Shown: positions 1-47,773 of the stretch, piece after piece
How the letters are laid out: every line of letters begins with the position of its first letter
Position numbering within the stretch: position 1 is the first letter of the stretch
Made by a program: the position numbers and the translations under genes
Origin: Candidatus Woesearchaeota archaeon
GTDB taxonomy: Archaea; Nanobdellota; Nanobdellia; Woesearchaeales; B72-G16
Assembly: GCA_003650545.1 (NCBI GenBank)
Contig: QMQO01000005.1
Location: 1 to 47,773, forward strand
DNA length: 47,773 nucleotides
Reading direction: 5' to 3'
Notes under the pieces: generated by a model
Told to the model about the DNA's origin: nothing
Database searches by the model: none
The model's input: only the letters and a program-made list of their open reading frames with translations

Positions 1-31
1 AGCCGAAACAATTCAGCATTACGTTTCACAT

Positions 32-118
32 TCCCAAGGTCATTGGGATTTACCACAGCAAAAGAAGCTCGGCTCTTTTGCTTAATCGATACCTTGGGCT
101 TTAGCCCAAGGAGGTTCA
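32..118 (+). mobile_element. Probable IS200/IS605-family element end (subterminal hairpin); the rest of any element would lie upstream of the window
   Basis: Perfect inverted repeat CCTTGGGCT-TT-AGCCCAAGG (92-111) followed by AGGTTCA resembles the GGCTTTAGCC-centred end hairpins of IS200/IS605 elements. Two more hairpins lie upstream: TCCCAA/TTGGGA (32-48) and AGCAAAAGA/TCTTTTGCT (57-82). No transposase in the window. Confidence 0.5.
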
Positions 119-140
119 TTTTAATTTTGCTACAAGAACC

Positions 141-148
141 TTTATAAA
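141..148 (+). promoter_or_regulatory. TATA box of the mscS-like gene
   Basis: TTTATAAA begins 30 nt upstream of ATG 171. Confidence 0.6.
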
Positions 149-170
149 CTTGAATATTTTTATCTTAGCT

Positions 171-758
171 ATGGTAAATGCAACTGCTACCTTGCTACAA
201 GGAACTGATGAAAGTATTTATCTAACATTCCTAAATAAGCTACAATCTCCTGTCTACAACAAGATTGTTCTGGTGTTGATTGTTATTTTCTTGGGTTTTC
301 TTATAGGCAGAGTTGTTGGAAAACTCACACAAAACTTTTTGCATAGCTTTCATCTTAATAAAATAATTCAAAGTGCTGGCATAAAAATTACCATAGAAGA
401 GATTGTCGGGATCGATGTTACTTTAATTATTTATTTGATCACGATATTGTATGTTCTTAGATTATTGCATATAACAAAAATTGTTTTATTCGCACTGTTT
501 GGTGTGTTTGGCTTCTTTCTAATAATATTTTTCTTATTAGGAGCAAAGGATATGTTCTTAAATATAATTGCAGGCATGCTTGTTAATAGAAGAGGTCGGC
601 TTAAACCAAATGATTTGGTGAAAGTTGGTGATATCAAAGGTCAAATTCTTAAATTAGGTATTTTTGAAACTAGAATCAAAACAAAAGAGAACGATGTTAT
701 CATTATACCTAACACAACCCTCATTGGAGAACGTGTTACTCTACTAAGAGAACATTAA
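171..758 (+). CDS. Small-conductance mechanosensitive channel (MscS family), short form
   Basis: Three TM segments followed by KDMFLNIIAG...LKPNDLVKVGDIKGQILKLGIFETRIKT...IIIPN, the MscS beta-domain signature. ATG 171 preferred over TTG 150. Confidence 0.85.
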   Translation: MVNATATLLQGTDESIYLTFLNKLQSPVYNKIVLVLIVIFLGFLIGRVVGKLTQNFLHSFHLNKIIQSAGIKITIEEIVGIDVTLIIYLITILYVLRLLHITKIVLFALFGVFGFFLIIFFLLGAKDMFLNIIAGMLVNRRGRLKPNDLVKVGDIKGQILKLGIFETRIKTKENDVIIIPNTTLIGERVTLLREH

Positions 759-994
759 AGCATTTCCAATAAACTTGCGATATTCCATAATTGTGTCCTT
801 GTATATGGTTGTAGATTTATATCGTTACTAATCTCGTCTAATTCATTTAGTGCCTTGTGGACTTTGATGGACAATTCAGCATCTTCATTTAAAATAGCTT
901 TGATATTTTCTAGCTTTATTTTTATGTTTTTTGGAACAGTGGTATCTTCAAGAAGCATGTCGATCGCTTTTATTGCATTCTCCAATTCAGTCAT
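755..994 (-). CDS. UPF0147 family archaeal protein
   Basis: EDTTVPKNI...LDEISNDINLQPYTRTQLWNIASLLE is typical of UPF0147. Confidence 0.9.
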   Translation of the reverse strand: MTELENAIKAIDMLLEDTTVPKNIKIKLENIKAILNEDAELSIKVHKALNELDEISNDINLQPYTRTQLWNIASLLEML

Positions 995-1004
995 TTTTTA
1001 TCCC

Positions 1005-1334
1005 TTATTTTTTTCTCTCTATTTTTTCTAACACTTCTTTTTGTAGGTTTTCAGCTTTTTCTTTTGTAGAGTTTTCTTGCCTTTCTATTGTTTTTATCCT
1101 TAATTCGGTTGTTTCTTTTTTTTGTTCAAGATCTTTTTTCAGCTTCTTTGCATCAGAAAGAACCATTATGTTACCAATTATTTTATACGCTTGGTCTACT
1201 TTGTCAAGTTCGGAGAGTGCTGATTCGATTTCCATCAGTTGCGCCTGGAACTGTTGTTTTTGCGCTAGAAAATTTTGTAATGATTGTTCTATCAATTGGA
1301 GTTGCTGTATCTTTTGTTGCGTTTCTTTATCCAT
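1005..1334 (-). CDS. pfdB: Prefoldin beta subunit
   Basis: Coiled coils flanking YKIIGNIMV; conserved position next to pcc1 and rpoP. Confidence 0.95.
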   Translation of the reverse strand: MDKETQQKIQQLQLIEQSLQNFLAQKQQFQAQLMEIESALSELDKVDQAYKIIGNIMVLSDAKKLKKDLEQKKETTELRIKTIERQENSTKEKAENLQKEVLEKIERKK

Positions 1335-1554
1335 TTTCTATAACCTTGCGCGTTTTTTCATAGACTAACAACAGATTTTTAATAGCGAATGTTGTCGCTC
1401 TTAAAGCTGTTGCATCTTTTGCTTTTATGATGAATTCGATTTTGTCGTTAATTTTAATCTCGCATGTTGAGCGTTTAAAGTTCAAAGCCTTTTCTTCTGG
1501 GATTAGACAAGGATATATTCTTGTGTCATTAAAATTGATGGTACTTTTCATCAT
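1327..1554 (-). CDS. pcc1: KEOPS complex subunit Pcc1
   Basis: KRSTCEI...IKAKDATALRATT motif. Start re-called at ATG 1554, which overlaps the rpoP stop (ATGA). Confidence 0.8.
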   Translation of the reverse strand: MMKSTINFNDTRIYPCLIPEEKALNFKRSTCEIKINDKIEFIIKAKDATALRATTFAIKNLLLVYEKTRKVIENG

Positions 1555-1688
1555 CTTGCTTTTACCTTTGTGACTGTTGTTCTTTGCTTGAAGAGTATTT
1601 TTGAGCCACAATATGGACATCTGACTCTCTTTCTTAGCAGTGATTCTGTGATTTCTTTGTTACAGTTGAAACATTTATAAGCTACCAT
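1551..1688 (-). CDS. rpoP: DNA-directed RNA polymerase subunit P (Rpo12); not in the ORF track
   Basis: Hand translation MVAYKCFNCNKEITESLLRKRVRCPYCGSKILFKQRTTVTKVKAR* (45 aa), a Zn ribbon located between rpl37ae and pcc1. Confidence 0.95.
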   Translation of the reverse strand: MVAYKCFNCNKEITESLLRKRVRCPYCGSKILFKQRTTVTKVKAR

Positions 1689-1689
1689 T

Positions 1690-1923
1690 TTAATACCCCT
1701 CTTTTTTCTTTGTTGTTGTATAAGCTTGATCAGTAAATTTCACATTACATTTCTTGCATTGCCAGATACCTATTGCAATTCTTTTGACTGCTTTCTTGTT
1801 ACAATAAGGACATTTATAGGCACGGCGTTGTTGCGCCTCGATTTTGCCAAACTTATGCCTTACTGTTCTACCATAACGAGAACCAAAACGTTTCACTGAC
1901 TTTATTCCTTTAGATGTTGCCAT
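1690..1923 (-). CDS. rpl37ae: 50S ribosomal protein L37Ae (eL43)
   Basis: RFGSRYGRTVR, CPYC...GIWQCKKC. Start is ATG 1923 or TTG 1938. Confidence 0.95.
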   Translation of the reverse strand: MATSKGIKSVKRFGSRYGRTVRHKFGKIEAQQRRAYKCPYCNKKAVKRIAIGIWQCKKCNVKFTDQAYTTTKKKEGY

Positions 1924-2089
1924 TTTTAGCTTACTCAATACTCAAAGGAATATTGGTTTATTTATAAAGATAGTGGTATGTTTTTATTTAATTTTCAATA
2001 GGGAAAATAAACTGGAAAATAAAATAAAAATAAAATAAAAAATAAATAAATATAGAAAATAAGGTTCAAGGCAAATCAAAATATTAAAC

Positions 2090-2198
2090 TGGGGCTGCCA
2101 GGATTTTCATGAAATCGCAGATTTCATGCAATTTCTGTTTTGAACCCGGGTCACGAGGTCCCAAACCTCGAATGATAGCCAAACTACACCACAGCCCC
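2090..2198 (-). tRNA. tRNA-Pro(TGG) with a 35-nt intron at position 59/60
   Basis: Acceptor stem GGGGCTG/CAGCCCC-A; anticodon arm CGAGG-TTTGGGA-CCTCG; T stem CCGGG/CCTGG. Removing 2104-2138 restores the T loop TTCAAAT. CCA is not encoded. Confidence 0.93.
2104..2138 (-). other. Non-canonical tRNA intron with a bulge-helix-bulge-like motif
   Basis: Central helix TTCA/TGAA with 3-nt bulges AA^A and AA^T. Cleavage after the second bulge base gives an exact 7-nt T loop. Confidence 0.85.
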
Positions 2199-2232
2199 TC
2201 TTGGATTAAAAAATGATGTTGGTTTTTAAAGG

Positions 2233-2793
2233 TTACGCTGTGCGTGTGTTTATCATGATTAGTCCGATACCGATAACCAAAGAAAAAACTAGTGTCCATC
2301 CAGCTCGTTTGAGTAGCCTAGATTTTATTGGTAATATGTGCTGGCTTAATGAATATATTTGATTTTCAAAAGCTTCTGTTATCTTTTTGCTATTCTTTTT
2401 TAGCTTGTCTAGCTCTTTGATGTATTCGTTTCTTGTATAATATTGGCTGATGTTTTTATAGTAGAATATATCTTTTTTAATTCTCTCTTTTTTTGAAAGA
2501 ATTCTGATTTTTGGTGTGACGATTAGAATTGCCATCAAAAATGAAAAAAAACATCCTATTGCTATTATCCCCCAGCCTATCTTTAGGAGTAGAGGATAAT
2601 CTAAAAATTCTTTTCTTGTTAAAACACCCGCGGTATAAACTAGGATTAGACCTGAAGCACCCATAAGAAAGTTAGCTTTGTTGTTAAATTGGGTATCTAA
2701 CCATTTATTAAAATTTAAAATATCTCCTAGAATAGAACTAGACCATGCCCATGTCGGCTTTTTGCTCGCCCTCTTTTTTTTCTTTTTTGCCAT
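2233..2793 (-). CDS. Pycsar-effector-like (DUF5706/PycTM-like) membrane protein
   Basis: NNKANFLMG followed by two TMs, then P+IR...IFYYKNI...EY...ENQIYSLS...IKSRLLKRA and a final TM. This matches the DUF5706 layout as recalled. Confidence 0.7.
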   Translation of the reverse strand: MAKKKKKRASKKPTWAWSSSILGDILNFNKWLDTQFNNKANFLMGASGLILVYTAGVLTRKEFLDYPLLLKIGWGIIAIGCFFSFLMAILIVTPKIRILSKKERIKKDIFYYKNISQYYTRNEYIKELDKLKKNSKKITEAFENQIYSLSQHILPIKSRLLKRAGWTLVFSLVIGIGLIMINTRTA

Positions 2794-2846
2794 TTAGAGA
2801 TTGTTATATTTAGTTATTTAAATATTTTATCTAACTATTGTTTATA

Positions 2847-3872
2847 TCATGGTAGAATCAGGTTAACAGATTTTGGTACAACCCTGATCGTGATGGATTT
2901 CTTGTTGCCAAGGATTTCGCCATCAGCATGAACTGGTACAGGAATGTCGCATGTAATCTTAACCTTTTTTGCTTTGTGATAAAAGATGTCTTTTCTTTTC
3001 GGGTGTGTACCCCGAGTAGACTCTGCAATGTATATGTAAACATTGTTAAAGAACTTCTTTGATTTAAAAACACAAACATCTAGATATCCATCTTGCATAT
3101 TTGCATAAGGTGTCATGCTAAATATCAAGCTATAGTACTTGATATTGCTGACAACGGTTTGGTATCCTTCTGTTGTGTATTTGTCGTCTACAGTGATTTT
3201 AACCTTTGGTTGATCATAGAATAGTCCTGCACGTAAACTCGTCATTAAATAAGGAAATTTTCCTAAGTATTGTTTGAAAAAAGGATTTTTTTCGGTTTCT
3301 TCAAGTACCCATGCATCTATACCAACTCCAGCCATCAGCAAAAAATAACGGCCATTGATGTTGCCAGTATCTACTTTTTTTGCCTTACCATTGACTATAA
3401 GTTCGCAGGCAAGCTCGATCTTCTTGATTAAACCAGTTTCGTATGATAGAGCATTGCCAGTCCCAAGAGGAATTATTCCTAATTTTATTTTTTTGTTAAT
3501 AACACCATTGAGAACACTGTTAATCGTGCCATCGCCACCAACAGCAACAACGGTATCGTAACCCTTTTTAATAGCTTTTTTTGTTAGTTTTGTAGCTTTT
3601 TTTTCATTAGGCGTTTTTTTTATATCTAGTTTAATATTAGGGTACTTGCCAAAAACTGCTTTTATCTTAGGTCTGATTCTCTGTTCATTAACCTTGCGTG
3701 CTTTCTTGTTTATAATGATTAAAATTTTTCTTTCTTTTTGTGAAGATTCTTTCTTCAATCTTTTTTTAATCATACTTCGAATTTTCTTTTTCTGTTTAAA
3801 TGTTTCTTTCCTAGGCTCATTTTTTTTCTTTTTGTTTTTTCTTTTTCTTTTTTTTACATTTATCACGTTCAT
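2847..3872 (-). CDS. Diacylglycerol/lipid kinase family (YegS/DAGK) with a Lys-rich N-terminal extension
   Basis: VAVGGDGTINSV, IIPLGTGNAL, AGVGIDA, DGYLD and HADGE motifs. Confidence 0.92.
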   Translation of the reverse strand: MNVINVKKRKRKNKKKKNEPRKETFKQKKKIRSMIKKRLKKESSQKERKILIIINKKARKVNEQRIRPKIKAVFGKYPNIKLDIKKTPNEKKATKLTKKAIKKGYDTVVAVGGDGTINSVLNGVINKKIKLGIIPLGTGNALSYETGLIKKIELACELIVNGKAKKVDTGNINGRYFLLMAGVGIDAWVLEETEKNPFFKQYLGKFPYLMTSLRAGLFYDQPKVKITVDDKYTTEGYQTVVSNIKYYSLIFSMTPYANMQDGYLDVCVFKSKKFFNNVYIYIAESTRGTHPKRKDIFYHKAKKVKITCDIPVPVHADGEILGNKKSITIRVVPKSVNLILP

Positions 3873-3976
3873 AACAAATTTTCTAATTAGTATGTTTAAA
3901 AAGTTTTCGGTCTGCTTTTATAGTTTTTATTTATTATTTTTTTGTAGCTTTTTATTTATTATTATAATAGTAAAAA

Positions 3977-3984
3977 TTTATAAA
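3977..3984 (+). promoter_or_regulatory. TATA box of aRF1
   Basis: AAAAA-TTTATAAA begins 30 nt before ATG 4007. Confidence 0.6.
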
Positions 3985-4006
3985 CTCCATTTTATTCTGT
4001 TATCTC

Positions 4007-5545
4007 ATGGTGCTAAAAGGTTCGCAAATATTTAAGCTAAAGAAATTTATAAGAGAATTAGCTCAACATAGGGGGCGCCATACAGAGTTAGTTAGTGTAT
4101 ATATTCCGCAAGGGTATGACATGAATAAAATCATAAACCATTTACAACAGGAGCAGGGTACAGCAACAAACATAAAATCTGCTTCTACAAGAAAAAATGT
4201 GATTGATGCCCTTGAAAGGATGATCCAACATTTAAGATTGTTTAAGAAAACCCCTGAGAATGGTTTAGCGGTTTTTTCTGGGAATGTTGCAGCTAAAGAA
4301 GGTCAGCAAGATTTGAGGATTTGGAGTATTGAGCCGCCTGTACCTCTAAAGCAGAGGCTGTATAGGTGTGATAAAGAGTTTGTGTTAGAACCATTGTCAG
4401 AAATGTGTGAGACTAAAGAAGTGTATGGTCTTGTTGTTTTGGACAGAAGGGATGCTATGCTTGCGCTATTGAAAGGAAAGGCGATAGTGCCATTAGTGAA
4501 AACACATTCTGAGGTGCCCGGAAAGTTTAAGGCAGGGGGTCAATGTTGCCATCCTGATACTTTGGTTCTATTGAGGGACGCTCAAATAAAAATTAAAGAC
4601 GTAAAAATAGGAGATAAATTGATTACCTATGATTTTAAAAATAATGATTCCAGCATTTCTGAATGCCTGAATATTTGGAAAACCCGAAAAGATGTACAGT
4701 TAAAAATTAAAACAGATGCTGGAAATATTATTGTGTCAGAAGATCATTTGTTTTTTGTAGAAAACAATGGTGCAACTTTGGAGGTGCCTGCAAAAGAGTT
4801 AAAAGTAGGAGATTTTTTATTAAAATTCAAAAATAGCGTCAAAGAAAAAAGAGAAAAAATAAATAAAATAAATAAAATAAAAATAATAAAAATAATGAAA
4901 GAAAAAGGTGAATTTGAAATGATAGATATCTCTGTGAAAAACCAAAACTTTATTGCAAATGGTTTAGTCGTGCATAATTCAGCAGCTCGCTTTGCACGTA
5001 TCAGGGAAGGAAGCATAAAGGCACATTACAAAAAGATTGCTGATCTAATGAAGGAGCAGTTCTTGCCGATGGGTGATAATTTGAAAGGAATTATCATTGG
5101 TGGACCAAGCACGACAACAACAGATTTTATTCATAAGGATTATTTGACGGGTGATATTAAGAAGAAGATAATAGGAGTTAAGGATTTGAGTTATACGGGA
5201 GAGTTTGGCTTACAAGAACTTTTAGATAGGAGTAAAGATTTGCTTTCAGCAGAAGAGGTCTCTGGTGAAAAAAAGATAATGGGAAAGTTTTTTGATTTGT
5301 TAAATACTAAGGAAAAGCAAGTGGCTTATGGACTGGCAGATGTCAAAGAGATGTTAGAGATTGGTGCGGTTGATACTTTGCTTTTGTCAGAATCTGTTGA
5401 TGATGAGTTGATAGAAGAACTAGAGAATAAAGCAAAAGAGATGGGTAGTGAAGTCAGGATTATTTCTGTTGAAACTCGAGAAGGAGTGCAGCTAAAGGAG
5501 ATGGGTGGCATTGCAGCTATTTTGAGGTATGAAGCAGAGAGATAG
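4007..5545 (+). CDS. prf1: Peptide chain release factor aRF1, intein-containing
   Basis: GRHTELVSVYIP, NIKS, YRCD, GGQ|intein|SAARFAR and GGIAAILRY motifs. Confidence 0.97.
   Translation: MVLKGSQIFKLKKFIRELAQHRGRHTELVSVYIPQGYDMNKIINHLQQEQGTATNIKSASTRKNVIDALERMIQHLRLFKKTPENGLAVFSGNVAAKEGQQDLRIWSIEPPVPLKQRLYRCDKEFVLEPLSEMCETKEVYGLVVLDRRDAMLALLKGKAIVPLVKTHSEVPGKFKAGGQCCHPDTLVLLRDAQIKIKDVKIGDKLITYDFKNNDSSISECLNIWKTRKDVQLKIKTDAGNIIVSEDHLFFVENNGATLEVPAKELKVGDFLLKFKNSVKEKREKINKINKIKIIKIMKEKGEFEMIDISVKNQNFIANGLVVHNSAARFARIREGSIKAHYKKIADLMKEQFLPMGDNLKGIIIGGPSTTTTDFIHKDYLTGDIKKKIIGVKDLSYTGEFGLQELLDRSKDLLSAEEVSGEKKIMGKFFDLLNTKEKQVAYGLADVKEMLEIGAVDTLLLSESVDDELIEELENKAKEMGSEVRIISVETREGVQLKEMGGIAAILRYEAER
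4544..4978 (+). mobile_element. Mini-intein (145 aa, no homing endonuclease) in aRF1
   Basis: Block A CCHPDTLV, block B IVSEDHLFFV, AKELKVGD, and blocks F/G MIDISVKNQNFIANGLVVHN followed by Ser+1. Removal restores GGQSAARF. Confidence 0.95.
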
Positions 5546-5549
5546 TTAT

Positions 5550-5712
5550 TTGCATTCTTCAATATTCTTCAGTATTTTTCGAGTATTCTTCAAATCTTAT
5601 ACTCCCTTTGTATTTTTCTTCAAAAGATCTTATATTCCTTTTTGTATTTTTCTTTATCTTGTTTGTATTTCCTGTGTATCTTCTTTATGTTTCTTTATGT
5701 TTCTTTATGTTG
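5550..5712. repeat. Degenerate pyrimidine-rich tandem repeats
   Basis: TTCTTCAATA/TTCTTCAGTA units, a duplicated ATCTTATA(C/T)TCC...TGTATTTTTCTT, and TTCTTTATGT x3. Confidence 0.7.
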
Positions 5713-5764
5713 TATATACAATATATGCGTAATATTTATAATTACTAAAGTTCTCTTTTGTATT

Positions 5765-6451
5765 ATGAATGAGGCTGTTATAAGGGCGGCGTTTGTAGAG
5801 CTATTCCCAGATAAGGATGCTAATAAGTATAATTTCTCGATCAAATATAGTGGGCATTTCAAGGATTATGGTGCTAATGTAAAGATGCTTGGAAATTATA
5901 TAGATTTTCATCTTAGTAAAAAATGGAAAGCTGTCAGTAGAGAAATACAAATAGGATTGTTACAGGAATTGTTAATGAAGATCTTTAATACAAAAAAGAA
6001 AAACACAATTAATGTGGATCTTTATAACCACTTTGTTAAAAAACTGCATATTGCTGTTCTCAAAGAGAAGCCTGAACCAAAGCTGGAAGAAAGCTTTAAT
6101 CGTGTTAACGAAAAATACTTCAACGGTATGCTAGAGATGCCTAACATAAAGTGGGGTGCTGAAAGTGCTAATCAGCTTGGTGCTTATGAATACGCAAATG
6201 ACACAATTATTGTTAGTTCTTTGTTAAAGAATGCAGATGAAGATATTTTGGATTATATAATGTACCATGAAATGTTGCATAAGAAGTTGAAGTACAGGCA
6301 CAAGAATGGTCGCGCAAGGTACCATACATCTAAGTTTAGGAAAATGGAGAAACTGTTTGAAAATCAAGACGTGATAGAAAAGAAGCTGCAGAGGCTTAGG
6401 AAACCAAGAATTGTTAGACCAAGAATTGTTAGAAGAAATAGATGGTTTTAG
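5765..6451 (+). CDS. SprT-like/YgjP-like zinc metalloprotease domain protein
   Basis: FNRVNEKYFNG...IKWG...LDYIMYHEMLHKK...HTSKFR. Start re-called at ATG 5765, with a TATA at 5735. Confidence 0.8.
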   Translation: MNEAVIRAAFVELFPDKDANKYNFSIKYSGHFKDYGANVKMLGNYIDFHLSKKWKAVSREIQIGLLQELLMKIFNTKKKNTINVDLYNHFVKKLHIAVLKEKPEPKLEESFNRVNEKYFNGMLEMPNIKWGAESANQLGAYEYANDTIIVSSLLKNADEDILDYIMYHEMLHKKLKYRHKNGRARYHTSKFRKMEKLFENQDVIEKKLQRLRKPRIVRPRIVRRNRWF

Positions 6452-6672
6452 TTATAATTGGTGGTTTTAGTTATTTGTTTTCATACTGATACAGGTGTTT
6501 TGGAAATAGCATACTACAAAAATAATAGCTAAAATAAATATAAATAATAGCTAAAAAATAATAGCTAATGTATCACGAACCTTATCATGTATCTTATAAG
6601 CTTATATAATCTTTATAATACACAATCTTTATAAATCAACCTTATTTCCAATGAGGCAAAGGAGGCGATAGA

Positions 6673-7071
6673 ATGGGAGAGGTTAAGAAAGCTAGCATAG
6701 GAAGCCTGCAAAAAGGAAGTTATATAGTAATAGATGGTGTTGCTTGCAAAATTGTTGATACTGCAACATCAAGACCCGGAAAACATGGTCATGCTAAGGT
6801 TAACCTGATGGCTGTCGGACTTATAGATGGTAAGAAACGTAACCTGGTGTTGCCTGGTCATGAACAAGTTGATGTTCCTATTATTGACAAGAGAACAGCA
6901 CAAGTGTTGTCAATAAGTGGCGATACTGCAAATGTAATGGACTCTGAAACATACGAAACATTTGATCTTAAGATTCCTGAAGAGCTAAAATCAGAGTGTA
7001 AAGAAGGAAGTAATGTACTGTACTGGGAGATTTTAGACCAAAAAGTTATGAAACAGATAAAACAAGAATAA
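6673..7071 (+). CDS. eif5a: Translation factor aIF5A
   Basis: SRPGKHGHAK hypusine-site motif; GGAGG SD at 6661; TATA at 6628. Confidence 0.97.
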   Translation: MGEVKKASIGSLQKGSYIVIDGVACKIVDTATSRPGKHGHAKVNLMAVGLIDGKKRNLVLPGHEQVDVPIIDKRTAQVLSISGDTANVMDSETYETFDLKIPEELKSECKEGSNVLYWEILDQKVMKQIKQE

Positions 7072-7124
7072 TAGTAAAATAATAGTAGAATAATAGTGCT
7101 ATTAAGAAATAATTTGGTGTTATT

Positions 7125-7286
7125 ATGGTACGGTTTCCTGAAGCAGAAGCAAGGTTGTTTAAGGGGAAGTTTGTTTGTAAAAGATGTAAGTCTGTTATTA
7201 AAGCTAGTAACATGAAAGTGATGGCAGGAAAGGTTAAGTGTAGAAAATGCAAAGGCAAAGCATTAAGGATTATTAGAAGAAAATAA
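7125..7286 (+). CDS. rpl40e: 50S ribosomal protein L40e; not in the ORF track
   Basis: Hand translation MVRFPEAEARLFKGKFVCKRCKSVIKASNMKVMAGKVKCRKCKGKALRIIRRK* (53 aa). Confidence 0.92.
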   Translation: MVRFPEAEARLFKGKFVCKRCKSVIKASNMKVMAGKVKCRKCKGKALRIIRRK

Positions 7287-7304
7287 TCTGCCTAAAACGA
7301 GGTA

Positions 7305-8483
7305 ATGATGGTGAGTTTTTGGGAGTATGGTTCTATAATAATATTCTATGCAATAATACTGTTGCTTGTATATTTCTTTCGGAAAAAACTTCGCATTGAG
7401 CATAAGTTCATAGTGATGTGGAAAACCAAACTTGGTCTAAGATGGATGGACGATCTTTCAACAAGGTTTAGAAGTTTCATAGTACTGCTTGGTTATATTA
7501 GTATCGGTCTTGGTTTTATAGGAATGGCATTTATTATAGTTTATATGTTTGTTATTTTAATAAAAATGCTAATAACACCCGTAGTTACTGCTCAGGTTGG
7601 TGTTGCCTTGCCTGGTTTATTAAAAGTTCCTGGTTTAGGTACATTGCCATTCTGGCACTGGCTTATATCAATCTTTATAATTGCAGCATGTCATGAGTTT
7701 GCACACGGTGTTGTTGCTCGTGCTCATAAAGTAAAAATAAAAAGTTCTGGCTTTTTGATGTGGGGACCAATTCTGGGGGCGTTTGTAGAGCCTGATGAGA
7801 AACAATTGAGTAAGATGTCTGATAGTAAACAATATTCTATTTTTGCAGCAGGGCCTGTTGTAAACATTGTTATGGCTGTTGTTGCTTATCTAATCTTGAT
7901 TTTTGCGATTCCTAGCTTGAATGCAACAGCTGTCGAGCCTGCTGGTGTTGTTATAATTCCCATATTAAACCAAAGTTATCCCTTAGAATTGGCAGGCATT
8001 AATGAAAGCATTGTTATTAATGAAATCAATGGTGTTCCTATTTTGAATGTTGATAATTTTTCTACAATTATAAGAACGATTGGACCAAACGAAACAGTAA
8101 CAATCAGATCAAATGAAACATATTATACTGTTACAACCGTCAGGAACCCAAATTTTCCAGGAGACAGAAGAGGTTTTTTTGGTCTTTACGGAGGAAATAT
8201 CCTTAGGCCGAGAACATTTTTTCAAAAAAAGACTGATGTTAGTCATGCATGGTTTAATTTTGTTAAGTTTATACAAGACTTGGTAATATGGTTTTTTATT
8301 TTATGTAGTGGAATTGGTCTAGCTAACCTACTGCCTCTTGGTCCTGTTGACGGGGGGAGGATGGTGCTGACTTATCTTAGAAGCAAATATTCTGAAGACA
8401 AAGCTAGACATATCTGGGGGGTTGTCTCAATAACGACACTGGTGTTGATCATTTTAATTTTTATAGTACAGTTTGTTAAGTGA
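7305..8483 (+). CDS. Site-2 protease (M50) with a PDZ-like insert
   Basis: HEFAHG, GAFVEPDE, AAGPVVN and NLLPLGPVDGG motifs; multiple TMs. Confidence 0.93.
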   Translation: MMVSFWEYGSIIIFYAIILLLVYFFRKKLRIEHKFIVMWKTKLGLRWMDDLSTRFRSFIVLLGYISIGLGFIGMAFIIVYMFVILIKMLITPVVTAQVGVALPGLLKVPGLGTLPFWHWLISIFIIAACHEFAHGVVARAHKVKIKSSGFLMWGPILGAFVEPDEKQLSKMSDSKQYSIFAAGPVVNIVMAVVAYLILIFAIPSLNATAVEPAGVVIIPILNQSYPLELAGINESIVINEINGVPILNVDNFSTIIRTIGPNETVTIRSNETYYTVTTVRNPNFPGDRRGFFGLYGGNILRPRTFFQKKTDVSHAWFNFVKFIQDLVIWFFILCSGIGLANLLPLGPVDGGRMVLTYLRSKYSEDKARHIWGVVSITTLVLIILIFIVQFVK

Positions 8484-8560
8484 AGATTAAGTGAGATTTT
8501 AAGCGAAGTTAAGCAAAGGCTAGATGAAGGTTAAATAGAGGTTAAGTGAAGATTTAAATA
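8473..8560. repeat. Degenerate 11-12 bp tandem repeat seeded at the stop codon
   Basis: About seven variants of GTTAAGTGAAG between the S2P stop and the trmJ TATA box. Confidence 0.7.
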
Positions 8561-8582
8561 GCTGTGTTTTTTCTTGTGATCT

Positions 8583-9305
8583 ATGGACATCATATTATAT
8601 GAACCTGCAATTAGTGGAAATATTGGGGCTGTTGCTAGGGTGATGAAAAATTTTGATTTTAAAACTTTAATTTTGGTCGACCCAAAATGTGAAGTTGACG
8701 AAGAAGCTAAGAGGCGGGCTAAGCATGCCCAGGATGTTTTGAGAAGAATCGAAATTAAGGATAAAAATAGCTTGAAAAAATATGATTATCTTATTGCAAC
8801 GACAGCTAAGTTAGGAAGTAGCTATAACATCCTTAGATTGCCGCTGTTACCTTCGCAATTAGCAGAGAAAATTATGAGTACTAAGGTTAAGGCTGGGATT
8901 AAGGCTACTAAGGTTAAGAGCAAGATAGGTCTACTATTTGGACCTGAAGGAACGGGTCTAAGTAATGAACTTTTGGCAAAAGCCGATTTTGTTATAACTA
9001 TCCCTGCAGGACAGTATAGAACGCTTAACTTGAGTCATGCTGTGGCAATCATTTTATACGAATTGTTTAAGGCGAAGGTTAAAGAAAGTAAAGAAAGTTA
9101 TCATAAGCCTGCTGGTGCTAAAGAGAAAGAGAAGTTTTTTGCAATGTTGGACGATGTCCTTGATGGTTTAGATTTTGTTACAAAAGAGAAGAAGGAAACA
9201 CAAAAAGCGGTATGGAGGAGAATGATTGGAAAAGCTATGTTGACTAGACGGGAATTATTTGCTTTGTTTGGATTTTTGAAGAAGCTGAAGTTAGCTAGCT
9301 GTTAA
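8583..9305 (+). CDS. trmJ: SPOUT tRNA methyltransferase, TrmJ/TrmH family
   Basis: GNIGAVARVMKNF, LLFGPEGTGLSNE and LNLSHAVAIILYE motifs. Confidence 0.88.
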   Translation: MDIILYEPAISGNIGAVARVMKNFDFKTLILVDPKCEVDEEAKRRAKHAQDVLRRIEIKDKNSLKKYDYLIATTAKLGSSYNILRLPLLPSQLAEKIMSTKVKAGIKATKVKSKIGLLFGPEGTGLSNELLAKADFVITIPAGQYRTLNLSHAVAIILYELFKAKVKESKESYHKPAGAKEKEKFFAMLDDVLDGLDFVTKEKKETQKAVWRRMIGKAMLTRRELFALFGFLKKLKLASC

Positions 9306-9356
9306 AGTAAAGTTTATAAATCATAATTACTTACTTGGACAAAAGGAGGTGTCGTC

Positions 9357-9764
9357 ATGGCTAAAATTAAAAAGAAAAAAGCCAAGAAGAAAACTAAAAA
9401 GATTGTTGCTAAAAAGAAAGTCAAAAAGAGAACACAAAAAAAAGCAGAAGCACCAAAACCTGTTCAACCAAAACCTGTTCATAAACCAGTTCTAGCGAGA
9501 CAGAAGAAAGGATTGGCAATCGCAGGATTGGTCGTTGGTATAGTGAGTTTTATTACCTCTCAAATTATATTAGGACCGTTGGCAATAATACTTTCAACCA
9601 TTGCGCTATACAAAATTAAAAACGATCCAGCAACTTATGGTGGAAGAGGTATGGCACTGGCAGGGCTTGTGTGCGGAATAATAACCACAATAATTGGGGT
9701 AATCATTGTAATTCTGTTAGTGACTGGCTTTTTGGTTATACCAAAAGTGATGAGTCTTGCATGA
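9357..9764 (+). CDS. DUF4190-like membrane protein with a Lys-rich N-terminus
   Basis: GLAIAGLVVGI...GPLAIILS...GRGMALAGLVCG; SD AGGAGGTG at 9344; TATA at 9313. Confidence 0.8.
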   Translation: MAKIKKKKAKKKTKKIVAKKKVKKRTQKKAEAPKPVQPKPVHKPVLARQKKGLAIAGLVVGIVSFITSQIILGPLAIILSTIALYKIKNDPATYGGRGMALAGLVCGIITTIIGVIIVILLVTGFLVIPKVMSLA

Positions 9765-9805
9765 GTCTTAAAACTAATAGAGTTTTTCAGATCAAATTTG
9801 CTTAT

Positions 9806-10132
9806 TTATTTCTTGCTTTCTATGTACTTTTCAACAGCTTCCTTAACATCAATTTTCATAGAAGGAGATGCGTTTCTGCCAAGAGAGTAATATGTTTTTT
9901 CTGCTTCAGGCCCCCATGAATAGTCTCCCTTTTCACGCTCGATTCTGCTGATCTTAAATTCACCCAAAGAAACGCCCTTTCTTAAATTATAATAAATAGA
10001 ACGCATTGTTGCTTTTGGAAAAATACTTCTGTAGATTTTATAGATTTCGTATGCATAGCCTTCCTTAAGATAATAAAGTATCTCTACTATGTTTTGTCTT
10101 ATTCTTGATTTTACTGGCCTTCCTCGTGGCAT
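9806..10132 (-). CDS. Hypothetical winged-helix-like DNA-binding protein
   Basis: MPRGRP...EGYAYEIYK...TMRSIYYNLRK...KTYYSL resembles PadR-type wHTH. Start ATG 10132 preferred. Confidence 0.6.
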   Translation of the reverse strand: MPRGRPVKSRIRQNIVEILYYLKEGYAYEIYKIYRSIFPKATMRSIYYNLRKGVSLGEFKISRIEREKGDYSWGPEAEKTYYSLGRNASPSMKIDVKEAVEKYIESKK

Positions 10133-10244
10133 AAGAATTAATGAGATATTTTTCATATATAAATCTTTCGTTTTTTTCTCTATAGAAAATAAATATAGGT
10201 ATAAAAATAAATAGAATTATAAATCTGAAGAATAATAGAGTAGC

Positions 10245-11201
10245 ATGAAACAGATGTTTTTGCTTTCAAAGGAAAATATCGAACTTGCAAGAGCTGAAGT
10301 GCTTGCTTTAACAAATGCAGCGAATTATGAGGTGGATGATAATATTTTGATTCTTGATACAAAAGAAGAACGACTTTATGCGAGATTAGCATTCACAAAA
10401 GCCATCTATAGATTTCTCTTTTCATGCAAGGAAGATGAACTAGAAAAGTCATTGAAAGGATTTGACTGGAAATCTATTTATGATGAAAATTTCTGCATTA
10501 GGACTCATGGAGGAATTAAACAGAAAGAAAAAGATCTTGCAAGCTATGTGTGGAACTCTGTTGAAGAGCCAAGGGTTGAGCTGAAATATTGTAAAACAAA
10601 AATTGAGTTGTTCAAGTTAGCGAATAAGATTTATTGCGGAAAGTTATTGCATATAGTAACTAAAGATTTTTTAAAAAGGAAATCTCATCTTAGACCTGCA
10701 CTGCATCCGACCTCTCTTAGTCCAAGATTAGCGAGAGCAATGATTAACCTTACAGGAATTAAAAAAGGAGATGTGTATGATCCTTTCTGTGGCTCAGGTG
10801 GAATTCTGATAGAAGCAGGGATGATGGGCTTTAAAACCATCGGTCTTGATATAAATGACTATGTTTTAAAAAAGGCTAGAGAGAATTTAGATTATTATGG
10901 GATAAGGTATGTTGAACTTGAACAGAGGGACGCTCTAACATTAAAGAAAAAACTTGATTATGTTGTTACTGATCTTCCATACGGAAGAAACACAAAATTG
11001 ACGCTGGAACTCGAAAAGCTGTATTTAGATTTTCTAAAACTATTGGACGAACACCTCGTTTATAAAGCGGTTGTTGGTTATCCGGATTTTGTTGATTTTA
11101 AGAAACTGATCAAAAAGACAAAGCTTAAACTGTTGCATGAGTTTAGTGTTTATCTGCACAAAAGCTTAACAAAGAAAATTGTAGTGTTAGGAAAATCTTA
11201 A
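10245..11201 (+). CDS. tRNA (guanine-N2)-methyltransferase, Trm11/TrmG10-like (THUMP + MTase)
   Basis: HPTSLSPRLARAMINL, YDPFCGSGGILIEA and TDLPYGR motifs. Confidence 0.9.
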   Translation: MKQMFLLSKENIELARAEVLALTNAANYEVDDNILILDTKEERLYARLAFTKAIYRFLFSCKEDELEKSLKGFDWKSIYDENFCIRTHGGIKQKEKDLASYVWNSVEEPRVELKYCKTKIELFKLANKIYCGKLLHIVTKDFLKRKSHLRPALHPTSLSPRLARAMINLTGIKKGDVYDPFCGSGGILIEAGMMGFKTIGLDINDYVLKKARENLDYYGIRYVELEQRDALTLKKKLDYVVTDLPYGRNTKLTLELEKLYLDFLKLLDEHLVYKAVVGYPDFVDFKKLIKKTKLKLLHEFSVYLHKSLTKKIVVLGKS

Positions 11202-11350
11202 AAAAATAGATAAATGGAATGAAAATAATCTTAAAATTAAAAATAATCTTGAAATTTTGTCGTTGAGGCGCTAGAATCAAATCATCAAATCATCAAAACA
11301 TCAAATCATAGCTTCATCTCTTTAAAATGAATGTGAAATGAATATTAAAA

Positions 11351-11788
11351 ATGAACAAAAAGAAAGAAAAAAAGAGCAAAAAGAAAGGTTATAAGAAAGA
11401 AAAGAGCAAAGAACGAATTAAGTTCTGCCCAAGATGTGGAAGCACAATGGTTTTTACTGATATAACAAGTGCAGCTTCTGTAGCATTGGGGGATATCAAT
11501 AGATTGAGATGTAAGAACTGTAATTACTCTGGACAATTTTTTCCCGAGATGGAATCTGAAAAGATTAAGAATGTTAAGGTTTGTAAAGAAAAACCTGCAG
11601 GAAAAACAGAAGCAATAAATGTTAGCTATGGTTATGGTATAAGAGCTTATTATTTACCAATGGGTGCTGTGTTTCTACTTAGCTCAATTTTTGTGTTAAA
11701 ATTATTTAATGTTACAATGGCTGTTTTTTTGTTAGTTGCGGGTGCTTTTTTTATGGCTTACTGTTTGTTGGTGAGGAGACGTGAATGA
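11351..11788 (+). CDS. Zn-ribbon membrane protein
   Basis: FCPRCGS...CKNCNY followed by two C-terminal TMs; Lys-rich N-terminus. Confidence 0.75.
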   Translation: MNKKKEKKSKKKGYKKEKSKERIKFCPRCGSTMVFTDITSAASVALGDINRLRCKNCNYSGQFFPEMESEKIKNVKVCKEKPAGKTEAINVSYGYGIRAYYLPMGAVFLLSSIFVLKLFNVTMAVFLLVAGAFFMAYCLLVRRRE

Positions 11789-11936
11789 GAGAACTCAAAA
11801 GATATTAGGATATTTGTCAATTATACTAATAGCTGCAGCTTTTGCTACATACTTTTTAAATTTATATATTTCTATCAGCGTTGTGGTTGTAGCAATTATT
11901 GTGTTTTACTATTCAATGTACCAGAAAACTCAGTAG
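11781..11936 (+). CDS. Small two-TM hypothetical protein; not in the ORF track
   Basis: GTG start after GAGGAG, overlapping the upstream stop; MNERTQKILGYLSIILIAAAFATYFLNLYISISVVVVAIIVFYYSMYQKTQ* (51 aa). Confidence 0.55.
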   Translation: MNERTQKILGYLSIILIAAAFATYFLNLYISISVVVVAIIVFYYSMYQKTQ

Positions 11937-12284
11937 GAATCTGAAAATTGAGTTTAAATTTATTATTAAATCAAATTATTAAGTCAAATATTAGTTTGTA
12001 TGAAAAATTTTTATACGAATTACATAAATTACTTCTGTGATTGCAAATGTCCCTTGGTGCCTGATATGACTGAAACGAGACGAAGAATGTCTTTTTTTGT
12101 TTTTTTCTTTTGTTTTGATAGATGAGTCATTAGATGGCTCTTATAAATAACTTTGATAAATAACAAAGTTGGTTAGCTAAAAGTTGAAAGAGCTAAAAGT
12201 TGGGGGTTAGAGTTAAAAGATTAGCACTGGACATTGTCTACTGGACGCATAATATTTATAAATGGTTCTTGAATAAAGTTAGCT

Positions 12285-14492
12285 ATGCTAAAAAATTTTC
12301 AACCGAGACTTTACCAGCAGACAATATTAGCGACAGCTATCAATTATAATACTTTGGTTGTGTTACCTACTGGTATGGGAAAGACTTTTTGTGCTTTGAT
12401 GCTAGCTGCCCATCGCTTAAAACAATACCCAAATTTAAAGGTTTTAATATTGGCACCAACAAAGCCATTGGTAGAGCAGCATAAGAAAACCTTTGAAAAA
12501 CATCTTGATATCGATCCTGTTGAATTGGTTGTGTTTACTGGCCTGATAAGGCCTGAGAAAAGAGCAGAGCTTTGGAAAGGTGCAAGAATTGTATTTAGCA
12601 CACCCCAGGGACTGGAAAACGATATTATTAATAAAAAAATTGATCTTAAAGATGTTTCGCTATTAGTGTTTGACGAATGTCATAGAGCAATAGGAGATTA
12701 CAGTTATGTTTACATTGCTAAACAATACGATAAAGTTTCACGCTTTGGGAGGATTCTGGCACTAACAGCATCGCCCGGATCTGACATGGAGAAGATAAAT
12801 GAGGTTTGCCAGAATCTCCTTATTGAGGAAATAGAAGCTAGAACTGATAAGGATCCAGATATAAAGCCGTATATACAAAATGTAAAAATAGACTGGGTGA
12901 AGGTTGAGTTACCAGAATCTTTCAAGCAAATTCAAACCTTTCTGCAGAATTGTTATAAAAGCAAACTAAAAGAGATTGCTAAATACGGTTATATCGATCA
13001 TGCCGCTGTCACCACTATGTCAAAAACAGAGATGTTGAAAGTTCAAGGAGCATTACAAGGCCAATTAGCGTCGGGAAATAGGACATTCGACCTAATGAAG
13101 TCTGTTAGTTTGATGGCAGAGGCCATAAAAGTGCAGCATGCTTTAGAGTTACTTGAGACGCAAGGGATATACGCATTAAACAATTATCTCGAAGGACTAA
13201 TGCACAAGTCTTACAGAACAAAGATTAAAGCAATTATCAATCTTTCAAGAGATATTAACTTCAGGTCAGCTTACATAAGAACTAAAACATTAGCAGAGAA
13301 AAAAGTAGAGCACCCTAAATTATTGAGACTGAGAAGATTAATTTCTGAAGAGCTAAGGAAAAATCCAGAAGCAAAAATAATTGTGTTTAATCAGTTCCGT
13401 GACTCTATAACAAAGATCTATGATGAAATCAGAACACTACAAGGCGTTAATGCGGCTATTTTTGTCGGACAAACAAAAAAGAATGGTACTGGCTTGAGCC
13501 AGAAAGAGCAAGTACAGATAATGAATGATTTTTCCACAGGGAAGTATAATGTTGTTGTGATGAGCTCTGTTGGCGAAGAGGGTTTGGATATTCCATCTGT
13601 GGATGTTGTTATATTCTATGAGCCTGTTCCTTCTGCTATTAGGACAATTCAAAGAAGAGGGAGAACTGGGAGATTGACAGGAGGTAAGGTTATAATGCTT
13701 GCAACCAGTGATACGAGGGATATGGGTTATAAATGGAGTGCGCACCACAAAGAAAAAAGAATGTATCGTATACTCGAACAGCTAAAGAGCAAATATTCAT
13801 TGAAGAGAAAGCCCACAATAACAACGTTGAATGATTTTAGTAGCATTAAAATGTTCTGTGACCATCGAGAGAAAGGCTCGGCTGTTGTGAAGGAACTGTT
13901 GGAGCAAAATGTTGATTTAAGATTACAGCAACTAGATGTAGCGGATTATTTGTTGAGTAGTGAAGTTGCTGTTGAGTACAAGAATAGCGAGGATTTTGTT
14001 AATAGTCTGATAGATGGAAGACTATTGCAGCAGCTGAAAAAACTAAAGCAGAGTTTTGAAAAGCCTATTGTACTTGTTGAGGGGAAGGATATCTATTCGC
14101 AGAGGAATGTACACCCTAATGCTATTCGCGGCATGTTAGCCACAATTATGGTTAACTATAGTATTCCGGTTATCTTTACAAGAGATGCTAAGGAGGGTGC
14201 TGCTTTCTTGGTTAGCATGGCTCGCAGAGAGCAAGAAAAAGGTAGTGCTTTCTCATTGCATTCAAACAAAAAATCAAGCAGCCTAAGAGAACAACAGGAA
14301 TATATTGTTGAGGCTTTACCGTCTGTTGGACCTGATCTGGCTAAACGTCTATTGTTACAGTTTGGCTCTGTAAAAGCGATTGCCAATGCCAGTGTAAAAG
14401 AGTTAAAGAAAGTAGAAGGGATTGGAGATAAGATTGCTAATTCTTTGAGGAATGTTTTTGAAGAAAAATATCAAGAAAAATGTCAACAATAG
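12285..14492 (+). CDS. hef: Hef (FANCM/ERCC4-like) helicase-nuclease
   Basis: PTGMGKT, DECH, TASPG and QRRGRTGR helicase motifs; ERCC4 DY...VEYK...DF; C-terminal HhH2. TATA at 12255. Confidence 0.95.
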   Translation: MLKNFQPRLYQQTILATAINYNTLVVLPTGMGKTFCALMLAAHRLKQYPNLKVLILAPTKPLVEQHKKTFEKHLDIDPVELVVFTGLIRPEKRAELWKGARIVFSTPQGLENDIINKKIDLKDVSLLVFDECHRAIGDYSYVYIAKQYDKVSRFGRILALTASPGSDMEKINEVCQNLLIEEIEARTDKDPDIKPYIQNVKIDWVKVELPESFKQIQTFLQNCYKSKLKEIAKYGYIDHAAVTTMSKTEMLKVQGALQGQLASGNRTFDLMKSVSLMAEAIKVQHALELLETQGIYALNNYLEGLMHKSYRTKIKAIINLSRDINFRSAYIRTKTLAEKKVEHPKLLRLRRLISEELRKNPEAKIIVFNQFRDSITKIYDEIRTLQGVNAAIFVGQTKKNGTGLSQKEQVQIMNDFSTGKYNVVVMSSVGEEGLDIPSVDVVIFYEPVPSAIRTIQRRGRTGRLTGGKVIMLATSDTRDMGYKWSAHHKEKRMYRILEQLKSKYSLKRKPTITTLNDFSSIKMFCDHREKGSAVVKELLEQNVDLRLQQLDVADYLLSSEVAVEYKNSEDFVNSLIDGRLLQQLKKLKQSFEKPIVLVEGKDIYSQRNVHPNAIRGMLATIMVNYSIPVIFTRDAKEGAAFLVSMARREQEKGSAFSLHSNKKSSSLREQQEYIVEALPSVGPDLAKRLLLQFGSVKAIANASVKELKKVEGIGDKIANSLRNVFEEKYQEKCQQ

Positions 14493-14601
14493 TATCAACA
14501 ATAATAGTAAAATAATTAAAAAAGTAAAACTAATATGGTGAAGTAAAAAAATAAAATGTGCAAAGAAAACATTTTTATACTCATTGAATATTGTTACTGT
14601 C

Positions 14602-15000
14602 ATGGCTTTAGTAACACTAAAAGAGCAGGAAAAACTCACACAAAGAATAACTGAGTATATGAAAAAACTTTATCCCAACATATCCTTCGAAAAGAAGGAA
14701 GAGATTTTTGATAGAACAAAGCAGGCTGAGGTTTTATATACATACGCTGGCGAGGAAAGTGAGGTTGAGGCTGAGGATAAGATAAGGGAGATTAGTAAAG
14801 CTTTGAAGCACGGTTATGATACCCCTATACTTCTTCTTAGGACAAAAAGAGGAGATGTTTTGCTTGATGGACATCGCAGACTAAAGACTGCTTGGGAATT
14901 CGGTCTACAGTGGAAAGCGATTGTGCTAGTACCTTCAGAAGATCGTGAGTTTGGAATTGAGAAGCATATAATAGGGAAAGTACGCGAACTGTGGAAATAG
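14602..15000 (+). CDS. Stand-alone ParB/Srx-like domain protein
   Basis: GYDTPILL...VLLDGHRRLKTA motif. Confidence 0.7.
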   Translation: MALVTLKEQEKLTQRITEYMKKLYPNISFEKKEEIFDRTKQAEVLYTYAGEESEVEAEDKIREISKALKHGYDTPILLLRTKRGDVLLDGHRRLKTAWEFGLQWKAIVLVPSEDREFGIEKHIIGKVRELWK

Positions 15001-15094
15001 ATAAAATTGCCAGAAGAAAACAAGGGAAATAATTGTATTCTAAATCAACAACTCTGTCTAGTCTTTGCTATCGCTTATAGCTGTTTTGACAGAT

Positions 15095-15949
15095 TCATAA
15101 TGCCATAGCCAATTTTCTTAATCTTTTAACCCTTGACTCTAGCGAGGGATGTGTCGAGAACAAATTAATCAGGCTGCGGCCACTGAAAGGATTAGCAATG
15201 AATAATGAGGCTGTTGCAGGTGAACCAAATCTTAGTGGTGTTCTTCTAGCTGCAACATGAATCTTTTCCAGGGCTGATGCAAGCGCAAGTGGGTTCTTGA
15301 TGGTCTTTGCACCTGTTTCATCAGCAAGAAATTCTCTACTTCGAGAAATAGCAAGTTGAATGATTGTAGCAATGATTGGTGTGAGTATGCCTAGCACAAG
15401 TAAGCTAATAATGTTACTGCCATCACGATCATCGCCACCACCAAAGATGGCTGCAAAGCGAGCCATAAAGGCAATGTAACTAATAACGGTTGCGATTGTT
15501 GCTGCGATGGTCGCAATAAGAATGTCTCTATTCTTAATATGAGCAAGTTCATGAGCAATGACTCCTTTTAATTCTATTGGTGAGAGTATGTTTATGATTC
15601 CGTTGGTACAGGCAACTGCTGCGTTTTTAGGATTGCGGCCTGTTGCAAATGCATTCGGCTGGTCTGTTGGAATTATATATATACGGGGCATAGGTATGCC
15701 TGTTGCTAATGCGACCTCTTGTACTATTTTGTATAAATTAGGATTATCTTTCTTTTTGATCTCTCTTGCACGGTACATTGCAAGGACAATCTTATCAGAA
15801 TACCAGTATGTGATAAAATTCATTAAGATAGCAATAGCTAAGCCGATGAACATCCCTTTAGTGCTACCTATCCAGTAACCTATGCCAAGAAGTATTCCTG
15901 ATAGGATACCAAGCAACACTGTTGTCTTTAGCTGATTTATTATTGCCAT
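15095..15949 (-). CDS. htpX: Zinc metalloprotease HtpX
   Basis: PNAFATGRNP, HELAH, SRSREFLAD and FSTHP motifs. Confidence 0.96.
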   Translation of the reverse strand: MAIINQLKTTVLLGILSGILLGIGYWIGSTKGMFIGLAIAILMNFITYWYSDKIVLAMYRAREIKKKDNPNLYKIVQEVALATGIPMPRIYIIPTDQPNAFATGRNPKNAAVACTNGIINILSPIELKGVIAHELAHIKNRDILIATIAATIATVISYIAFMARFAAIFGGGDDRDGSNIISLLVLGILTPIIATIIQLAISRSREFLADETGAKTIKNPLALASALEKIHVAARRTPLRFGSPATASLFIANPFSGRSLINLFSTHPSLESRVKRLRKLAMAL

Positions 15950-15984
15950 TTTATTATTGTTATTCTTCTATTTTTGCTTAGGGT

Positions 15985-16341
15985 TTATTCATTTAAAAAT
16001 CTTTCGATATAACTGTCAATGCCCTCAATCTGCCTCAGCTTAGTCTGTCTAAATAAATAATTACGTAATGTATCGTTAACATTAATACCTAATCTTGATA
16101 GATTGCGCTTAATCTCGCCATATTTTTTCTTGCCTGGTGTATCTAGATCTGTTAGGATCAGGACTGTTCTGTGATGCTTTGAGATGTCCTCGGTTAATTT
16201 GTATACTGCTCTGTTCATTGTGTAAACTTTTGTAAAGCCTAGCCTTGAAAGAGCTTTTTTGTCTTTTAGGCCTTCAACTATCACAGGATAGTTATTAAAT
16301 TTCCTTATCAATTGTAAAAGACCTTCAATTTTATGCTTCAT
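15985..16341 (-). CDS. Small Toprim-domain protein (RNase M5/UPF0292-like)
   Basis: VIVEGLKD...ILTDLDTPG Toprim motifs. Confidence 0.85.
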   Translation of the reverse strand: MKHKIEGLLQLIRKFNNYPVIVEGLKDKKALSRLGFTKVYTMNRAVYKLTEDISKHHRTVLILTDLDTPGKKKYGEIKRNLSRLGINVNDTLRNYLFRQTKLRQIEGIDSYIERFLNE

Positions 16342-16530
16342 GGTTTTCTTTGAGTGTGTTGTTTTTGAATGTGCTATATTTTTTTAGTATGTTTTTAATA
16401 TATAATTTTTTATTTTTGTATTTATTTTTTAATATATATTTATATAAAATATATTAAAATTTTTAATTTTTATTGATTTTAAAACATTAGTTTTATATAT
16501 TGATGGATAAATTATTGTTTTTGGGGGACA

Positions 16531-17883
16531 ATGATAGATAAAAGTACTCTTTTGTTGTACTATAAAAGGCAGGATATTCAACAAGCACTGGTTAGTCATG
16601 CTGCTAATAAAGAAGTGGTTGGGAGTTATGGTGGCGAAGGCTATGGCAAACGTCCAGATGTTCTGAATAATCCAAGGGATGTTCTTGAATTGGTAAAGAG
16701 GGGTGTAACCAGCTTTCATGCTTCTGAAGAGCTGTGGAGAAATCCTCTACTTCTTGATGTTGGCATGAAAAGAAAAGAGTTAGACGCAAACAGAAAGGGT
16801 TGGGATTTAATCTTGGATATAGATTGTTCGTATTGGTATTATAGTAAACTAGCTGCTTATCTGTTGGTTGAAGCATTGAAATATCACGGTGTTAATAGTG
16901 TTTCGGTGAAATTTTCAGGTAATCGGGGCTTTCATATAGCAGTACCTTTTGAATCTTTTCCAGAAAAGGTATCAGGCAAAATGTTCAATGAATTGTTTCC
17001 AGAAGGGCCAAAAAAAATAGCTGCTTATCTTTGTGATATGATAAAAGATAAACTTGCTGAGAAAATATTAGAAGTAGACGATATTCATGTTATTATAAAC
17101 AAGACAGGAAAAAGTTTTAACGAGCTCGTTAAAAATGGAAAGTTTGATCCTTTTACAGTGCTTAATGTTGATACAATGTTAATTTCTAGCAGACATCTGT
17201 ACAGAATGCCTTACTCGCTACACGAGAAAACAGGCCTGGTTAGTCTGCCCATAGCAATAAACGATATAATGACCTTCGAGAAAGAGATAGCTGATCCAAA
17301 GAAAATTAAACCTGATTTGGTTTTTATTGACAGAAGCAAAGCTGTTAAGAATGAAGCCGAGCAACTTATAATGCAGGCTTATGATCGTGATGTCAAGGAA
17401 GATCTTTTTATACAGGAAACTATTGAAAAGAGAGAGAAGAAATTTAAACAGGATTTTGAGGCATTTAATGATGTTGTTGCAGAAGAGTTTTTCCCGCCGT
17501 GTTTTAAGTTGGGGTTGCAAGGGTTAAAAGATGGTAGGAAAAGGTTTTTGTTCTGTTTGATGAATTTCTTAACTAGCTGCGGATGGGACTATGGGATGAT
17601 TGAAGAACGGTTGAAGAAGTGGAACCAAGCAAATGATGAAGAGTTGAGAGAGGTTATTTTGGTTGGGCAGTTGCGTTATCATAAGACAAATAAGAAGAAA
17701 GTACTGCCTCCAAATTGTGATAATAAAATATATTACAAGGATATTATGATATGCAAGCCAGACGCTTTTTGTTCTCGCATTAAGAATCCTGTTAACTATG
17801 CAATTCTTAAAGCGAAGATGTCTAAGAGCAGAAAGAAGGTAAGGAAGAAAAGGATAAAAAAGGAAGATAGTTCTAAGAAGTAA
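16531..17883 (+). CDS. Fused archaeal DNA primase (PriS catalytic domain + PriL Fe-S domain), DPANN type
   Basis: WDLILDID, FSGNRGFH and RMPYSLHEKT followed by FPPC...PPNC...C...C...KNP in one ORF. Confidence 0.92.
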   Translation: MIDKSTLLLYYKRQDIQQALVSHAANKEVVGSYGGEGYGKRPDVLNNPRDVLELVKRGVTSFHASEELWRNPLLLDVGMKRKELDANRKGWDLILDIDCSYWYYSKLAAYLLVEALKYHGVNSVSVKFSGNRGFHIAVPFESFPEKVSGKMFNELFPEGPKKIAAYLCDMIKDKLAEKILEVDDIHVIINKTGKSFNELVKNGKFDPFTVLNVDTMLISSRHLYRMPYSLHEKTGLVSLPIAINDIMTFEKEIADPKKIKPDLVFIDRSKAVKNEAEQLIMQAYDRDVKEDLFIQETIEKREKKFKQDFEAFNDVVAEEFFPPCFKLGLQGLKDGRKRFLFCLMNFLTSCGWDYGMIEERLKKWNQANDEELREVILVGQLRYHKTNKKKVLPPNCDNKIYYKDIMICKPDAFCSRIKNPVNYAILKAKMSKSRKKVRKKRIKKEDSSKK

Positions 17884-17929
17884 AGTTTATATATTAATAC
17901 TTCTTTTTCTAATAAAAAAGAGGCTGAGA

Positions 17930-18619
17930 ATGAAGATTGAGCTTAATATCGAGAAGAAGCATTTATATTTGATAGTTGTGATAATAATTCTTATTGGCGC
18001 TTTGATGTTTGTTGTTGCTTATAACACTGGCTATCAGCAGGGAGACCCTGTGCCTAGGACAGATCCTGCGCCAAGCGTGATGGGACATACTGTTGATGAG
18101 ATTGCTGGGTTGAGAGAGTATATAATATCTGTGGCTGGTGGAGATGGTGGATTGTCAAATGTTACAGGCGGATGGGAGACGATTCCTGCTGCATATTATA
18201 CAGAAGAACAAATTCAGGAATATTTTGGTTCTGCGTTTATAATAGAAAAAAAGTTTGATTTAAGAGAGCTGGAAGATACCCAATATCTTTATACTGATAC
18301 TGTTAGGGATGGCGGATATGTGCCGTGCGATATTCATGCAGGTGAAGCAAGCTATTATTATTTTCATGCATGTGATCCTGGAAAGGCTTGTGCTAAACCA
18401 GGTATCGCTATACTGAGGGGGAGAGGAGAAGGTACGAAAGGAAAATGTATTTCTAAGGAAGGTCCTGTTTATATAATAAAGTATTCTTTACCAGCAGGTT
18501 ATTCTATAGATCAAGTGATTCCTTATCTAAATGTTGTTACCAGGATTAAGCCAGGCTTTTTGATTAAAGTCACCCCGGAAGATGGGGTTGGTGAGGTAAC
18601 TGTATCTTACTCTTCATAG
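17930..18619 (+). CDS. Hypothetical membrane-anchored or exported protein
   Basis: N-terminal TM followed by PSVMGHTVDEI; SD-like GAGG upstream; no recognisable catalytic motif. Confidence 0.65.
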   Translation: MKIELNIEKKHLYLIVVIIILIGALMFVVAYNTGYQQGDPVPRTDPAPSVMGHTVDEIAGLREYIISVAGGDGGLSNVTGGWETIPAAYYTEEQIQEYFGSAFIIEKKFDLRELEDTQYLYTDTVRDGGYVPCDIHAGEASYYYFHACDPGKACAKPGIAILRGRGEGTKGKCISKEGPVYIIKYSLPAGYSIDQVIPYLNVVTRIKPGFLIKVTPEDGVGEVTVSYSS

Positions 18620-18681
18620 TTTTTCTAATTTGATGATTTCTTTCAAAAACCTTTAAATACTATCTTACTCTTCTTTGAATT

Positions 18682-19917
18682 ATGAAATCATCATTGCTAG
18701 AAGAGGTACTGGAAGAAAACACCCTGACAGAGAAAGAAAAAAAGGATGTTAAGAAAAAAATAAAGTGTGTGGTGAAAAAACTAAAAGAAGAACTGAAAAA
18801 ATCAAAAATAAAAGCTGAAGTGATGCTTGGTGGCAGCGCAGCAAAAGATACCTTTCTTAAGGATTTTGATGTTGATGTTTTTATTAGATTTGATCGCAGA
18901 AGATATCTGGATGAAAATATCTCTAAGATATTAGCAGGTGTTGTTAGACAATTCAAGGCTAAAAGAATACATGGCAGCAGAGATTATTTTGGTGCAAAGA
19001 TAGATGGCATTAGCTATGAGTTTGTGCCTGTGTTAAATATCGAAGATCCTGGCCAGGCTGTAAATGTAACAGATGCTAGTCCGTTGCATGTTAATTGGGT
19101 TTTGAGTAAACTCAATCAAAGATTGAGGAATGATATCCTACTCCTAAAACTCTTTTGTAAGGCAAATCATTGCTATGGTGCAGAAAGCTACATAAAAGGT
19201 TTCTCAGGTCATGTGATAGATATATTGATAATATACTATGATGGGTTCGAGCGTGTACTTAGAGCAAGCCAACACTGGAAACCATACGATATAATCGATG
19301 TGAGCAAACATAAGGTTAGATTTATGAACAAATCAAAAATATCTCCATTGATTGTTGTAGATCCTATACAGCCAGATAGGAATGCTGCAGCTGCTCTGTC
19401 TATGGAGAGGTTTAAACTTTTCAAAGAAAGGGCAGGTGCATTTTTAGAAAAACCGAGCAAAGATTTTTTTATGAGGAAAGAGTTCGATGTAGAAAAAATT
19501 AAAAGAAAATTTAAGGAAGACGATGTGTTTGTTGTGAATGTTGGTGCTAGGAGCGGTAAAGAAGATGTTGTAGGAGCTAAATTATTGAAAGCGTTCGAAT
19601 TTATAGCAAAAAGGATAAAGAAAGAAGGCTTTACTTTAAAGCAGGCAGACTGGAAATGGAATAAAGCAAGAAAAGCTGAGTTTTATTTTGTGGTGAAGAG
19701 AGAGGTGCTTCCAGAGAAAATGGAGATAGAAGGACCGCCTGTTTTTGTGAAGAGACATGTTGCTGCTTTTAAAAAGAAGCATAAAGACACTTTTGTAAAA
19801 AAAGGCAGACTCTATGCAAATGTAAAAAGGCCTTTTAGGAAAACCAAAAAGCTGTTGCAGAACCTGATAAAAGACACCTATATAACTGAGAAAGTTAAAA
19901 CGATTGAGCTAAAATGA
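18682..19917 (+). CDS. cca: CCA-adding enzyme (archaeal class I)
   Basis: GGSAAKDTFLKDFDVDVF, YGAESYIKGFSG, VDPIQPDRNAAAA and GPP motifs. Confidence 0.96.
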   Translation: MKSSLLEEVLEENTLTEKEKKDVKKKIKCVVKKLKEELKKSKIKAEVMLGGSAAKDTFLKDFDVDVFIRFDRRRYLDENISKILAGVVRQFKAKRIHGSRDYFGAKIDGISYEFVPVLNIEDPGQAVNVTDASPLHVNWVLSKLNQRLRNDILLLKLFCKANHCYGAESYIKGFSGHVIDILIIYYDGFERVLRASQHWKPYDIIDVSKHKVRFMNKSKISPLIVVDPIQPDRNAAAALSMERFKLFKERAGAFLEKPSKDFFMRKEFDVEKIKRKFKEDDVFVVNVGARSGKEDVVGAKLLKAFEFIAKRIKKEGFTLKQADWKWNKARKAEFYFVVKREVLPEKMEIEGPPVFVKRHVAAFKKKHKDTFVKKGRLYANVKRPFRKTKKLLQNLIKDTYITEKVKTIELK

Positions 19918-20405
19918 ATCCATACTTAATTGTGTTCTTGCTTACTTTTATTCCTTGGCTAGAACAGAGATATAGCATACCAATTGGAATACTTTCTGGT
20001 AGCATAACTCTTCCATTTGGTTTTACTCTTCAGGCGTATGGTTTGCCATGGTGGTGGGTTCTGTTGGTTGCAGCGTCAGCCAACATAATTGTTGGTGTTA
20101 TTGCTTATATTGTTATAGATAAAGCTGTTCATCTTTTATTTTTTTGGAGGGGGTTTGAACGGTTCTGGCATAGACGAATAGAGAAGACGCAGAAAAGAAT
20201 TAGAGGATATGTTGAAAGATACGGTTTGCTTGGTATGTCTTTGTTTATTGCTATACCCCTGCCTGGTTCTGGCGTTTATACAGGTGCTATTGGAAGCTAT
20301 GCTTTGGGTTTAGGTTTTAGAAAGTTTTTTATAGCAAATGTAATTGGGGTGTTATTGTCAGCTATGATAATAACACTGATAACTTTAGGGGTTGGCTCTC
20401 TATGA
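19914..20405 (+). CDS. Small multidrug export family (COG2426-like) membrane protein
   Basis: PWLEQRYSIPIG and FIAIPLPGSGVYTGA motifs. Confidence 0.85.
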   Translation: MNPYLIVFLLTFIPWLEQRYSIPIGILSGSITLPFGFTLQAYGLPWWWVLLVAASANIIVGVIAYIVIDKAVHLLFFWRGFERFWHRRIEKTQKRIRGYVERYGLLGMSLFIAIPLPGSGVYTGAIGSYALGLGFRKFFIANVIGVLLSAMIITLITLGVGSL

Positions 20406-20992
20406 GTTATAGATTTGAGCTCAGAAGGAAACTGTTTCATATGTGCTTTGGAAGTGTGATTGTAGCTTTGCTCTATTCTGGTGTGTTTAATGCATGGCAT
20501 CTGTTTGTTTTGCTTGTGTTTGGCGGCTTGCTTTCATTAGTATCTACTAGAGTTAATATTCCGATAGTTGCTTGGTTCTTGTACAGGTTTGAGCGCGAGG
20601 GAGAAACTTTTCCTGGAAGGGGCCCTATATTCTTTGTGTTCTCTGCTCTGCTTGTTGTACAATTGTTTGATATGAGCATCGCCTTGGCTAGCTTGATGGT
20701 TCTAACATTGGGCGATCCTATTGCGCATCTTGTTGGCAAGTTTTTTGGCAGACTGAAGAATGTCTATACAACAGCGCACAAGAATATCGAAGGCATGCTT
20801 CTTGGTTTCATAGTTGCGTTTTTAGGGGCTTGGTTGTTTGTTGATCCATTGCTGGCTTTTTTAGGGGCATTCTTTGGCATGTTTGCTGAGGTGATAGAGT
20901 TCCAGCTTAATAAGAAACATGTTGATGATAATTTGATTGTTCCTTTGGTTGCTGCCACAGTGATGTATATTGTCAGAACATATTTGATTTAG
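20402..20992 (+). CDS. Dolichol/phytol kinase-like CTP-dependent membrane kinase
   Basis: ELRRKLFH, GDPIAHLVGK, KNIEG and DDNLIVP motifs. Confidence 0.88.
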   Translation: MSYRFELRRKLFHMCFGSVIVALLYSGVFNAWHLFVLLVFGGLLSLVSTRVNIPIVAWFLYRFEREGETFPGRGPIFFVFSALLVVQLFDMSIALASLMVLTLGDPIAHLVGKFFGRLKNVYTTAHKNIEGMLLGFIVAFLGAWLFVDPLLAFLGAFFGMFAEVIEFQLNKKHVDDNLIVPLVAATVMYIVRTYLI

Positions 20993-21111
20993 AATCTTGT
21001 GTTTTTTTAGGTTAATAAACGAGGCTTCAAATCGATGAATTTTTTTAAGAGCTGCCAGCGGTTGTTCTTTTTTTAGAAACTTATATATATTTAACTTCTT
21101 TATTCTGCCTT

Positions 21112-21768
21112 ATGATTGATGTTGTGATGCCTAACAATAATGAAGCTGAACTCGTCAACATGGCTAAAGAACTCGGCTATGATAGTCTGTGCTTTCTTTA
21201 TGAAAAAACTGTTAAACGCAGGAAATATGATATTCCTGTTTATTACGGAATTCTTGTTGAGGGCTTTGACGAGGTTAGACGCTTTAGAAAAGAGAGAGAC
21301 CTGATTTTTGTAAAATCAGGAGATAAAGATAGAGAGATAATCGAAAAGAGCAAGGTTGATGCTATCTTTGATCTGGAGGATAACAAACTAAAAGATAGGA
21401 CACACTTTAGAAGCTCTGGACTGGATCATGTGATGGCTAGGTTTTGTCATGAAAAAGAAAAAACTGTTGTTGTTAATTTTAAGACTTTGTTGGCTGCTGG
21501 TTTGTTACGCCGCGCAGTGTTGATAGGAAGGATAATGCAAAACATCCGTCTGATGAGAAAGTATGGGTTTAACATGACGATTGTTAGCTTTGCCAAAAGT
21601 GTCAAAGAGATGAGGTCAGCTCATGATTTTCATTCTTTGCTTGTTAGTCTTGGGATGCATCCAAGCGAGGCTAAAAAGGGGATGGGTGCTTTAGAGAGGA
21701 TTGCTAAAAAGAATATATTTAGGAGAAGCGAGAGATATATTGCTGAGGGAGTAGAATATGTTGATTAA
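21112..21768 (+). CDS. rnp3: RNase P protein subunit p30 (Rnp3)
   Basis: AKELGYD...SGLDHVMARFC...EMRSAHD...LGM, consistent with the Rpp30 fold. Confidence 0.82.
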   Translation: MIDVVMPNNNEAELVNMAKELGYDSLCFLYEKTVKRRKYDIPVYYGILVEGFDEVRRFRKERDLIFVKSGDKDREIIEKSKVDAIFDLEDNKLKDRTHFRSSGLDHVMARFCHEKEKTVVVNFKTLLAAGLLRRAVLIGRIMQNIRLMRKYGFNMTIVSFAKSVKEMRSAHDFHSLLVSLGMHPSEAKKGMGALERIAKKNIFRRSERYIAEGVEYVD

Positions 21769-21918
21769 GATTCTCCAAAAGAAATTTTAATCTTAAATCA
21801 TCTTTTGTCATTCATTAGTAATTGCTCCTACTACTATTATCTATCTCCAATGTAGTGACAACGAATATTTAAAAAGATTCGTTCTTATTAAGTTACTAAG
21901 GCATTTTGGGGTTGTGTT

Positions 21919-23370
21919 ATGAAACGATTGTTCAGGTATCTTAGTGTAGCTGCTTTGGGTTTAATGTTAGTTGCTTATGCTGCCGGCTGTGGTGGCGGTG
22001 GAGGTGGTGGTGTCAGTCCTCCTAGCACTAATCATGCGCCAACTGTCTCTGTTAGCAATGTTTCGACTGACAAGAACACTGCTGTGATTATTCCTTACTC
22101 TACTTATGATGCTGATGGGGATAGTGTCAGCTTGGTTACTTCTGGAAGAAATGGTAGCTGTGTGTGGGCTAGCGACACTATTACATTTACTCCTGCAACT
22201 GATTTCACAGGAAGTGCTAGCTGTGTTGTTACGCCTTATGATGGAACTGACTATGGTGTGCCTCAGACAGCAACTATTACTGTGAATGATAATAATGCTC
22301 CTGTTTTGGGTTATAGTGTTGGCAACACAATGATCACAGCAGGAGAGAGTGTTAGTGTTGATCTAAGTTCTAGTACTGATCCAGATGGTGATGAGTTGAC
22401 AGCTAAGGTTGATTGTGGTCTTGGTGGTGGTTTAGAGGTTCTGGCAGGGATGACTACGGATTGCGGTCCTTATGATTCTGCTGGAAGTTATACGATATCT
22501 GCTCAGGTTTGTGATAGTCATTCTGCATGTAGTGGTTTAGAGGATATAGCTTATGTAAGTGTTTCTGCACCAAGCAGGTTAGAGGTTTATGTTGTGAGGA
22601 ACATTGGCAATGTTCCTTTGCAGGGTTTAAGTGTTTGTCTTGATTCAACAAGCAATTGTACTACAACTGACAGCAATGGTTATGCTTCATTCTTGGCAAC
22701 AGGCGAGCATCAGCTGGCTGTGTTTGCAAATGACGGCTATGTTAACTTTAATGAGAGGTTTGACAGGTATAAAGTGAATGTGTCAGGCATTGTCCAGAGA
22801 AGGGTTGAGATGCCTGAGTTGACATTGGATGAAATTGGAAAGATAGTTAATATTGTAGGGGATCATCCTTGTATTTATCCAAGGGATAGCAATGATCTTC
22901 CTAACATCATAAATGTGTATGGTGATTTTTCAGATCCTATTGCGAATGAGAGTGCAGTGAGGGCTGCTCTTGCAGCTGGTGAAGAATCTACGCAGGGAGG
23001 GGTTGTTTTTAATTATGTTGATAATGAAGGTGAAGCTAACCTTATACTTGACTGGGACACATCTGGTCCTCCAGGCGCAGATCAAGATACTGCTAGTTAT
23101 GATGGGGTAACTATGATGAGGAGTTGTACTGCTCATTTTTCATTAGGAGGGCTTGATGAAGAAGAAGCTATGTATCGTACTCAGTATGAGGTTTTTGGTA
23201 AGTGTGTTATGGCTTTATCAAGCTCAAGTCAAGATGGAACAAGTAATTATGCTGGTGGTGCTGTTGATTTTAATGAGCTTGACAAGAAGATGAATGCAGA
23301 GCTTTATCATTTTGACCAGTTTGAGCTTGATGGAACAAGAAAGTATTTTAGGTTATCTAAGTATTTTTAA
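21919..23370 (+). CDS. Putative lipoprotein with Ig/cadherin-like and PKD-like domains and a degenerate metzincin-like C-terminal domain
   Basis: Lipobox-like YAAGC-G7; NHAP...DADGD and NAP...DPDGDEL repeats; TTDSNGY. Confidence 0.75.
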   Translation: MKRLFRYLSVAALGLMLVAYAAGCGGGGGGGVSPPSTNHAPTVSVSNVSTDKNTAVIIPYSTYDADGDSVSLVTSGRNGSCVWASDTITFTPATDFTGSASCVVTPYDGTDYGVPQTATITVNDNNAPVLGYSVGNTMITAGESVSVDLSSSTDPDGDELTAKVDCGLGGGLEVLAGMTTDCGPYDSAGSYTISAQVCDSHSACSGLEDIAYVSVSAPSRLEVYVVRNIGNVPLQGLSVCLDSTSNCTTTDSNGYASFLATGEHQLAVFANDGYVNFNERFDRYKVNVSGIVQRRVEMPELTLDEIGKIVNIVGDHPCIYPRDSNDLPNIINVYGDFSDPIANESAVRAALAAGEESTQGGVVFNYVDNEGEANLILDWDTSGPPGADQDTASYDGVTMMRSCTAHFSLGGLDEEEAMYRTQYEVFGKCVMALSSSSQDGTSNYAGGAVDFNELDKKMNAELYHFDQFELDGTRKYFRLSKYF

Positions 23371-25277
23371 TATATAATGATTTTATTTTTTTCTTTATCT
23401 TTTTCATTGGAATAATAATATATATTATCATATGCTGTTAGCATGCAACATGATGTTTCTGTTGGTTTTAAATCTGTGTACTGACAACCCTCTGCATCAT
23501 AAATTGCTGTTGCAAACTCTGTAAACCAGTTTTTAAAGTATTGGGGGTATTGACACTCTCCTTTATATTTATCTTTATTAATAACTGTTCCGTCTGCATT
23601 ACCAATATAGCATGTATCTTCAATATAATAACACTTCCATTTTCCTTTGATTTCAGGATATATTTCAGGATCAAATATGTCCTCGCCCTTCTTAACATTC
23701 CAGAGGTGATTGCCATTAGGATCAGGACACCATGCTCCATAAGATTCACAATATGCCTGTGTTGTTACATCTGTGTCAGGATTATAAACATTGATAACAC
23801 TGCCTTTTCTGTAACACTCACCATTATAAACACAATCATTAACATAAGGACAGTCTAAATAAACACTCTTGTTTGTCTTGCAAACAGGCGGCTGGTCAGG
23901 CATGCCTCTGACTGAACTACAATTATTAGGATCATCTAATATTAACTCTGGATAAAGCCAATATGTGGTAGGACTAGAATAACAACTAGGAGCAACTATG
24001 TTAGCCCAGTCGTCCCATTCTGGATAGTTCACACCATGTACAACAGGCGGACACTTCTGATAAAAGCTAGGCTTTTCACAATATATCTTTATGCTGTAGT
24101 TGTCAAGCTCGCAGCTCTCAACATGAGCATTTGTAACATTGCTTAAGCCTAATAAACAAAAAGCATCGCCTGAATATGATGTTGAGCACCTAACCTTGGC
24201 ACCACGATAACGCAAACATAACACATTGTCATAATTATCCTCAGATGGTAGCTCGGCATGAGCATTGCTAACATCAGATAACCTTATTGCTATGTTATCG
24301 CTATTAACATTGCAGTTGTCCTTGCTAACACCTGGCGGAACACATACCTTGCAGTCGTAATAATCAGGATCTAATGCAGCATGAGCATTTGACAATGAGC
24401 TTATAGACATCACAGCTGTATAACCGTCAGGACATTCGTCACAGGAAATAACAGTGTCAATCGGCTCTAAGGGAGCCTCTGATATAACAGTCCATGTGCC
24501 TGCCCATACTACTTTATAATCCCTGAGCCAGTAGCTGTAAAAATCAAAGCCTTCAGAGTCTTCTGAATAATAGTTGTAATTATGGATATGTCCAGCACCG
24601 CTGATCCAGTTATAGCTTTCGGTTATTATGTGTTTGGGTGCGTTTGCATTAATCCTGATGTCAGAGAATAAAACCCTGCCTGGCCCCTGGTTGTTCTGAA
24701 CAATGCCATAGCTTCCATCACTCTGTATTGCAAGATAGCTGAAACCAGTCGGGTTTCCATTGACAAGGCAGGTAAATTTTGCTTCTGTGTTTTTATTCAG
24801 CAATGTGGCAACACAAACATGATAATTGGCTGCTTTTTCCTGGTTGGTGTGACCAGTGGGCTCAACAATAACAGCTGTTGGCATGTCTTCCTCAAAACCT
24901 GGAAAGCTTATTTTTTCACCATGACTGCCCTGGCCAGAAGCAACCTTTATACCTGGTCCAACCTGGACAGCAAAGATCTTGGCTGGATTGCCGAGGTTAG
25001 AACAGGTTATACAGCCTAGATTTGTAAAGATCATCTTGTAGCGTGTGTTGCTGAGCTTTTCTAGATAAAATGCTTGAGAGTAACAGTTGCTGCCATGCGT
25101 AACATAGTCAGGCGCGTAAGCTATTGCGTGTATCTCACAGCCAGGATCAAAACCAAAGCTTGATAAGTCTATTATCTCACCATGTGATAAGTCATGAATG
25201 AAAAATTTTGTGGTGCATTCAGCATAAACTAACGGAAGCAGGCTTAGCATGACTATAGTTAAGATTATTTTTCTCAT
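23367..25277 (-). CDS. Secreted Cys-rich protein with three SNAH repeats
   Basis: Signal peptide ending VYA; LSNAHA, VSNAHA and VTNAHV each followed by Y....C. Confidence 0.8.
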   Translation of the reverse strand: MRKIILTIVMLSLLPLVYAECTTKFFIHDLSHGEIIDLSSFGFDPGCEIHAIAYAPDYVTHGSNCYSQAFYLEKLSNTRYKMIFTNLGCITCSNLGNPAKIFAVQVGPGIKVASGQGSHGEKISFPGFEEDMPTAVIVEPTGHTNQEKAANYHVCVATLLNKNTEAKFTCLVNGNPTGFSYLAIQSDGSYGIVQNNQGPGRVLFSDIRINANAPKHIITESYNWISGAGHIHNYNYYSEDSEGFDFYSYWLRDYKVVWAGTWTVISEAPLEPIDTVISCDECPDGYTAVMSISSLSNAHAALDPDYYDCKVCVPPGVSKDNCNVNSDNIAIRLSDVSNAHAELPSEDNYDNVLCLRYRGAKVRCSTSYSGDAFCLLGLSNVTNAHVESCELDNYSIKIYCEKPSFYQKCPPVVHGVNYPEWDDWANIVAPSCYSSPTTYWLYPELILDDPNNCSSVRGMPDQPPVCKTNKSVYLDCPYVNDCVYNGECYRKGSVINVYNPDTDVTTQAYCESYGAWCPDPNGNHLWNVKKGEDIFDPEIYPEIKGKWKCYYIEDTCYIGNADGTVINKDKYKGECQYPQYFKNWFTEFATAIYDAEGCQYTDLKPTETSCCMLTAYDNIYYYSNEKDKEKNKIIIY

Positions 25278-25669
25278 CCTGCACTAACCTCGCATAACTT
25301 TCTGATCTGGCTGTCTCTAATCTCCATGCAGTATGAAGGATCTTTAAGCTTTCTTGCAACAGACATGTAGCAGGTGTTTCTTAGATTTGGTGAATAACTG
25401 CTGCAATTAACACTATCTTCATAAGTGAGCTGGTACGCAAGTTGGCTTTCTTCCCTGAACTCAGGTATAGTCTGAGCAATTGCCTGCTTCATTTTTAACA
25501 TCTCACTCTTGTCAATTGTGATTCCTGCTGGTTTTTGACTAAGGTTTATTTGTGTTGTTTTTTTTCCAGGCATCATTGTTAATAGTGTTATGCAGATTAT
25601 TAGAATGACTATAGCAAGAATAATTCCAACTAGAATTAGGCTATGCTTCAAGCTTGCTTTTTTGTTCAT
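25274..25669 (-). CDS. Membrane-anchored protein with C-terminal Cys-pair repeats
   Basis: MNKKA followed by a hydrophobic helix; C...C...YCMEIRDSQIRKLC. ATGA-coupled to the downstream gene. Confidence 0.7.
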   Translation of the reverse strand: MNKKASLKHSLILVGIILAIVILIICITLLTMMPGKKTTQINLSQKPAGITIDKSEMLKMKQAIAQTIPEFREESQLAYQLTYEDSVNCSSYSPNLRNTCYMSVARKLKDPSYCMEIRDSQIRKLCEVSAG

Positions 25670-25704
25670 TCTCTTCCTCTTTTTAGGAAAATAAATATTT
25701 TAGG

Positions 25705-25721
25705 TATATAAATGTTGTTGG
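25705..25721. repeat. 17-bp direct repeat copy 1 (also a minus-strand BRE/TATA-like core)
   Basis: TATATAAATGTTGTTGG, identical to 27723-27739. Confidence 0.7.
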
Positions 25722-25933
25722 TTGTTATGGTAAATATTTGCTCCAGGGCCTAAGAGCTAAGCAATTTCAGGAGAAGTGAGAAGTACATTGCAGAAGGCAT
25801 AGAGATAGTTGTAGAGATAGTTGATTAGATAACTGCTGTTTTATTTGAGATTCTGAAATATCAGCTTACAGAAGAAAGCTATAAATTAGTAGATAAAGGC
25901 CCAATAAATCAGATGTTATCAGAGATGTTATAA

Positions 25934-26527
25934 CTAGCTTTGCTTTAAGGCGTTATTAACTTTGGTGGCAAATCTTTTATCGTAATGTTTTAAGTATCTT
26001 TTTAATTTATTTTTGTTCATGTTTTTCTTGAATGTTTTGATTAGTTCTTTACTTAAATAACGCTTAAAATCTATCCAGTCAAGAAATGTTTTCTCAATAT
26101 CACTGACGGGTAGTTTGAAGTCATAATAATCTATGTAATGATACCCAAAAAAATGTTTTTTATTTATTAAATGAACAACAACATTCGTGTTGAATACCTG
26201 TCTTAATCCCTGCCTGACTCTTCTGGGTGTAATCAAAACAACATTTGCTTCTTGTTCCCATAGCCCGTATATAGAGAGCGCACTCTCTAGCCCAATGTAA
26301 GAGGGTTTGATGCAGTACGCCAAAAGCATAGGGTCATCGTGTGTTGTGTAGTAGCCTTTAATGATTCTATTGACTTTTCCTTTCCTTTCCAGATTGTGCA
26401 GAATTAAATAAGCATAATCGGGATCTGCGTTTTTTGAGCTTATAAGTCTTTTTATATCTTTAACATGGAACACTTGGTTTTTTTTTATAAAGCTTTCAAT
26501 TTCCTGTTGATATTTTATTTTGCCCAT
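25934..26527 (-). CDS. AbiEi-type antitoxin / transcriptional regulator (type IV TA)
   Basis: N-terminal wHTH with RIIKGYY, PSYIGLESALSIYGL and PVSDIEKTFLD. Confidence 0.88.
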   Translation of the reverse strand: MGKIKYQQEIESFIKKNQVFHVKDIKRLISSKNADPDYAYLILHNLERKGKVNRIIKGYYTTHDDPMLLAYCIKPSYIGLESALSIYGLWEQEANVVLITPRRVRQGLRQVFNTNVVVHLINKKHFFGYHYIDYYDFKLPVSDIEKTFLDWIDFKRYLSKELIKTFKKNMNKNKLKRYLKHYDKRFATKVNNALKQS

Positions 26528-27171
26528 TTTTTAATTGTTGTTAGTATGTGTTTTGTACTAGGAATAGCTCCAACAAAGACAAGCGTTTTTAGTATTTCTT
26601 CGTCTTTTGGTTTTTTGTATTCAGATATCAGCTTTTTCAAAGAGGCACTTATTTTTCTCTTATCGTCTACATGATTGAGCAGGGTGTATATGTCATAAAG
26701 ATCTCGTACAAGCCTCCTTGATAGGTATGTTGTAACCTTCTCTTTGATGAGGTCTTCTGCGGTTAATGTGAAGATGTTTATGTAATTTCCGTCAATGGTT
26801 TCATAAGGTTTGGTGATTATATGCTTATTTTTAAGGCTCAAGAAAGATGCTTCAAACCTGACTTCGATGTTATTGAAAGCTATTTTAGCAAAAATGACGT
26901 TGTCGGTTATTTTAAATTTTTTGATATTGAGTTTTCTTTGCTTTAGTTTTTTTTTGAACAAGTCAATTTTTTTAAGCTCGCTCTTGTCAAGATAAATATC
27001 TAAATCGTCTGAAAATCTAGATCCTGCATAACACCGCCATAGCGCTGTACCGCCGTGGAATACAGCATTCGGAAACACTTCGTAGATTATATCGACAACT
27101 ATATCCTGCAGCAGAGCGATGTCTTTATGCAATTTTTTCTTGAGTTTGTCTAATAATTTTAGTTTAACCAT
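26515..27171 (-). CDS. AbiEii/AbiGii-family nucleotidyltransferase toxin
   Basis: FHGGTAL...RFSDDLD...EKV...RRLVRDLYD motifs. Confidence 0.92.
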   Translation of the reverse strand: MVKLKLLDKLKKKLHKDIALLQDIVVDIIYEVFPNAVFHGGTALWRCYAGSRFSDDLDIYLDKSELKKIDLFKKKLKQRKLNIKKFKITDNVIFAKIAFNNIEVRFEASFLSLKNKHIITKPYETIDGNYINIFTLTAEDLIKEKVTTYLSRRLVRDLYDIYTLLNHVDDKRKISASLKKLISEYKKPKDEEILKTLVFVGAIPSTKHILTTIKKWAK

Positions 27172-27350
27172 TCTTATAGATATATATAATTTAGGTGATT
27201 ATTAAATTTTGTGTTTTTAATGGATTAAGCGCGCTAAACTTCTAAACGCAGGTTGAAAAAAAAACGGCTATTATGAAACCGCGAGGTAAACCGATAAACA
27301 CAGGTTGCTCGGTTCAGCATCTGCTTCATAGTGCGATATCTGTCACGCAG

Positions 27351-27692
27351 CTAACTAATTCTTTTGTTCATCTCGTATACCTTAGCCTCAATAACCTCGT
27401 CCAGCAGCTTCTCATAACGAGGGCTAACCTTATAACCTTGTTTTTCTAAGAATTCTTTTGTGTGTTCTATTGCTAATGCCTTTTTCTGTTCTGACGGCAT
27501 CTTTCTCTTGTTGAGCTTTCTATAGTTGTGAGCTTCTTGTTCTACTGCATTCACGCTGATGCCTGCAGCCTGTAAAAAAGCAGATGCAAACTTTCTGCCA
27601 AACAATTGCCGCAGATAGTATGCAATGAAAAGAAGCACTATGATGAATGCAACATCCACAAGTCGCTGAAGGATGGTTTCCAAGAGCATCAT
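27351..27692 (-). CDS. LL-H-family phage holin-like protein
   Basis: Single N-terminal TM followed by SVNAVEQ...EQKKALA...LLDEVIEAKVYEMN, the pattern recalled for LL-H holins. Confidence 0.65.
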   Translation of the reverse strand: MMLLETILQRLVDVAFIIVLLFIAYYLRQLFGRKFASAFLQAAGISVNAVEQEAHNYRKLNKRKMPSEQKKALAIEHTKEFLEKQGYKVSPRYEKLLDEVIEAKVYEMNKRIS

Positions 27693-27722
27693 TTTGGTTC
27701 TTCTGATGGTGATATCTTTTGA

Positions 27723-27739
27723 TATATAAATGTTGTTGG
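27723..27739. repeat. 17-bp direct repeat copy 2 (also a minus-strand BRE/TATA-like core)
   Basis: TATATAAATGTTGTTGG, identical to 25705-25721. Confidence 0.7.
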
Positions 27740-28045
27740 ATTTTTTTTAAATTGTGTTGTCTAAAGCTTAGATAAGGCTTAGGCTATTATTGAAATTTTA
27801 AAGATCAGTCCTTGTCTTCTTTCTCTATTATGTTATGTTAAATTAGGGTGGCATTAGTAAGAGTTAAGTCAAGGGGTTAAACTGCTCTGTTTCATTTGGT
27901 TTTATTTTCTCTCCTATTAGCAGAGAAAAAAATAAAAGTCACCAAAGGTCAAGAAGCATCTAATATTAAGTTAGGCTATCAGAGAGCAAAATACATAAAT
28001 ACCTGTATTTTATAGCGCTTTATAGCTGATGCACAGGGCTACCAG

Positions 28046-29008
28046 ATGAGACTATGTATATACCTAACTGTTTTGCTGCTTTTACTCTCTCTAGCGTCAG
28101 CTGGCAGATACATCAACATAACCTCTCCACTAGATGGCAAACTGTATACAGCTGATGGTTATTCTTTTTTCTATGACAGGACAACAGGGATCCCAACGCA
28201 TCAGATAAAACAGACTGTAGATGTGACACCAGATGTTGCTTTTGTTCATTATAGCTTGACTGGGGAGCTGTTGCCTGCTGGCAAGGAGGCTAATGATATG
28301 TTCTTCTTTGCAAACAAAACTTGGAACACGCAAGAGTTCACAGAAACTATTACTGCATATGACAAGGACAACAAAACTTTGGAGATCGTGAATGCAACCT
28401 TCACAATAAGTTTTTTAACAAGGCAGACTGTTGTTCAGAGAAGAACAGCTCTAAAGCCAGAGCTTGCTATCATCTTCACAGATGTAATAATAGACGCTAT
28501 AAACAGGTTTATACATATTAAGAATCTTGAGATGTTAGATGAAATCTATAGGATGACTCAAGAGATGGTTACACTCAACAAGGAAGCTTCTATTTTGTTA
28601 GGATATGAAAATCAAACTTTTGTGAGGATCGAGATCACACCTAAACAAAATCTAACTGATTTTATTGTCATTGAATATATCCCAAAAGGCTTGGTCAATA
28701 GCACTGATCTGATTCAGCCTGAGGTACCAGAAAGTGTTACATTTGAGATCCTCGAGAAGGACCCACTTATGGTGTGGCATTTTGAGGAGGTTACTGATAA
28801 GGTGGAGATAAGGTACACAATAAGGAAAGAGATCGACCCTGATCAGATCAATAATGCTAAAACGATTGTGTTGGCTGATGAGGCATTAGCTTTATACCAG
28901 GAGGGCAGAGGCTTGAGTTTGTTATGGAAGATTCTGCTGCCTGTTATCATTGTACCTGTTGTGGTTATAGTTTTTATTTTTGTGTCATTGTATAAGCTTA
29001 AAAAATAG
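28046..29008 (+). CDS. Type I membrane surface protein, hypothetical
   Basis: Signal peptide ending ASA; VIEYIPK...DPLMVW beta-sandwich-like domain; C-terminal TM with a KLKK tail. Confidence 0.75.
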   Translation: MRLCIYLTVLLLLLSLASAGRYINITSPLDGKLYTADGYSFFYDRTTGIPTHQIKQTVDVTPDVAFVHYSLTGELLPAGKEANDMFFFANKTWNTQEFTETITAYDKDNKTLEIVNATFTISFLTRQTVVQRRTALKPELAIIFTDVIIDAINRFIHIKNLEMLDEIYRMTQEMVTLNKEASILLGYENQTFVRIEITPKQNLTDFIVIEYIPKGLVNSTDLIQPEVPESVTFEILEKDPLMVWHFEEVTDKVEIRYTIRKEIDPDQINNAKTIVLADEALALYQEGRGLSLLWKILLPVIIVPVVVIVFIFVSLYKLKK

Positions 29009-29121
29009 ATAAAATAAAATTGGGTTATATTTTTTTGTTAAAAAATCTAGTTTTTTAGATATTCTGTTATCATGTTATTGGCTGCTTGAAGATAAATTCT
29101 TGAAGACAAGTAGAATGTTTA

Positions 29122-29580
29122 TTATATAGGTGTGCTAACTGTTGGTATATCTTCATAAACAGGTGCACCAGTTGTTATAGAAATTCTAGGTGCTGAGCCT
29201 GATCTGCCTCCAGGGAAAACTGCTGAGCCAATAGCATAACCAACAGTGGCAATGCCTCCATAAACGCCGTATGCACTCAAACCAGCACCTGCGACACCTC
29301 CTGTCGCAACAACAGCAACTACTGCAACAATAGCCATAATTATCCCACCAAGACCACCAGAACGTCTGCAGCAGTAGACAACACTCGTTCCTGTCCAATG
29401 ATTTTGCATGACTCTTAAATTGTCTGTTTTTGATTTAGCCATGGTGAGATAAAATGTGTGCTTATGATCTGGATAATAGCAATCTTCACAATGGCCGTTA
29501 AGCCAACCAGCTGTTGAAAATGGTATGCTAAGTATTAAAATCATGATTACTAAAGCTTGAAATATCTTTTTATGTTTCAT
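29122..29580 (-). CDS. Small exported protein with a Gly/Ala-rich hydrophobic hairpin
   Basis: Signal peptide, HCEDC...CC, then GGLGGIIMAIVAVVAVVATGGVAGAGL...GYAIGSAV. Confidence 0.7.
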   Translation of the reverse strand: MKHKKIFQALVIMILILSIPFSTAGWLNGHCEDCYYPDHKHTFYLTMAKSKTDNLRVMQNHWTGTSVVYCCRRSGGLGGIIMAIVAVVAVVATGGVAGAGLSAYGVYGGIATVGYAIGSAVFPGGRSGSAPRISITTGAPVYEDIPTVSTPI

Positions 29581-30281
29581 TCTTTTAAATTTTCAAAACA
29601 CTTTTGCTTAATTGTTTTGTTAATGATCTCATTGCAAAGCTTTTCATTTTTATAAATGATTGCTGCTTTCTGGTATTCAACATCATTGCAGAATTTATAG
29701 ACAGTGCTGTGACAGATTTTGTCAGAGCCAAGTATGATAGATTTACAAAATGCTCTGTCTTCATCACTGGCTATATTCTCACAGTTTATTGCTTTGTTTT
29801 CCTTGATTGATGTAAACAGATAAACAAGGTCTTGGCACGCTGCTTTCTCTTGGCTGTTTAAGCAATAACTTATATTCTGGGTGGCAAAGGCTTGGCATGT
29901 TGCTTTATCGCCCATGAAATTCTGAAAAGGAAGTGAGCAAACATCTGCATTTCTTATGAAGAATGCTTTGCATAACACTTTAACATTATCAATAACAATT
30001 TGTTCGCATTTGTCTATGTTGTTGCTTTTAATGGCGCTCATTAACTTGTATGTTTCTGTGCATGCCAAGTCGTTTCTGCAATAACTTATATCATTGTTTG
30101 TTATAGCAAGACAGATTAGGTTTTTGTTTGCAGCTTCACACGCTTTGATATCACCTTTAACAATTGCTTTAATTTCAGCAAGCGGTAGCTCTCGCAACTT
30201 TGTAGGGAGAGTGGTGATTATAATAATTACGATAATTATTGTCAGCAAAAGAGCAATGATAATGAGTTTTGATTTTTTCAT
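29577..30281 (-). CDS. Membrane-anchored Cys-repeat protein
   Basis: N-terminal TM and about eight C-x(5-12)-C units (e.g. CEQIVIDNVKVLC, CENIASDEDRAFC, CNEIINKTIKQKC). ATGA-coupled to the downstream gene. Confidence 0.75.
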   Translation of the reverse strand: MKKSKLIIIALLLTIIIVIIIITTLPTKLRELPLAEIKAIVKGDIKACEAANKNLICLAITNNDISYCRNDLACTETYKLMSAIKSNNIDKCEQIVIDNVKVLCKAFFIRNADVCSLPFQNFMGDKATCQAFATQNISYCLNSQEKAACQDLVYLFTSIKENKAINCENIASDEDRAFCKSIILGSDKICHSTVYKFCNDVEYQKAAIIYKNEKLCNEIINKTIKQKCFENLKE

Positions 30282-30455
30282 CTATCTAAAACAACTCTAA
30301 AAGCTATATAAATCTTTTCAACATTTAGTTGCCATTTACGAGAAGTAACTGGACTTTTTAACTAGGTTTTTTATATGATTTTCAGATTGATTTTTAGAAA
30401 TCTTTATATATGAAAAAAAGATGTTTTGTACAGAAGGGTGGAAAAAAAGAGGGAA

Positions 30456-33400
30456 ATGATGAGAAAAGCTCGTTTATTATTATTTTTAATGCTATGTTTA
30501 GTGATTTTTAGTTCTAGTGTGTTTGCAGGTTTTCCTGATTATTGTGATGTTCCTGCACTTAGAGGAGGTAATTGTTGTCAGCTTGTTGGTTGTTTGGATG
30601 TTAGCTCGGCTGGGGATTGTGGTTATTATTCTGGTAAGGGTGTCAGGGCAGTGGGAAAGCCAACACTAACAAGAAGAGGCGATGGTTTTAAGCTGAAGTA
30701 TGTTTATTTTGTGAAGGGGACAAGAGCATATAATTCAGAGATTGGTGTGATAAGTGCAGATGGTGGAGAGCAGGTGTTGGGTGTTAAAGGACAGGATAAA
30801 ACAATCAATATATTAAGTGGAGATAAACCAATTAATGTGGCTTTGGTTTATATTCATCTGCCAGGTAGTGGGGGAGAGGGTGAAGAGCATTTATATGTGA
30901 CGATCTACACAGAGCTCGATGAAGACGGGCTTATGGCTCATCTACAGCCAGAAGAGACAAATATAGATGCAAGGATGGATGAGTTTGTAACAGATGTGTT
31001 TACTCCTCCAGAGTCAGATGAGGATGACTATGTACTTAGTGAGGATTTTAGTTTTCAAAGTGATGGAACTCTGCATCCTGGTTCTCACTGTGACTATTAT
31101 TCTGGTCAGTGTGTAACTTTAGATTGTAGAGATGAAGACCAAGACTGTGTACCAGAATGTATAAACCCTGATGTCTGCCCTGGGCCTGGCGATAACTTGA
31201 GATGCGCAGACCATACCTTTGGTATGTTTGACCAGTGTCCTAATAGTGGTGGGCGTGATTTAACAAAAACAGCAGGATGCTATGACATTCCTTATCCAAT
31301 AGACACACCTGGCTGTATACCTAAGCCAGATGGATCATGGGATTGCTCGATGGTGGGAGCAGAAACACCGCATTATGTCCATGGAGAGGTTTTCTGGAAT
31401 AATATAAGACTTGAGAATATGGGTGATATCTATGAGGAAAATTATGTCGAAGATGATTTTCTAGAACATGATAAAGCTTATATGTCGCCTTTTGGAAGCA
31501 CCTTTACTTATAGGTTTGACATTGGTTGTTATACTTTAGATAACAAACTGAAACAGGCCTGCGCATACGAAGCACCTGCTAATGTTTACCATGCCTTGTT
31601 TTATGGTGAGTTTTCGAGTCGTTTGGTTTCGACAGGGAGAAACGGTAAGCCATTGCTCTGTAGCCAGCTAAGCAGTCAGCTTGGAGGCCTGAGTTTTTCA
31701 GGTGGAGAGATTATATATTGCGATCTTGACAAGGTCAATGCATTGAGGGCTGACGAGGATCGTGAGAGATGCCAGGGAATCGTCCAGACCATGTATAATG
31801 ATTGTGAAGTGACTGGTAACGCAGATACAACATGCACTCAAGAGGAAGGTAGTTCAAGCAAGTTTACATCTTATAGTGACCCATCATTGTATCCAATTGT
31901 TTATCTGCCAGACTCAGAGGATGTAAATGTTAAGAGGAAAGAGACAGTGTATGAGGATGGAACTTTTATGAAAAAAATTGGGGGTAAAATGGTTCCAAAC
32001 CAACGTCTGGTGTCGCAGAGGTGCTGCGGCGATGATCCTTTTTTGCAGGATACTGGAATGCTTGCAGGAGATAAAAAATATCTCTGCACTGTCTTTGGAG
32101 AGAATAAAGATGGCTATAACATGTATGGCTGGCTTGATTACTCGTTAAACCAAGGAAATATCTTTGATGCCTTTAACAGGAGTGCACGGGAGGCCCATCG
32201 CAAGTATAAGATTGAATATTCGACAGATCTAAATGATTTTCCTTGGAGAAGTAAGTTTAGCGCAACAGGAGATGTTCCTCATGCTTTTTGGAATATAGCT
32301 ACTTTTGATGACGAGCAGTGGTTTGATGATCCAATCATAGTAGATGATATCCCTGGAATAAACACCAGAGCAATCTGGGACAGAGAAGGCTTTGGAAAGC
32401 CAGGCTATGTTTTTCTAAGGGGTGTGTTCAATCTCCCAGAAAGAATAGAAAGTGATGAAAATATTTTTTTGAATGTGTCTGCAGGGGACGACTATTATGT
32501 TGAGATAAACGGAAATGTGGTGGCAGAGGGTAGTGGTTTTAATACCATAGATGTTTCGGGAACATTACAGCAAGGTTTGAACATAATTGCGGTAAAAGCG
32601 TATGATGAAGATGGCGTTGACCCTGGGTTTGCTGCGGTGTTGTATGGAACATATGTTGGGGTTAATCCCCTGGAGCCTGAGCTTTTTGATGTTGAGCACT
32701 ATCATATTCTTGCTGATGATGAAGGTTGGGTGGCCTGCGATGCTTACAATGACGGTGCAACTAATTTTGTTGGAGGAAGAGTGTTACAGGAGAGAGACAT
32801 AGAGGAGTATGCTGAAACAACGGTTGAGCCTGAAGTAGTGTTCCAATATATGTGCCATAGTAATGAAAGTGCAGAGTATATTGATTTGCGGAGAGGGATG
32901 GGGTTTACTGAATCAGAAAATTCTGGTGAGTTTTTTTCTGTGTGTTCAGATAAAGAGCTGGATAACAGCCCTAATAAAAATCCATTAACAAATTATAGCA
33001 ATAAAGACATAGGAGAATATATTGCCGCGGGAAATAATATCTATTATTGTGTGGAATATCTTGGCAGTTATGAATGGAGAGATAATCTTGATAATGAGTA
33101 TGTGGCTAGTGCTTGCAATGCCGCTGGCCATGAGTTTAATGGTAGGTATTTTGTTCACACAGGAAGTAAATGCTGTGGCGAAGATTTTTTCAAGGGCGAA
33201 GCTGGCTATCTTGAATATTATAATGATGATATTGCTTCTCGCTACCAGCTACCTTCTGATTTTTTGTTGGGTGGGTGCTGGGCAAATGTGCCTGTGTGGA
33301 GCGATACAAGGTTATATGATTCTGCTAACTTTATCGTGAATGGTAATTTTAGCGATAATCCTGAAAAGGTTGGCTGGGTTGTTGATGATAATGTCAGATG

Positions 33401-35816
33401 GTATAAGATTGGAACTACACAAATGGTAGTGAAAAATAGGATTACGCCAGACGGATACTTTCTGATGATGGGTGATGATGATCTGCCCTCTTCAATCAAG
33501 ACTCGAGATTATATCCCTGTAAATGATATGGATTATTTTATTGAGGCGTCTGTGGCTGGAAAAGGACAAATCTTGAACTTCACTATTACATATTATGATG
33601 CTGAGTTTAATTATATGACTGAGGAAGTAATAGGCCCTGGGCTGATCGACGATGATGTTCTTTCTGAGATGCGGGATGAGGGTAATACTGGCTGGTATAG
33701 AGGAGAATGGGGATTTAGACCACCAGAAGGTACTTTTGCTATTAAGATCAAGGTAAATGTTGATGGTGATGTTTGGATAGATGACATATATATGCGGGGC
33801 AGTAAAAAAGTGATGAACTTTAAGGGCTGGTTCTATGGCTGTAATACCTCTGAAAGCAATCTTGCCTTAATGAATGAGACCAAGGATATAGGAGAGGCGC
33901 CTGACAATTTCTTGACTGATAAACCTCTTTTAAACCATAAAAACTTTTGCGAGTCAGTAAATACCTCACCTACAGAGTATGCGAACTTCTTCTGCTCTTT
34001 TAAGAATGGGGGAGAATGGAGTAGTGACGGGAGGGTGTTTGCTGATGGTTTCTCAGGGCAGACTGAGTATTATGCACCTTACCACCGTAACCAGTCAGCA
34101 AGCTTACCTAAACTAACAGAGCCAAGCACAAACCTAGAGCTTCAAGACAATGAATGTTGTCCTGTTGGTTATTGCTGGAATGGTACGGATTGTCTTGGAA
34201 ATGACGCGCCACATCCGCTAAACCCGACTATAGGCATGGTGTGGGATGCTGCAGGGATTAGCATGAATATTGGCGAGATCATTGCAGAAGAAGGCTATAG
34301 GGATGGAGAACGTTGCATTAATGGAAGATGGACATGGCAACGCGTTAAGAAAGATTGGAACAATAAGCGCGAGGGGTATTGTGAATTCGATAGCCAGTGC
34401 TTGGTACATCCTGAAGGTGTCTATGTCCCAACAGGGAATCCTTATGATCTGGACGGATTCTCGAATCTAGAGAATTATGATGATTTTATTGAACATCCTA
34501 CATCTGGACAGTTAGAGATAACACCTGCGTGCATAAACGATTCTTTTTTTATAAGGGATCATTACTGTAACAATGGAACCTGGACAACAAGGACAAAGTT
34601 GATCGCATCCTACCTGATAAACATGACAGATGCAAACATGGACTTTGTGCTACACTGTGATGATTCTTTCCTTGCTCTAAATCCTGTACAAGGCTCGTTT
34701 ATACTTGATGTGGCTGACTATGGCTTTGTGAGGGGTGTTGATGAGAATTATTATAATAATTTCTGTACCCTAACATTAAATCCTGGTTCACAAGAACAAG
34801 TGGTGGTTGGGAGCTCGATAAACCAGCTTTTGCCAACAAAAGATACAGCAGATGCTGATATAGGACAAAGATCTGTCTTTAGATCTTACCTAGTAAAAAC
34901 CGAAACCACATTGGGGAACAGGATAGAAGCAAAACATTGTGATGCTGCGATTGAAAATCCATTTATGAACTATACTGGCTGTGACATGGAAAAAGGAGAT
35001 ATCTGGTTTAACAATGCGACACAGTCAATACTTTACTCTAACAAAGAGATCAGTCCAGTTTCAATTTCCTGGCTTTATGACTATATTGATAATCTTGCTA
35101 ATTTTGGGCTAACAGGAAAGGCTCAACAGATTCTGGGGATAGATGTCAACCTGACTGCATACGCGTTTGACAAACTTTATGTTAATCATAGAGCAGATGG
35201 ACGCAGAGTTATTGGTTACTTTGCAAAGGCAGGCGAGAAGGATTATTACATGATCAATTTTACTGGCTTTGGCGTGAACCTCACTAGGTTTGCGGCTGGT
35301 CTTGGCCACGAGGTCGAGGAGCTGCTTAATGTAGAAGATAACATGATTGTGAGCAAACAGGGAAGTTACGAGAGCCTATCGCCTCTCTGGATCAAGCTGA
35401 CGGCTCATCTACGACTTGGGTTGCTAGAAGGAGAGGAAACAGTGGAAGAGGAAGAAGGGCTTACAGGCGATGAGTATTATTGTGATACAACAGGCGGAGT
35501 TTGGGTGGATGCAGGTAATTGTGAAGATACCTGTAGTGCAATGGTTGATGCACAGGGTTGCGTTACTCTGACAAGCTCTGGCTGTGATTGTGGTCCAGGT
35601 AGGTGCTGGGATGGACAGAGATGTATTGATGATGATGAGGCGTGGAGCGGGAGATGTGAAGCAGAGGGAGGAATCTGGAAGACAAATGACCAAGATGCAT
35701 GCACATTTTACTGTATTCCTGGAAAATGCGCTTCACAGATATTTAAAGGCTGCGACTGTGGCATTGGCAGATGTTGGAATGAAACTATAAATAAATGCCA
35801 ACCAAGATTTACATAA
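30456..35816 (+). CDS. Giant secreted Cys-rich protein with probable carbohydrate-binding jelly-roll domains
   Basis: Signal peptide ending VFA; W...FDDEQW...RAIW...FLRGVF...DDYYVEING...LQQGLNIIAV (glycosidase-associated jelly roll-like); NFIVNGNF...VWIDDI (CBM4/9-like); duplicated C-terminal Cys module. Confidence 0.85.
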   Translation: MMRKARLLLFLMLCLVIFSSSVFAGFPDYCDVPALRGGNCCQLVGCLDVSSAGDCGYYSGKGVRAVGKPTLTRRGDGFKLKYVYFVKGTRAYNSEIGVISADGGEQVLGVKGQDKTINILSGDKPINVALVYIHLPGSGGEGEEHLYVTIYTELDEDGLMAHLQPEETNIDARMDEFVTDVFTPPESDEDDYVLSEDFSFQSDGTLHPGSHCDYYSGQCVTLDCRDEDQDCVPECINPDVCPGPGDNLRCADHTFGMFDQCPNSGGRDLTKTAGCYDIPYPIDTPGCIPKPDGSWDCSMVGAETPHYVHGEVFWNNIRLENMGDIYEENYVEDDFLEHDKAYMSPFGSTFTYRFDIGCYTLDNKLKQACAYEAPANVYHALFYGEFSSRLVSTGRNGKPLLCSQLSSQLGGLSFSGGEIIYCDLDKVNALRADEDRERCQGIVQTMYNDCEVTGNADTTCTQEEGSSSKFTSYSDPSLYPIVYLPDSEDVNVKRKETVYEDGTFMKKIGGKMVPNQRLVSQRCCGDDPFLQDTGMLAGDKKYLCTVFGENKDGYNMYGWLDYSLNQGNIFDAFNRSAREAHRKYKIEYSTDLNDFPWRSKFSATGDVPHAFWNIATFDDEQWFDDPIIVDDIPGINTRAIWDREGFGKPGYVFLRGVFNLPERIESDENIFLNVSAGDDYYVEINGNVVAEGSGFNTIDVSGTLQQGLNIIAVKAYDEDGVDPGFAAVLYGTYVGVNPLEPELFDVEHYHILADDEGWVACDAYNDGATNFVGGRVLQERDIEEYAETTVEPEVVFQYMCHSNESAEYIDLRRGMGFTESENSGEFFSVCSDKELDNSPNKNPLTNYSNKDIGEYIAAGNNIYYCVEYLGSYEWRDNLDNEYVASACNAAGHEFNGRYFVHTGSKCCGEDFFKGEAGYLEYYNDDIASRYQLPSDFLLGGCWANVPVWSDTRLYDSANFIVNGNFSDNPEKVGWVVDDNVRWYKIGTTQMVVKNRITPDGYFLMMGDDDLPSSIKTRDYIPVNDMDYFIEASVAGKGQILNFTITYYDAEFNYMTEEVIGPGLIDDDVLSEMRDEGNTGWYRGEWGFRPPEGTFAIKIKVNVDGDVWIDDIYMRGSKKVMNFKGWFYGCNTSESNLALMNETKDIGEAPDNFLTDKPLLNHKNFCESVNTSPTEYANFFCSFKNGGEWSSDGRVFADGFSGQTEYYAPYHRNQSASLPKLTEPSTNLELQDNECCPVGYCWNGTDCLGNDAPHPLNPTIGMVWDAAGISMNIGEIIAEEGYRDGERCINGRWTWQRVKKDWNNKREGYCEFDSQCLVHPEGVYVPTGNPYDLDGFSNLENYDDFIEHPTSGQLEITPACINDSFFIRDHYCNNGTWTTRTKLIASYLINMTDANMDFVLHCDDSFLALNPVQGSFILDVADYGFVRGVDENYYNNFCTLTLNPGSQEQVVVGSSINQLLPTKDTADADIGQRSVFRSYLVKTETTLGNRIEAKHCDAAIENPFMNYTGCDMEKGDIWFNNATQSILYSNKEISPVSISWLYDYIDNLANFGLTGKAQQILGIDVNLTAYAFDKLYVNHRADGRRVIGYFAKAGEKDYYMINFTGFGVNLTRFAAGLGHEVEELLNVEDNMIVSKQGSYESLSPLWIKLTAHLRLGLLEGEETVEEEEGLTGDEYYCDTTGGVWVDAGNCEDTCSAMVDAQGCVTLTSSGCDCGPGRCWDGQRCIDDDEAWSGRCEAEGGIWKTNDQDACTFYCIPGKCASQIFKGCDCGIGRCWNETINKCQPRFT

Positions 35817-35945
35817 GTACATAACATAATAAGTATAATAACCAAACATCAGAATAACCAAACTAAACAATGTCAAATAAAATGAAAACAATAAACAATG
35901 AAAATCAAATTAACTAGAACTAAAAAAGAATGAAAAGTGAAAATC

Positions 35946-38165
35946 ATGAAACACAAGGGACAGATGACATTTTTCATGATCGTGGCAATAGCCCTGCTTA
36001 TGCTATTTGCGATTATATACTTTATATCAGTAAAAACAAAAACAGTGAGGCGGACTGAGATGTTGGATGTATTAGATGTAAGAAATTATATGGAAGCTTG
36101 TGTCAGGAATGTGTTGAATGATGGAATAGAACTGTTGAGCAAGCAGGGCGGTTACATATATAAATATCAGAATGGAAGCACTGAATGTTGTCCGATCAAG
36201 ATAATTGTAGAAGACCCCCAGACTGGGAGACAACGCGAATTCACTTTGGAAACTGTAGAGTATAGCGACTCTAGAGGCGAGTATAATGTTTCTTTTTCAC
36301 TGTATGCGCCATATATTCCTAACCCGGTTAATCTTTACCCTAGTCCACCAAATTATTTAGGTTATGTGATAGCGCCAATGCTGAAGAAAACCCTAAAGCC
36401 TGGGTTTTTGTCTGTACAGGATCAACTTAAATATTACCTGAACAATTCTGTTGGTGTTTGCCTAAAACAAGCGCAAGATGTGTTCAATAGTACTTATGAT
36501 TTTATAGTTTCAGAAGGAACACCAGTTCTAAATGTTTCAGTTTTCTTGAACAGGATTGATGCTGTTTTGAATCTTCCTGTGGTTGTCGGCAGAGGTGGAG
36601 AGGTTAAGACCTTAAAACGGTTTGGTGTTACATCTGATGTGCGTCTTGGTTTGGTTTACTCGTTGTTGTTCGAGTTGAATCCTGATGTTACTGACAGACC
36701 AGTAATGAGGAGGGATGCGTCTGAGGCTGATTTTGACATAACAAAGCCTGAGGTTTTTGAGGGTGTTGGTATAGAGGGTATTAGTGTTGGAAGGTATGAT
36801 GCCAGCACCTATGATGTTATTGTTGTTGAAGATAACAGGCATATATTGAATGGACAAAATTATCGTTTCTATACTGCTCGCGAAAATAGACCGCCTGTAG
36901 TAGCGCCTTACCAGGTGCAGGAATATGGGGTTGATTATTTTGTTACAGCTGGTGATACAATAGATATCAAGACATTGGCAGTTGATCCTGATGAGGATAA
37001 CATAACAGTGAAGATAAATGGTTGGGGAGCTGACTATTGTAATGTTGAACCGATGCATTTAGAGTTATGCGGACAGCCTTATCTGGACTATGTTGGGTTC
37101 ATGTATTTTACAGAGGGTGATGAATATGAACCTAGGCCTCAAAGTTGCAAATCTGGTTTTGAAAACATAGCAGATATCACAGATGGATATGTAGGTAGTG
37201 ATGATGTTCAGTTGCTTTGTGTTAATAAAAGCTATAAAGATGATGTTGGTCTAACTTCTCGAGATCCATCAACCAAACCATCTTGTCCACCTGGTTGTGA
37301 AGAAGCTGGCGAGGTCAGTAATAAGAATTGTGATTATGCTCATTCCTATTGTAATAGATTACTCTGTATTAAGAGCAGTAGCCCCATAGCTGGGAAGGTT
37401 AAAATAACAGAACCTAGCAAGCATGAAGATAAGCCTGAGTGTCCTGATGGTTTTAGAGCATATTCTTATATAAAGGATTGCGGTGCTGGCATTTGTCATG
37501 GCGATCAAACCCTTTGTCTGGGCCAGATTGAGTTGATGGCACCTGCGTCTGGCTGGGTTAAAGATGAAAACGGCTATCATTACGAAACCAAAAATGAGGA
37601 TGCTATAAAAAGTGAGATTTTTATTAATGCGACTGATCCTGCAGGCACAAGCGACTGGAGCATGTTAAGTATTATTGTGAATGATGTTCCAGAGCCAATG
37701 ATTATTCCTGTATACAATGATAAATGTAGATATGATTACAAACTTAAAGATAATTCTTTTTTCTTGCAGTTAGATGCTGGTGATAGGATTCCACAGTTAC
37801 CTCCAGGTGGTGTAGAACCCTATACTCAAGAAGGATATAAAATGGATATAAGTTGTACTGCAGGTAATACTGCAGGTAATGTAGAAGTTGTGGTGCAGCC
37901 ACCACCTCCTTATTCTAGGTCGTCTAAAATAGTGCAACTACAATTTAAGAAAAATGGAGTGGTGATTAGTGATGCAGAAATTGATAATCTTCGATGCGAG
38001 CTTGATGTTACTGATCCTTATGGCGCAAGAGAAAGTTCCGGATTTCAAATAGACAAAATCTGCGCTGCTAATTGTGGAGATCAATGCAGTATAGAGTTTG
38101 GTTTTGAGGAAACAGAAGTATCAATACCTGGAGTTTACAATTGTGAGGGAGAATGCATACCTTAA
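35946..38165 (+). CDS. Large Cys-rich protein with a class III (archaeal pilin-type) signal peptide
   Basis: MKHKG|QMTFFMIVAIALLMLF; VRNYMEACV...LSKQGGY; cadherin-like NRPP...DPDED; Cys-rich triplet repeat. Confidence 0.82.
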   Translation: MKHKGQMTFFMIVAIALLMLFAIIYFISVKTKTVRRTEMLDVLDVRNYMEACVRNVLNDGIELLSKQGGYIYKYQNGSTECCPIKIIVEDPQTGRQREFTLETVEYSDSRGEYNVSFSLYAPYIPNPVNLYPSPPNYLGYVIAPMLKKTLKPGFLSVQDQLKYYLNNSVGVCLKQAQDVFNSTYDFIVSEGTPVLNVSVFLNRIDAVLNLPVVVGRGGEVKTLKRFGVTSDVRLGLVYSLLFELNPDVTDRPVMRRDASEADFDITKPEVFEGVGIEGISVGRYDASTYDVIVVEDNRHILNGQNYRFYTARENRPPVVAPYQVQEYGVDYFVTAGDTIDIKTLAVDPDEDNITVKINGWGADYCNVEPMHLELCGQPYLDYVGFMYFTEGDEYEPRPQSCKSGFENIADITDGYVGSDDVQLLCVNKSYKDDVGLTSRDPSTKPSCPPGCEEAGEVSNKNCDYAHSYCNRLLCIKSSSPIAGKVKITEPSKHEDKPECPDGFRAYSYIKDCGAGICHGDQTLCLGQIELMAPASGWVKDENGYHYETKNEDAIKSEIFINATDPAGTSDWSMLSIIVNDVPEPMIIPVYNDKCRYDYKLKDNSFFLQLDAGDRIPQLPPGGVEPYTQEGYKMDISCTAGNTAGNVEVVVQPPPPYSRSSKIVQLQFKKNGVVISDAEIDNLRCELDVTDPYGARESSGFQIDKICAANCGDQCSIEFGFEETEVSIPGVYNCEGECIP

Positions 38166-41100
38166 TGATGAAAAACAAAAACTGGATGATTGCATTTGCA
38201 TTGCTAGTTTTATTGTTGTTTGTTAGCTATGTTAATGCTGGATGTTGTCAAAAGATTGATGGCACTTGTGTTCCTGTTGCTTATAGTGAAGAATGTATAG
38301 GTACTTATTCTGGACTAGATTGTGAACAGCTACTAATGTGCCAGGAGAAATGTTATGTTTTTCAGTTAGCTGGAACTAATAATCAGAGTTGTGAATGGAT
38401 AACAGATGCAACCAAGGACTATTATGTTTCAAATGGTCCGTATTTTTCAAGTCTCTATTTTTCCATACTTCAACCAGGAATATATAACAGAGAGGGTTGT
38501 CTGGATGTTTGTGTCAGTGGCGAGGTTCAGATTTGTCCGTCAGATGGGTGTTTTCCTGACACAGGCGGGTATTATAAGAATTGTGTGTTCTACCAGGATT
38601 GTCGTGGCCCAGACGGAGTAAGAGGTGGAATAGATTGTTGTCCTAGTGGTTATGAATGTAATCAGGCTCCGGATGGTGTCTGGAGATGTACAACCCCTAC
38701 CTGTATTCCTGAGTATGTGTGTGACGATATAAGAGATTGTGGACCAGGCATTGAGACGGGTTGGTGCAATACATGGAGACAGATCAATGTTTGTGATCGT
38801 CCAGATATACCAGCTCCAGAACCAGGCGATCCTGTAGCTTGTCCTGCGCCAAATCTTTGCAGCGAGCTGGGAAGATGCTATATAGATCCAGATACAGGAG
38901 AAAAGTTCATATGTTGGTATGTTGAGGGGGTTGGTCTTTCCCTAGTACCTGCTGCTGATACAGAATCTGTTCAAGGTGATCTGGAAAAGACAATGATGCT
39001 TTGTCATGATAACTTTGATAATGATTGTGATGGCATGATTGACTGTGATGATATTGGTGATCAAGGTCAACCAGATTGTGGGTTGGTTCTAGCTAGTGTA
39101 ACTGAGGATCCGAACACACCTTATGATGATAATTGTAATGGTGAGATAGACGATTTTCCAGGATCGCATTGCTATAACAATATTAGGGATGAGGGTGAGC
39201 TGGGGATTGATTGTGGTGATCCTGAAAATCTATGTGGTGATTGTTGCGAGAATGCTTATGCTGAAGTGGGAAGTTACAGTAATGGGCTTTATTATTATGA
39301 TATATTTCCTCCCATAGAAGATTATTCTTTTACTCCAGAGGTTGCAGAGACTGGCTTTAATTGTGGTGGTGCCTGCCTTAACAAGCCTTATCCTCAGAGA
39401 TGTCCTATTGGTAGTGGATGTAAAACAGATGCAGACTGTAACCAAGACATAGCTGGGTTTGCAGGTGAAGCTGAAGTCAGATGTGTCAAGGAACAAGGAA
39501 GCGAGTTTGGTTTATGCAGCTTGTGTATTGATAGGGATGGTGACGGCTATAACTCAACAGCAAGCATTGGTTTGTGCGGAGATGTCCTAGATTGTAATGA
39601 TAACAATATTCAAGCAGCAGTGCCAGGAGACCCTGGTTGTGTTGGGGTGTGCACAGACATAGCTGTTACTGGCTTGCAGGCAAAACCAATAAGATTTTCA
39701 CCTAAAATCAGGATAACATGGCTGCAGCCTAGCTGTCCAATAGACCACATACAAATCACAAAAAGGAACCCTTCTGGCAGTTCTGAATTTATTGAGGTTC
39801 CTGCTAATCAATTTGAGTATATTGACACGATTGATCAGCCAAAAAGTGTGTATAAATATTCTGTGACGATATTTTATAAAGATGGCCAAACAGCATACTC
39901 AGACGAGGTTTCAATCACAAGTAACATAGATGGTCGTGACATAACCTCTGGAGAGTTGTTCTGCTTTCAACCAAGAAAAGAGTTCTGTGTGAATGACGCA
40001 AGGATGGAATGTGACGAGGATAATTTTTATTCAGATCCGCCAATCGAGGTTTGCCGTGATCCTCCTGCAAAGAATAAAATATGCCGCGGACCAGATGTAA
40101 ACGGAGACACAATGTGTGTTGAGATTGCTAGATGCGATAAATGTAATGAACCATTTGGTGTGTTTGCAGAAGGCGGCAGAACACTATGGAAACCGCCAGG
40201 AGCTTTTGGCGAGCAAAATATAGATTGCAGTCAGGTGGATAGCTGCTATATTGATAGACTGAACTCAACAGTGAATGCTTATAAAAGCTGTGAGTTTGTC
40301 CAGAGCTGCTATGACTATGTTAGTAAGGAAGCTTGCGAGAAAAATAAGTGCGATGTGGGTCTTACTGCAAGGTTTGGAAAGAAATGTGAATGGTTGCAGA
40401 ACCCAGAATTTGCAGAACTTGGTGCAGGTATATGCAGGCCAGTAAACGAGTCTGAGTGGGACTGTCATGCATGCGAGCGTTTAGATAGTTTGCTGATAGG
40501 GGGATGCTCAAGAAGCAACTGCCAGTTGTTTGGCGAATGTTACTTTGCTAACAGGAATATATATGATGTTAATGGAATTGAAAAGCCATGGAGCTGCCGC
40601 AGCAAAGAAGAAACAGGATGCCAGTTCTACACAAATGAACAGGATTGTGTAAACTCGAGTTCGCCATTCTCAAAAGCAGGAGAACAACAAGTGGGTGGAG
40701 AATCAAATGTGTTTGCTACATGGCTCAGGGAAGATCATTCTGATAAGAGGGTTGGCGGAAGCCATGCTTTCTTGGACAGAAGCGATGATTATTTTAATTT
40801 TGGAACTTGTAAATGGGATGATGTGAGTGGGTGCTATAAAGATGCAAACAATAAAACTAATTCAACATATGGCGATCTGGAGAAGGATTGTAATGATTAT
40901 GATTACCTTTGTATCTGGGATAATACACCACCAACAACAACTCTTGATACTAATGGTGTTGTTGGCAGAGATATGCAGATGCTGTATCATGTAAACGAAC
41001 CTGCAACCACATATTTTTGTCTAACAAGAAGTGGCTTTTGCTACCCCAACAGAACCAGTGGGGATATAACAACAGCTGGCGTGTTCAGCCACATCTTTAA

Positions 41101-44100
41101 CATGAACGATGGTGGTTACTGGAACCTTTGGTATTATTCAGAGGATTATGGTGTGTATGCGCCGCATGGTAATCTTGAGCTTGTTAAGAATAGAACTATT
41201 TTTGTTGATACACTTGTGGGACCACTTGATTTTCACTTCTCATATGAACCAAGCTTGGTTGGTGTGGATACCTATGTTTCAACCCTGTTTGTAACGGTTA
41301 ATGCATCTGACCCTAACAAGATAATGTGCTTTTTTATGCTGCATAATTCTTCAGGGGCCAGAATGAAAGACCAAGCAGATATACAACCGTTTGAAGAGAA
41401 TTTTACTCTTGACTTAGTTTATCCTGGCTTGAAAGATGGTATTTACTATTTAAATTATACATGTGTTGACGGTGTTGGTAATGTCCTAAAAGGGAGAAGG
41501 GACACAAGAATAGACGGGGATCTTAGTATTTCCAATCCACAACCAAGCTGGACCATTAACTATAATCTTGAGGATGGTGCGATCCCGATCAACATCACAA
41601 CACAGAACAGAGCAGTGTGGTGTAAGTATGGCTTTGGTAAGGATGCTGAGCCTAGCTTTTTGTTTGATACAAGTGAAGATGGAAAATTTCATGAGAAGGT
41701 TCTGACAGGTGTTAATACGCCAACATATCTGCGTGGAACAAATGAGATTGTTTATATAAGGGTTAAGTGTAATGTTACAACTAGCCGCGGCTTTAAGTTA
41801 GCAGGGATGAATACAGCAGACGATATCATCTTTGCGATTGACAAGACAGGACCAGTAACAGAGGTTGTGGATGCATCGTCTAATAAACCAGCGGCTGTAT
41901 CGGGCTTGTTTAACCATCCTGTTGATTTGAGGCTTAAATGTTATGATGTGCCTATAACCAACTATGGTTTTCCAGACAAGGCGTTTGGCTGCGCGAACAT
42001 AACCGCGTGTATAAACGGTCAGTGTTCAACCCTGCCGCCTGTATGTGACGAGGAAAATTGTTTGACAGGTGGTTATAGACAACTACCAACAATATATGAT
42101 ACAACAACTATCACATATTACTCTACTGATAAAGGCGGAAATACAGGGAATGTAACCGAAGATGTCATAAGGGTGGACATGCAGCCGCCTGAGTTTGATT
42201 TTGAGGTTCTTGATCTGGATGGAGAGGTAGTTGACATAATAGGCACAGGGTACCACCTGATTAATGTAACTGCATCTGATAATAACGGTCAGATATCTTC
42301 GATACCAAGCAAACCGAAGATTACCATTAGTTCACGGTCTGGCTTGGTTCCAACAAGAAATTACACTTTAGAGAATAACATGTTTGTGTCTATAGATCCA
42401 ATGCCTGATGATATTGAGACTGAGGTTGAGGTTACTGTGTCTGGGTATGATCTGGCAGATAATCTTGGGAGCCGAACAAAGTATTACATGGTTGATACCA
42501 AGAAACCTGCTCCAGTGACTTTCATGCCAGCCTTTGACACTTTCATGAAACGTGATGCGCATGATCCTTATAGATATTACACAAACAGAAGCTGGTTTGT
42601 CTCAGGGAAAACATCAGAAAATAACCTAACGATAACTTTTTACATAGCAAATGATGAACATGAACTTATTAACATCTCAAGCTATAACCAGAAGATTATT
42701 GTTGGAGATAATAAGCCTATATCTCCTGTTGTACCTCCTGTAGTATCTCCTGCAACTCAAGCATCGCATGGTGTTAATTTTTACCAGGCTACAGGAATAG
42801 AAGGCGAGAATACGATAAAAACAAACAAACTTGTTAGCTTGGATCATCTTCAAGAAGGGAATTATGTATTGCTGGATGTAGACGGGTTTAGGAGGGATTA
42901 CAGGCATTATGGCTGGTATCACAAGATAACAGGTGTGAGCGATGTTGGTAACAATTACATTGTTACATTAGAAACGCCACTGACAAAATCATTTCAGAGC
43001 CCAGAACCGTTTTATATATACAAAAAAGAAATACCTGAAAAATGGTTTGGTGACGAAACAAACCTTGCTCTGGGAGAGAATATATTCTTTGCTAATGTGA
43101 CAGACCAGGCAGGAAATATTGGAAAAGGACAAGTTTATGTTTTCTTGGTGGATCAGGAAGCGCCTGTGTTGGATTTTGTTTACCCTGGAATTGGAGAGAT
43201 GATTAATGAAAAAAATGTAATCTTTGATGTCCGCGTTAAAGACCTTAAGAAGGGATCAAGGGTCGACCAAAATAGCATAAAAGTTTTGTTTGATGGTGTT
43301 GATGTCGAAAACTTTACATTGAGTGCTGTTGCAGGAAACCCAAACTATGATGTTGTTAAGATTAGCTTTAAGAAGAAGAATCTTGAATATGGAACACATA
43401 ATTTGAGTGTGAATGCAAGGGATAATGCGGGTAACATAATCGCAAGAGATTGGGGGTTTGAAATTGTCGATGTTCCAGCAAAACCTATTATGAGCTTTTT
43501 AACTATAGCAGCAGGGAATCCGTATGCAATAGATGGAAAAGAAACGTATTTCCTTGCAACAGACAGTAACTTTACTCTTAGTTTTAAAGAAGATAGGATT
43601 AAACTTAACAATGTAGCAGTAGATGGTTCTCCACTAGACTGCTTTAACACTAGCTTGAATGTGTTCAAATGTGAGCTGCTAACATCAGAAGGCTCTCACA
43701 TAATAAATGTCAAAGCTCAGTATTATAATAGCAGCTTTGAATTAAGCGAGGAAGGTAACTATAATTTTTATGTTGTAAAAGATATCGCGGCTCCTGAGTT
43801 TACTCTTGATTACAAAAGCAAAGCTAGACCTAATAGCACCCTTAGGATAACCGCAAATGTGTTGAACGAGGAACACGATGTTCTGATGTTTTTGAATTTT
43901 TCAAATCATTTCCCTCGGATCTATCAGCAATTCTATAGGCTAGATTGGGCTGTGCCTAATCTAGCTGATGGATCCTATATTTTTCCTGTCACAGCAACAG
44001 ATCATGCAGGAAACCAGAAAACAGTAAACATGACAATCGAGATTGACCAGGGATTGCCTGTTTTTAACATAACTGATGTATTGGTGCATGGATTTAACAG

Positions 44101-44440
44101 AATATTAAGGTATACAGTTGTAGGAACAGTTAACTACAGAACAAATGCTTTCTTTGTGGATATCTTAGGAGATATTGTTTCTGAAGATGTAAATCGTATC
44201 ATAGCACAAAACATCGAAGACATGGATAATACTCTGAGAGAAGGAAACATAACGGATGATAGGTTTAACATAACAGATGTAAACATCTTTAGCAGCCAGG
44301 GAGAAGATAAACTGAATCAGATAGTTGTTACTGCAATAGATGAGATTGATAATAGGGCCAACAAGACATTAAATATTTATCAGGATATTATTGGGCCGCA
44401 AAACCCAAATGTTACAATTATAGAGCAGGTGCTTGGGTGA
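38165..44440 (+). CDS. Giant secreted Cys-rich, FN3 and Ig-like repeat protein
   Basis: Signal peptide ending VNA; DNDCDGMIDC and CIDRDGDGY...DCND acidic motifs; FN3-like segment; repeated D.(A/G)GN...D...P Ig-like units; TAATG coupling to the upstream gene. Confidence 0.87.
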   Translation: MMKNKNWMIAFALLVLLLFVSYVNAGCCQKIDGTCVPVAYSEECIGTYSGLDCEQLLMCQEKCYVFQLAGTNNQSCEWITDATKDYYVSNGPYFSSLYFSILQPGIYNREGCLDVCVSGEVQICPSDGCFPDTGGYYKNCVFYQDCRGPDGVRGGIDCCPSGYECNQAPDGVWRCTTPTCIPEYVCDDIRDCGPGIETGWCNTWRQINVCDRPDIPAPEPGDPVACPAPNLCSELGRCYIDPDTGEKFICWYVEGVGLSLVPAADTESVQGDLEKTMMLCHDNFDNDCDGMIDCDDIGDQGQPDCGLVLASVTEDPNTPYDDNCNGEIDDFPGSHCYNNIRDEGELGIDCGDPENLCGDCCENAYAEVGSYSNGLYYYDIFPPIEDYSFTPEVAETGFNCGGACLNKPYPQRCPIGSGCKTDADCNQDIAGFAGEAEVRCVKEQGSEFGLCSLCIDRDGDGYNSTASIGLCGDVLDCNDNNIQAAVPGDPGCVGVCTDIAVTGLQAKPIRFSPKIRITWLQPSCPIDHIQITKRNPSGSSEFIEVPANQFEYIDTIDQPKSVYKYSVTIFYKDGQTAYSDEVSITSNIDGRDITSGELFCFQPRKEFCVNDARMECDEDNFYSDPPIEVCRDPPAKNKICRGPDVNGDTMCVEIARCDKCNEPFGVFAEGGRTLWKPPGAFGEQNIDCSQVDSCYIDRLNSTVNAYKSCEFVQSCYDYVSKEACEKNKCDVGLTARFGKKCEWLQNPEFAELGAGICRPVNESEWDCHACERLDSLLIGGCSRSNCQLFGECYFANRNIYDVNGIEKPWSCRSKEETGCQFYTNEQDCVNSSSPFSKAGEQQVGGESNVFATWLREDHSDKRVGGSHAFLDRSDDYFNFGTCKWDDVSGCYKDANNKTNSTYGDLEKDCNDYDYLCIWDNTPPTTTLDTNGVVGRDMQMLYHVNEPATTYFCLTRSGFCYPNRTSGDITTAGVFSHIFNMNDGGYWNLWYYSEDYGVYAPHGNLELVKNRTIFVDTLVGPLDFHFSYEPSLVGVDTYVSTLFVTVNASDPNKIMCFFMLHNSSGARMKDQADIQPFEENFTLDLVYPGLKDGIYYLNYTCVDGVGNVLKGRRDTRIDGDLSISNPQPSWTINYNLEDGAIPINITTQNRAVWCKYGFGKDAEPSFLFDTSEDGKFHEKVLTGVNTPTYLRGTNEIVYIRVKCNVTTSRGFKLAGMNTADDIIFAIDKTGPVTEVVDASSNKPAAVSGLFNHPVDLRLKCYDVPITNYGFPDKAFGCANITACINGQCSTLPPVCDEENCLTGGYRQLPTIYDTTTITYYSTDKGGNTGNVTEDVIRVDMQPPEFDFEVLDLDGEVVDIIGTGYHLINVTASDNNGQISSIPSKPKITISSRSGLVPTRNYTLENNMFVSIDPMPDDIETEVEVTVSGYDLADNLGSRTKYYMVDTKKPAPVTFMPAFDTFMKRDAHDPYRYYTNRSWFVSGKTSENNLTITFYIANDEHELINISSYNQKIIVGDNKPISPVVPPVVSPATQASHGVNFYQATGIEGENTIKTNKLVSLDHLQEGNYVLLDVDGFRRDYRHYGWYHKITGVSDVGNNYIVTLETPLTKSFQSPEPFYIYKKEIPEKWFGDETNLALGENIFFANVTDQAGNIGKGQVYVFLVDQEAPVLDFVYPGIGEMINEKNVIFDVRVKDLKKGSRVDQNSIKVLFDGVDVENFTLSAVAGNPNYDVVKISFKKKNLEYGTHNLSVNARDNAGNIIARDWGFEIVDVPAKPIMSFLTIAAGNPYAIDGKETYFLATDSNFTLSFKEDRIKLNNVAVDGSPLDCFNTSLNVFKCELLTSEGSHIINVKAQYYNSSFELSEEGNYNFYVVKDIAAPEFTLDYKSKARPNSTLRITANVLNEEHDVLMFLNFSNHFPRIYQQFYRLDWAVPNLADGSYIFPVTATDHAGNQKTVNMTIEIDQGLPVFNITDVLVHGFNRILRYTVVGTVNYRTNAFFVDILGDIVSEDVNRIIAQNIEDMDNTLREGNITDDRFNITDVNIFSSQGEDKLNQIVVTAIDEIDNRANKTLNIYQDIIGPQNPNVTIIEQVLG

Positions 44441-44652
44441 GGTTTGAGCATGACAGCAAATAAGGCGCAAAAATAATATGATGAAAATGCAAGGAGAAGA
44501 AAAAAGCCAAGGAGAAGAAAAAAGGTTGAATGAAAATTGTAAAAATAATTGTGTAAAAATAGATGATTCAAATCAATGGTAAAAATAAATGATATAAAAA
44601 ATGATGTAAAAAAATGATGCAAAAATAAACATGAAAACATGAAAATGTGAGT

Positions 44653-47600
44653 ATGAGTGTTAGAATGAGTGCAAAAATGAAGACCAACATTAACATGATG
44701 CCTAGAGCGATGCGAATGTTCATTTTGCTGGCTGTAGCTCTATGCTTTACACTATGCTTTACAATGCTTTGCTTTACTGTTCATGCACAAGACATACCTG
44801 TTTTTGAGAGTAACTTTTCGATGCCTATCATAAGGCTGAGGTATGATGAACCGATTTCTGTACTAGACTTTAATCTAACGGACAGGTCAGGTGGAAGGGT
44901 TCCTGCTCATATAGAGACTCTTGATAACATCACGCTGGATATCGTGCTAGAGAGACCTCTGCATAATAGCGACTACCTGTTGACAGTGCGTGCAGAGGAT
45001 CTTCTTGGCAATAAGGGTTTTGTTGATATTTACAAGATTTTAATAAGTGCAGAATTCTTGTCGATAGACTTGCTCTACCCTAGGTTTGGCTATGCTCCTA
45101 GAGAAAATATAACAGTCAAGGTTAGAACAAATATTGACTCGAGATGCGCGATAGGTGGTGCGGATCTTCCGTTTGAGGTGTTGCAGCAGATGTCAACACC
45201 ACAGGGTATAATACATCAGACTGCAACAACGGTTTTTGAAGGGAGTGTTAAGTATATCAAATGTAAGGATGTTGAATACGGATATCTGGCAACCAAAATA
45301 GTTACATTCCATATAGATGACACTCCGCCAAGGATACTAGATTACGGTGCATCGCCGCAGGTTGTACAAGAGCTAACAAGAGCTCCTCCGAGAGGGGCGG
45401 CTGTTGATTTCTACATTGAGACAGACGATTTAGCTGTATGTAAGTTTGATGCTCTTAACAATACCTTTGATTCAATGGCTCTTACAGGAGATGACATTAA
45501 TGGTTCTTATTTCATGGAGGAAGATGAAACAAAAGAAGAAACATATAAACATCTGCATAGATATCGCTTATTTCTTCCGTCGGATAAGAGATCCTATTCG
45601 TATAGTGTGGTGTGTCGCGGATTAAATGGCTTAGACTCAGATGATGTTAGGCTTGACTTTAGTGTGGATATTTCAGCAGAGCTTACAGCGAACATACTGA
45701 GTCCATCTGCATTCACAGGCGATCCAAACATAACATTGTATGTTGTGACAAGCAAACGTTCAGAGTGTTACTTTAATGAAGGTGCTGGCTATGAATCATT
45801 GCCTACAGACGATCTTTATACACACGTGGTTTACTTGGGTGAGAAGGAGGAGGGAGAGCATAATGTAATTGTAAGATGCTCAAGTTTAACAACAAACGAG
45901 ATTGCTACTGTGTCGCACAGCTATGTTGTGGACCTCACGCCGCCTGAATTAGAAGAAGTGGTGTTGTCTGATGTTAGAAATCATTCTTCTACAGAAAAAA
46001 CCTACTCAAAGAAGTTCAGGATAGAGTTTAGGCCTAGAGAGGCTGACAAAGCAAGCATAGCTGGTTATAACTTTACTATTTTTGATAGCTCAGGCAGGCA
46101 GGTAACAGGCTGGATATTTACAGAAAATGATGTTATAAGCGACACAAGGAGAGACGGCATTAAACTGAACTTTACTGACGGTGCTGGATTTAGGGTGAGG
46201 GCTCAAGCAATAGATAAATTCTCTAGGTATGGCGAGTTCAAGGATAGTAGCACTATCGTATATGAACCAAGAGGTGTGCCAGAGCATTGCGTGAATGGTG
46301 TCATGGATGAAGATGAGACTGGTGTTGATTGTGGTGGTGTAGATTGTGAAGCCTGCCCTGAAGACATAACATGCCATTCAGATTCTGATTGTGAGTCTGG
46401 TTATTGTGATGTGAGCATTGGTGTCTGCAGAGAAGCAAGCTGCACAGACAACAAGAAGAATGGTTTTGAGACAGATATCGATTGTGGAGAGGTGTGTGAG
46501 CATCTTCTGGGAGAGGAAGGTTTATGCGGGCTGGGGCTTGAGTGCGAGAATGATTACGATTGCAAGAGCAATCTTGCTTGTGCGGACTGGATTTGTTCAT
46601 TGCCAACATGTTCAGATAATTCTTCTAGGAGTAATGCTAGTCATAGCGAGACAGATGTTGACTGTGGTGGAACATGTGTGACATTATTTGGAAAAAAATG
46701 TGAAGATGGTAAAGGATGCGATTCGGATAGTGACTGTGCGAGTGATTTCTGTAAGGCTGGTGTGTGTACAGCAGCCTCGTTAAAAGATTCAGATGGCGAT
46801 GGAATGAACGATGGATGGGAGGATGAACATGGACTGGACAGGTTTAATCCTGATGATGCCAGGCTTGATCCAGATAGTGATGGATTAACCAATCTTGAAG
46901 AGTTCAAGCTTGGAACAGATCCAAATAATGCAGATAGTGATGGTGATGGTTGGAAAGATGGGAAAGAGGTTGAAGAAGGCACTAGTCCAGTAGATCCTCT
47001 CGAACATCCTAAGTCAATGTTGTTGACTTATATTTTCTTGATTTTAGGGATCATGATTGTTGGAGGAGCTATTGCATTCTTGATAAAGATGAAACCATGG
47101 GCAAAGAAAGCCCCGGCTGCGCCCAGACCTGTTATCCCCCCAATAATTGCGCCCCCTCCGAAGAAGCCCGAGCTAACACCTGAGCAAAGGGCTGCGATAG
47201 AGAGGGCTAGACTGATAGAAGAAAAGAGGCGCAGGGTTAGGGAAGAGAAAAGAAAGAAAAGAGAGGCTTTCCTCGAGCGGTTTGGACCAAGCAGAGAAGA
47301 GGCAAGAAAAAAGAAGATAGAGGAGTTAAAGAAACCATTAGAAGAAAGAGGTGGCTGGATGCCATTGGCAAGTTTAAGAGAACGCCTGAAGCTAAGAAGA
47401 GTTAAAAAAGACAAAACATTTGAACGTTTGGCTAGACTTGGTAAAAGACCTGTCAAACCTGTCAGACCTGTCAAACCAGTTGGACTCAAACCAAAGCCAG
47501 AAAAAATCAAGCCTGAAAAAGTAGTCAAAGCTAAGCCGTCAGCTAAGCCAGAAGAAGTTGAAACAAAAGAGATAGAAACAGTGTTTGAAAAACTAGAGAA

Positions 47601-47773
47601 ACTAGGCAAGAAAGAGAAGAGGGCTTTCGAAAGACTTGAAAAACTGAAACCAAGAATCAGGAAAGAAAGTTTAGAAGAACTTGGTGAGAAAATTAAGAAC
47701 GACCTGAAACCAAAAGAAAAAAAAGTTTTCAAAAAATTAGAGGATCTAGGAAAATTCAGGAAAGCAAGAAAAA
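44653..47773 (+). CDS. Large type I membrane surface protein (Ig-like, ETDVDCGG Cys repeats, bacterial TSP3-like Ca-binding repeats, TM, Pro/Lys/Glu-rich tail); 3'-truncated and missing from the ORF track
   Basis: Frame +1 read by hand is open from ATG 44653 to the window end (>1040 codons). Contains ETGVDCGG, ETDIDCGE and ETDVDCGG; DSDGDGMNDGWE...DPDSDGLTNLEEFKLGTDPNNADSDGDG; TM at about 47020-47083. Exact start uncertain among several ATGs. Confidence 0.9.
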   Translation, partial: MSVRMSAKMKTNINMMPRAMRMFILLAVALCFTLCFTMLCFTVHAQDIPVFESNFSMPIIRLRYDEPISVLDFNLTDRSGGRVPAHIETLDNITLDIVLERPLHNSDYLLTVRAEDLLGNKGFVDIYKILISAEFLSIDLLYPRFGYAPRENITVKVRTNIDSRCAIGGADLPFEVLQQMSTPQGIIHQTATTVFEGSVKYIKCKDVEYGYLATKIVTFHIDDTPPRILDYGASPQVVQELTRAPPRGAAVDFYIETDDLAVCKFDALNNTFDSMALTGDDINGSYFMEEDETKEETYKHLHRYRLFLPSDKRSYSYSVVCRGLNGLDSDDVRLDFSVDISAELTANILSPSAFTGDPNITLYVVTSKRSECYFNEGAGYESLPTDDLYTHVVYLGEKEEGEHNVIVRCSSLTTNEIATVSHSYVVDLTPPELEEVVLSDVRNHSSTEKTYSKKFRIEFRPREADKASIAGYNFTIFDSSGRQVTGWIFTENDVISDTRRDGIKLNFTDGAGFRVRAQAIDKFSRYGEFKDSSTIVYEPRGVPEHCVNGVMDEDETGVDCGGVDCEACPEDITCHSDSDCESGYCDVSIGVCREASCTDNKKNGFETDIDCGEVCEHLLGEEGLCGLGLECENDYDCKSNLACADWICSLPTCSDNSSRSNASHSETDVDCGGTCVTLFGKKCEDGKGCDSDSDCASDFCKAGVCTAASLKDSDGDGMNDGWEDEHGLDRFNPDDARLDPDSDGLTNLEEFKLGTDPNNADSDGDGWKDGKEVEEGTSPVDPLEHPKSMLLTYIFLILGIMIVGGAIAFLIKMKPWAKKAPAAPRPVIPPIIAPPPKKPELTPEQRAAIERARLIEEKRRRVREEKRKKREAFLERFGPSREEARKKKIEELKKPLEERGGWMPLASLRERLKLRRVKKDKTFERLARLGKRPVKPVRPVKPVGLKPKPEKIKPEKVVKAKPSAKPEEVETKEIETVFEKLEKLGKKEKRAFERLEKLKPRIRKESLEELGEKIKNDLKPKEKKVFKKLEDLGKFRKARK

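Follow-up and report, generated by a model that had tools for sequence, protein, structure and literature searches.

A class-1 mini-intein directly behind the catalytic GGQ motif of the release factor aRF1 in a Woesearchaeota archaeon

Results

The analysed DNA, a stretch of 47,773 nucleotides from a Candidatus Woesearchaeota archaeon (assembly GCA_003650545.1, contig QMQO01000005.1) that is referred to here as the window, carries on its forward strand a gene for a precursor of the archaeal release factor aRF1 (4007..5545; 512 codons and a stop). The 512-residue product of this open reading frame was identified as aRF1 by the NCBIfam model TIGR03676 aRF1_eRF1 (396 bits, cut-off 234.7), by above-cut-off matches to each of the Pfam domains eRF1_1, eRF1_2 and eRF1_3, and by alignment to the solved aRF1 structure 4af1 (E 1.8e-65). 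The host protein is encoded in two parts, both on the forward strand. The N-extein (4007..4543, amino acids 1 to 179, aligned to 4af1 residues 15-188) comprises domain 1 and the start of domain 2, and ends with the GGQ motif (G177, G178 and Q179, codons at 4535..4543 of the same strand), which all 59 aligned relatives share without change. The C-extein (4979..5542, amino acids 325 to 512, aligned to 4af1 from residue 188) supplies the remainder of domain 2, followed by domain 3. At the upstream junction, CAA (4541-4543) encodes Gln179, the -1 extein residue, and TGT (4544-4546) encodes Cys1 of the insert; at the downstream junction, AAT (4976-4978) encodes Asn145 of the insert and TCA (4979-4981) encodes Ser325, the +1 nucleophile. 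The translation around the insert reads KFKAGGQ/CCHPDT...GLVVHN/SAARFAR.

Comparison with uninterrupted proteins located the same boundaries. The alignment to 4af1 covers precursor residues 9-180, breaks off and restarts at residue 325, and chain residue 188, the Ser of GGQS, is aligned at both ends of the gap. Deletion of residues 180-324 therefore restores GGQS, and the product of this deletion, GGQ-SAARFAR, is colinear with GGQSAQRFAR of 4af1. Intein-free relatives of 366-427 residues match the precursor up to residue 180 and then from residue 325, leaving 181-324 unmatched. These results bear out the first-pass annotation, which had placed a mini-intein directly after the aRF1 GGQ at 4544-4978 and had made the catalytic Gln the -1 extein residue: the coordinates are exact, and the insert starts right behind Gln179.

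The exteins retain three motifs of aRF1, which we take to be those named NIKS (N55, I56 and K57), YxCxxxF (Y119, C121 and F125) and GGQ; all of these residues, together with S325, were invariant across 59 aligned mini-intein relatives. The 1.64-Mb assembly, which is 85% complete, yielded no second aRF1; given this incompleteness, a second, intein-free aRF1 is conceivable. The aRF1 in the window is the sole class-I release factor detected for this cell, and it is encoded as an intein-bearing precursor. For the archaeal Gln methyltransferase HemK2/MTQ2 (model TIGR00537), the best match in the genome reached 61-66 bits, below the cut-off of 87, and the best-matching open reading frame scored higher for RsmC (97 bits), likewise below cut-off. 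Scans of the window for tRNAs and Rfam families returned no matches.

The insert (4544..4978, forward strand) is 145 residues long, from Cys1 to Asn145, and was assigned as a class-1 mini-intein by Pfam, AlphaFold2 and Foldseek. The anticipated Hint-domain profile match was found with Pfam PF14890 Intein_splicing (E 4.9e-15; 56.1 bits, cut-off 35.8). The N-terminal intein model TIGR01445 scored 24.5 bits, equal to its cut-off of 24.5, and TIGR01443 intein_Cterm scored 23.2 bits against 15.6; the Pfam families Hint and PT-HINT gave weak matches below their cut-offs. All features of a class-1 intein are present, namely Cys1, the block B (T/S)xxH motif, the block F Asp, the terminal His-Asn and the +1 Ser; for the block A label and the (T/S)xxH definition of block B we follow what we take to be the usual intein nomenclature. 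Block A (4544..4561, forward strand) reads C1-C-H-P-D-T6; across 59 mini-inteins C1 never varies, and conservation of T6 is 90% or higher. Block B (4736..4747, forward strand) reads S65-E-D-H68, a variant of TxxH in which Ser takes the place of the usual Thr; both S65 and H68 are invariant in the 59 mini-inteins, and the Ser is therefore probably functional. Blocks F and G (4913..4978, forward strand; FEMID128ISV...F136IANGLVVH144N145) contribute the invariant D128, F136, H144 and N145. A Lys-rich, low-complexity linker occupies intein residues 95-111 (4826..4876, forward strand), the site at which full-size alleles carry a helix-turn-helix (HTH) and LAGLIDADG module. No endonuclease family (LAGLIDADG, HNH or other) was listed for the 145-residue insert in a Pfam scan to E <= 1, and the invariant residues are intact, so that the earlier statement that all splicing blocks are present and an endonuclease is absent holds. 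The insert is a class-1 mini-intein located exactly between Gln179 of GGQ and the following Ser, and it is predicted to splice.

An alignment of the intein with 58 mini-intein relatives was prepared before AlphaFold2 modelling. The resulting model was nearly all beta and had a mean pLDDT of 93.1 and a pTM of 0.85; the 10-residue mean pLDDT fell below 90 only in the Lys-rich stretch (82 over residues 91-100, 64 over residues 101-110). A Foldseek search of the PDB with this model returned 68 matches at E <= 0.001, and those listed were inteins or Hint domains of the BIL or Hedgehog type. The top matches were the inteins 6rpq, 4o1s and 4o1r (TM 0.84-0.86; PhoCDC21-1 at E 7e-11, TvoVMA and NpuDnaB at TM 0.85-0.86), and ranks 3-9 and 11 were BIL and Hedgehog Hint domains with similar TM. 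In a model of the whole precursor (pLDDT 86.7), the intein forms a separate beta domain between the aRF1 strand 159-167 and the helix 326-358, and the approach to GGQ (residues 173-175) has a pLDDT below 50. As modelled, the insert has the HINT fold. TvoVMA (4o1s), NpuDnaB (4o1r) and PhoCDC21-1 (6rpq) share with it this fold, the N-terminal Cys and the C-terminal His-Asn, at 25-26% identity; their hosts are a V-ATPase, DnaB and MCM, whereas the host of the window intein is a translation termination factor and its -1 residue is a catalytic Gln.

When precursor residues 160-345 were searched against a collection of 5.8 billion proteins, there were 329 matching proteins (E <= 0.001), and 120 of them were listed. 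Among the matches listed, the GGQ/C...HN/S architecture was present in 120 of 120 (110 recognised by a first pattern and 10 more on a second look), each with Cys1, the terminal His-Asn and Ser+1 at the same site, an agreement that is not due to chance. Three size classes were apparent in these 120: 64 mini alleles with an intein of 129-151 residues, 2 intermediate alleles of 275 and 427 residues, and 54 full-size alleles of 493-510 residues. The earlier suggestion to look for inserts at GGQ/S and for endonuclease-bearing alleles was thus productive on both counts. The full-size protein P0070, which was scanned directly, matched Pfam LAGLIDADG_3 and HTH_3, and precomputed Pfam lists give both families for the remaining full-size proteins as well; both intermediates kept the LAGLIDADG_3 match and gave no HTH match. 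Source names on the listed relatives include Woesearchaeota, Nanoarchaeota and Nanoarchaeia. The window intein is one member of a widespread family in DPANN archaea, not a one-off.

The names attached to these proteins vary. Some carry the JGI name 'peptide subunit release factor 1 (eRF1)/intein/homing endonuclease', and other listed relatives are labelled 'hypothetical protein', 'LAGLIDADG family homing endonuclease' or 'helix-turn-helix domain-containing protein'. Intein-bearing aRF1s that are named as something other than aRF1 constitute an annotation problem.

The full-size aRF1 inteins of Woesearchaeota and Nanoarchaeota (P0070, 880 residues; P0069; P0071) share site, host and a homologous splicing domain with the window intein. 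They differ in carrying a module of about 360 residues, comprising HTH_3 and LAGLIDADG_3, after residue 94, where the window intein has its 17-residue Lys-rich linker; in the multiple alignment, a 353-column gap opens after residue 94 of the window intein, at the start of that linker. Splicing-domain identity between the listed full-size alleles and the window intein was about 0.4 (0.40-0.42). Other mini alleles (for example P0027-P0029, P0004 and P0043) have the same site, size class and invariant residues. No mini allele is closely similar, and splicing-domain identity with the window intein reached 51% at most (52% over 122 columns). At 145 residues the window intein is larger, and its linker longer, than in most minis, which measure 130-138 residues.

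The splicing domain alone was used for a maximum-likelihood tree (120 rows, 130 columns), computed by a quick method and midpoint-rooted; such a tree does not separate loss of the endonuclease from its gain. One starred clade (SH-aLRT 97) contained all 54 full-size alleles, both intermediates and one mini, and the remaining minis lay outside it on longer branches. Size class changed 4 times on the tree, against a mean of 41 when classes were shuffled. The window intein fell within a starred set of 37 minis, on its own branch of length 0.41, with P0027-P0029 as its weakly supported nearest neighbours (84). Intein and extein identities were also compared across 109 proteins with near-complete exteins. 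Intein identity exceeded extein identity in 294 of 1081 pairs of full-size alleles (27%) versus 25 of 1770 pairs of minis (1.4%). By these measures, the full-size alleles show signs of recent horizontal homing, and the minis are apparently old and divergent, with long vertical descent and faster evolution than their host. A conserved DNA homing site was sought in the 24 nucleotides on each side of the insertion point in 8 intein-free alleles and was rejected: conservation was limited to first and second codon positions, with a pairwise mean of 31 of 48. The window junction was identical to the intein-free consensus at 34 of 48 positions, with nothing beyond codon conservation.

Within the intein, constraint was concentrated at a few positions. 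C1, W45, S65, H68, D128, F136, H144 and N145 were invariant in 59 mini-intein proteins, as was Ser+1 in the extein. Across all 21 pairs of 7 mini-intein genes, intein pN (0.30-0.47) was lower than intein pS (0.69-1.00), this being the only such comparison retained, since saturation of synonymous sites makes dN/dS for intein versus exteins unusable. In all 21 pairs, the nonsynonymous difference was greater in the intein than in the exteins. This pattern fits a domain that would be held to splicing and otherwise free to drift. The intein has a GC content of 27.1%, versus 39.5% and 38.5% in the exteins, and its AT-richness could reflect relaxed constraint and not function.

The frequency of the insertion was then determined among related genomes. 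Of 40 same-order genomes examined first, 3 contained an aRF1 frame that was long (854-982 residues), and 37 gave matches of the intein-free type only; wherever one frame contained both halves of aRF1, it measured 366-427 residues, and a few genomes gave one half only. A larger sample of 401 same-order genomes, which included G000, yielded matches to the junction query at E <= 1e-8 in 49. Five of these (G053, G340, G023, G336 and G006) were dropped, as the intein core alone had matched, in frames of 356-1455 residues. Four of the five are read as cases in which the intein would sit in another protein; the 356-residue frame of G006 had two stop codons flagged and was left out of the tally. After removal of these five core-only matches, the aRF1 intein is present in about 44 of the 401 genomes, with mini-sized frames of 491-535 residues in 13 of them. 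In a phylum-wide sample, 61 of 401 genomes matched at E <= 1e-10, or about 59 once G594 and G413, whose matches look like other inteins, are set aside. The 61 comprise the genome of the window, 29 others of the same order and 31 from other orders of the same class; whatever number of other-class genomes this phylum sample of 401 contained, none of the positives bore the label of another class. The unpublished genomes G112 and G370 are counted among the positives in both 401-genome tallies. Of the 80 best loci in titled public records, Cys directly followed GGQ in 18 and 57 were intein-free; of the rest, 3 were parsed wrongly by the pattern and 2 had no frame. Titled carriers include Woesearchaeota, Pacearchaeota, Nanoarchaeota and one Iainarchaeum, and the intein measured 138 residues in a Candidatus Pacearchaeota record and 141 in the Candidatus Iainarchaeum record.

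Discussion

The GGQ loop of class-I release factors has an established role in the peptidyl-transferase centre. Inteins typically reside in catalytic motifs of essential proteins, where they create the same dependence on splicing that is proposed here. We consider it very probable that the insert in the window is a selfish class-1 mini-intein in the sole detected aRF1, that it is removed by splicing, and that the unspliced precursor is inactive.

The canonical four-step class-1 pathway is the most likely route of removal, because the residues of a class-1 intein are present. After translation the HINT domain would fold, and the bond between Gln179 and Cys180 would undergo an N-S acyl shift through Cys1. 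Ser325, the +1 residue, would then attack the thioester; Asn145 would cyclise, releasing the intein; and an O-N shift would create a native Gln-Ser bond, yielding an aRF1 of 367 residues with an intact GGQ loop. Since this loop must reach the peptidyl-transferase centre, the precursor is expected to be inactive: a 16-kDa domain at the loop tip would block catalysis, and only the spliced protein would release peptides. If unspliced aRF1 is catalytically dead, as this reasoning suggests, termination would therefore depend on splicing. As no second aRF1 was detected in the 85% complete assembly, the termination capacity of the cell probably rests on this reaction.

The distribution of alleles suggests how the present state may have arisen. 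A selfish homing intein with LAGLIDADG and HTH domains would have entered the aRF1 of DPANN archaea, and in the lineage of the window the endonuclease would have been lost, leaving the Lys-rich linker behind. The direction would be loss and not gain, as the life cycle of inteins in general and the two decayed forms of intermediate size suggest. The intein would persist because a mutation that stopped splicing would inactivate an essential gene.

An alternative is that the mini-intein has been co-opted as a conditional gate on termination, responsive to redox, temperature or ionic conditions. The first-pass annotation had proposed one version of this idea, in which a Cys1-Cys2 disulfide makes splicing redox-conditional. 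Cys1 does lie next to Cys2 in the window copy, and there are documented cases of conditional splicing among other inteins of archaea, RadA being an example. The family, however, speaks against a redox switch as a shared feature. Among 110 parsed relatives, Leu was the most frequent residue at position 2 (65), followed by Cys (22) and His (8), with other residues in the remaining 15; Ile or Val accounted for 9 of the 110. Cys2 occurred in only 13 of 59 aligned minis and underwent 16 state changes on the intein tree. Position 41, which holds the only other intein Cys of the window copy, was Val or Ile in 42 of the 59 minis and Cys in 16. Cys1 has no conserved Cys partner, the sole invariant extein Cys being C121 of YxCxxxF. 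Positions 2 and 41 look like ordinary hydrophobic positions, and the redox proposal was rejected as a property of the family; a redox effect confined to the window copy is conceivable but found no support. In its broader form, a gate would accord with minis that look old and vertically inherited, the pattern expected under retention, and with the invariance of W45 and F136, which lie outside the listed catalytic positions. Yet the lethality of imprecise loss fully explains retention, and 37 of 40 and about 357 of 401 same-order genomes manage without the intein. We regard co-option as a gate as very unlikely. A related proposal, in which the mini-intein, long retained in several DPANN lineages at the catalytic Gln of the sole release factor, acts as a post-translational throttle and slow splicing under stress yields a GGQ-blocked, dominant-negative aRF1, is in our view quite improbable; were it true, the blocked aRF1 would read stop codons without hydrolysing peptidyl-tRNA, and a global stall or slowing of termination would follow.

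It is very improbable that the insert has lost the ability to splice and that this copy of aRF1 is non-functional or in decay. The AT-rich intein with its low-complexity Lys-rich stretch would be compatible with decay, and another aRF1 might lie in an unassembled part of the incomplete genome. Such decay is difficult to reconcile with an open frame of 512 codons, catalytic positions that are intact here and invariant in relatives, exteins that keep NIKS, YxCxxxF and GGQ, an intein pN below pS, and an assembly in which no other aRF1 was found. That the insert is a cleaving, non-splicing Hint domain that cuts aRF1 in two is extremely improbable, since the Foldseek matches of similar TM to BIL and Hedgehog Hint domains and the sub-threshold Hint and PT-HINT matches stand against an invariant terminal His-Asn and +1 Ser, a best-matching family, Intein_splicing, that is above its cut-off, and the interruption of a loop that can function only if continuous.

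The preferred reading of a selfish, splicing mini-intein also bears on the known range of intein hosts. To our knowledge, the classical hosts in InBase do not include aRF1. Among NCBIfam 'exception' models for intein-containing proteins, weak matches were obtained with those for RtcB, radical-SAM and Tes proteins and none with one for aRF1. Full-text literature searches returned no paper on a natural aRF1 or eRF1 intein. A giant-virus paper on BsV was considered as a precedent and set aside, as eRF1 and inteins occur there in different genes, and the searched terms were absent from a paper on Anaeramoeba. In the census of Novikova et al. (PMC4760082), few inteins are noted among the core components that serve transcription and translation, and release factors are not mentioned in the main text, the supplementary tables being a place where more hosts may be listed. 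The inteins of aIF2/IF-2 given in the main text of that census likewise reside in a core archaeal translation factor, but one that is a P-loop GTPase. The first-pass annotation had implied that an intein at this site would be rare and perhaps new. Rarity is contradicted by the many aRF1 inteins at the identical site in public data, and these also remove any novelty as far as databases are concerned; novelty stands in so far as we found none described in a paper. As far as searched, the aRF1 intein is plentiful in public data, partly recognised by an automated pipeline and apparently undescribed in print.

In its mechanism this is an ordinary selfish element, and by itself it reveals no new biology of termination. 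Its interest lies in the host and in the family. A class-I release factor joins the hosts of inteins, with the catalytic Gln of GGQ itself as the -1 residue, and a compact predicted intein compatible with Gln in the -1 and Ser in the +1 position may be of practical use. All stages that an intein passes through in its life cycle are represented at one site, from full-size homing alleles through two decayed intermediates to old minis. The aRF1 family would therefore offer a clean natural system for the study of intein fixation in the very small genomes of DPANN archaea.

Inteins elsewhere in the genome

The aRF1 intein of the window (4544-4978, + strand) is clearly without an endonuclease. As judged by profile search, the genome that carries it (assembly G000, 1.64 Mb) is intein-rich. 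Beyond aRF1, matches to the Intein_splicing profile were detected in eight genes (loci L029-L036), located on contigs C12, C14, C16 (two genes), C87, C7, C20 and C10 of this assembly. The host proteins were SMC, MCM, a PPDK/PEP-synthase-like enzyme, a DUF362 protein, an RNA polymerase Rpb1-domain-5 subunit, CDC48, an AAA/Mg-chelatase-like protein and RtcB, and the PPDK/PEP-synthase-like enzyme probably contains two inteins within a single protein. A LAGLIDADG_3 match was found at E <= 1e-6 in six of these eight genes; no such match at this threshold was found in RtcB or the AAA/Mg-chelatase-like protein.

Composition and relatives of the aRF1 intein

The GC content of the intein was 27.1% (GC3, 22.8%), as compared with 39.5% and 38.5% for the N- and C-exteins (4007-4543 and 4979-5542; GC3 about 35%) and 37.2% for the whole window. 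This low GC content may reflect a foreign origin, a composition rich in Lys, Asn and Ile, or relaxed constraint. At intein position 64, directly before the block B Ser65, the window's intein has Val (4733-4735), and Cys occupies this position in 31 of the 59 aligned mini-inteins. A second Cys close to the intein active site is thus frequent among the relatives.

Many records titled "uncultured Methanosarcinales archaeon" (L044, L045, L052, L055 and others) contain an aRF1 that is 60-80% identical to the DPANN-type aRF1 of the window. The same intein is present in some records bearing this title, and the titles may not correspond to the true placement of the organisms.

In the 85%-complete assembly, the aRF1 query returned no Pelota-like second match, and the same query in most relatives recovered one with E values of 1e-8 to 1e-13. 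For HemK2/MTQ2, the methyltransferase expected to modify the GGQ Gln, no match in this assembly attained the model cut-off. Given the level of completeness, either gene may still be present in the organism.

Other genes in the window

A 450-aa ORF (16531-17880, +) looks like a fused primase, because the DNA primase small (PriS) and large (PriL) subunit families both match it. Two matches were to defence-related families: 2233-2790 (-) matched a Pycsar effector transmembrane domain (PycTM; E 1.2e-10), and 26515-27168 (-) matched the AbiEii nucleotidyltransferase toxin (E 6.7e-16). A family match identified a diacylglycerol-kinase/YegS-like lipid kinase (2847-3872, -), which is extended at its N-terminus by ~45 residues that are strongly enriched in Lys. 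Four very large ORFs lie in series on the + strand, at 30426-35813 (1796 aa), 35937-38162 (742 aa), 38153-44437 (2095 aa) and 44647-47772 (>1042 aa). With either no Pfam match or single Ig-like or TSP3 repeats only, these ORFs may encode surface proteins.

Follow-up and report, generated by a model that had tools for sequence, protein, structure and literature searches.

Results

Four Co-oriented Giant Genes Occupy One End of the Window

The window analyzed here is the whole of a 47,773-nt contig (C5) of a woesearchaeal genome, G000, whose assembly is 85% complete. Its principal feature is a run of four consecutive, co-oriented open reading frames on the + strand (30426/30456–35816, 35937/35946–38165, 38153–44440 and 44647–47773), designated g1 to g4, which encode proteins of 1786–1796, 739–742, 2095 and >1042 amino acids, respectively (Table 1). 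In Kyte-Doolittle scans, g1 and g3 each contain only an N-terminal hydrophobic segment and thus look secreted, with no anchor. The g2 protein carries a class III signal peptide, with a single N-terminal hydrophobic segment after the leader MKHKG|Q, and g4 has a transmembrane (TM) helix followed by a long cytoplasmic tail. All four are rich in cysteine (3.2%–4.4%, compared with a median of 0.97% for the 857 ORFs of 200 aa or more in this genome; 94.5th–97.5th percentile) and in N-x-S/T sequons (1.08–1.72 per 100 aa, where the median is 0.42; 86th–95th percentile).

The gene count, the topologies and this compositional bias had all been described in an initial annotation of the window and are borne out. 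The calcium-binding-like motifs that it listed are also recovered, as TSP3_bac repeats in g4 (34.4 bits against a Pfam cut-off of 25). Its Ig/FN3/CBM-like domains fare less uniformly: Big_13 in g3 scores well above threshold (46.1 bits for the whole protein, cut-off 27), but the fn3-like segment of g3 falls below its own and no carbohydrate-binding module was found. More broadly, searches of g1–g4 with Pfam and NCBIfam returned no CBM-type, substrate-binding-protein or glycoside hydrolase family, S_layer_N and S_layer_C were absent at E ≤ 0.1, and no PDB chain matched in sequence; nor did the analysis identify an adhesion domain whose specificity is known. The domains that the four proteins have in common are limited to Ig-like and TSP3 repeats (Pfam), and matches to g1–g4 elsewhere in their own genome are short Cys-rich or TSP3 segments on contigs C4, C8 and C6.

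The layout is operon-like, with overlapping g2 and g3, a TATA-like box 5′ of g1 and no T run of five or more in either spacer among g1–g4. An RNase P p30-like gene forms the left border of the syntenic region in relatives. In G000, 8.4 kb of variable genes (21919–30281) separate it from g1, and the same type of RNase P p30-like N-terminal sequence lies 5′ of g1-like genes in G016, G025, G007 and G013. A six-frame translation of G000 contains 92 Met-started open frames of 700 aa or more, spurious frames still included. G000 is rich in giant surface proteins; what is special about g1–g4 is not their size but their conserved order.

Table 1. Coordinates of features in the window (contig C5)
Feature	Position	Strand	Remarks
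RNase P p30-like gene	21112..21768	+	Pfam RNase_P_p30; syntenic left border in relatives
g1	30456..35816	+	secreted giant, 1786 aa from ATG; ORF opens at TTG 30426
g1 Sec-type signal peptide	30456..30527	+	Kyte-Doolittle scan
g1 variable Cys-rich N-terminal part, residues ~35–800	30528..32825	+	unmatched in relatives
g1C, conserved C-terminal module of g1, residues 1190–1680	33993..35465	+	alignment A2
g1 C-terminal Cys-rich tail, residues 1686–1791	35481..35798	+	14 Cys in last 96 residues
g2	35946..38165	+	class III (prepilin-type) signal peptide; 739 aa from ATG 35946; 13-nt overlap with g3
g2 leader MKHKG and hydrophobic helix	35946..36029	+	predicted cleavage before Q
g2 conserved N-domain, to residue ~368	36030..37040	+	alignment A1
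g2 variable Cys-rich C-terminal part, residues ~446–742	37275..38162	+	unmatched in relatives
g3	38153..44440	+	secreted giant, 2095 aa; signal peptide 38153–38239
g3 fn3-like segment, residues 505–588	39665..39916	+	19.2 bits, below Pfam cut-off of 25
g3 best-scoring Big_13 Ig-like stretch, residues 1935–1966	43955..44050	+	Pfam
g4	44647..47773	+	type I membrane protein; cut by contig end
g4 Cys-rich repeats, residues ~544–720	46276..46806	+	partial paralogues on C8 and C6
g4 TSP3-type Ca-binding repeats, membrane-proximal	46804..47016	+	Pfam TSP3_bac, three stretches, E 1.9e-8
g4 transmembrane helix, residues 791–815 (stricter cut) or 787–818 (looser scan)	47017..47091	+	hydrophobicity scan
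g4 cytoplasmic Lys/Glu/Pro-rich tail	47092..47773	+	contains a short F-x-x-L-x-x-L-type motif four times

Conserved Bases and Variable Heads

We compared g1–g4 with 60 genomes of the same order, one per family. At E ≤ 1e-5 the first 800 residues of g1 have no match in these relatives, where alignments begin at residue 801 at the earliest, and the protein as a whole has no sequence match in Pfam, NCBIfam or the PDB. Its conserved part is the C-terminal module g1C, which in alignment A2 contains 20 invariant columns, 10 of them cysteine. A g1C profile finds the module in 109 of 153 same-order genomes, mostly in one copy each, and in none of 47 genomes from other orders; it gave no match in the other 44 same-order genomes. 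In 12 genomes of one family, f44, g1C occurs as stand-alone ORFs of 343–440 aa. We propose that g1C is a docking module. Its AF2 model is of low confidence (pLDDT 57.8) and of mixed α/β character; a fold search with it returned no match (best VIA Z 5.5), and the ESM Atlas held nothing usable. A complex prediction pairing g1C with the g2 N-domain scored 0.00 and is counted neither way. The Cys-rich tail that follows g1C has a single paralogue in its own genome, at C4:16395–16745.

The class III assignment of g2 is based on a short basic leader followed by a hydrophobic helix (MKHKG|QMTFFMIVAIALLMLFAIIYF), and all 13 orthologues in the alignment have the K-[G/A]-Q motif at the predicted cleavage site, with Q invariant. 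The adjoining N-domain (alignment A1) has a nearly invariant QGG, an invariant N-R-x-P and an acidic motif of DPDED type; within G000 its profile matches 35946–37037 with an E value of 1.2e-100. An AF2 model of g2 (pLDDT 66.7, pTM 0.64) places residues 5–69 in one helix, followed by β strands. It matched no pilin, Foldseek found nothing at E ≤ 1e-3, and the best VIA hits (Z 6.9) were to unrelated chains. No Pfam family matches g2, and its N-domain is represented in the ESM Atlas by Woesearchaeota clusters only, at 0.83–0.85, under the trust level. Beyond residue 445 no match was found among the 60 relatives; 19 of the 25 cysteines of the protein are located after residue 400.

In g3 the predicted mature N terminus begins with G-C-C, and 49 cysteines in the first 500 residues precede a series of β-sandwich repeats. 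Residues ~500–1350 and 1550–2090 are conserved, and residues 1–267 have a weak match in G002 alone. Proteins of this type vary from about 1900 to 5898 aa, with unconserved heads, and relatives of g3 contain CarboxypepD_reg, Big_13 and Big_3 domains. Compared across the order, the four “orphan” giants prove to be built of modules, with bases that are conserved and heads that vary, the latter exemplified by g1 residues 1–800, g2 residues 446–742 and the N-terminal end of g3. This modularity accounts for their resistance to annotation.

The g4 protein comprises, in order, a signal peptide, an ectodomain, Cys-rich repeats, TSP3 repeats, the TM helix and the cytoplasmic tail. Because its homologues are 929–1253 aa long and align across g4 residues 60–1042, few residues are likely to be missing beyond the contig end. 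A search for proteins homologous to residues 50–560 gave nothing at E ≤ 1e-10 among word-sharing candidates, and Big_13 and PKD Ig-like matches in the ectodomains of the G025 and G016 homologues are weak and below cut-offs. The tail spans at least 227 aa and is dominated by charged residues and proline (K 22%, R 12%, E 15%, P 11%). Post-TM tails of 125–356 aa are present in 9 of 10 homologues examined; F-x-x-L motifs can be recognized by eye in most of these tails, and by a strict regular expression in 5 of 10.

The Cluster Continues into Pilin-like Genes and Wall Hydrolases

In relatives, g4 is followed by at least four small pilin-like genes. The core set, p1–p4, lies in G000 at positions 44–3120 of a second contig, C1, in the same order as in relatives. 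The full order g1, g2, g3, g4, p1–p4 is found in G002, G007, G013, G016 and G025, and in G000 across C5 and C1. p2 is single-copy in 43 of the 60 relatives, and in 38 of these 43 it is co-oriented with the g4 match and no more than ~4 kb downstream of it. Judged by this synteny, which is the basis for joining C5 to C1, the window holds half of a locus of ~35 kb and g1–g4 are its front half. The initial estimate of more than 17 kb is accurate for C5, but the cluster runs past the window edge. The two contig ends, both A-rich, share no exact overlap, and one public contig stops at exactly the base where C5 does.

On C1, p1–p4 are followed by further pilin-like genes, two of them short and major-pilin-like, and then by M23 and SLT peptidoglycan hydrolases, the SLT protein closing the extended locus. 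A relaxed class III screen selected 91 of 1881 frames in G000, 12 of them + strand frames from the initial 16 kb of C1. No transporter gene is present among the annotated genes of the locus.

Gene Order Is Conserved across the Order

Matches were found among the 60 relatives for g1 in 28, g3 in 22 and g4 in 51 (E ≤ 1e-5), and for g2 in 52 (E ≤ 1e-3). At least two of the four families are adjacent and co-oriented in the order g1-g2-g3-g4 in about 39 of 60 genomes by hand count, and all four share a contig in G002, G007, G013, G026, G032 and G045. Likewise, a full-length match to the g2 N-domain lies directly downstream of g1C, on the same strand and within 6 kb, in at least 74 of 109 genomes, a lower bound from a hand count among the matches listed. 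In at least four genomes g3 and g4 form one open frame: G002 (5898 aa), G013 (1986 aa), G017 (1983 aa) and G043 (1688 aa). Exceptions to the order include a g1-like match downstream of g2 in G024 and p2 on the opposite strand in G036; in several genomes parts of the cluster are on separate contigs. The cluster is order-specific but not universal in the order. Order and orientation recur across many of its families, and by this comparative measure the arrangement of g1–g4 is not a chance neighborhood. A lack of synteny among homologues, which the initial annotation had named as grounds for refutation, is therefore not what the comparison shows.

Assembly and Disulfide Genes Lie Elsewhere in the Genome

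The initial annotation had suggested looking near the cluster for a PibD peptidase, a pilus ATPase and Dsb-like genes. G000 does encode five T2SSE ATPase and six T2SSF platform matches, paired on contigs C11, C27 and C83, but C5 and the initial 20 kb of C1 contain none; G016 and G025, whose genomes are complete, likewise have their ATPase genes far from the cluster. VKOR and a DsbA-like gene are also present, on contigs other than C5. For the peptidase, no Pfam Peptidase_A24 match was found in the 85%-complete assembly, nor did tblastn find one with queries from relatives, drawn from a single A24-like ORF adjacent to the cluster and from the ORFs at three A24 loci. Since 57 of the 60 relatives have a Peptidase_A24 gene, its absence from G000 is probably an assembly gap. 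Among S-layer families, S_layer_C scores above cut-off in an 844-aa frame at C1:54670–56994, and S_layer_N has no match in G000.

Discussion

A Candidate Filament-Associated Adhesin Complex

We consider it probable, at roughly 60%, that the g1–g4 locus encodes an adhesin complex associated with a type IV filament, and the locus is a good candidate for a device for gripping other microbes. A single multi-subunit, pilus-associated and uncharacterized unit was also the suggestion of the initial annotation, whose observations are confirmed and whose interpretation is partly supported: synteny, g3/g4 fusions and the pilin-like block support it well at the genomic level, and from these we infer a physical complex.

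In such a complex, a PibD-type prepilin peptidase would cleave five class III proteins (g2 and p1–p4), and an ATPase/platform pair encoded elsewhere would build from them a short filament or a tip complex, to whose base the conserved N-domain of g2 may contribute. The anchorless g1 would dock via its conserved 480-aa C-terminal module. The equally anchorless g3 would be held by g4, acting as a membrane-spanning fiber whose Lys-rich, repeat-motif tail would reside in the cytoplasm. The distal parts of g1, g2 and g3, which appear fast-evolving and Cys-rich and would be disulfide-bonded and glycosylated, may then contact the target. That this is a bacterial cell surface is suggested by the murein hydrolases adjoining the locus.

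A more ambitious version seems to us doubtful, if worth stating. The locus would encode a machine for host capture, peculiar to Woesearchaeales and descended from type IV filaments, with a pilin-like base (g2 and p1–p4) and two interchangeable giant disulfide-rich heads; the g3–g4 fiber, through its conserved multi-copy F-x-x-L-type tail, would couple binding outside to a cytoplasmic partner, and the wall hydrolases would open a bacterial host. To our knowledge, an outside-in link of that kind has been described for no archaeal or bacterial pilus system.

Alternative Readings

Single-copy, order-wide families in a fixed position beside a housekeeping gene, RNase P p30, might instead belong to a core envelope scaffold with no role in host contact, in which g3 would form a canopy and g4 a membrane stalk, in the style of a two-component S-layer, and the pilin-like proteins would serve as anchors or insertion helpers rather than form an extended filament. 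The pairing of a secreted g3 with a membrane-anchored g4, at times fused, the high sequon density and the lack of a dedicated ATPase agree with such a scaffold. We nevertheless regard it as unlikely, given the separate S_layer_C candidate in G000, the failure to find g1C in 44 of 153 same-order genomes, and the wide length range and unconserved heads of g3-type proteins, which a lattice protein would not usually show. S-layer stalks, moreover, are not known to feature a long motif-bearing cytoplasmic tail such as that of g4.

That g1–g4 are independent adhesins or surface proteins sharing a surface-protein island, with no joint complex, is harder to reconcile with order and orientation conserved across dozens of families, with g1C/g2 and g4/p2 adjacencies as frequent as those counted above and with repeated g3/g4 fusion; the abundance of large open frames in G000, many with signal peptides, and the near absence of common domains among g1–g4 speak for it, but we judge it improbable. 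Nutrient capture by a bindosome-like assembly, in which class III proteins tether large binding or degrading proteins and the M23/SLT enzymes feed on free peptidoglycan, would suit the hydrolases at the locus end and the use of class III signals for substrate-binding proteins in Sulfolobus, but is very improbable: the annotated genes of the locus include no transporter, and g1–g4 matched no family of substrate-binding proteins, CBMs or glycoside hydrolases.

Relation to Known Systems

The filament-associated adhesin complex that we favor resembles, in gene layout, the type IVa minor pilins with PilY1 and the T2SS GspH-K tip set. In the fimU-pilVWXY1E operon, pilin-like genes are next to the gene for the large secreted PilY1. 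Both arrangements have four or five pilin-like genes, one of them encoding a large member, beside a large Sec-secreted non-pilin protein; as in g1, PilY1 combines a conserved pilus-proximal module with a variable distal part. The Woesearchaeal locus differs from that set in being archaeal, in having no ATPase or platform gene in cis and in having two giant partners plus a membrane-spanning fiber with a cytoplasmic tail. It has no sequence or Pfam relation to the minor pilin/PilY1 set, and g1C, in its low-confidence model, is not recognizably a β-propeller. A role for PilY in adhesion is noted in the accessible text of a census of archaeal type IV filaments (PMC13705601), which describes these filaments as widespread except in Asgard and DPANN archaea, names the bindosome as a subsystem and places “system 1” in a few DPANN genomes.

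The Epd pilus of Methanococcus maripaludis, the filament of system 1, also combines several class III proteins and adhesin-like proteins in one co-oriented cluster; the likeness is one of gene layout. Epd class III proteins, too, have Q after the cleavage site. Unlike the Woesearchaeal locus, the Epd cluster includes its own peptidase and assembly genes, and we know of no Epd counterpart of the giant Cys-rich partners or of g4. In Sulfolobales, the S-layer protein SlaA, large, secreted and anchorless, is encoded beside its membrane-anchored partner SlaB, an arrangement shared by g3 and g4; this pair differs in having no sequence relation to g3/g4, in the long cytoplasmic tail of g4 and in the presence of a separate S_layer_C candidate in G000.

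Among host-dependent bacteria, Omnitrophota, described as ultra-small and probably predatory or host-dependent, carry giant genes by T2SS-like loci that include numerous small genes with class III signals, and their TSP3/SLT giants adjoin pilin-like genes; roles in prey adhesion and wall digestion have been proposed (West-Roberts et al., 2023, bioRxiv 10.1101/2023.11.21.568195). As far as the accessible text of that preprint describes them, these giants differ in being bacterial, longer than 10,000 aa, of unrelated protein families and accompanied by GspD/E/F in cis. In Saccharibacteria, episymbionts of ultra-small size, type IV pili serve to locate bacterial hosts and attach to them (PMC9894109, PMC11623550); in the accessible text of these reports the pili are bacterial, experimentally demonstrated and without giant Cys-rich partners of this kind.

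No Pfam, NCBIfam or PDB entry describes the cluster, and a literature search covering abstracts and main-text passages found no description of it. The locus touches the question of how, and whether, the very abundant uncultured Woesearchaeales contact other cells: within one order-specific, single-copy unit it brings together pilin-like proteins, variable heads of giant size, a fiber that spans the membrane and murein hydrolases, and it offers concrete targets for metaproteomics, antibody or cryo-ET labeling and binding assays. The variable heads could mark host range.

Within the lineage itself, the main texts of two studies (Castelle et al., 2021, PMC8204110; Vigneron et al., 2022, PMC9723730) do not describe g1–g4 or their gene order and contain no instance of “pili,” “pilin,” “adhesi” or “surface protein.” They do report large extracellular SLT-domain proteins in Woesearchaeota and Pacearchaeota, read there as serving attachment to or attack on bacterial walls, to which the SLT protein that closes the locus on C1 offers a parallel from the same lineage.

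Composition and topology of g1–g4

The right end of contig C5 carries four co-oriented genes for giant, Cys-rich surface proteins, g1 to g4, and small pilin-like genes, p1 to p4, lie on C1, another contig of the same assembly (G000, GCA_003650545.1). Open reading frames and hydrophobicity scans confirm the orientation and topologies assigned in the initial annotation: g1 and g3 have an N-terminal signal as their sole hydrophobic segment, g2 has the leader MKHKG↓Q followed by a helix, and g4 combines a signal peptide with a TM segment at residues 791–815 and a tail of ≥227 aa rich in Lys, Arg, Glu and Pro. The Cys and sequon richness reported there also holds, with Cys contents at the 94.5th–97.5th percentile and N-x-S/T densities at the 86th–95th among 857 G000 ORFs of ≥200 aa. 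As for the proposed domains, Pfam matches above cut-offs bear out the Ig-like (Big_13 in g3) and Ca-binding (TSP3_bac in g4) ones; fn3 fell below cut-off and no CBM-like domain was found. Neither g1 nor g2 has a Pfam match, an NCBIfam search of g1–g4 added nothing beyond Pfam and PDB sequence searches with them were empty; the protein families of the cluster are absent from all three databases. As for operon signals, a TATA-like CTTTATATAT precedes the g1 ATG by ∼45 nt, and a run of ≥5 T was found in neither spacer of g1–g4. The mature N terminus of the g3 family, directly after the signal peptide, is G-C-C in five of six sequences (also in the G016, G025, G007 and G013 orthologues) and V-C-C in G002; it may form a vicinal disulfide or serve as a metal or lipid site.

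Coordinates of features on G000 contigs and, where a genome handle is given, in relatives (L-prefixed handles denote loci)
Feature	Location	Strand	Remarks
g1	C5:30426/30456-35816	+	ORF
g2	C5:35937/35946-38165	+	ORF
g3	C5:38153-44440	+	ORF; 13-nt overlap with g2
g3 G-C-C	C5:38240-38248
g4	C5:44647-47773	+	ORF; runs off contig end
g4-family tail motifs	C5:47092-47773; L056, L054, L058, L048, L049, L045, L060
p1	C1:44-562
p2	C1:789-1931
p3	C1:2013-2513
p4	C1:2587-3120
Further class III-like genes	C1:4144-4554 and C1:8876-9172		the short major-pilin-like ones among them lie at these positions
Peptidase_M23 protein	C1:15615-17069 (L063)		484 aa; N-terminal hydrophobic anchor
SLT lytic transglycosylase	C1:17070-19334 (L063)		754 aa; N-terminal hydrophobic anchor
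S_layer_C frame	C1:54670-56994 (L069/L070)		844 aa
Second g2-N-domain family	C1:76816 (-), C28:8325-12782, C18:557-775; G016:C1:45845, G025:C1:674842 etc.
Divergent Peptidase_A24 copies	G007:C11:94764-95795 (L059), G032:C1:63723, G026:C29:109202, G028:C1:374964, G050:C4:38106
PycTM protein	C5:2233-2793	-	Pycsar effector-like
aRF1 with intein	C5:4007-5545
Fused PriS-PriL	C5:16531-17883		450 aa
RNase P p30	C5:21112-21768
Class III-like gene and Cys-rich partner	C5:23367-25669	-	131 and 636 aa; 4-nt overlap
AbiEii-type pair	C5:25934-27171	-

Conservation and gene order

Each of g1–g4 was searched in 60 relatives of the same order, every one from a different family. At E ≤ 1e-5, g1 was matched in 28, g3 in 22 and g4 in 51; g2 was matched in 52 at E ≤ 1e-3, with many paralogues matched by its first 80 residues. 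Gene order across relatives, put forward earlier as a check, is kept in about 39 of the 60 genomes (hand count across four match tables), where at least two families are adjacent, co-oriented and in g1-g2-g3-g4 order. A single contig carries all four in G002, G007, G013, G026, G032 and G045, and in G039 the cluster spans a contig break. The remaining genomes are mostly fragmented assemblies with cluster parts on separate contigs; one exception to the order is G024, with a g1-like match downstream of g2.

Conservation is modular, covering only residues ∼1190–1680 of g1, 1–360 of g2, and ∼500–1350 and 1550–2090 of g3, and g4 is conserved nearly throughout, tail included. Residues 1–800 of g1 and 446–742 of g2 have no match in the 60 relatives; for g3 residues 1–267 the sole match among these, a weak one, is in G002. 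The conserved C-terminal module of g1 (g1C, alignment A2), used as a profile, matched 109 of 153 same-order genomes, usually once per genome, versus 0 of 47 from other orders of the class; family f44 includes 12 genomes where the module stands alone, in ORFs of 343–440 aa. Of 200 genomes, 187 matched the g2 N-domain profile (alignment A1) at E ≤ 1e-10, with strong matches confined to the order. By hand count among the matches listed, at least 74 of the 109 genomes have g1C directly followed, on the same strand, by a full-length g2 match.

One open frame holds both g3- and g4-like parts in G002 (5898 aa), G013 (1986 aa), G017 (1983 aa) and G043 (1688 aa), and the g4 part of the G002 fusion begins near g4 residue 60, just past the g4 signal peptide. 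These Rosetta-stone fusions are the best available argument that the membrane protein g4 tethers the anchorless g3. Judged from sequence, g1–g4 are a conserved unit.

Pilin-like character of g2 and probable continuation of the locus onto C1

In all 13 aligned g2 orthologues a hydrophobic helix follows K-[G/A]-Q, in which the Q is invariant; further conserved motifs are QGG, N-R-x-P and one of DPDED type. A strict class III screen returned 25 frames in G000, g2 being the sole one on C5, and a relaxed screen 91 of 1881, with 12 on the + strand of C1 within its first 16 kb. The AF2 model of g2 (pLDDT 66.7, pTM 0.64) comprises a helix at residues 5–69, β strands and a second α/β unit; fold searches with it were uninformative, and in the Atlas g2 lies nearest to Woesearchaeota clusters. 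The g1C model was poor (pLDDT 57.8), mixed α/β, and gave no fold match. A second conserved class III family, of ∼700–830 aa and located elsewhere in each genome, shares the first ∼255 residues of the g2 N-domain.

In G016, G025, G007, G013 and G002, g4 is followed by 4–12 small same-strand genes whose products have a K-[G/A]-Q or K-K-G start and a hydrophobic helix. Their G000 homologues lie at the very start of C1, in the same order. Of the 60 relatives, 43 have a single copy of p2, and in 38 of these it lies within ∼4 kb downstream of a g4 match, on the same strand; in G050, G011 and G060 it is on another contig, in G036 on the opposite strand, and G014 lacks g4. By synteny the locus continues beyond the window, with g1–g4 on C5 and the C1 block as halves of a single locus and a putative junction between the contigs. 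The C5 end and C1 start are both A-rich, without overlap, one C1 frame has a Lys-rich end and a stop just ahead of the p1 ATG, and the sole public contig stops exactly where C5 does. The M23 and SLT genes, bacterial-wall hydrolases in an archaeon, close the pilin-like block.

The machinery that the initial annotation suggested looking for nearby was not found within the G000 locus. Prepilin peptidase (PibD) was not found in the G000 assembly (1.64 Mb in 133 contigs, 85% complete, C5 being an entire contig of 47,773 bp), but one is encoded in 57 of the 60 relatives. A second, divergent Peptidase_A24 copy, which may be a dedicated prepilin peptidase, adjoins the cluster or lies within ∼10 kb of it in several relatives, and in G007 it is immediately upstream of g1. 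G000 has five pilus ATPase and six platform matches, paired on C11, C27 and C83, with none within the locus; in G016 and G025, both complete genomes, these genes are far from the cluster. For disulfide formation, C49 encodes a VKOR homologue and C9 a DsbA-like thioredoxin.

Proposed working of the locus

Our best reading, to which we give a probability of roughly 0.6 and in which we infer all contacts among the locus proteins, is that type IV filament machinery encoded elsewhere would act in trans, building a short filament or tip complex from g2 and p1–p4. On this base g1 would dock via its conserved C-terminal module, g4 would hold g3, and the variable, disulfide-rich, glycosylated heads would bind the target, for which the M23 and SLT enzymes at the locus end point to bacterial walls; PMC8204110 and PMC9723730 propose a bacterial-wall role for SLT proteins of the same lineage. 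The layout works like a bacterial minor-pilin/PilY1 tip module and like archaeal type IV filament loci that bear adhesins, as surveyed in PMC13705601, which describes such systems as widespread, Asgard and DPANN archaea excepted. Omnitrophota giant genes beside class III-rich secretion loci, as presented in bioRxiv 10.1101/2023.11.21.568195, offer a parallel. A description of the g1–g4 cluster was not found in the literature searched.

After the TM helix, nine of ten g4 homologues examined have a Lys-rich tail of 125–356 aa, and most family tails have a poly-Lys end. By eye, most contain repeated short hydrophobic-F-x-x-L motifs (5/10 by strict regex), of the type hydrophobic-F-[DEK]-x-L-x-x-hydrophobic. 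These Lys-rich tails with repeated motifs suggest a cytoplasmic partner.

A core envelope scaffold or S-layer-like pair would suit families that are single-copy and housekeeping-adjacent, but the large size variation, the variable heads and a separate S_layer_C candidate on C1 make it unlikely. That candidate, an open frame ∼35 kb past the pilin block with a Pfam match above cut-off, is likely an S-layer gene. Synteny and fusions contradict the notion that g1–g4 are unrelated neighbours, which we consider quite improbable. Least probable of all is a bindosome-like scavenging assembly, given that a binding-protein family was not found in g1–g4 and that there is no transporter gene among the annotated locus genes.

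The left part of the contig

Left of the cluster, C5 carries archaeal housekeeping genes (aRF1, aIF5A, Hef, primase, CCA-adding enzyme and RNase P p30). Because an RNase P p30-like gene directly precedes g1-type genes in relatives, the comparison identifies 21919–30281 as a variable insert between RNase P p30 and g1. It carries further surface proteins and an AbiEii toxin-antitoxin pair, in which a 197-aa candidate antitoxin gene lies upstream of the nucleotidyltransferase toxin gene and overlaps it. Within the insert, a class III-like gene (MNKKAS plus helix) overlaps one for a Cys-rich secreted protein, a second, small pair of pilin-like gene and Cys-rich partner upstream of g1. The PycTM gene neighbours a diacylglycerol-kinase/YegS-type kinase gene, in which a cyclase family was not found. 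An intein (Intein_splicing/Hint, residues ∼177–325) interrupts the aRF1 gene (eRF1 domains 1–3), and a single ORF matches the Pfam families of both DNA primase subunits, small and large.
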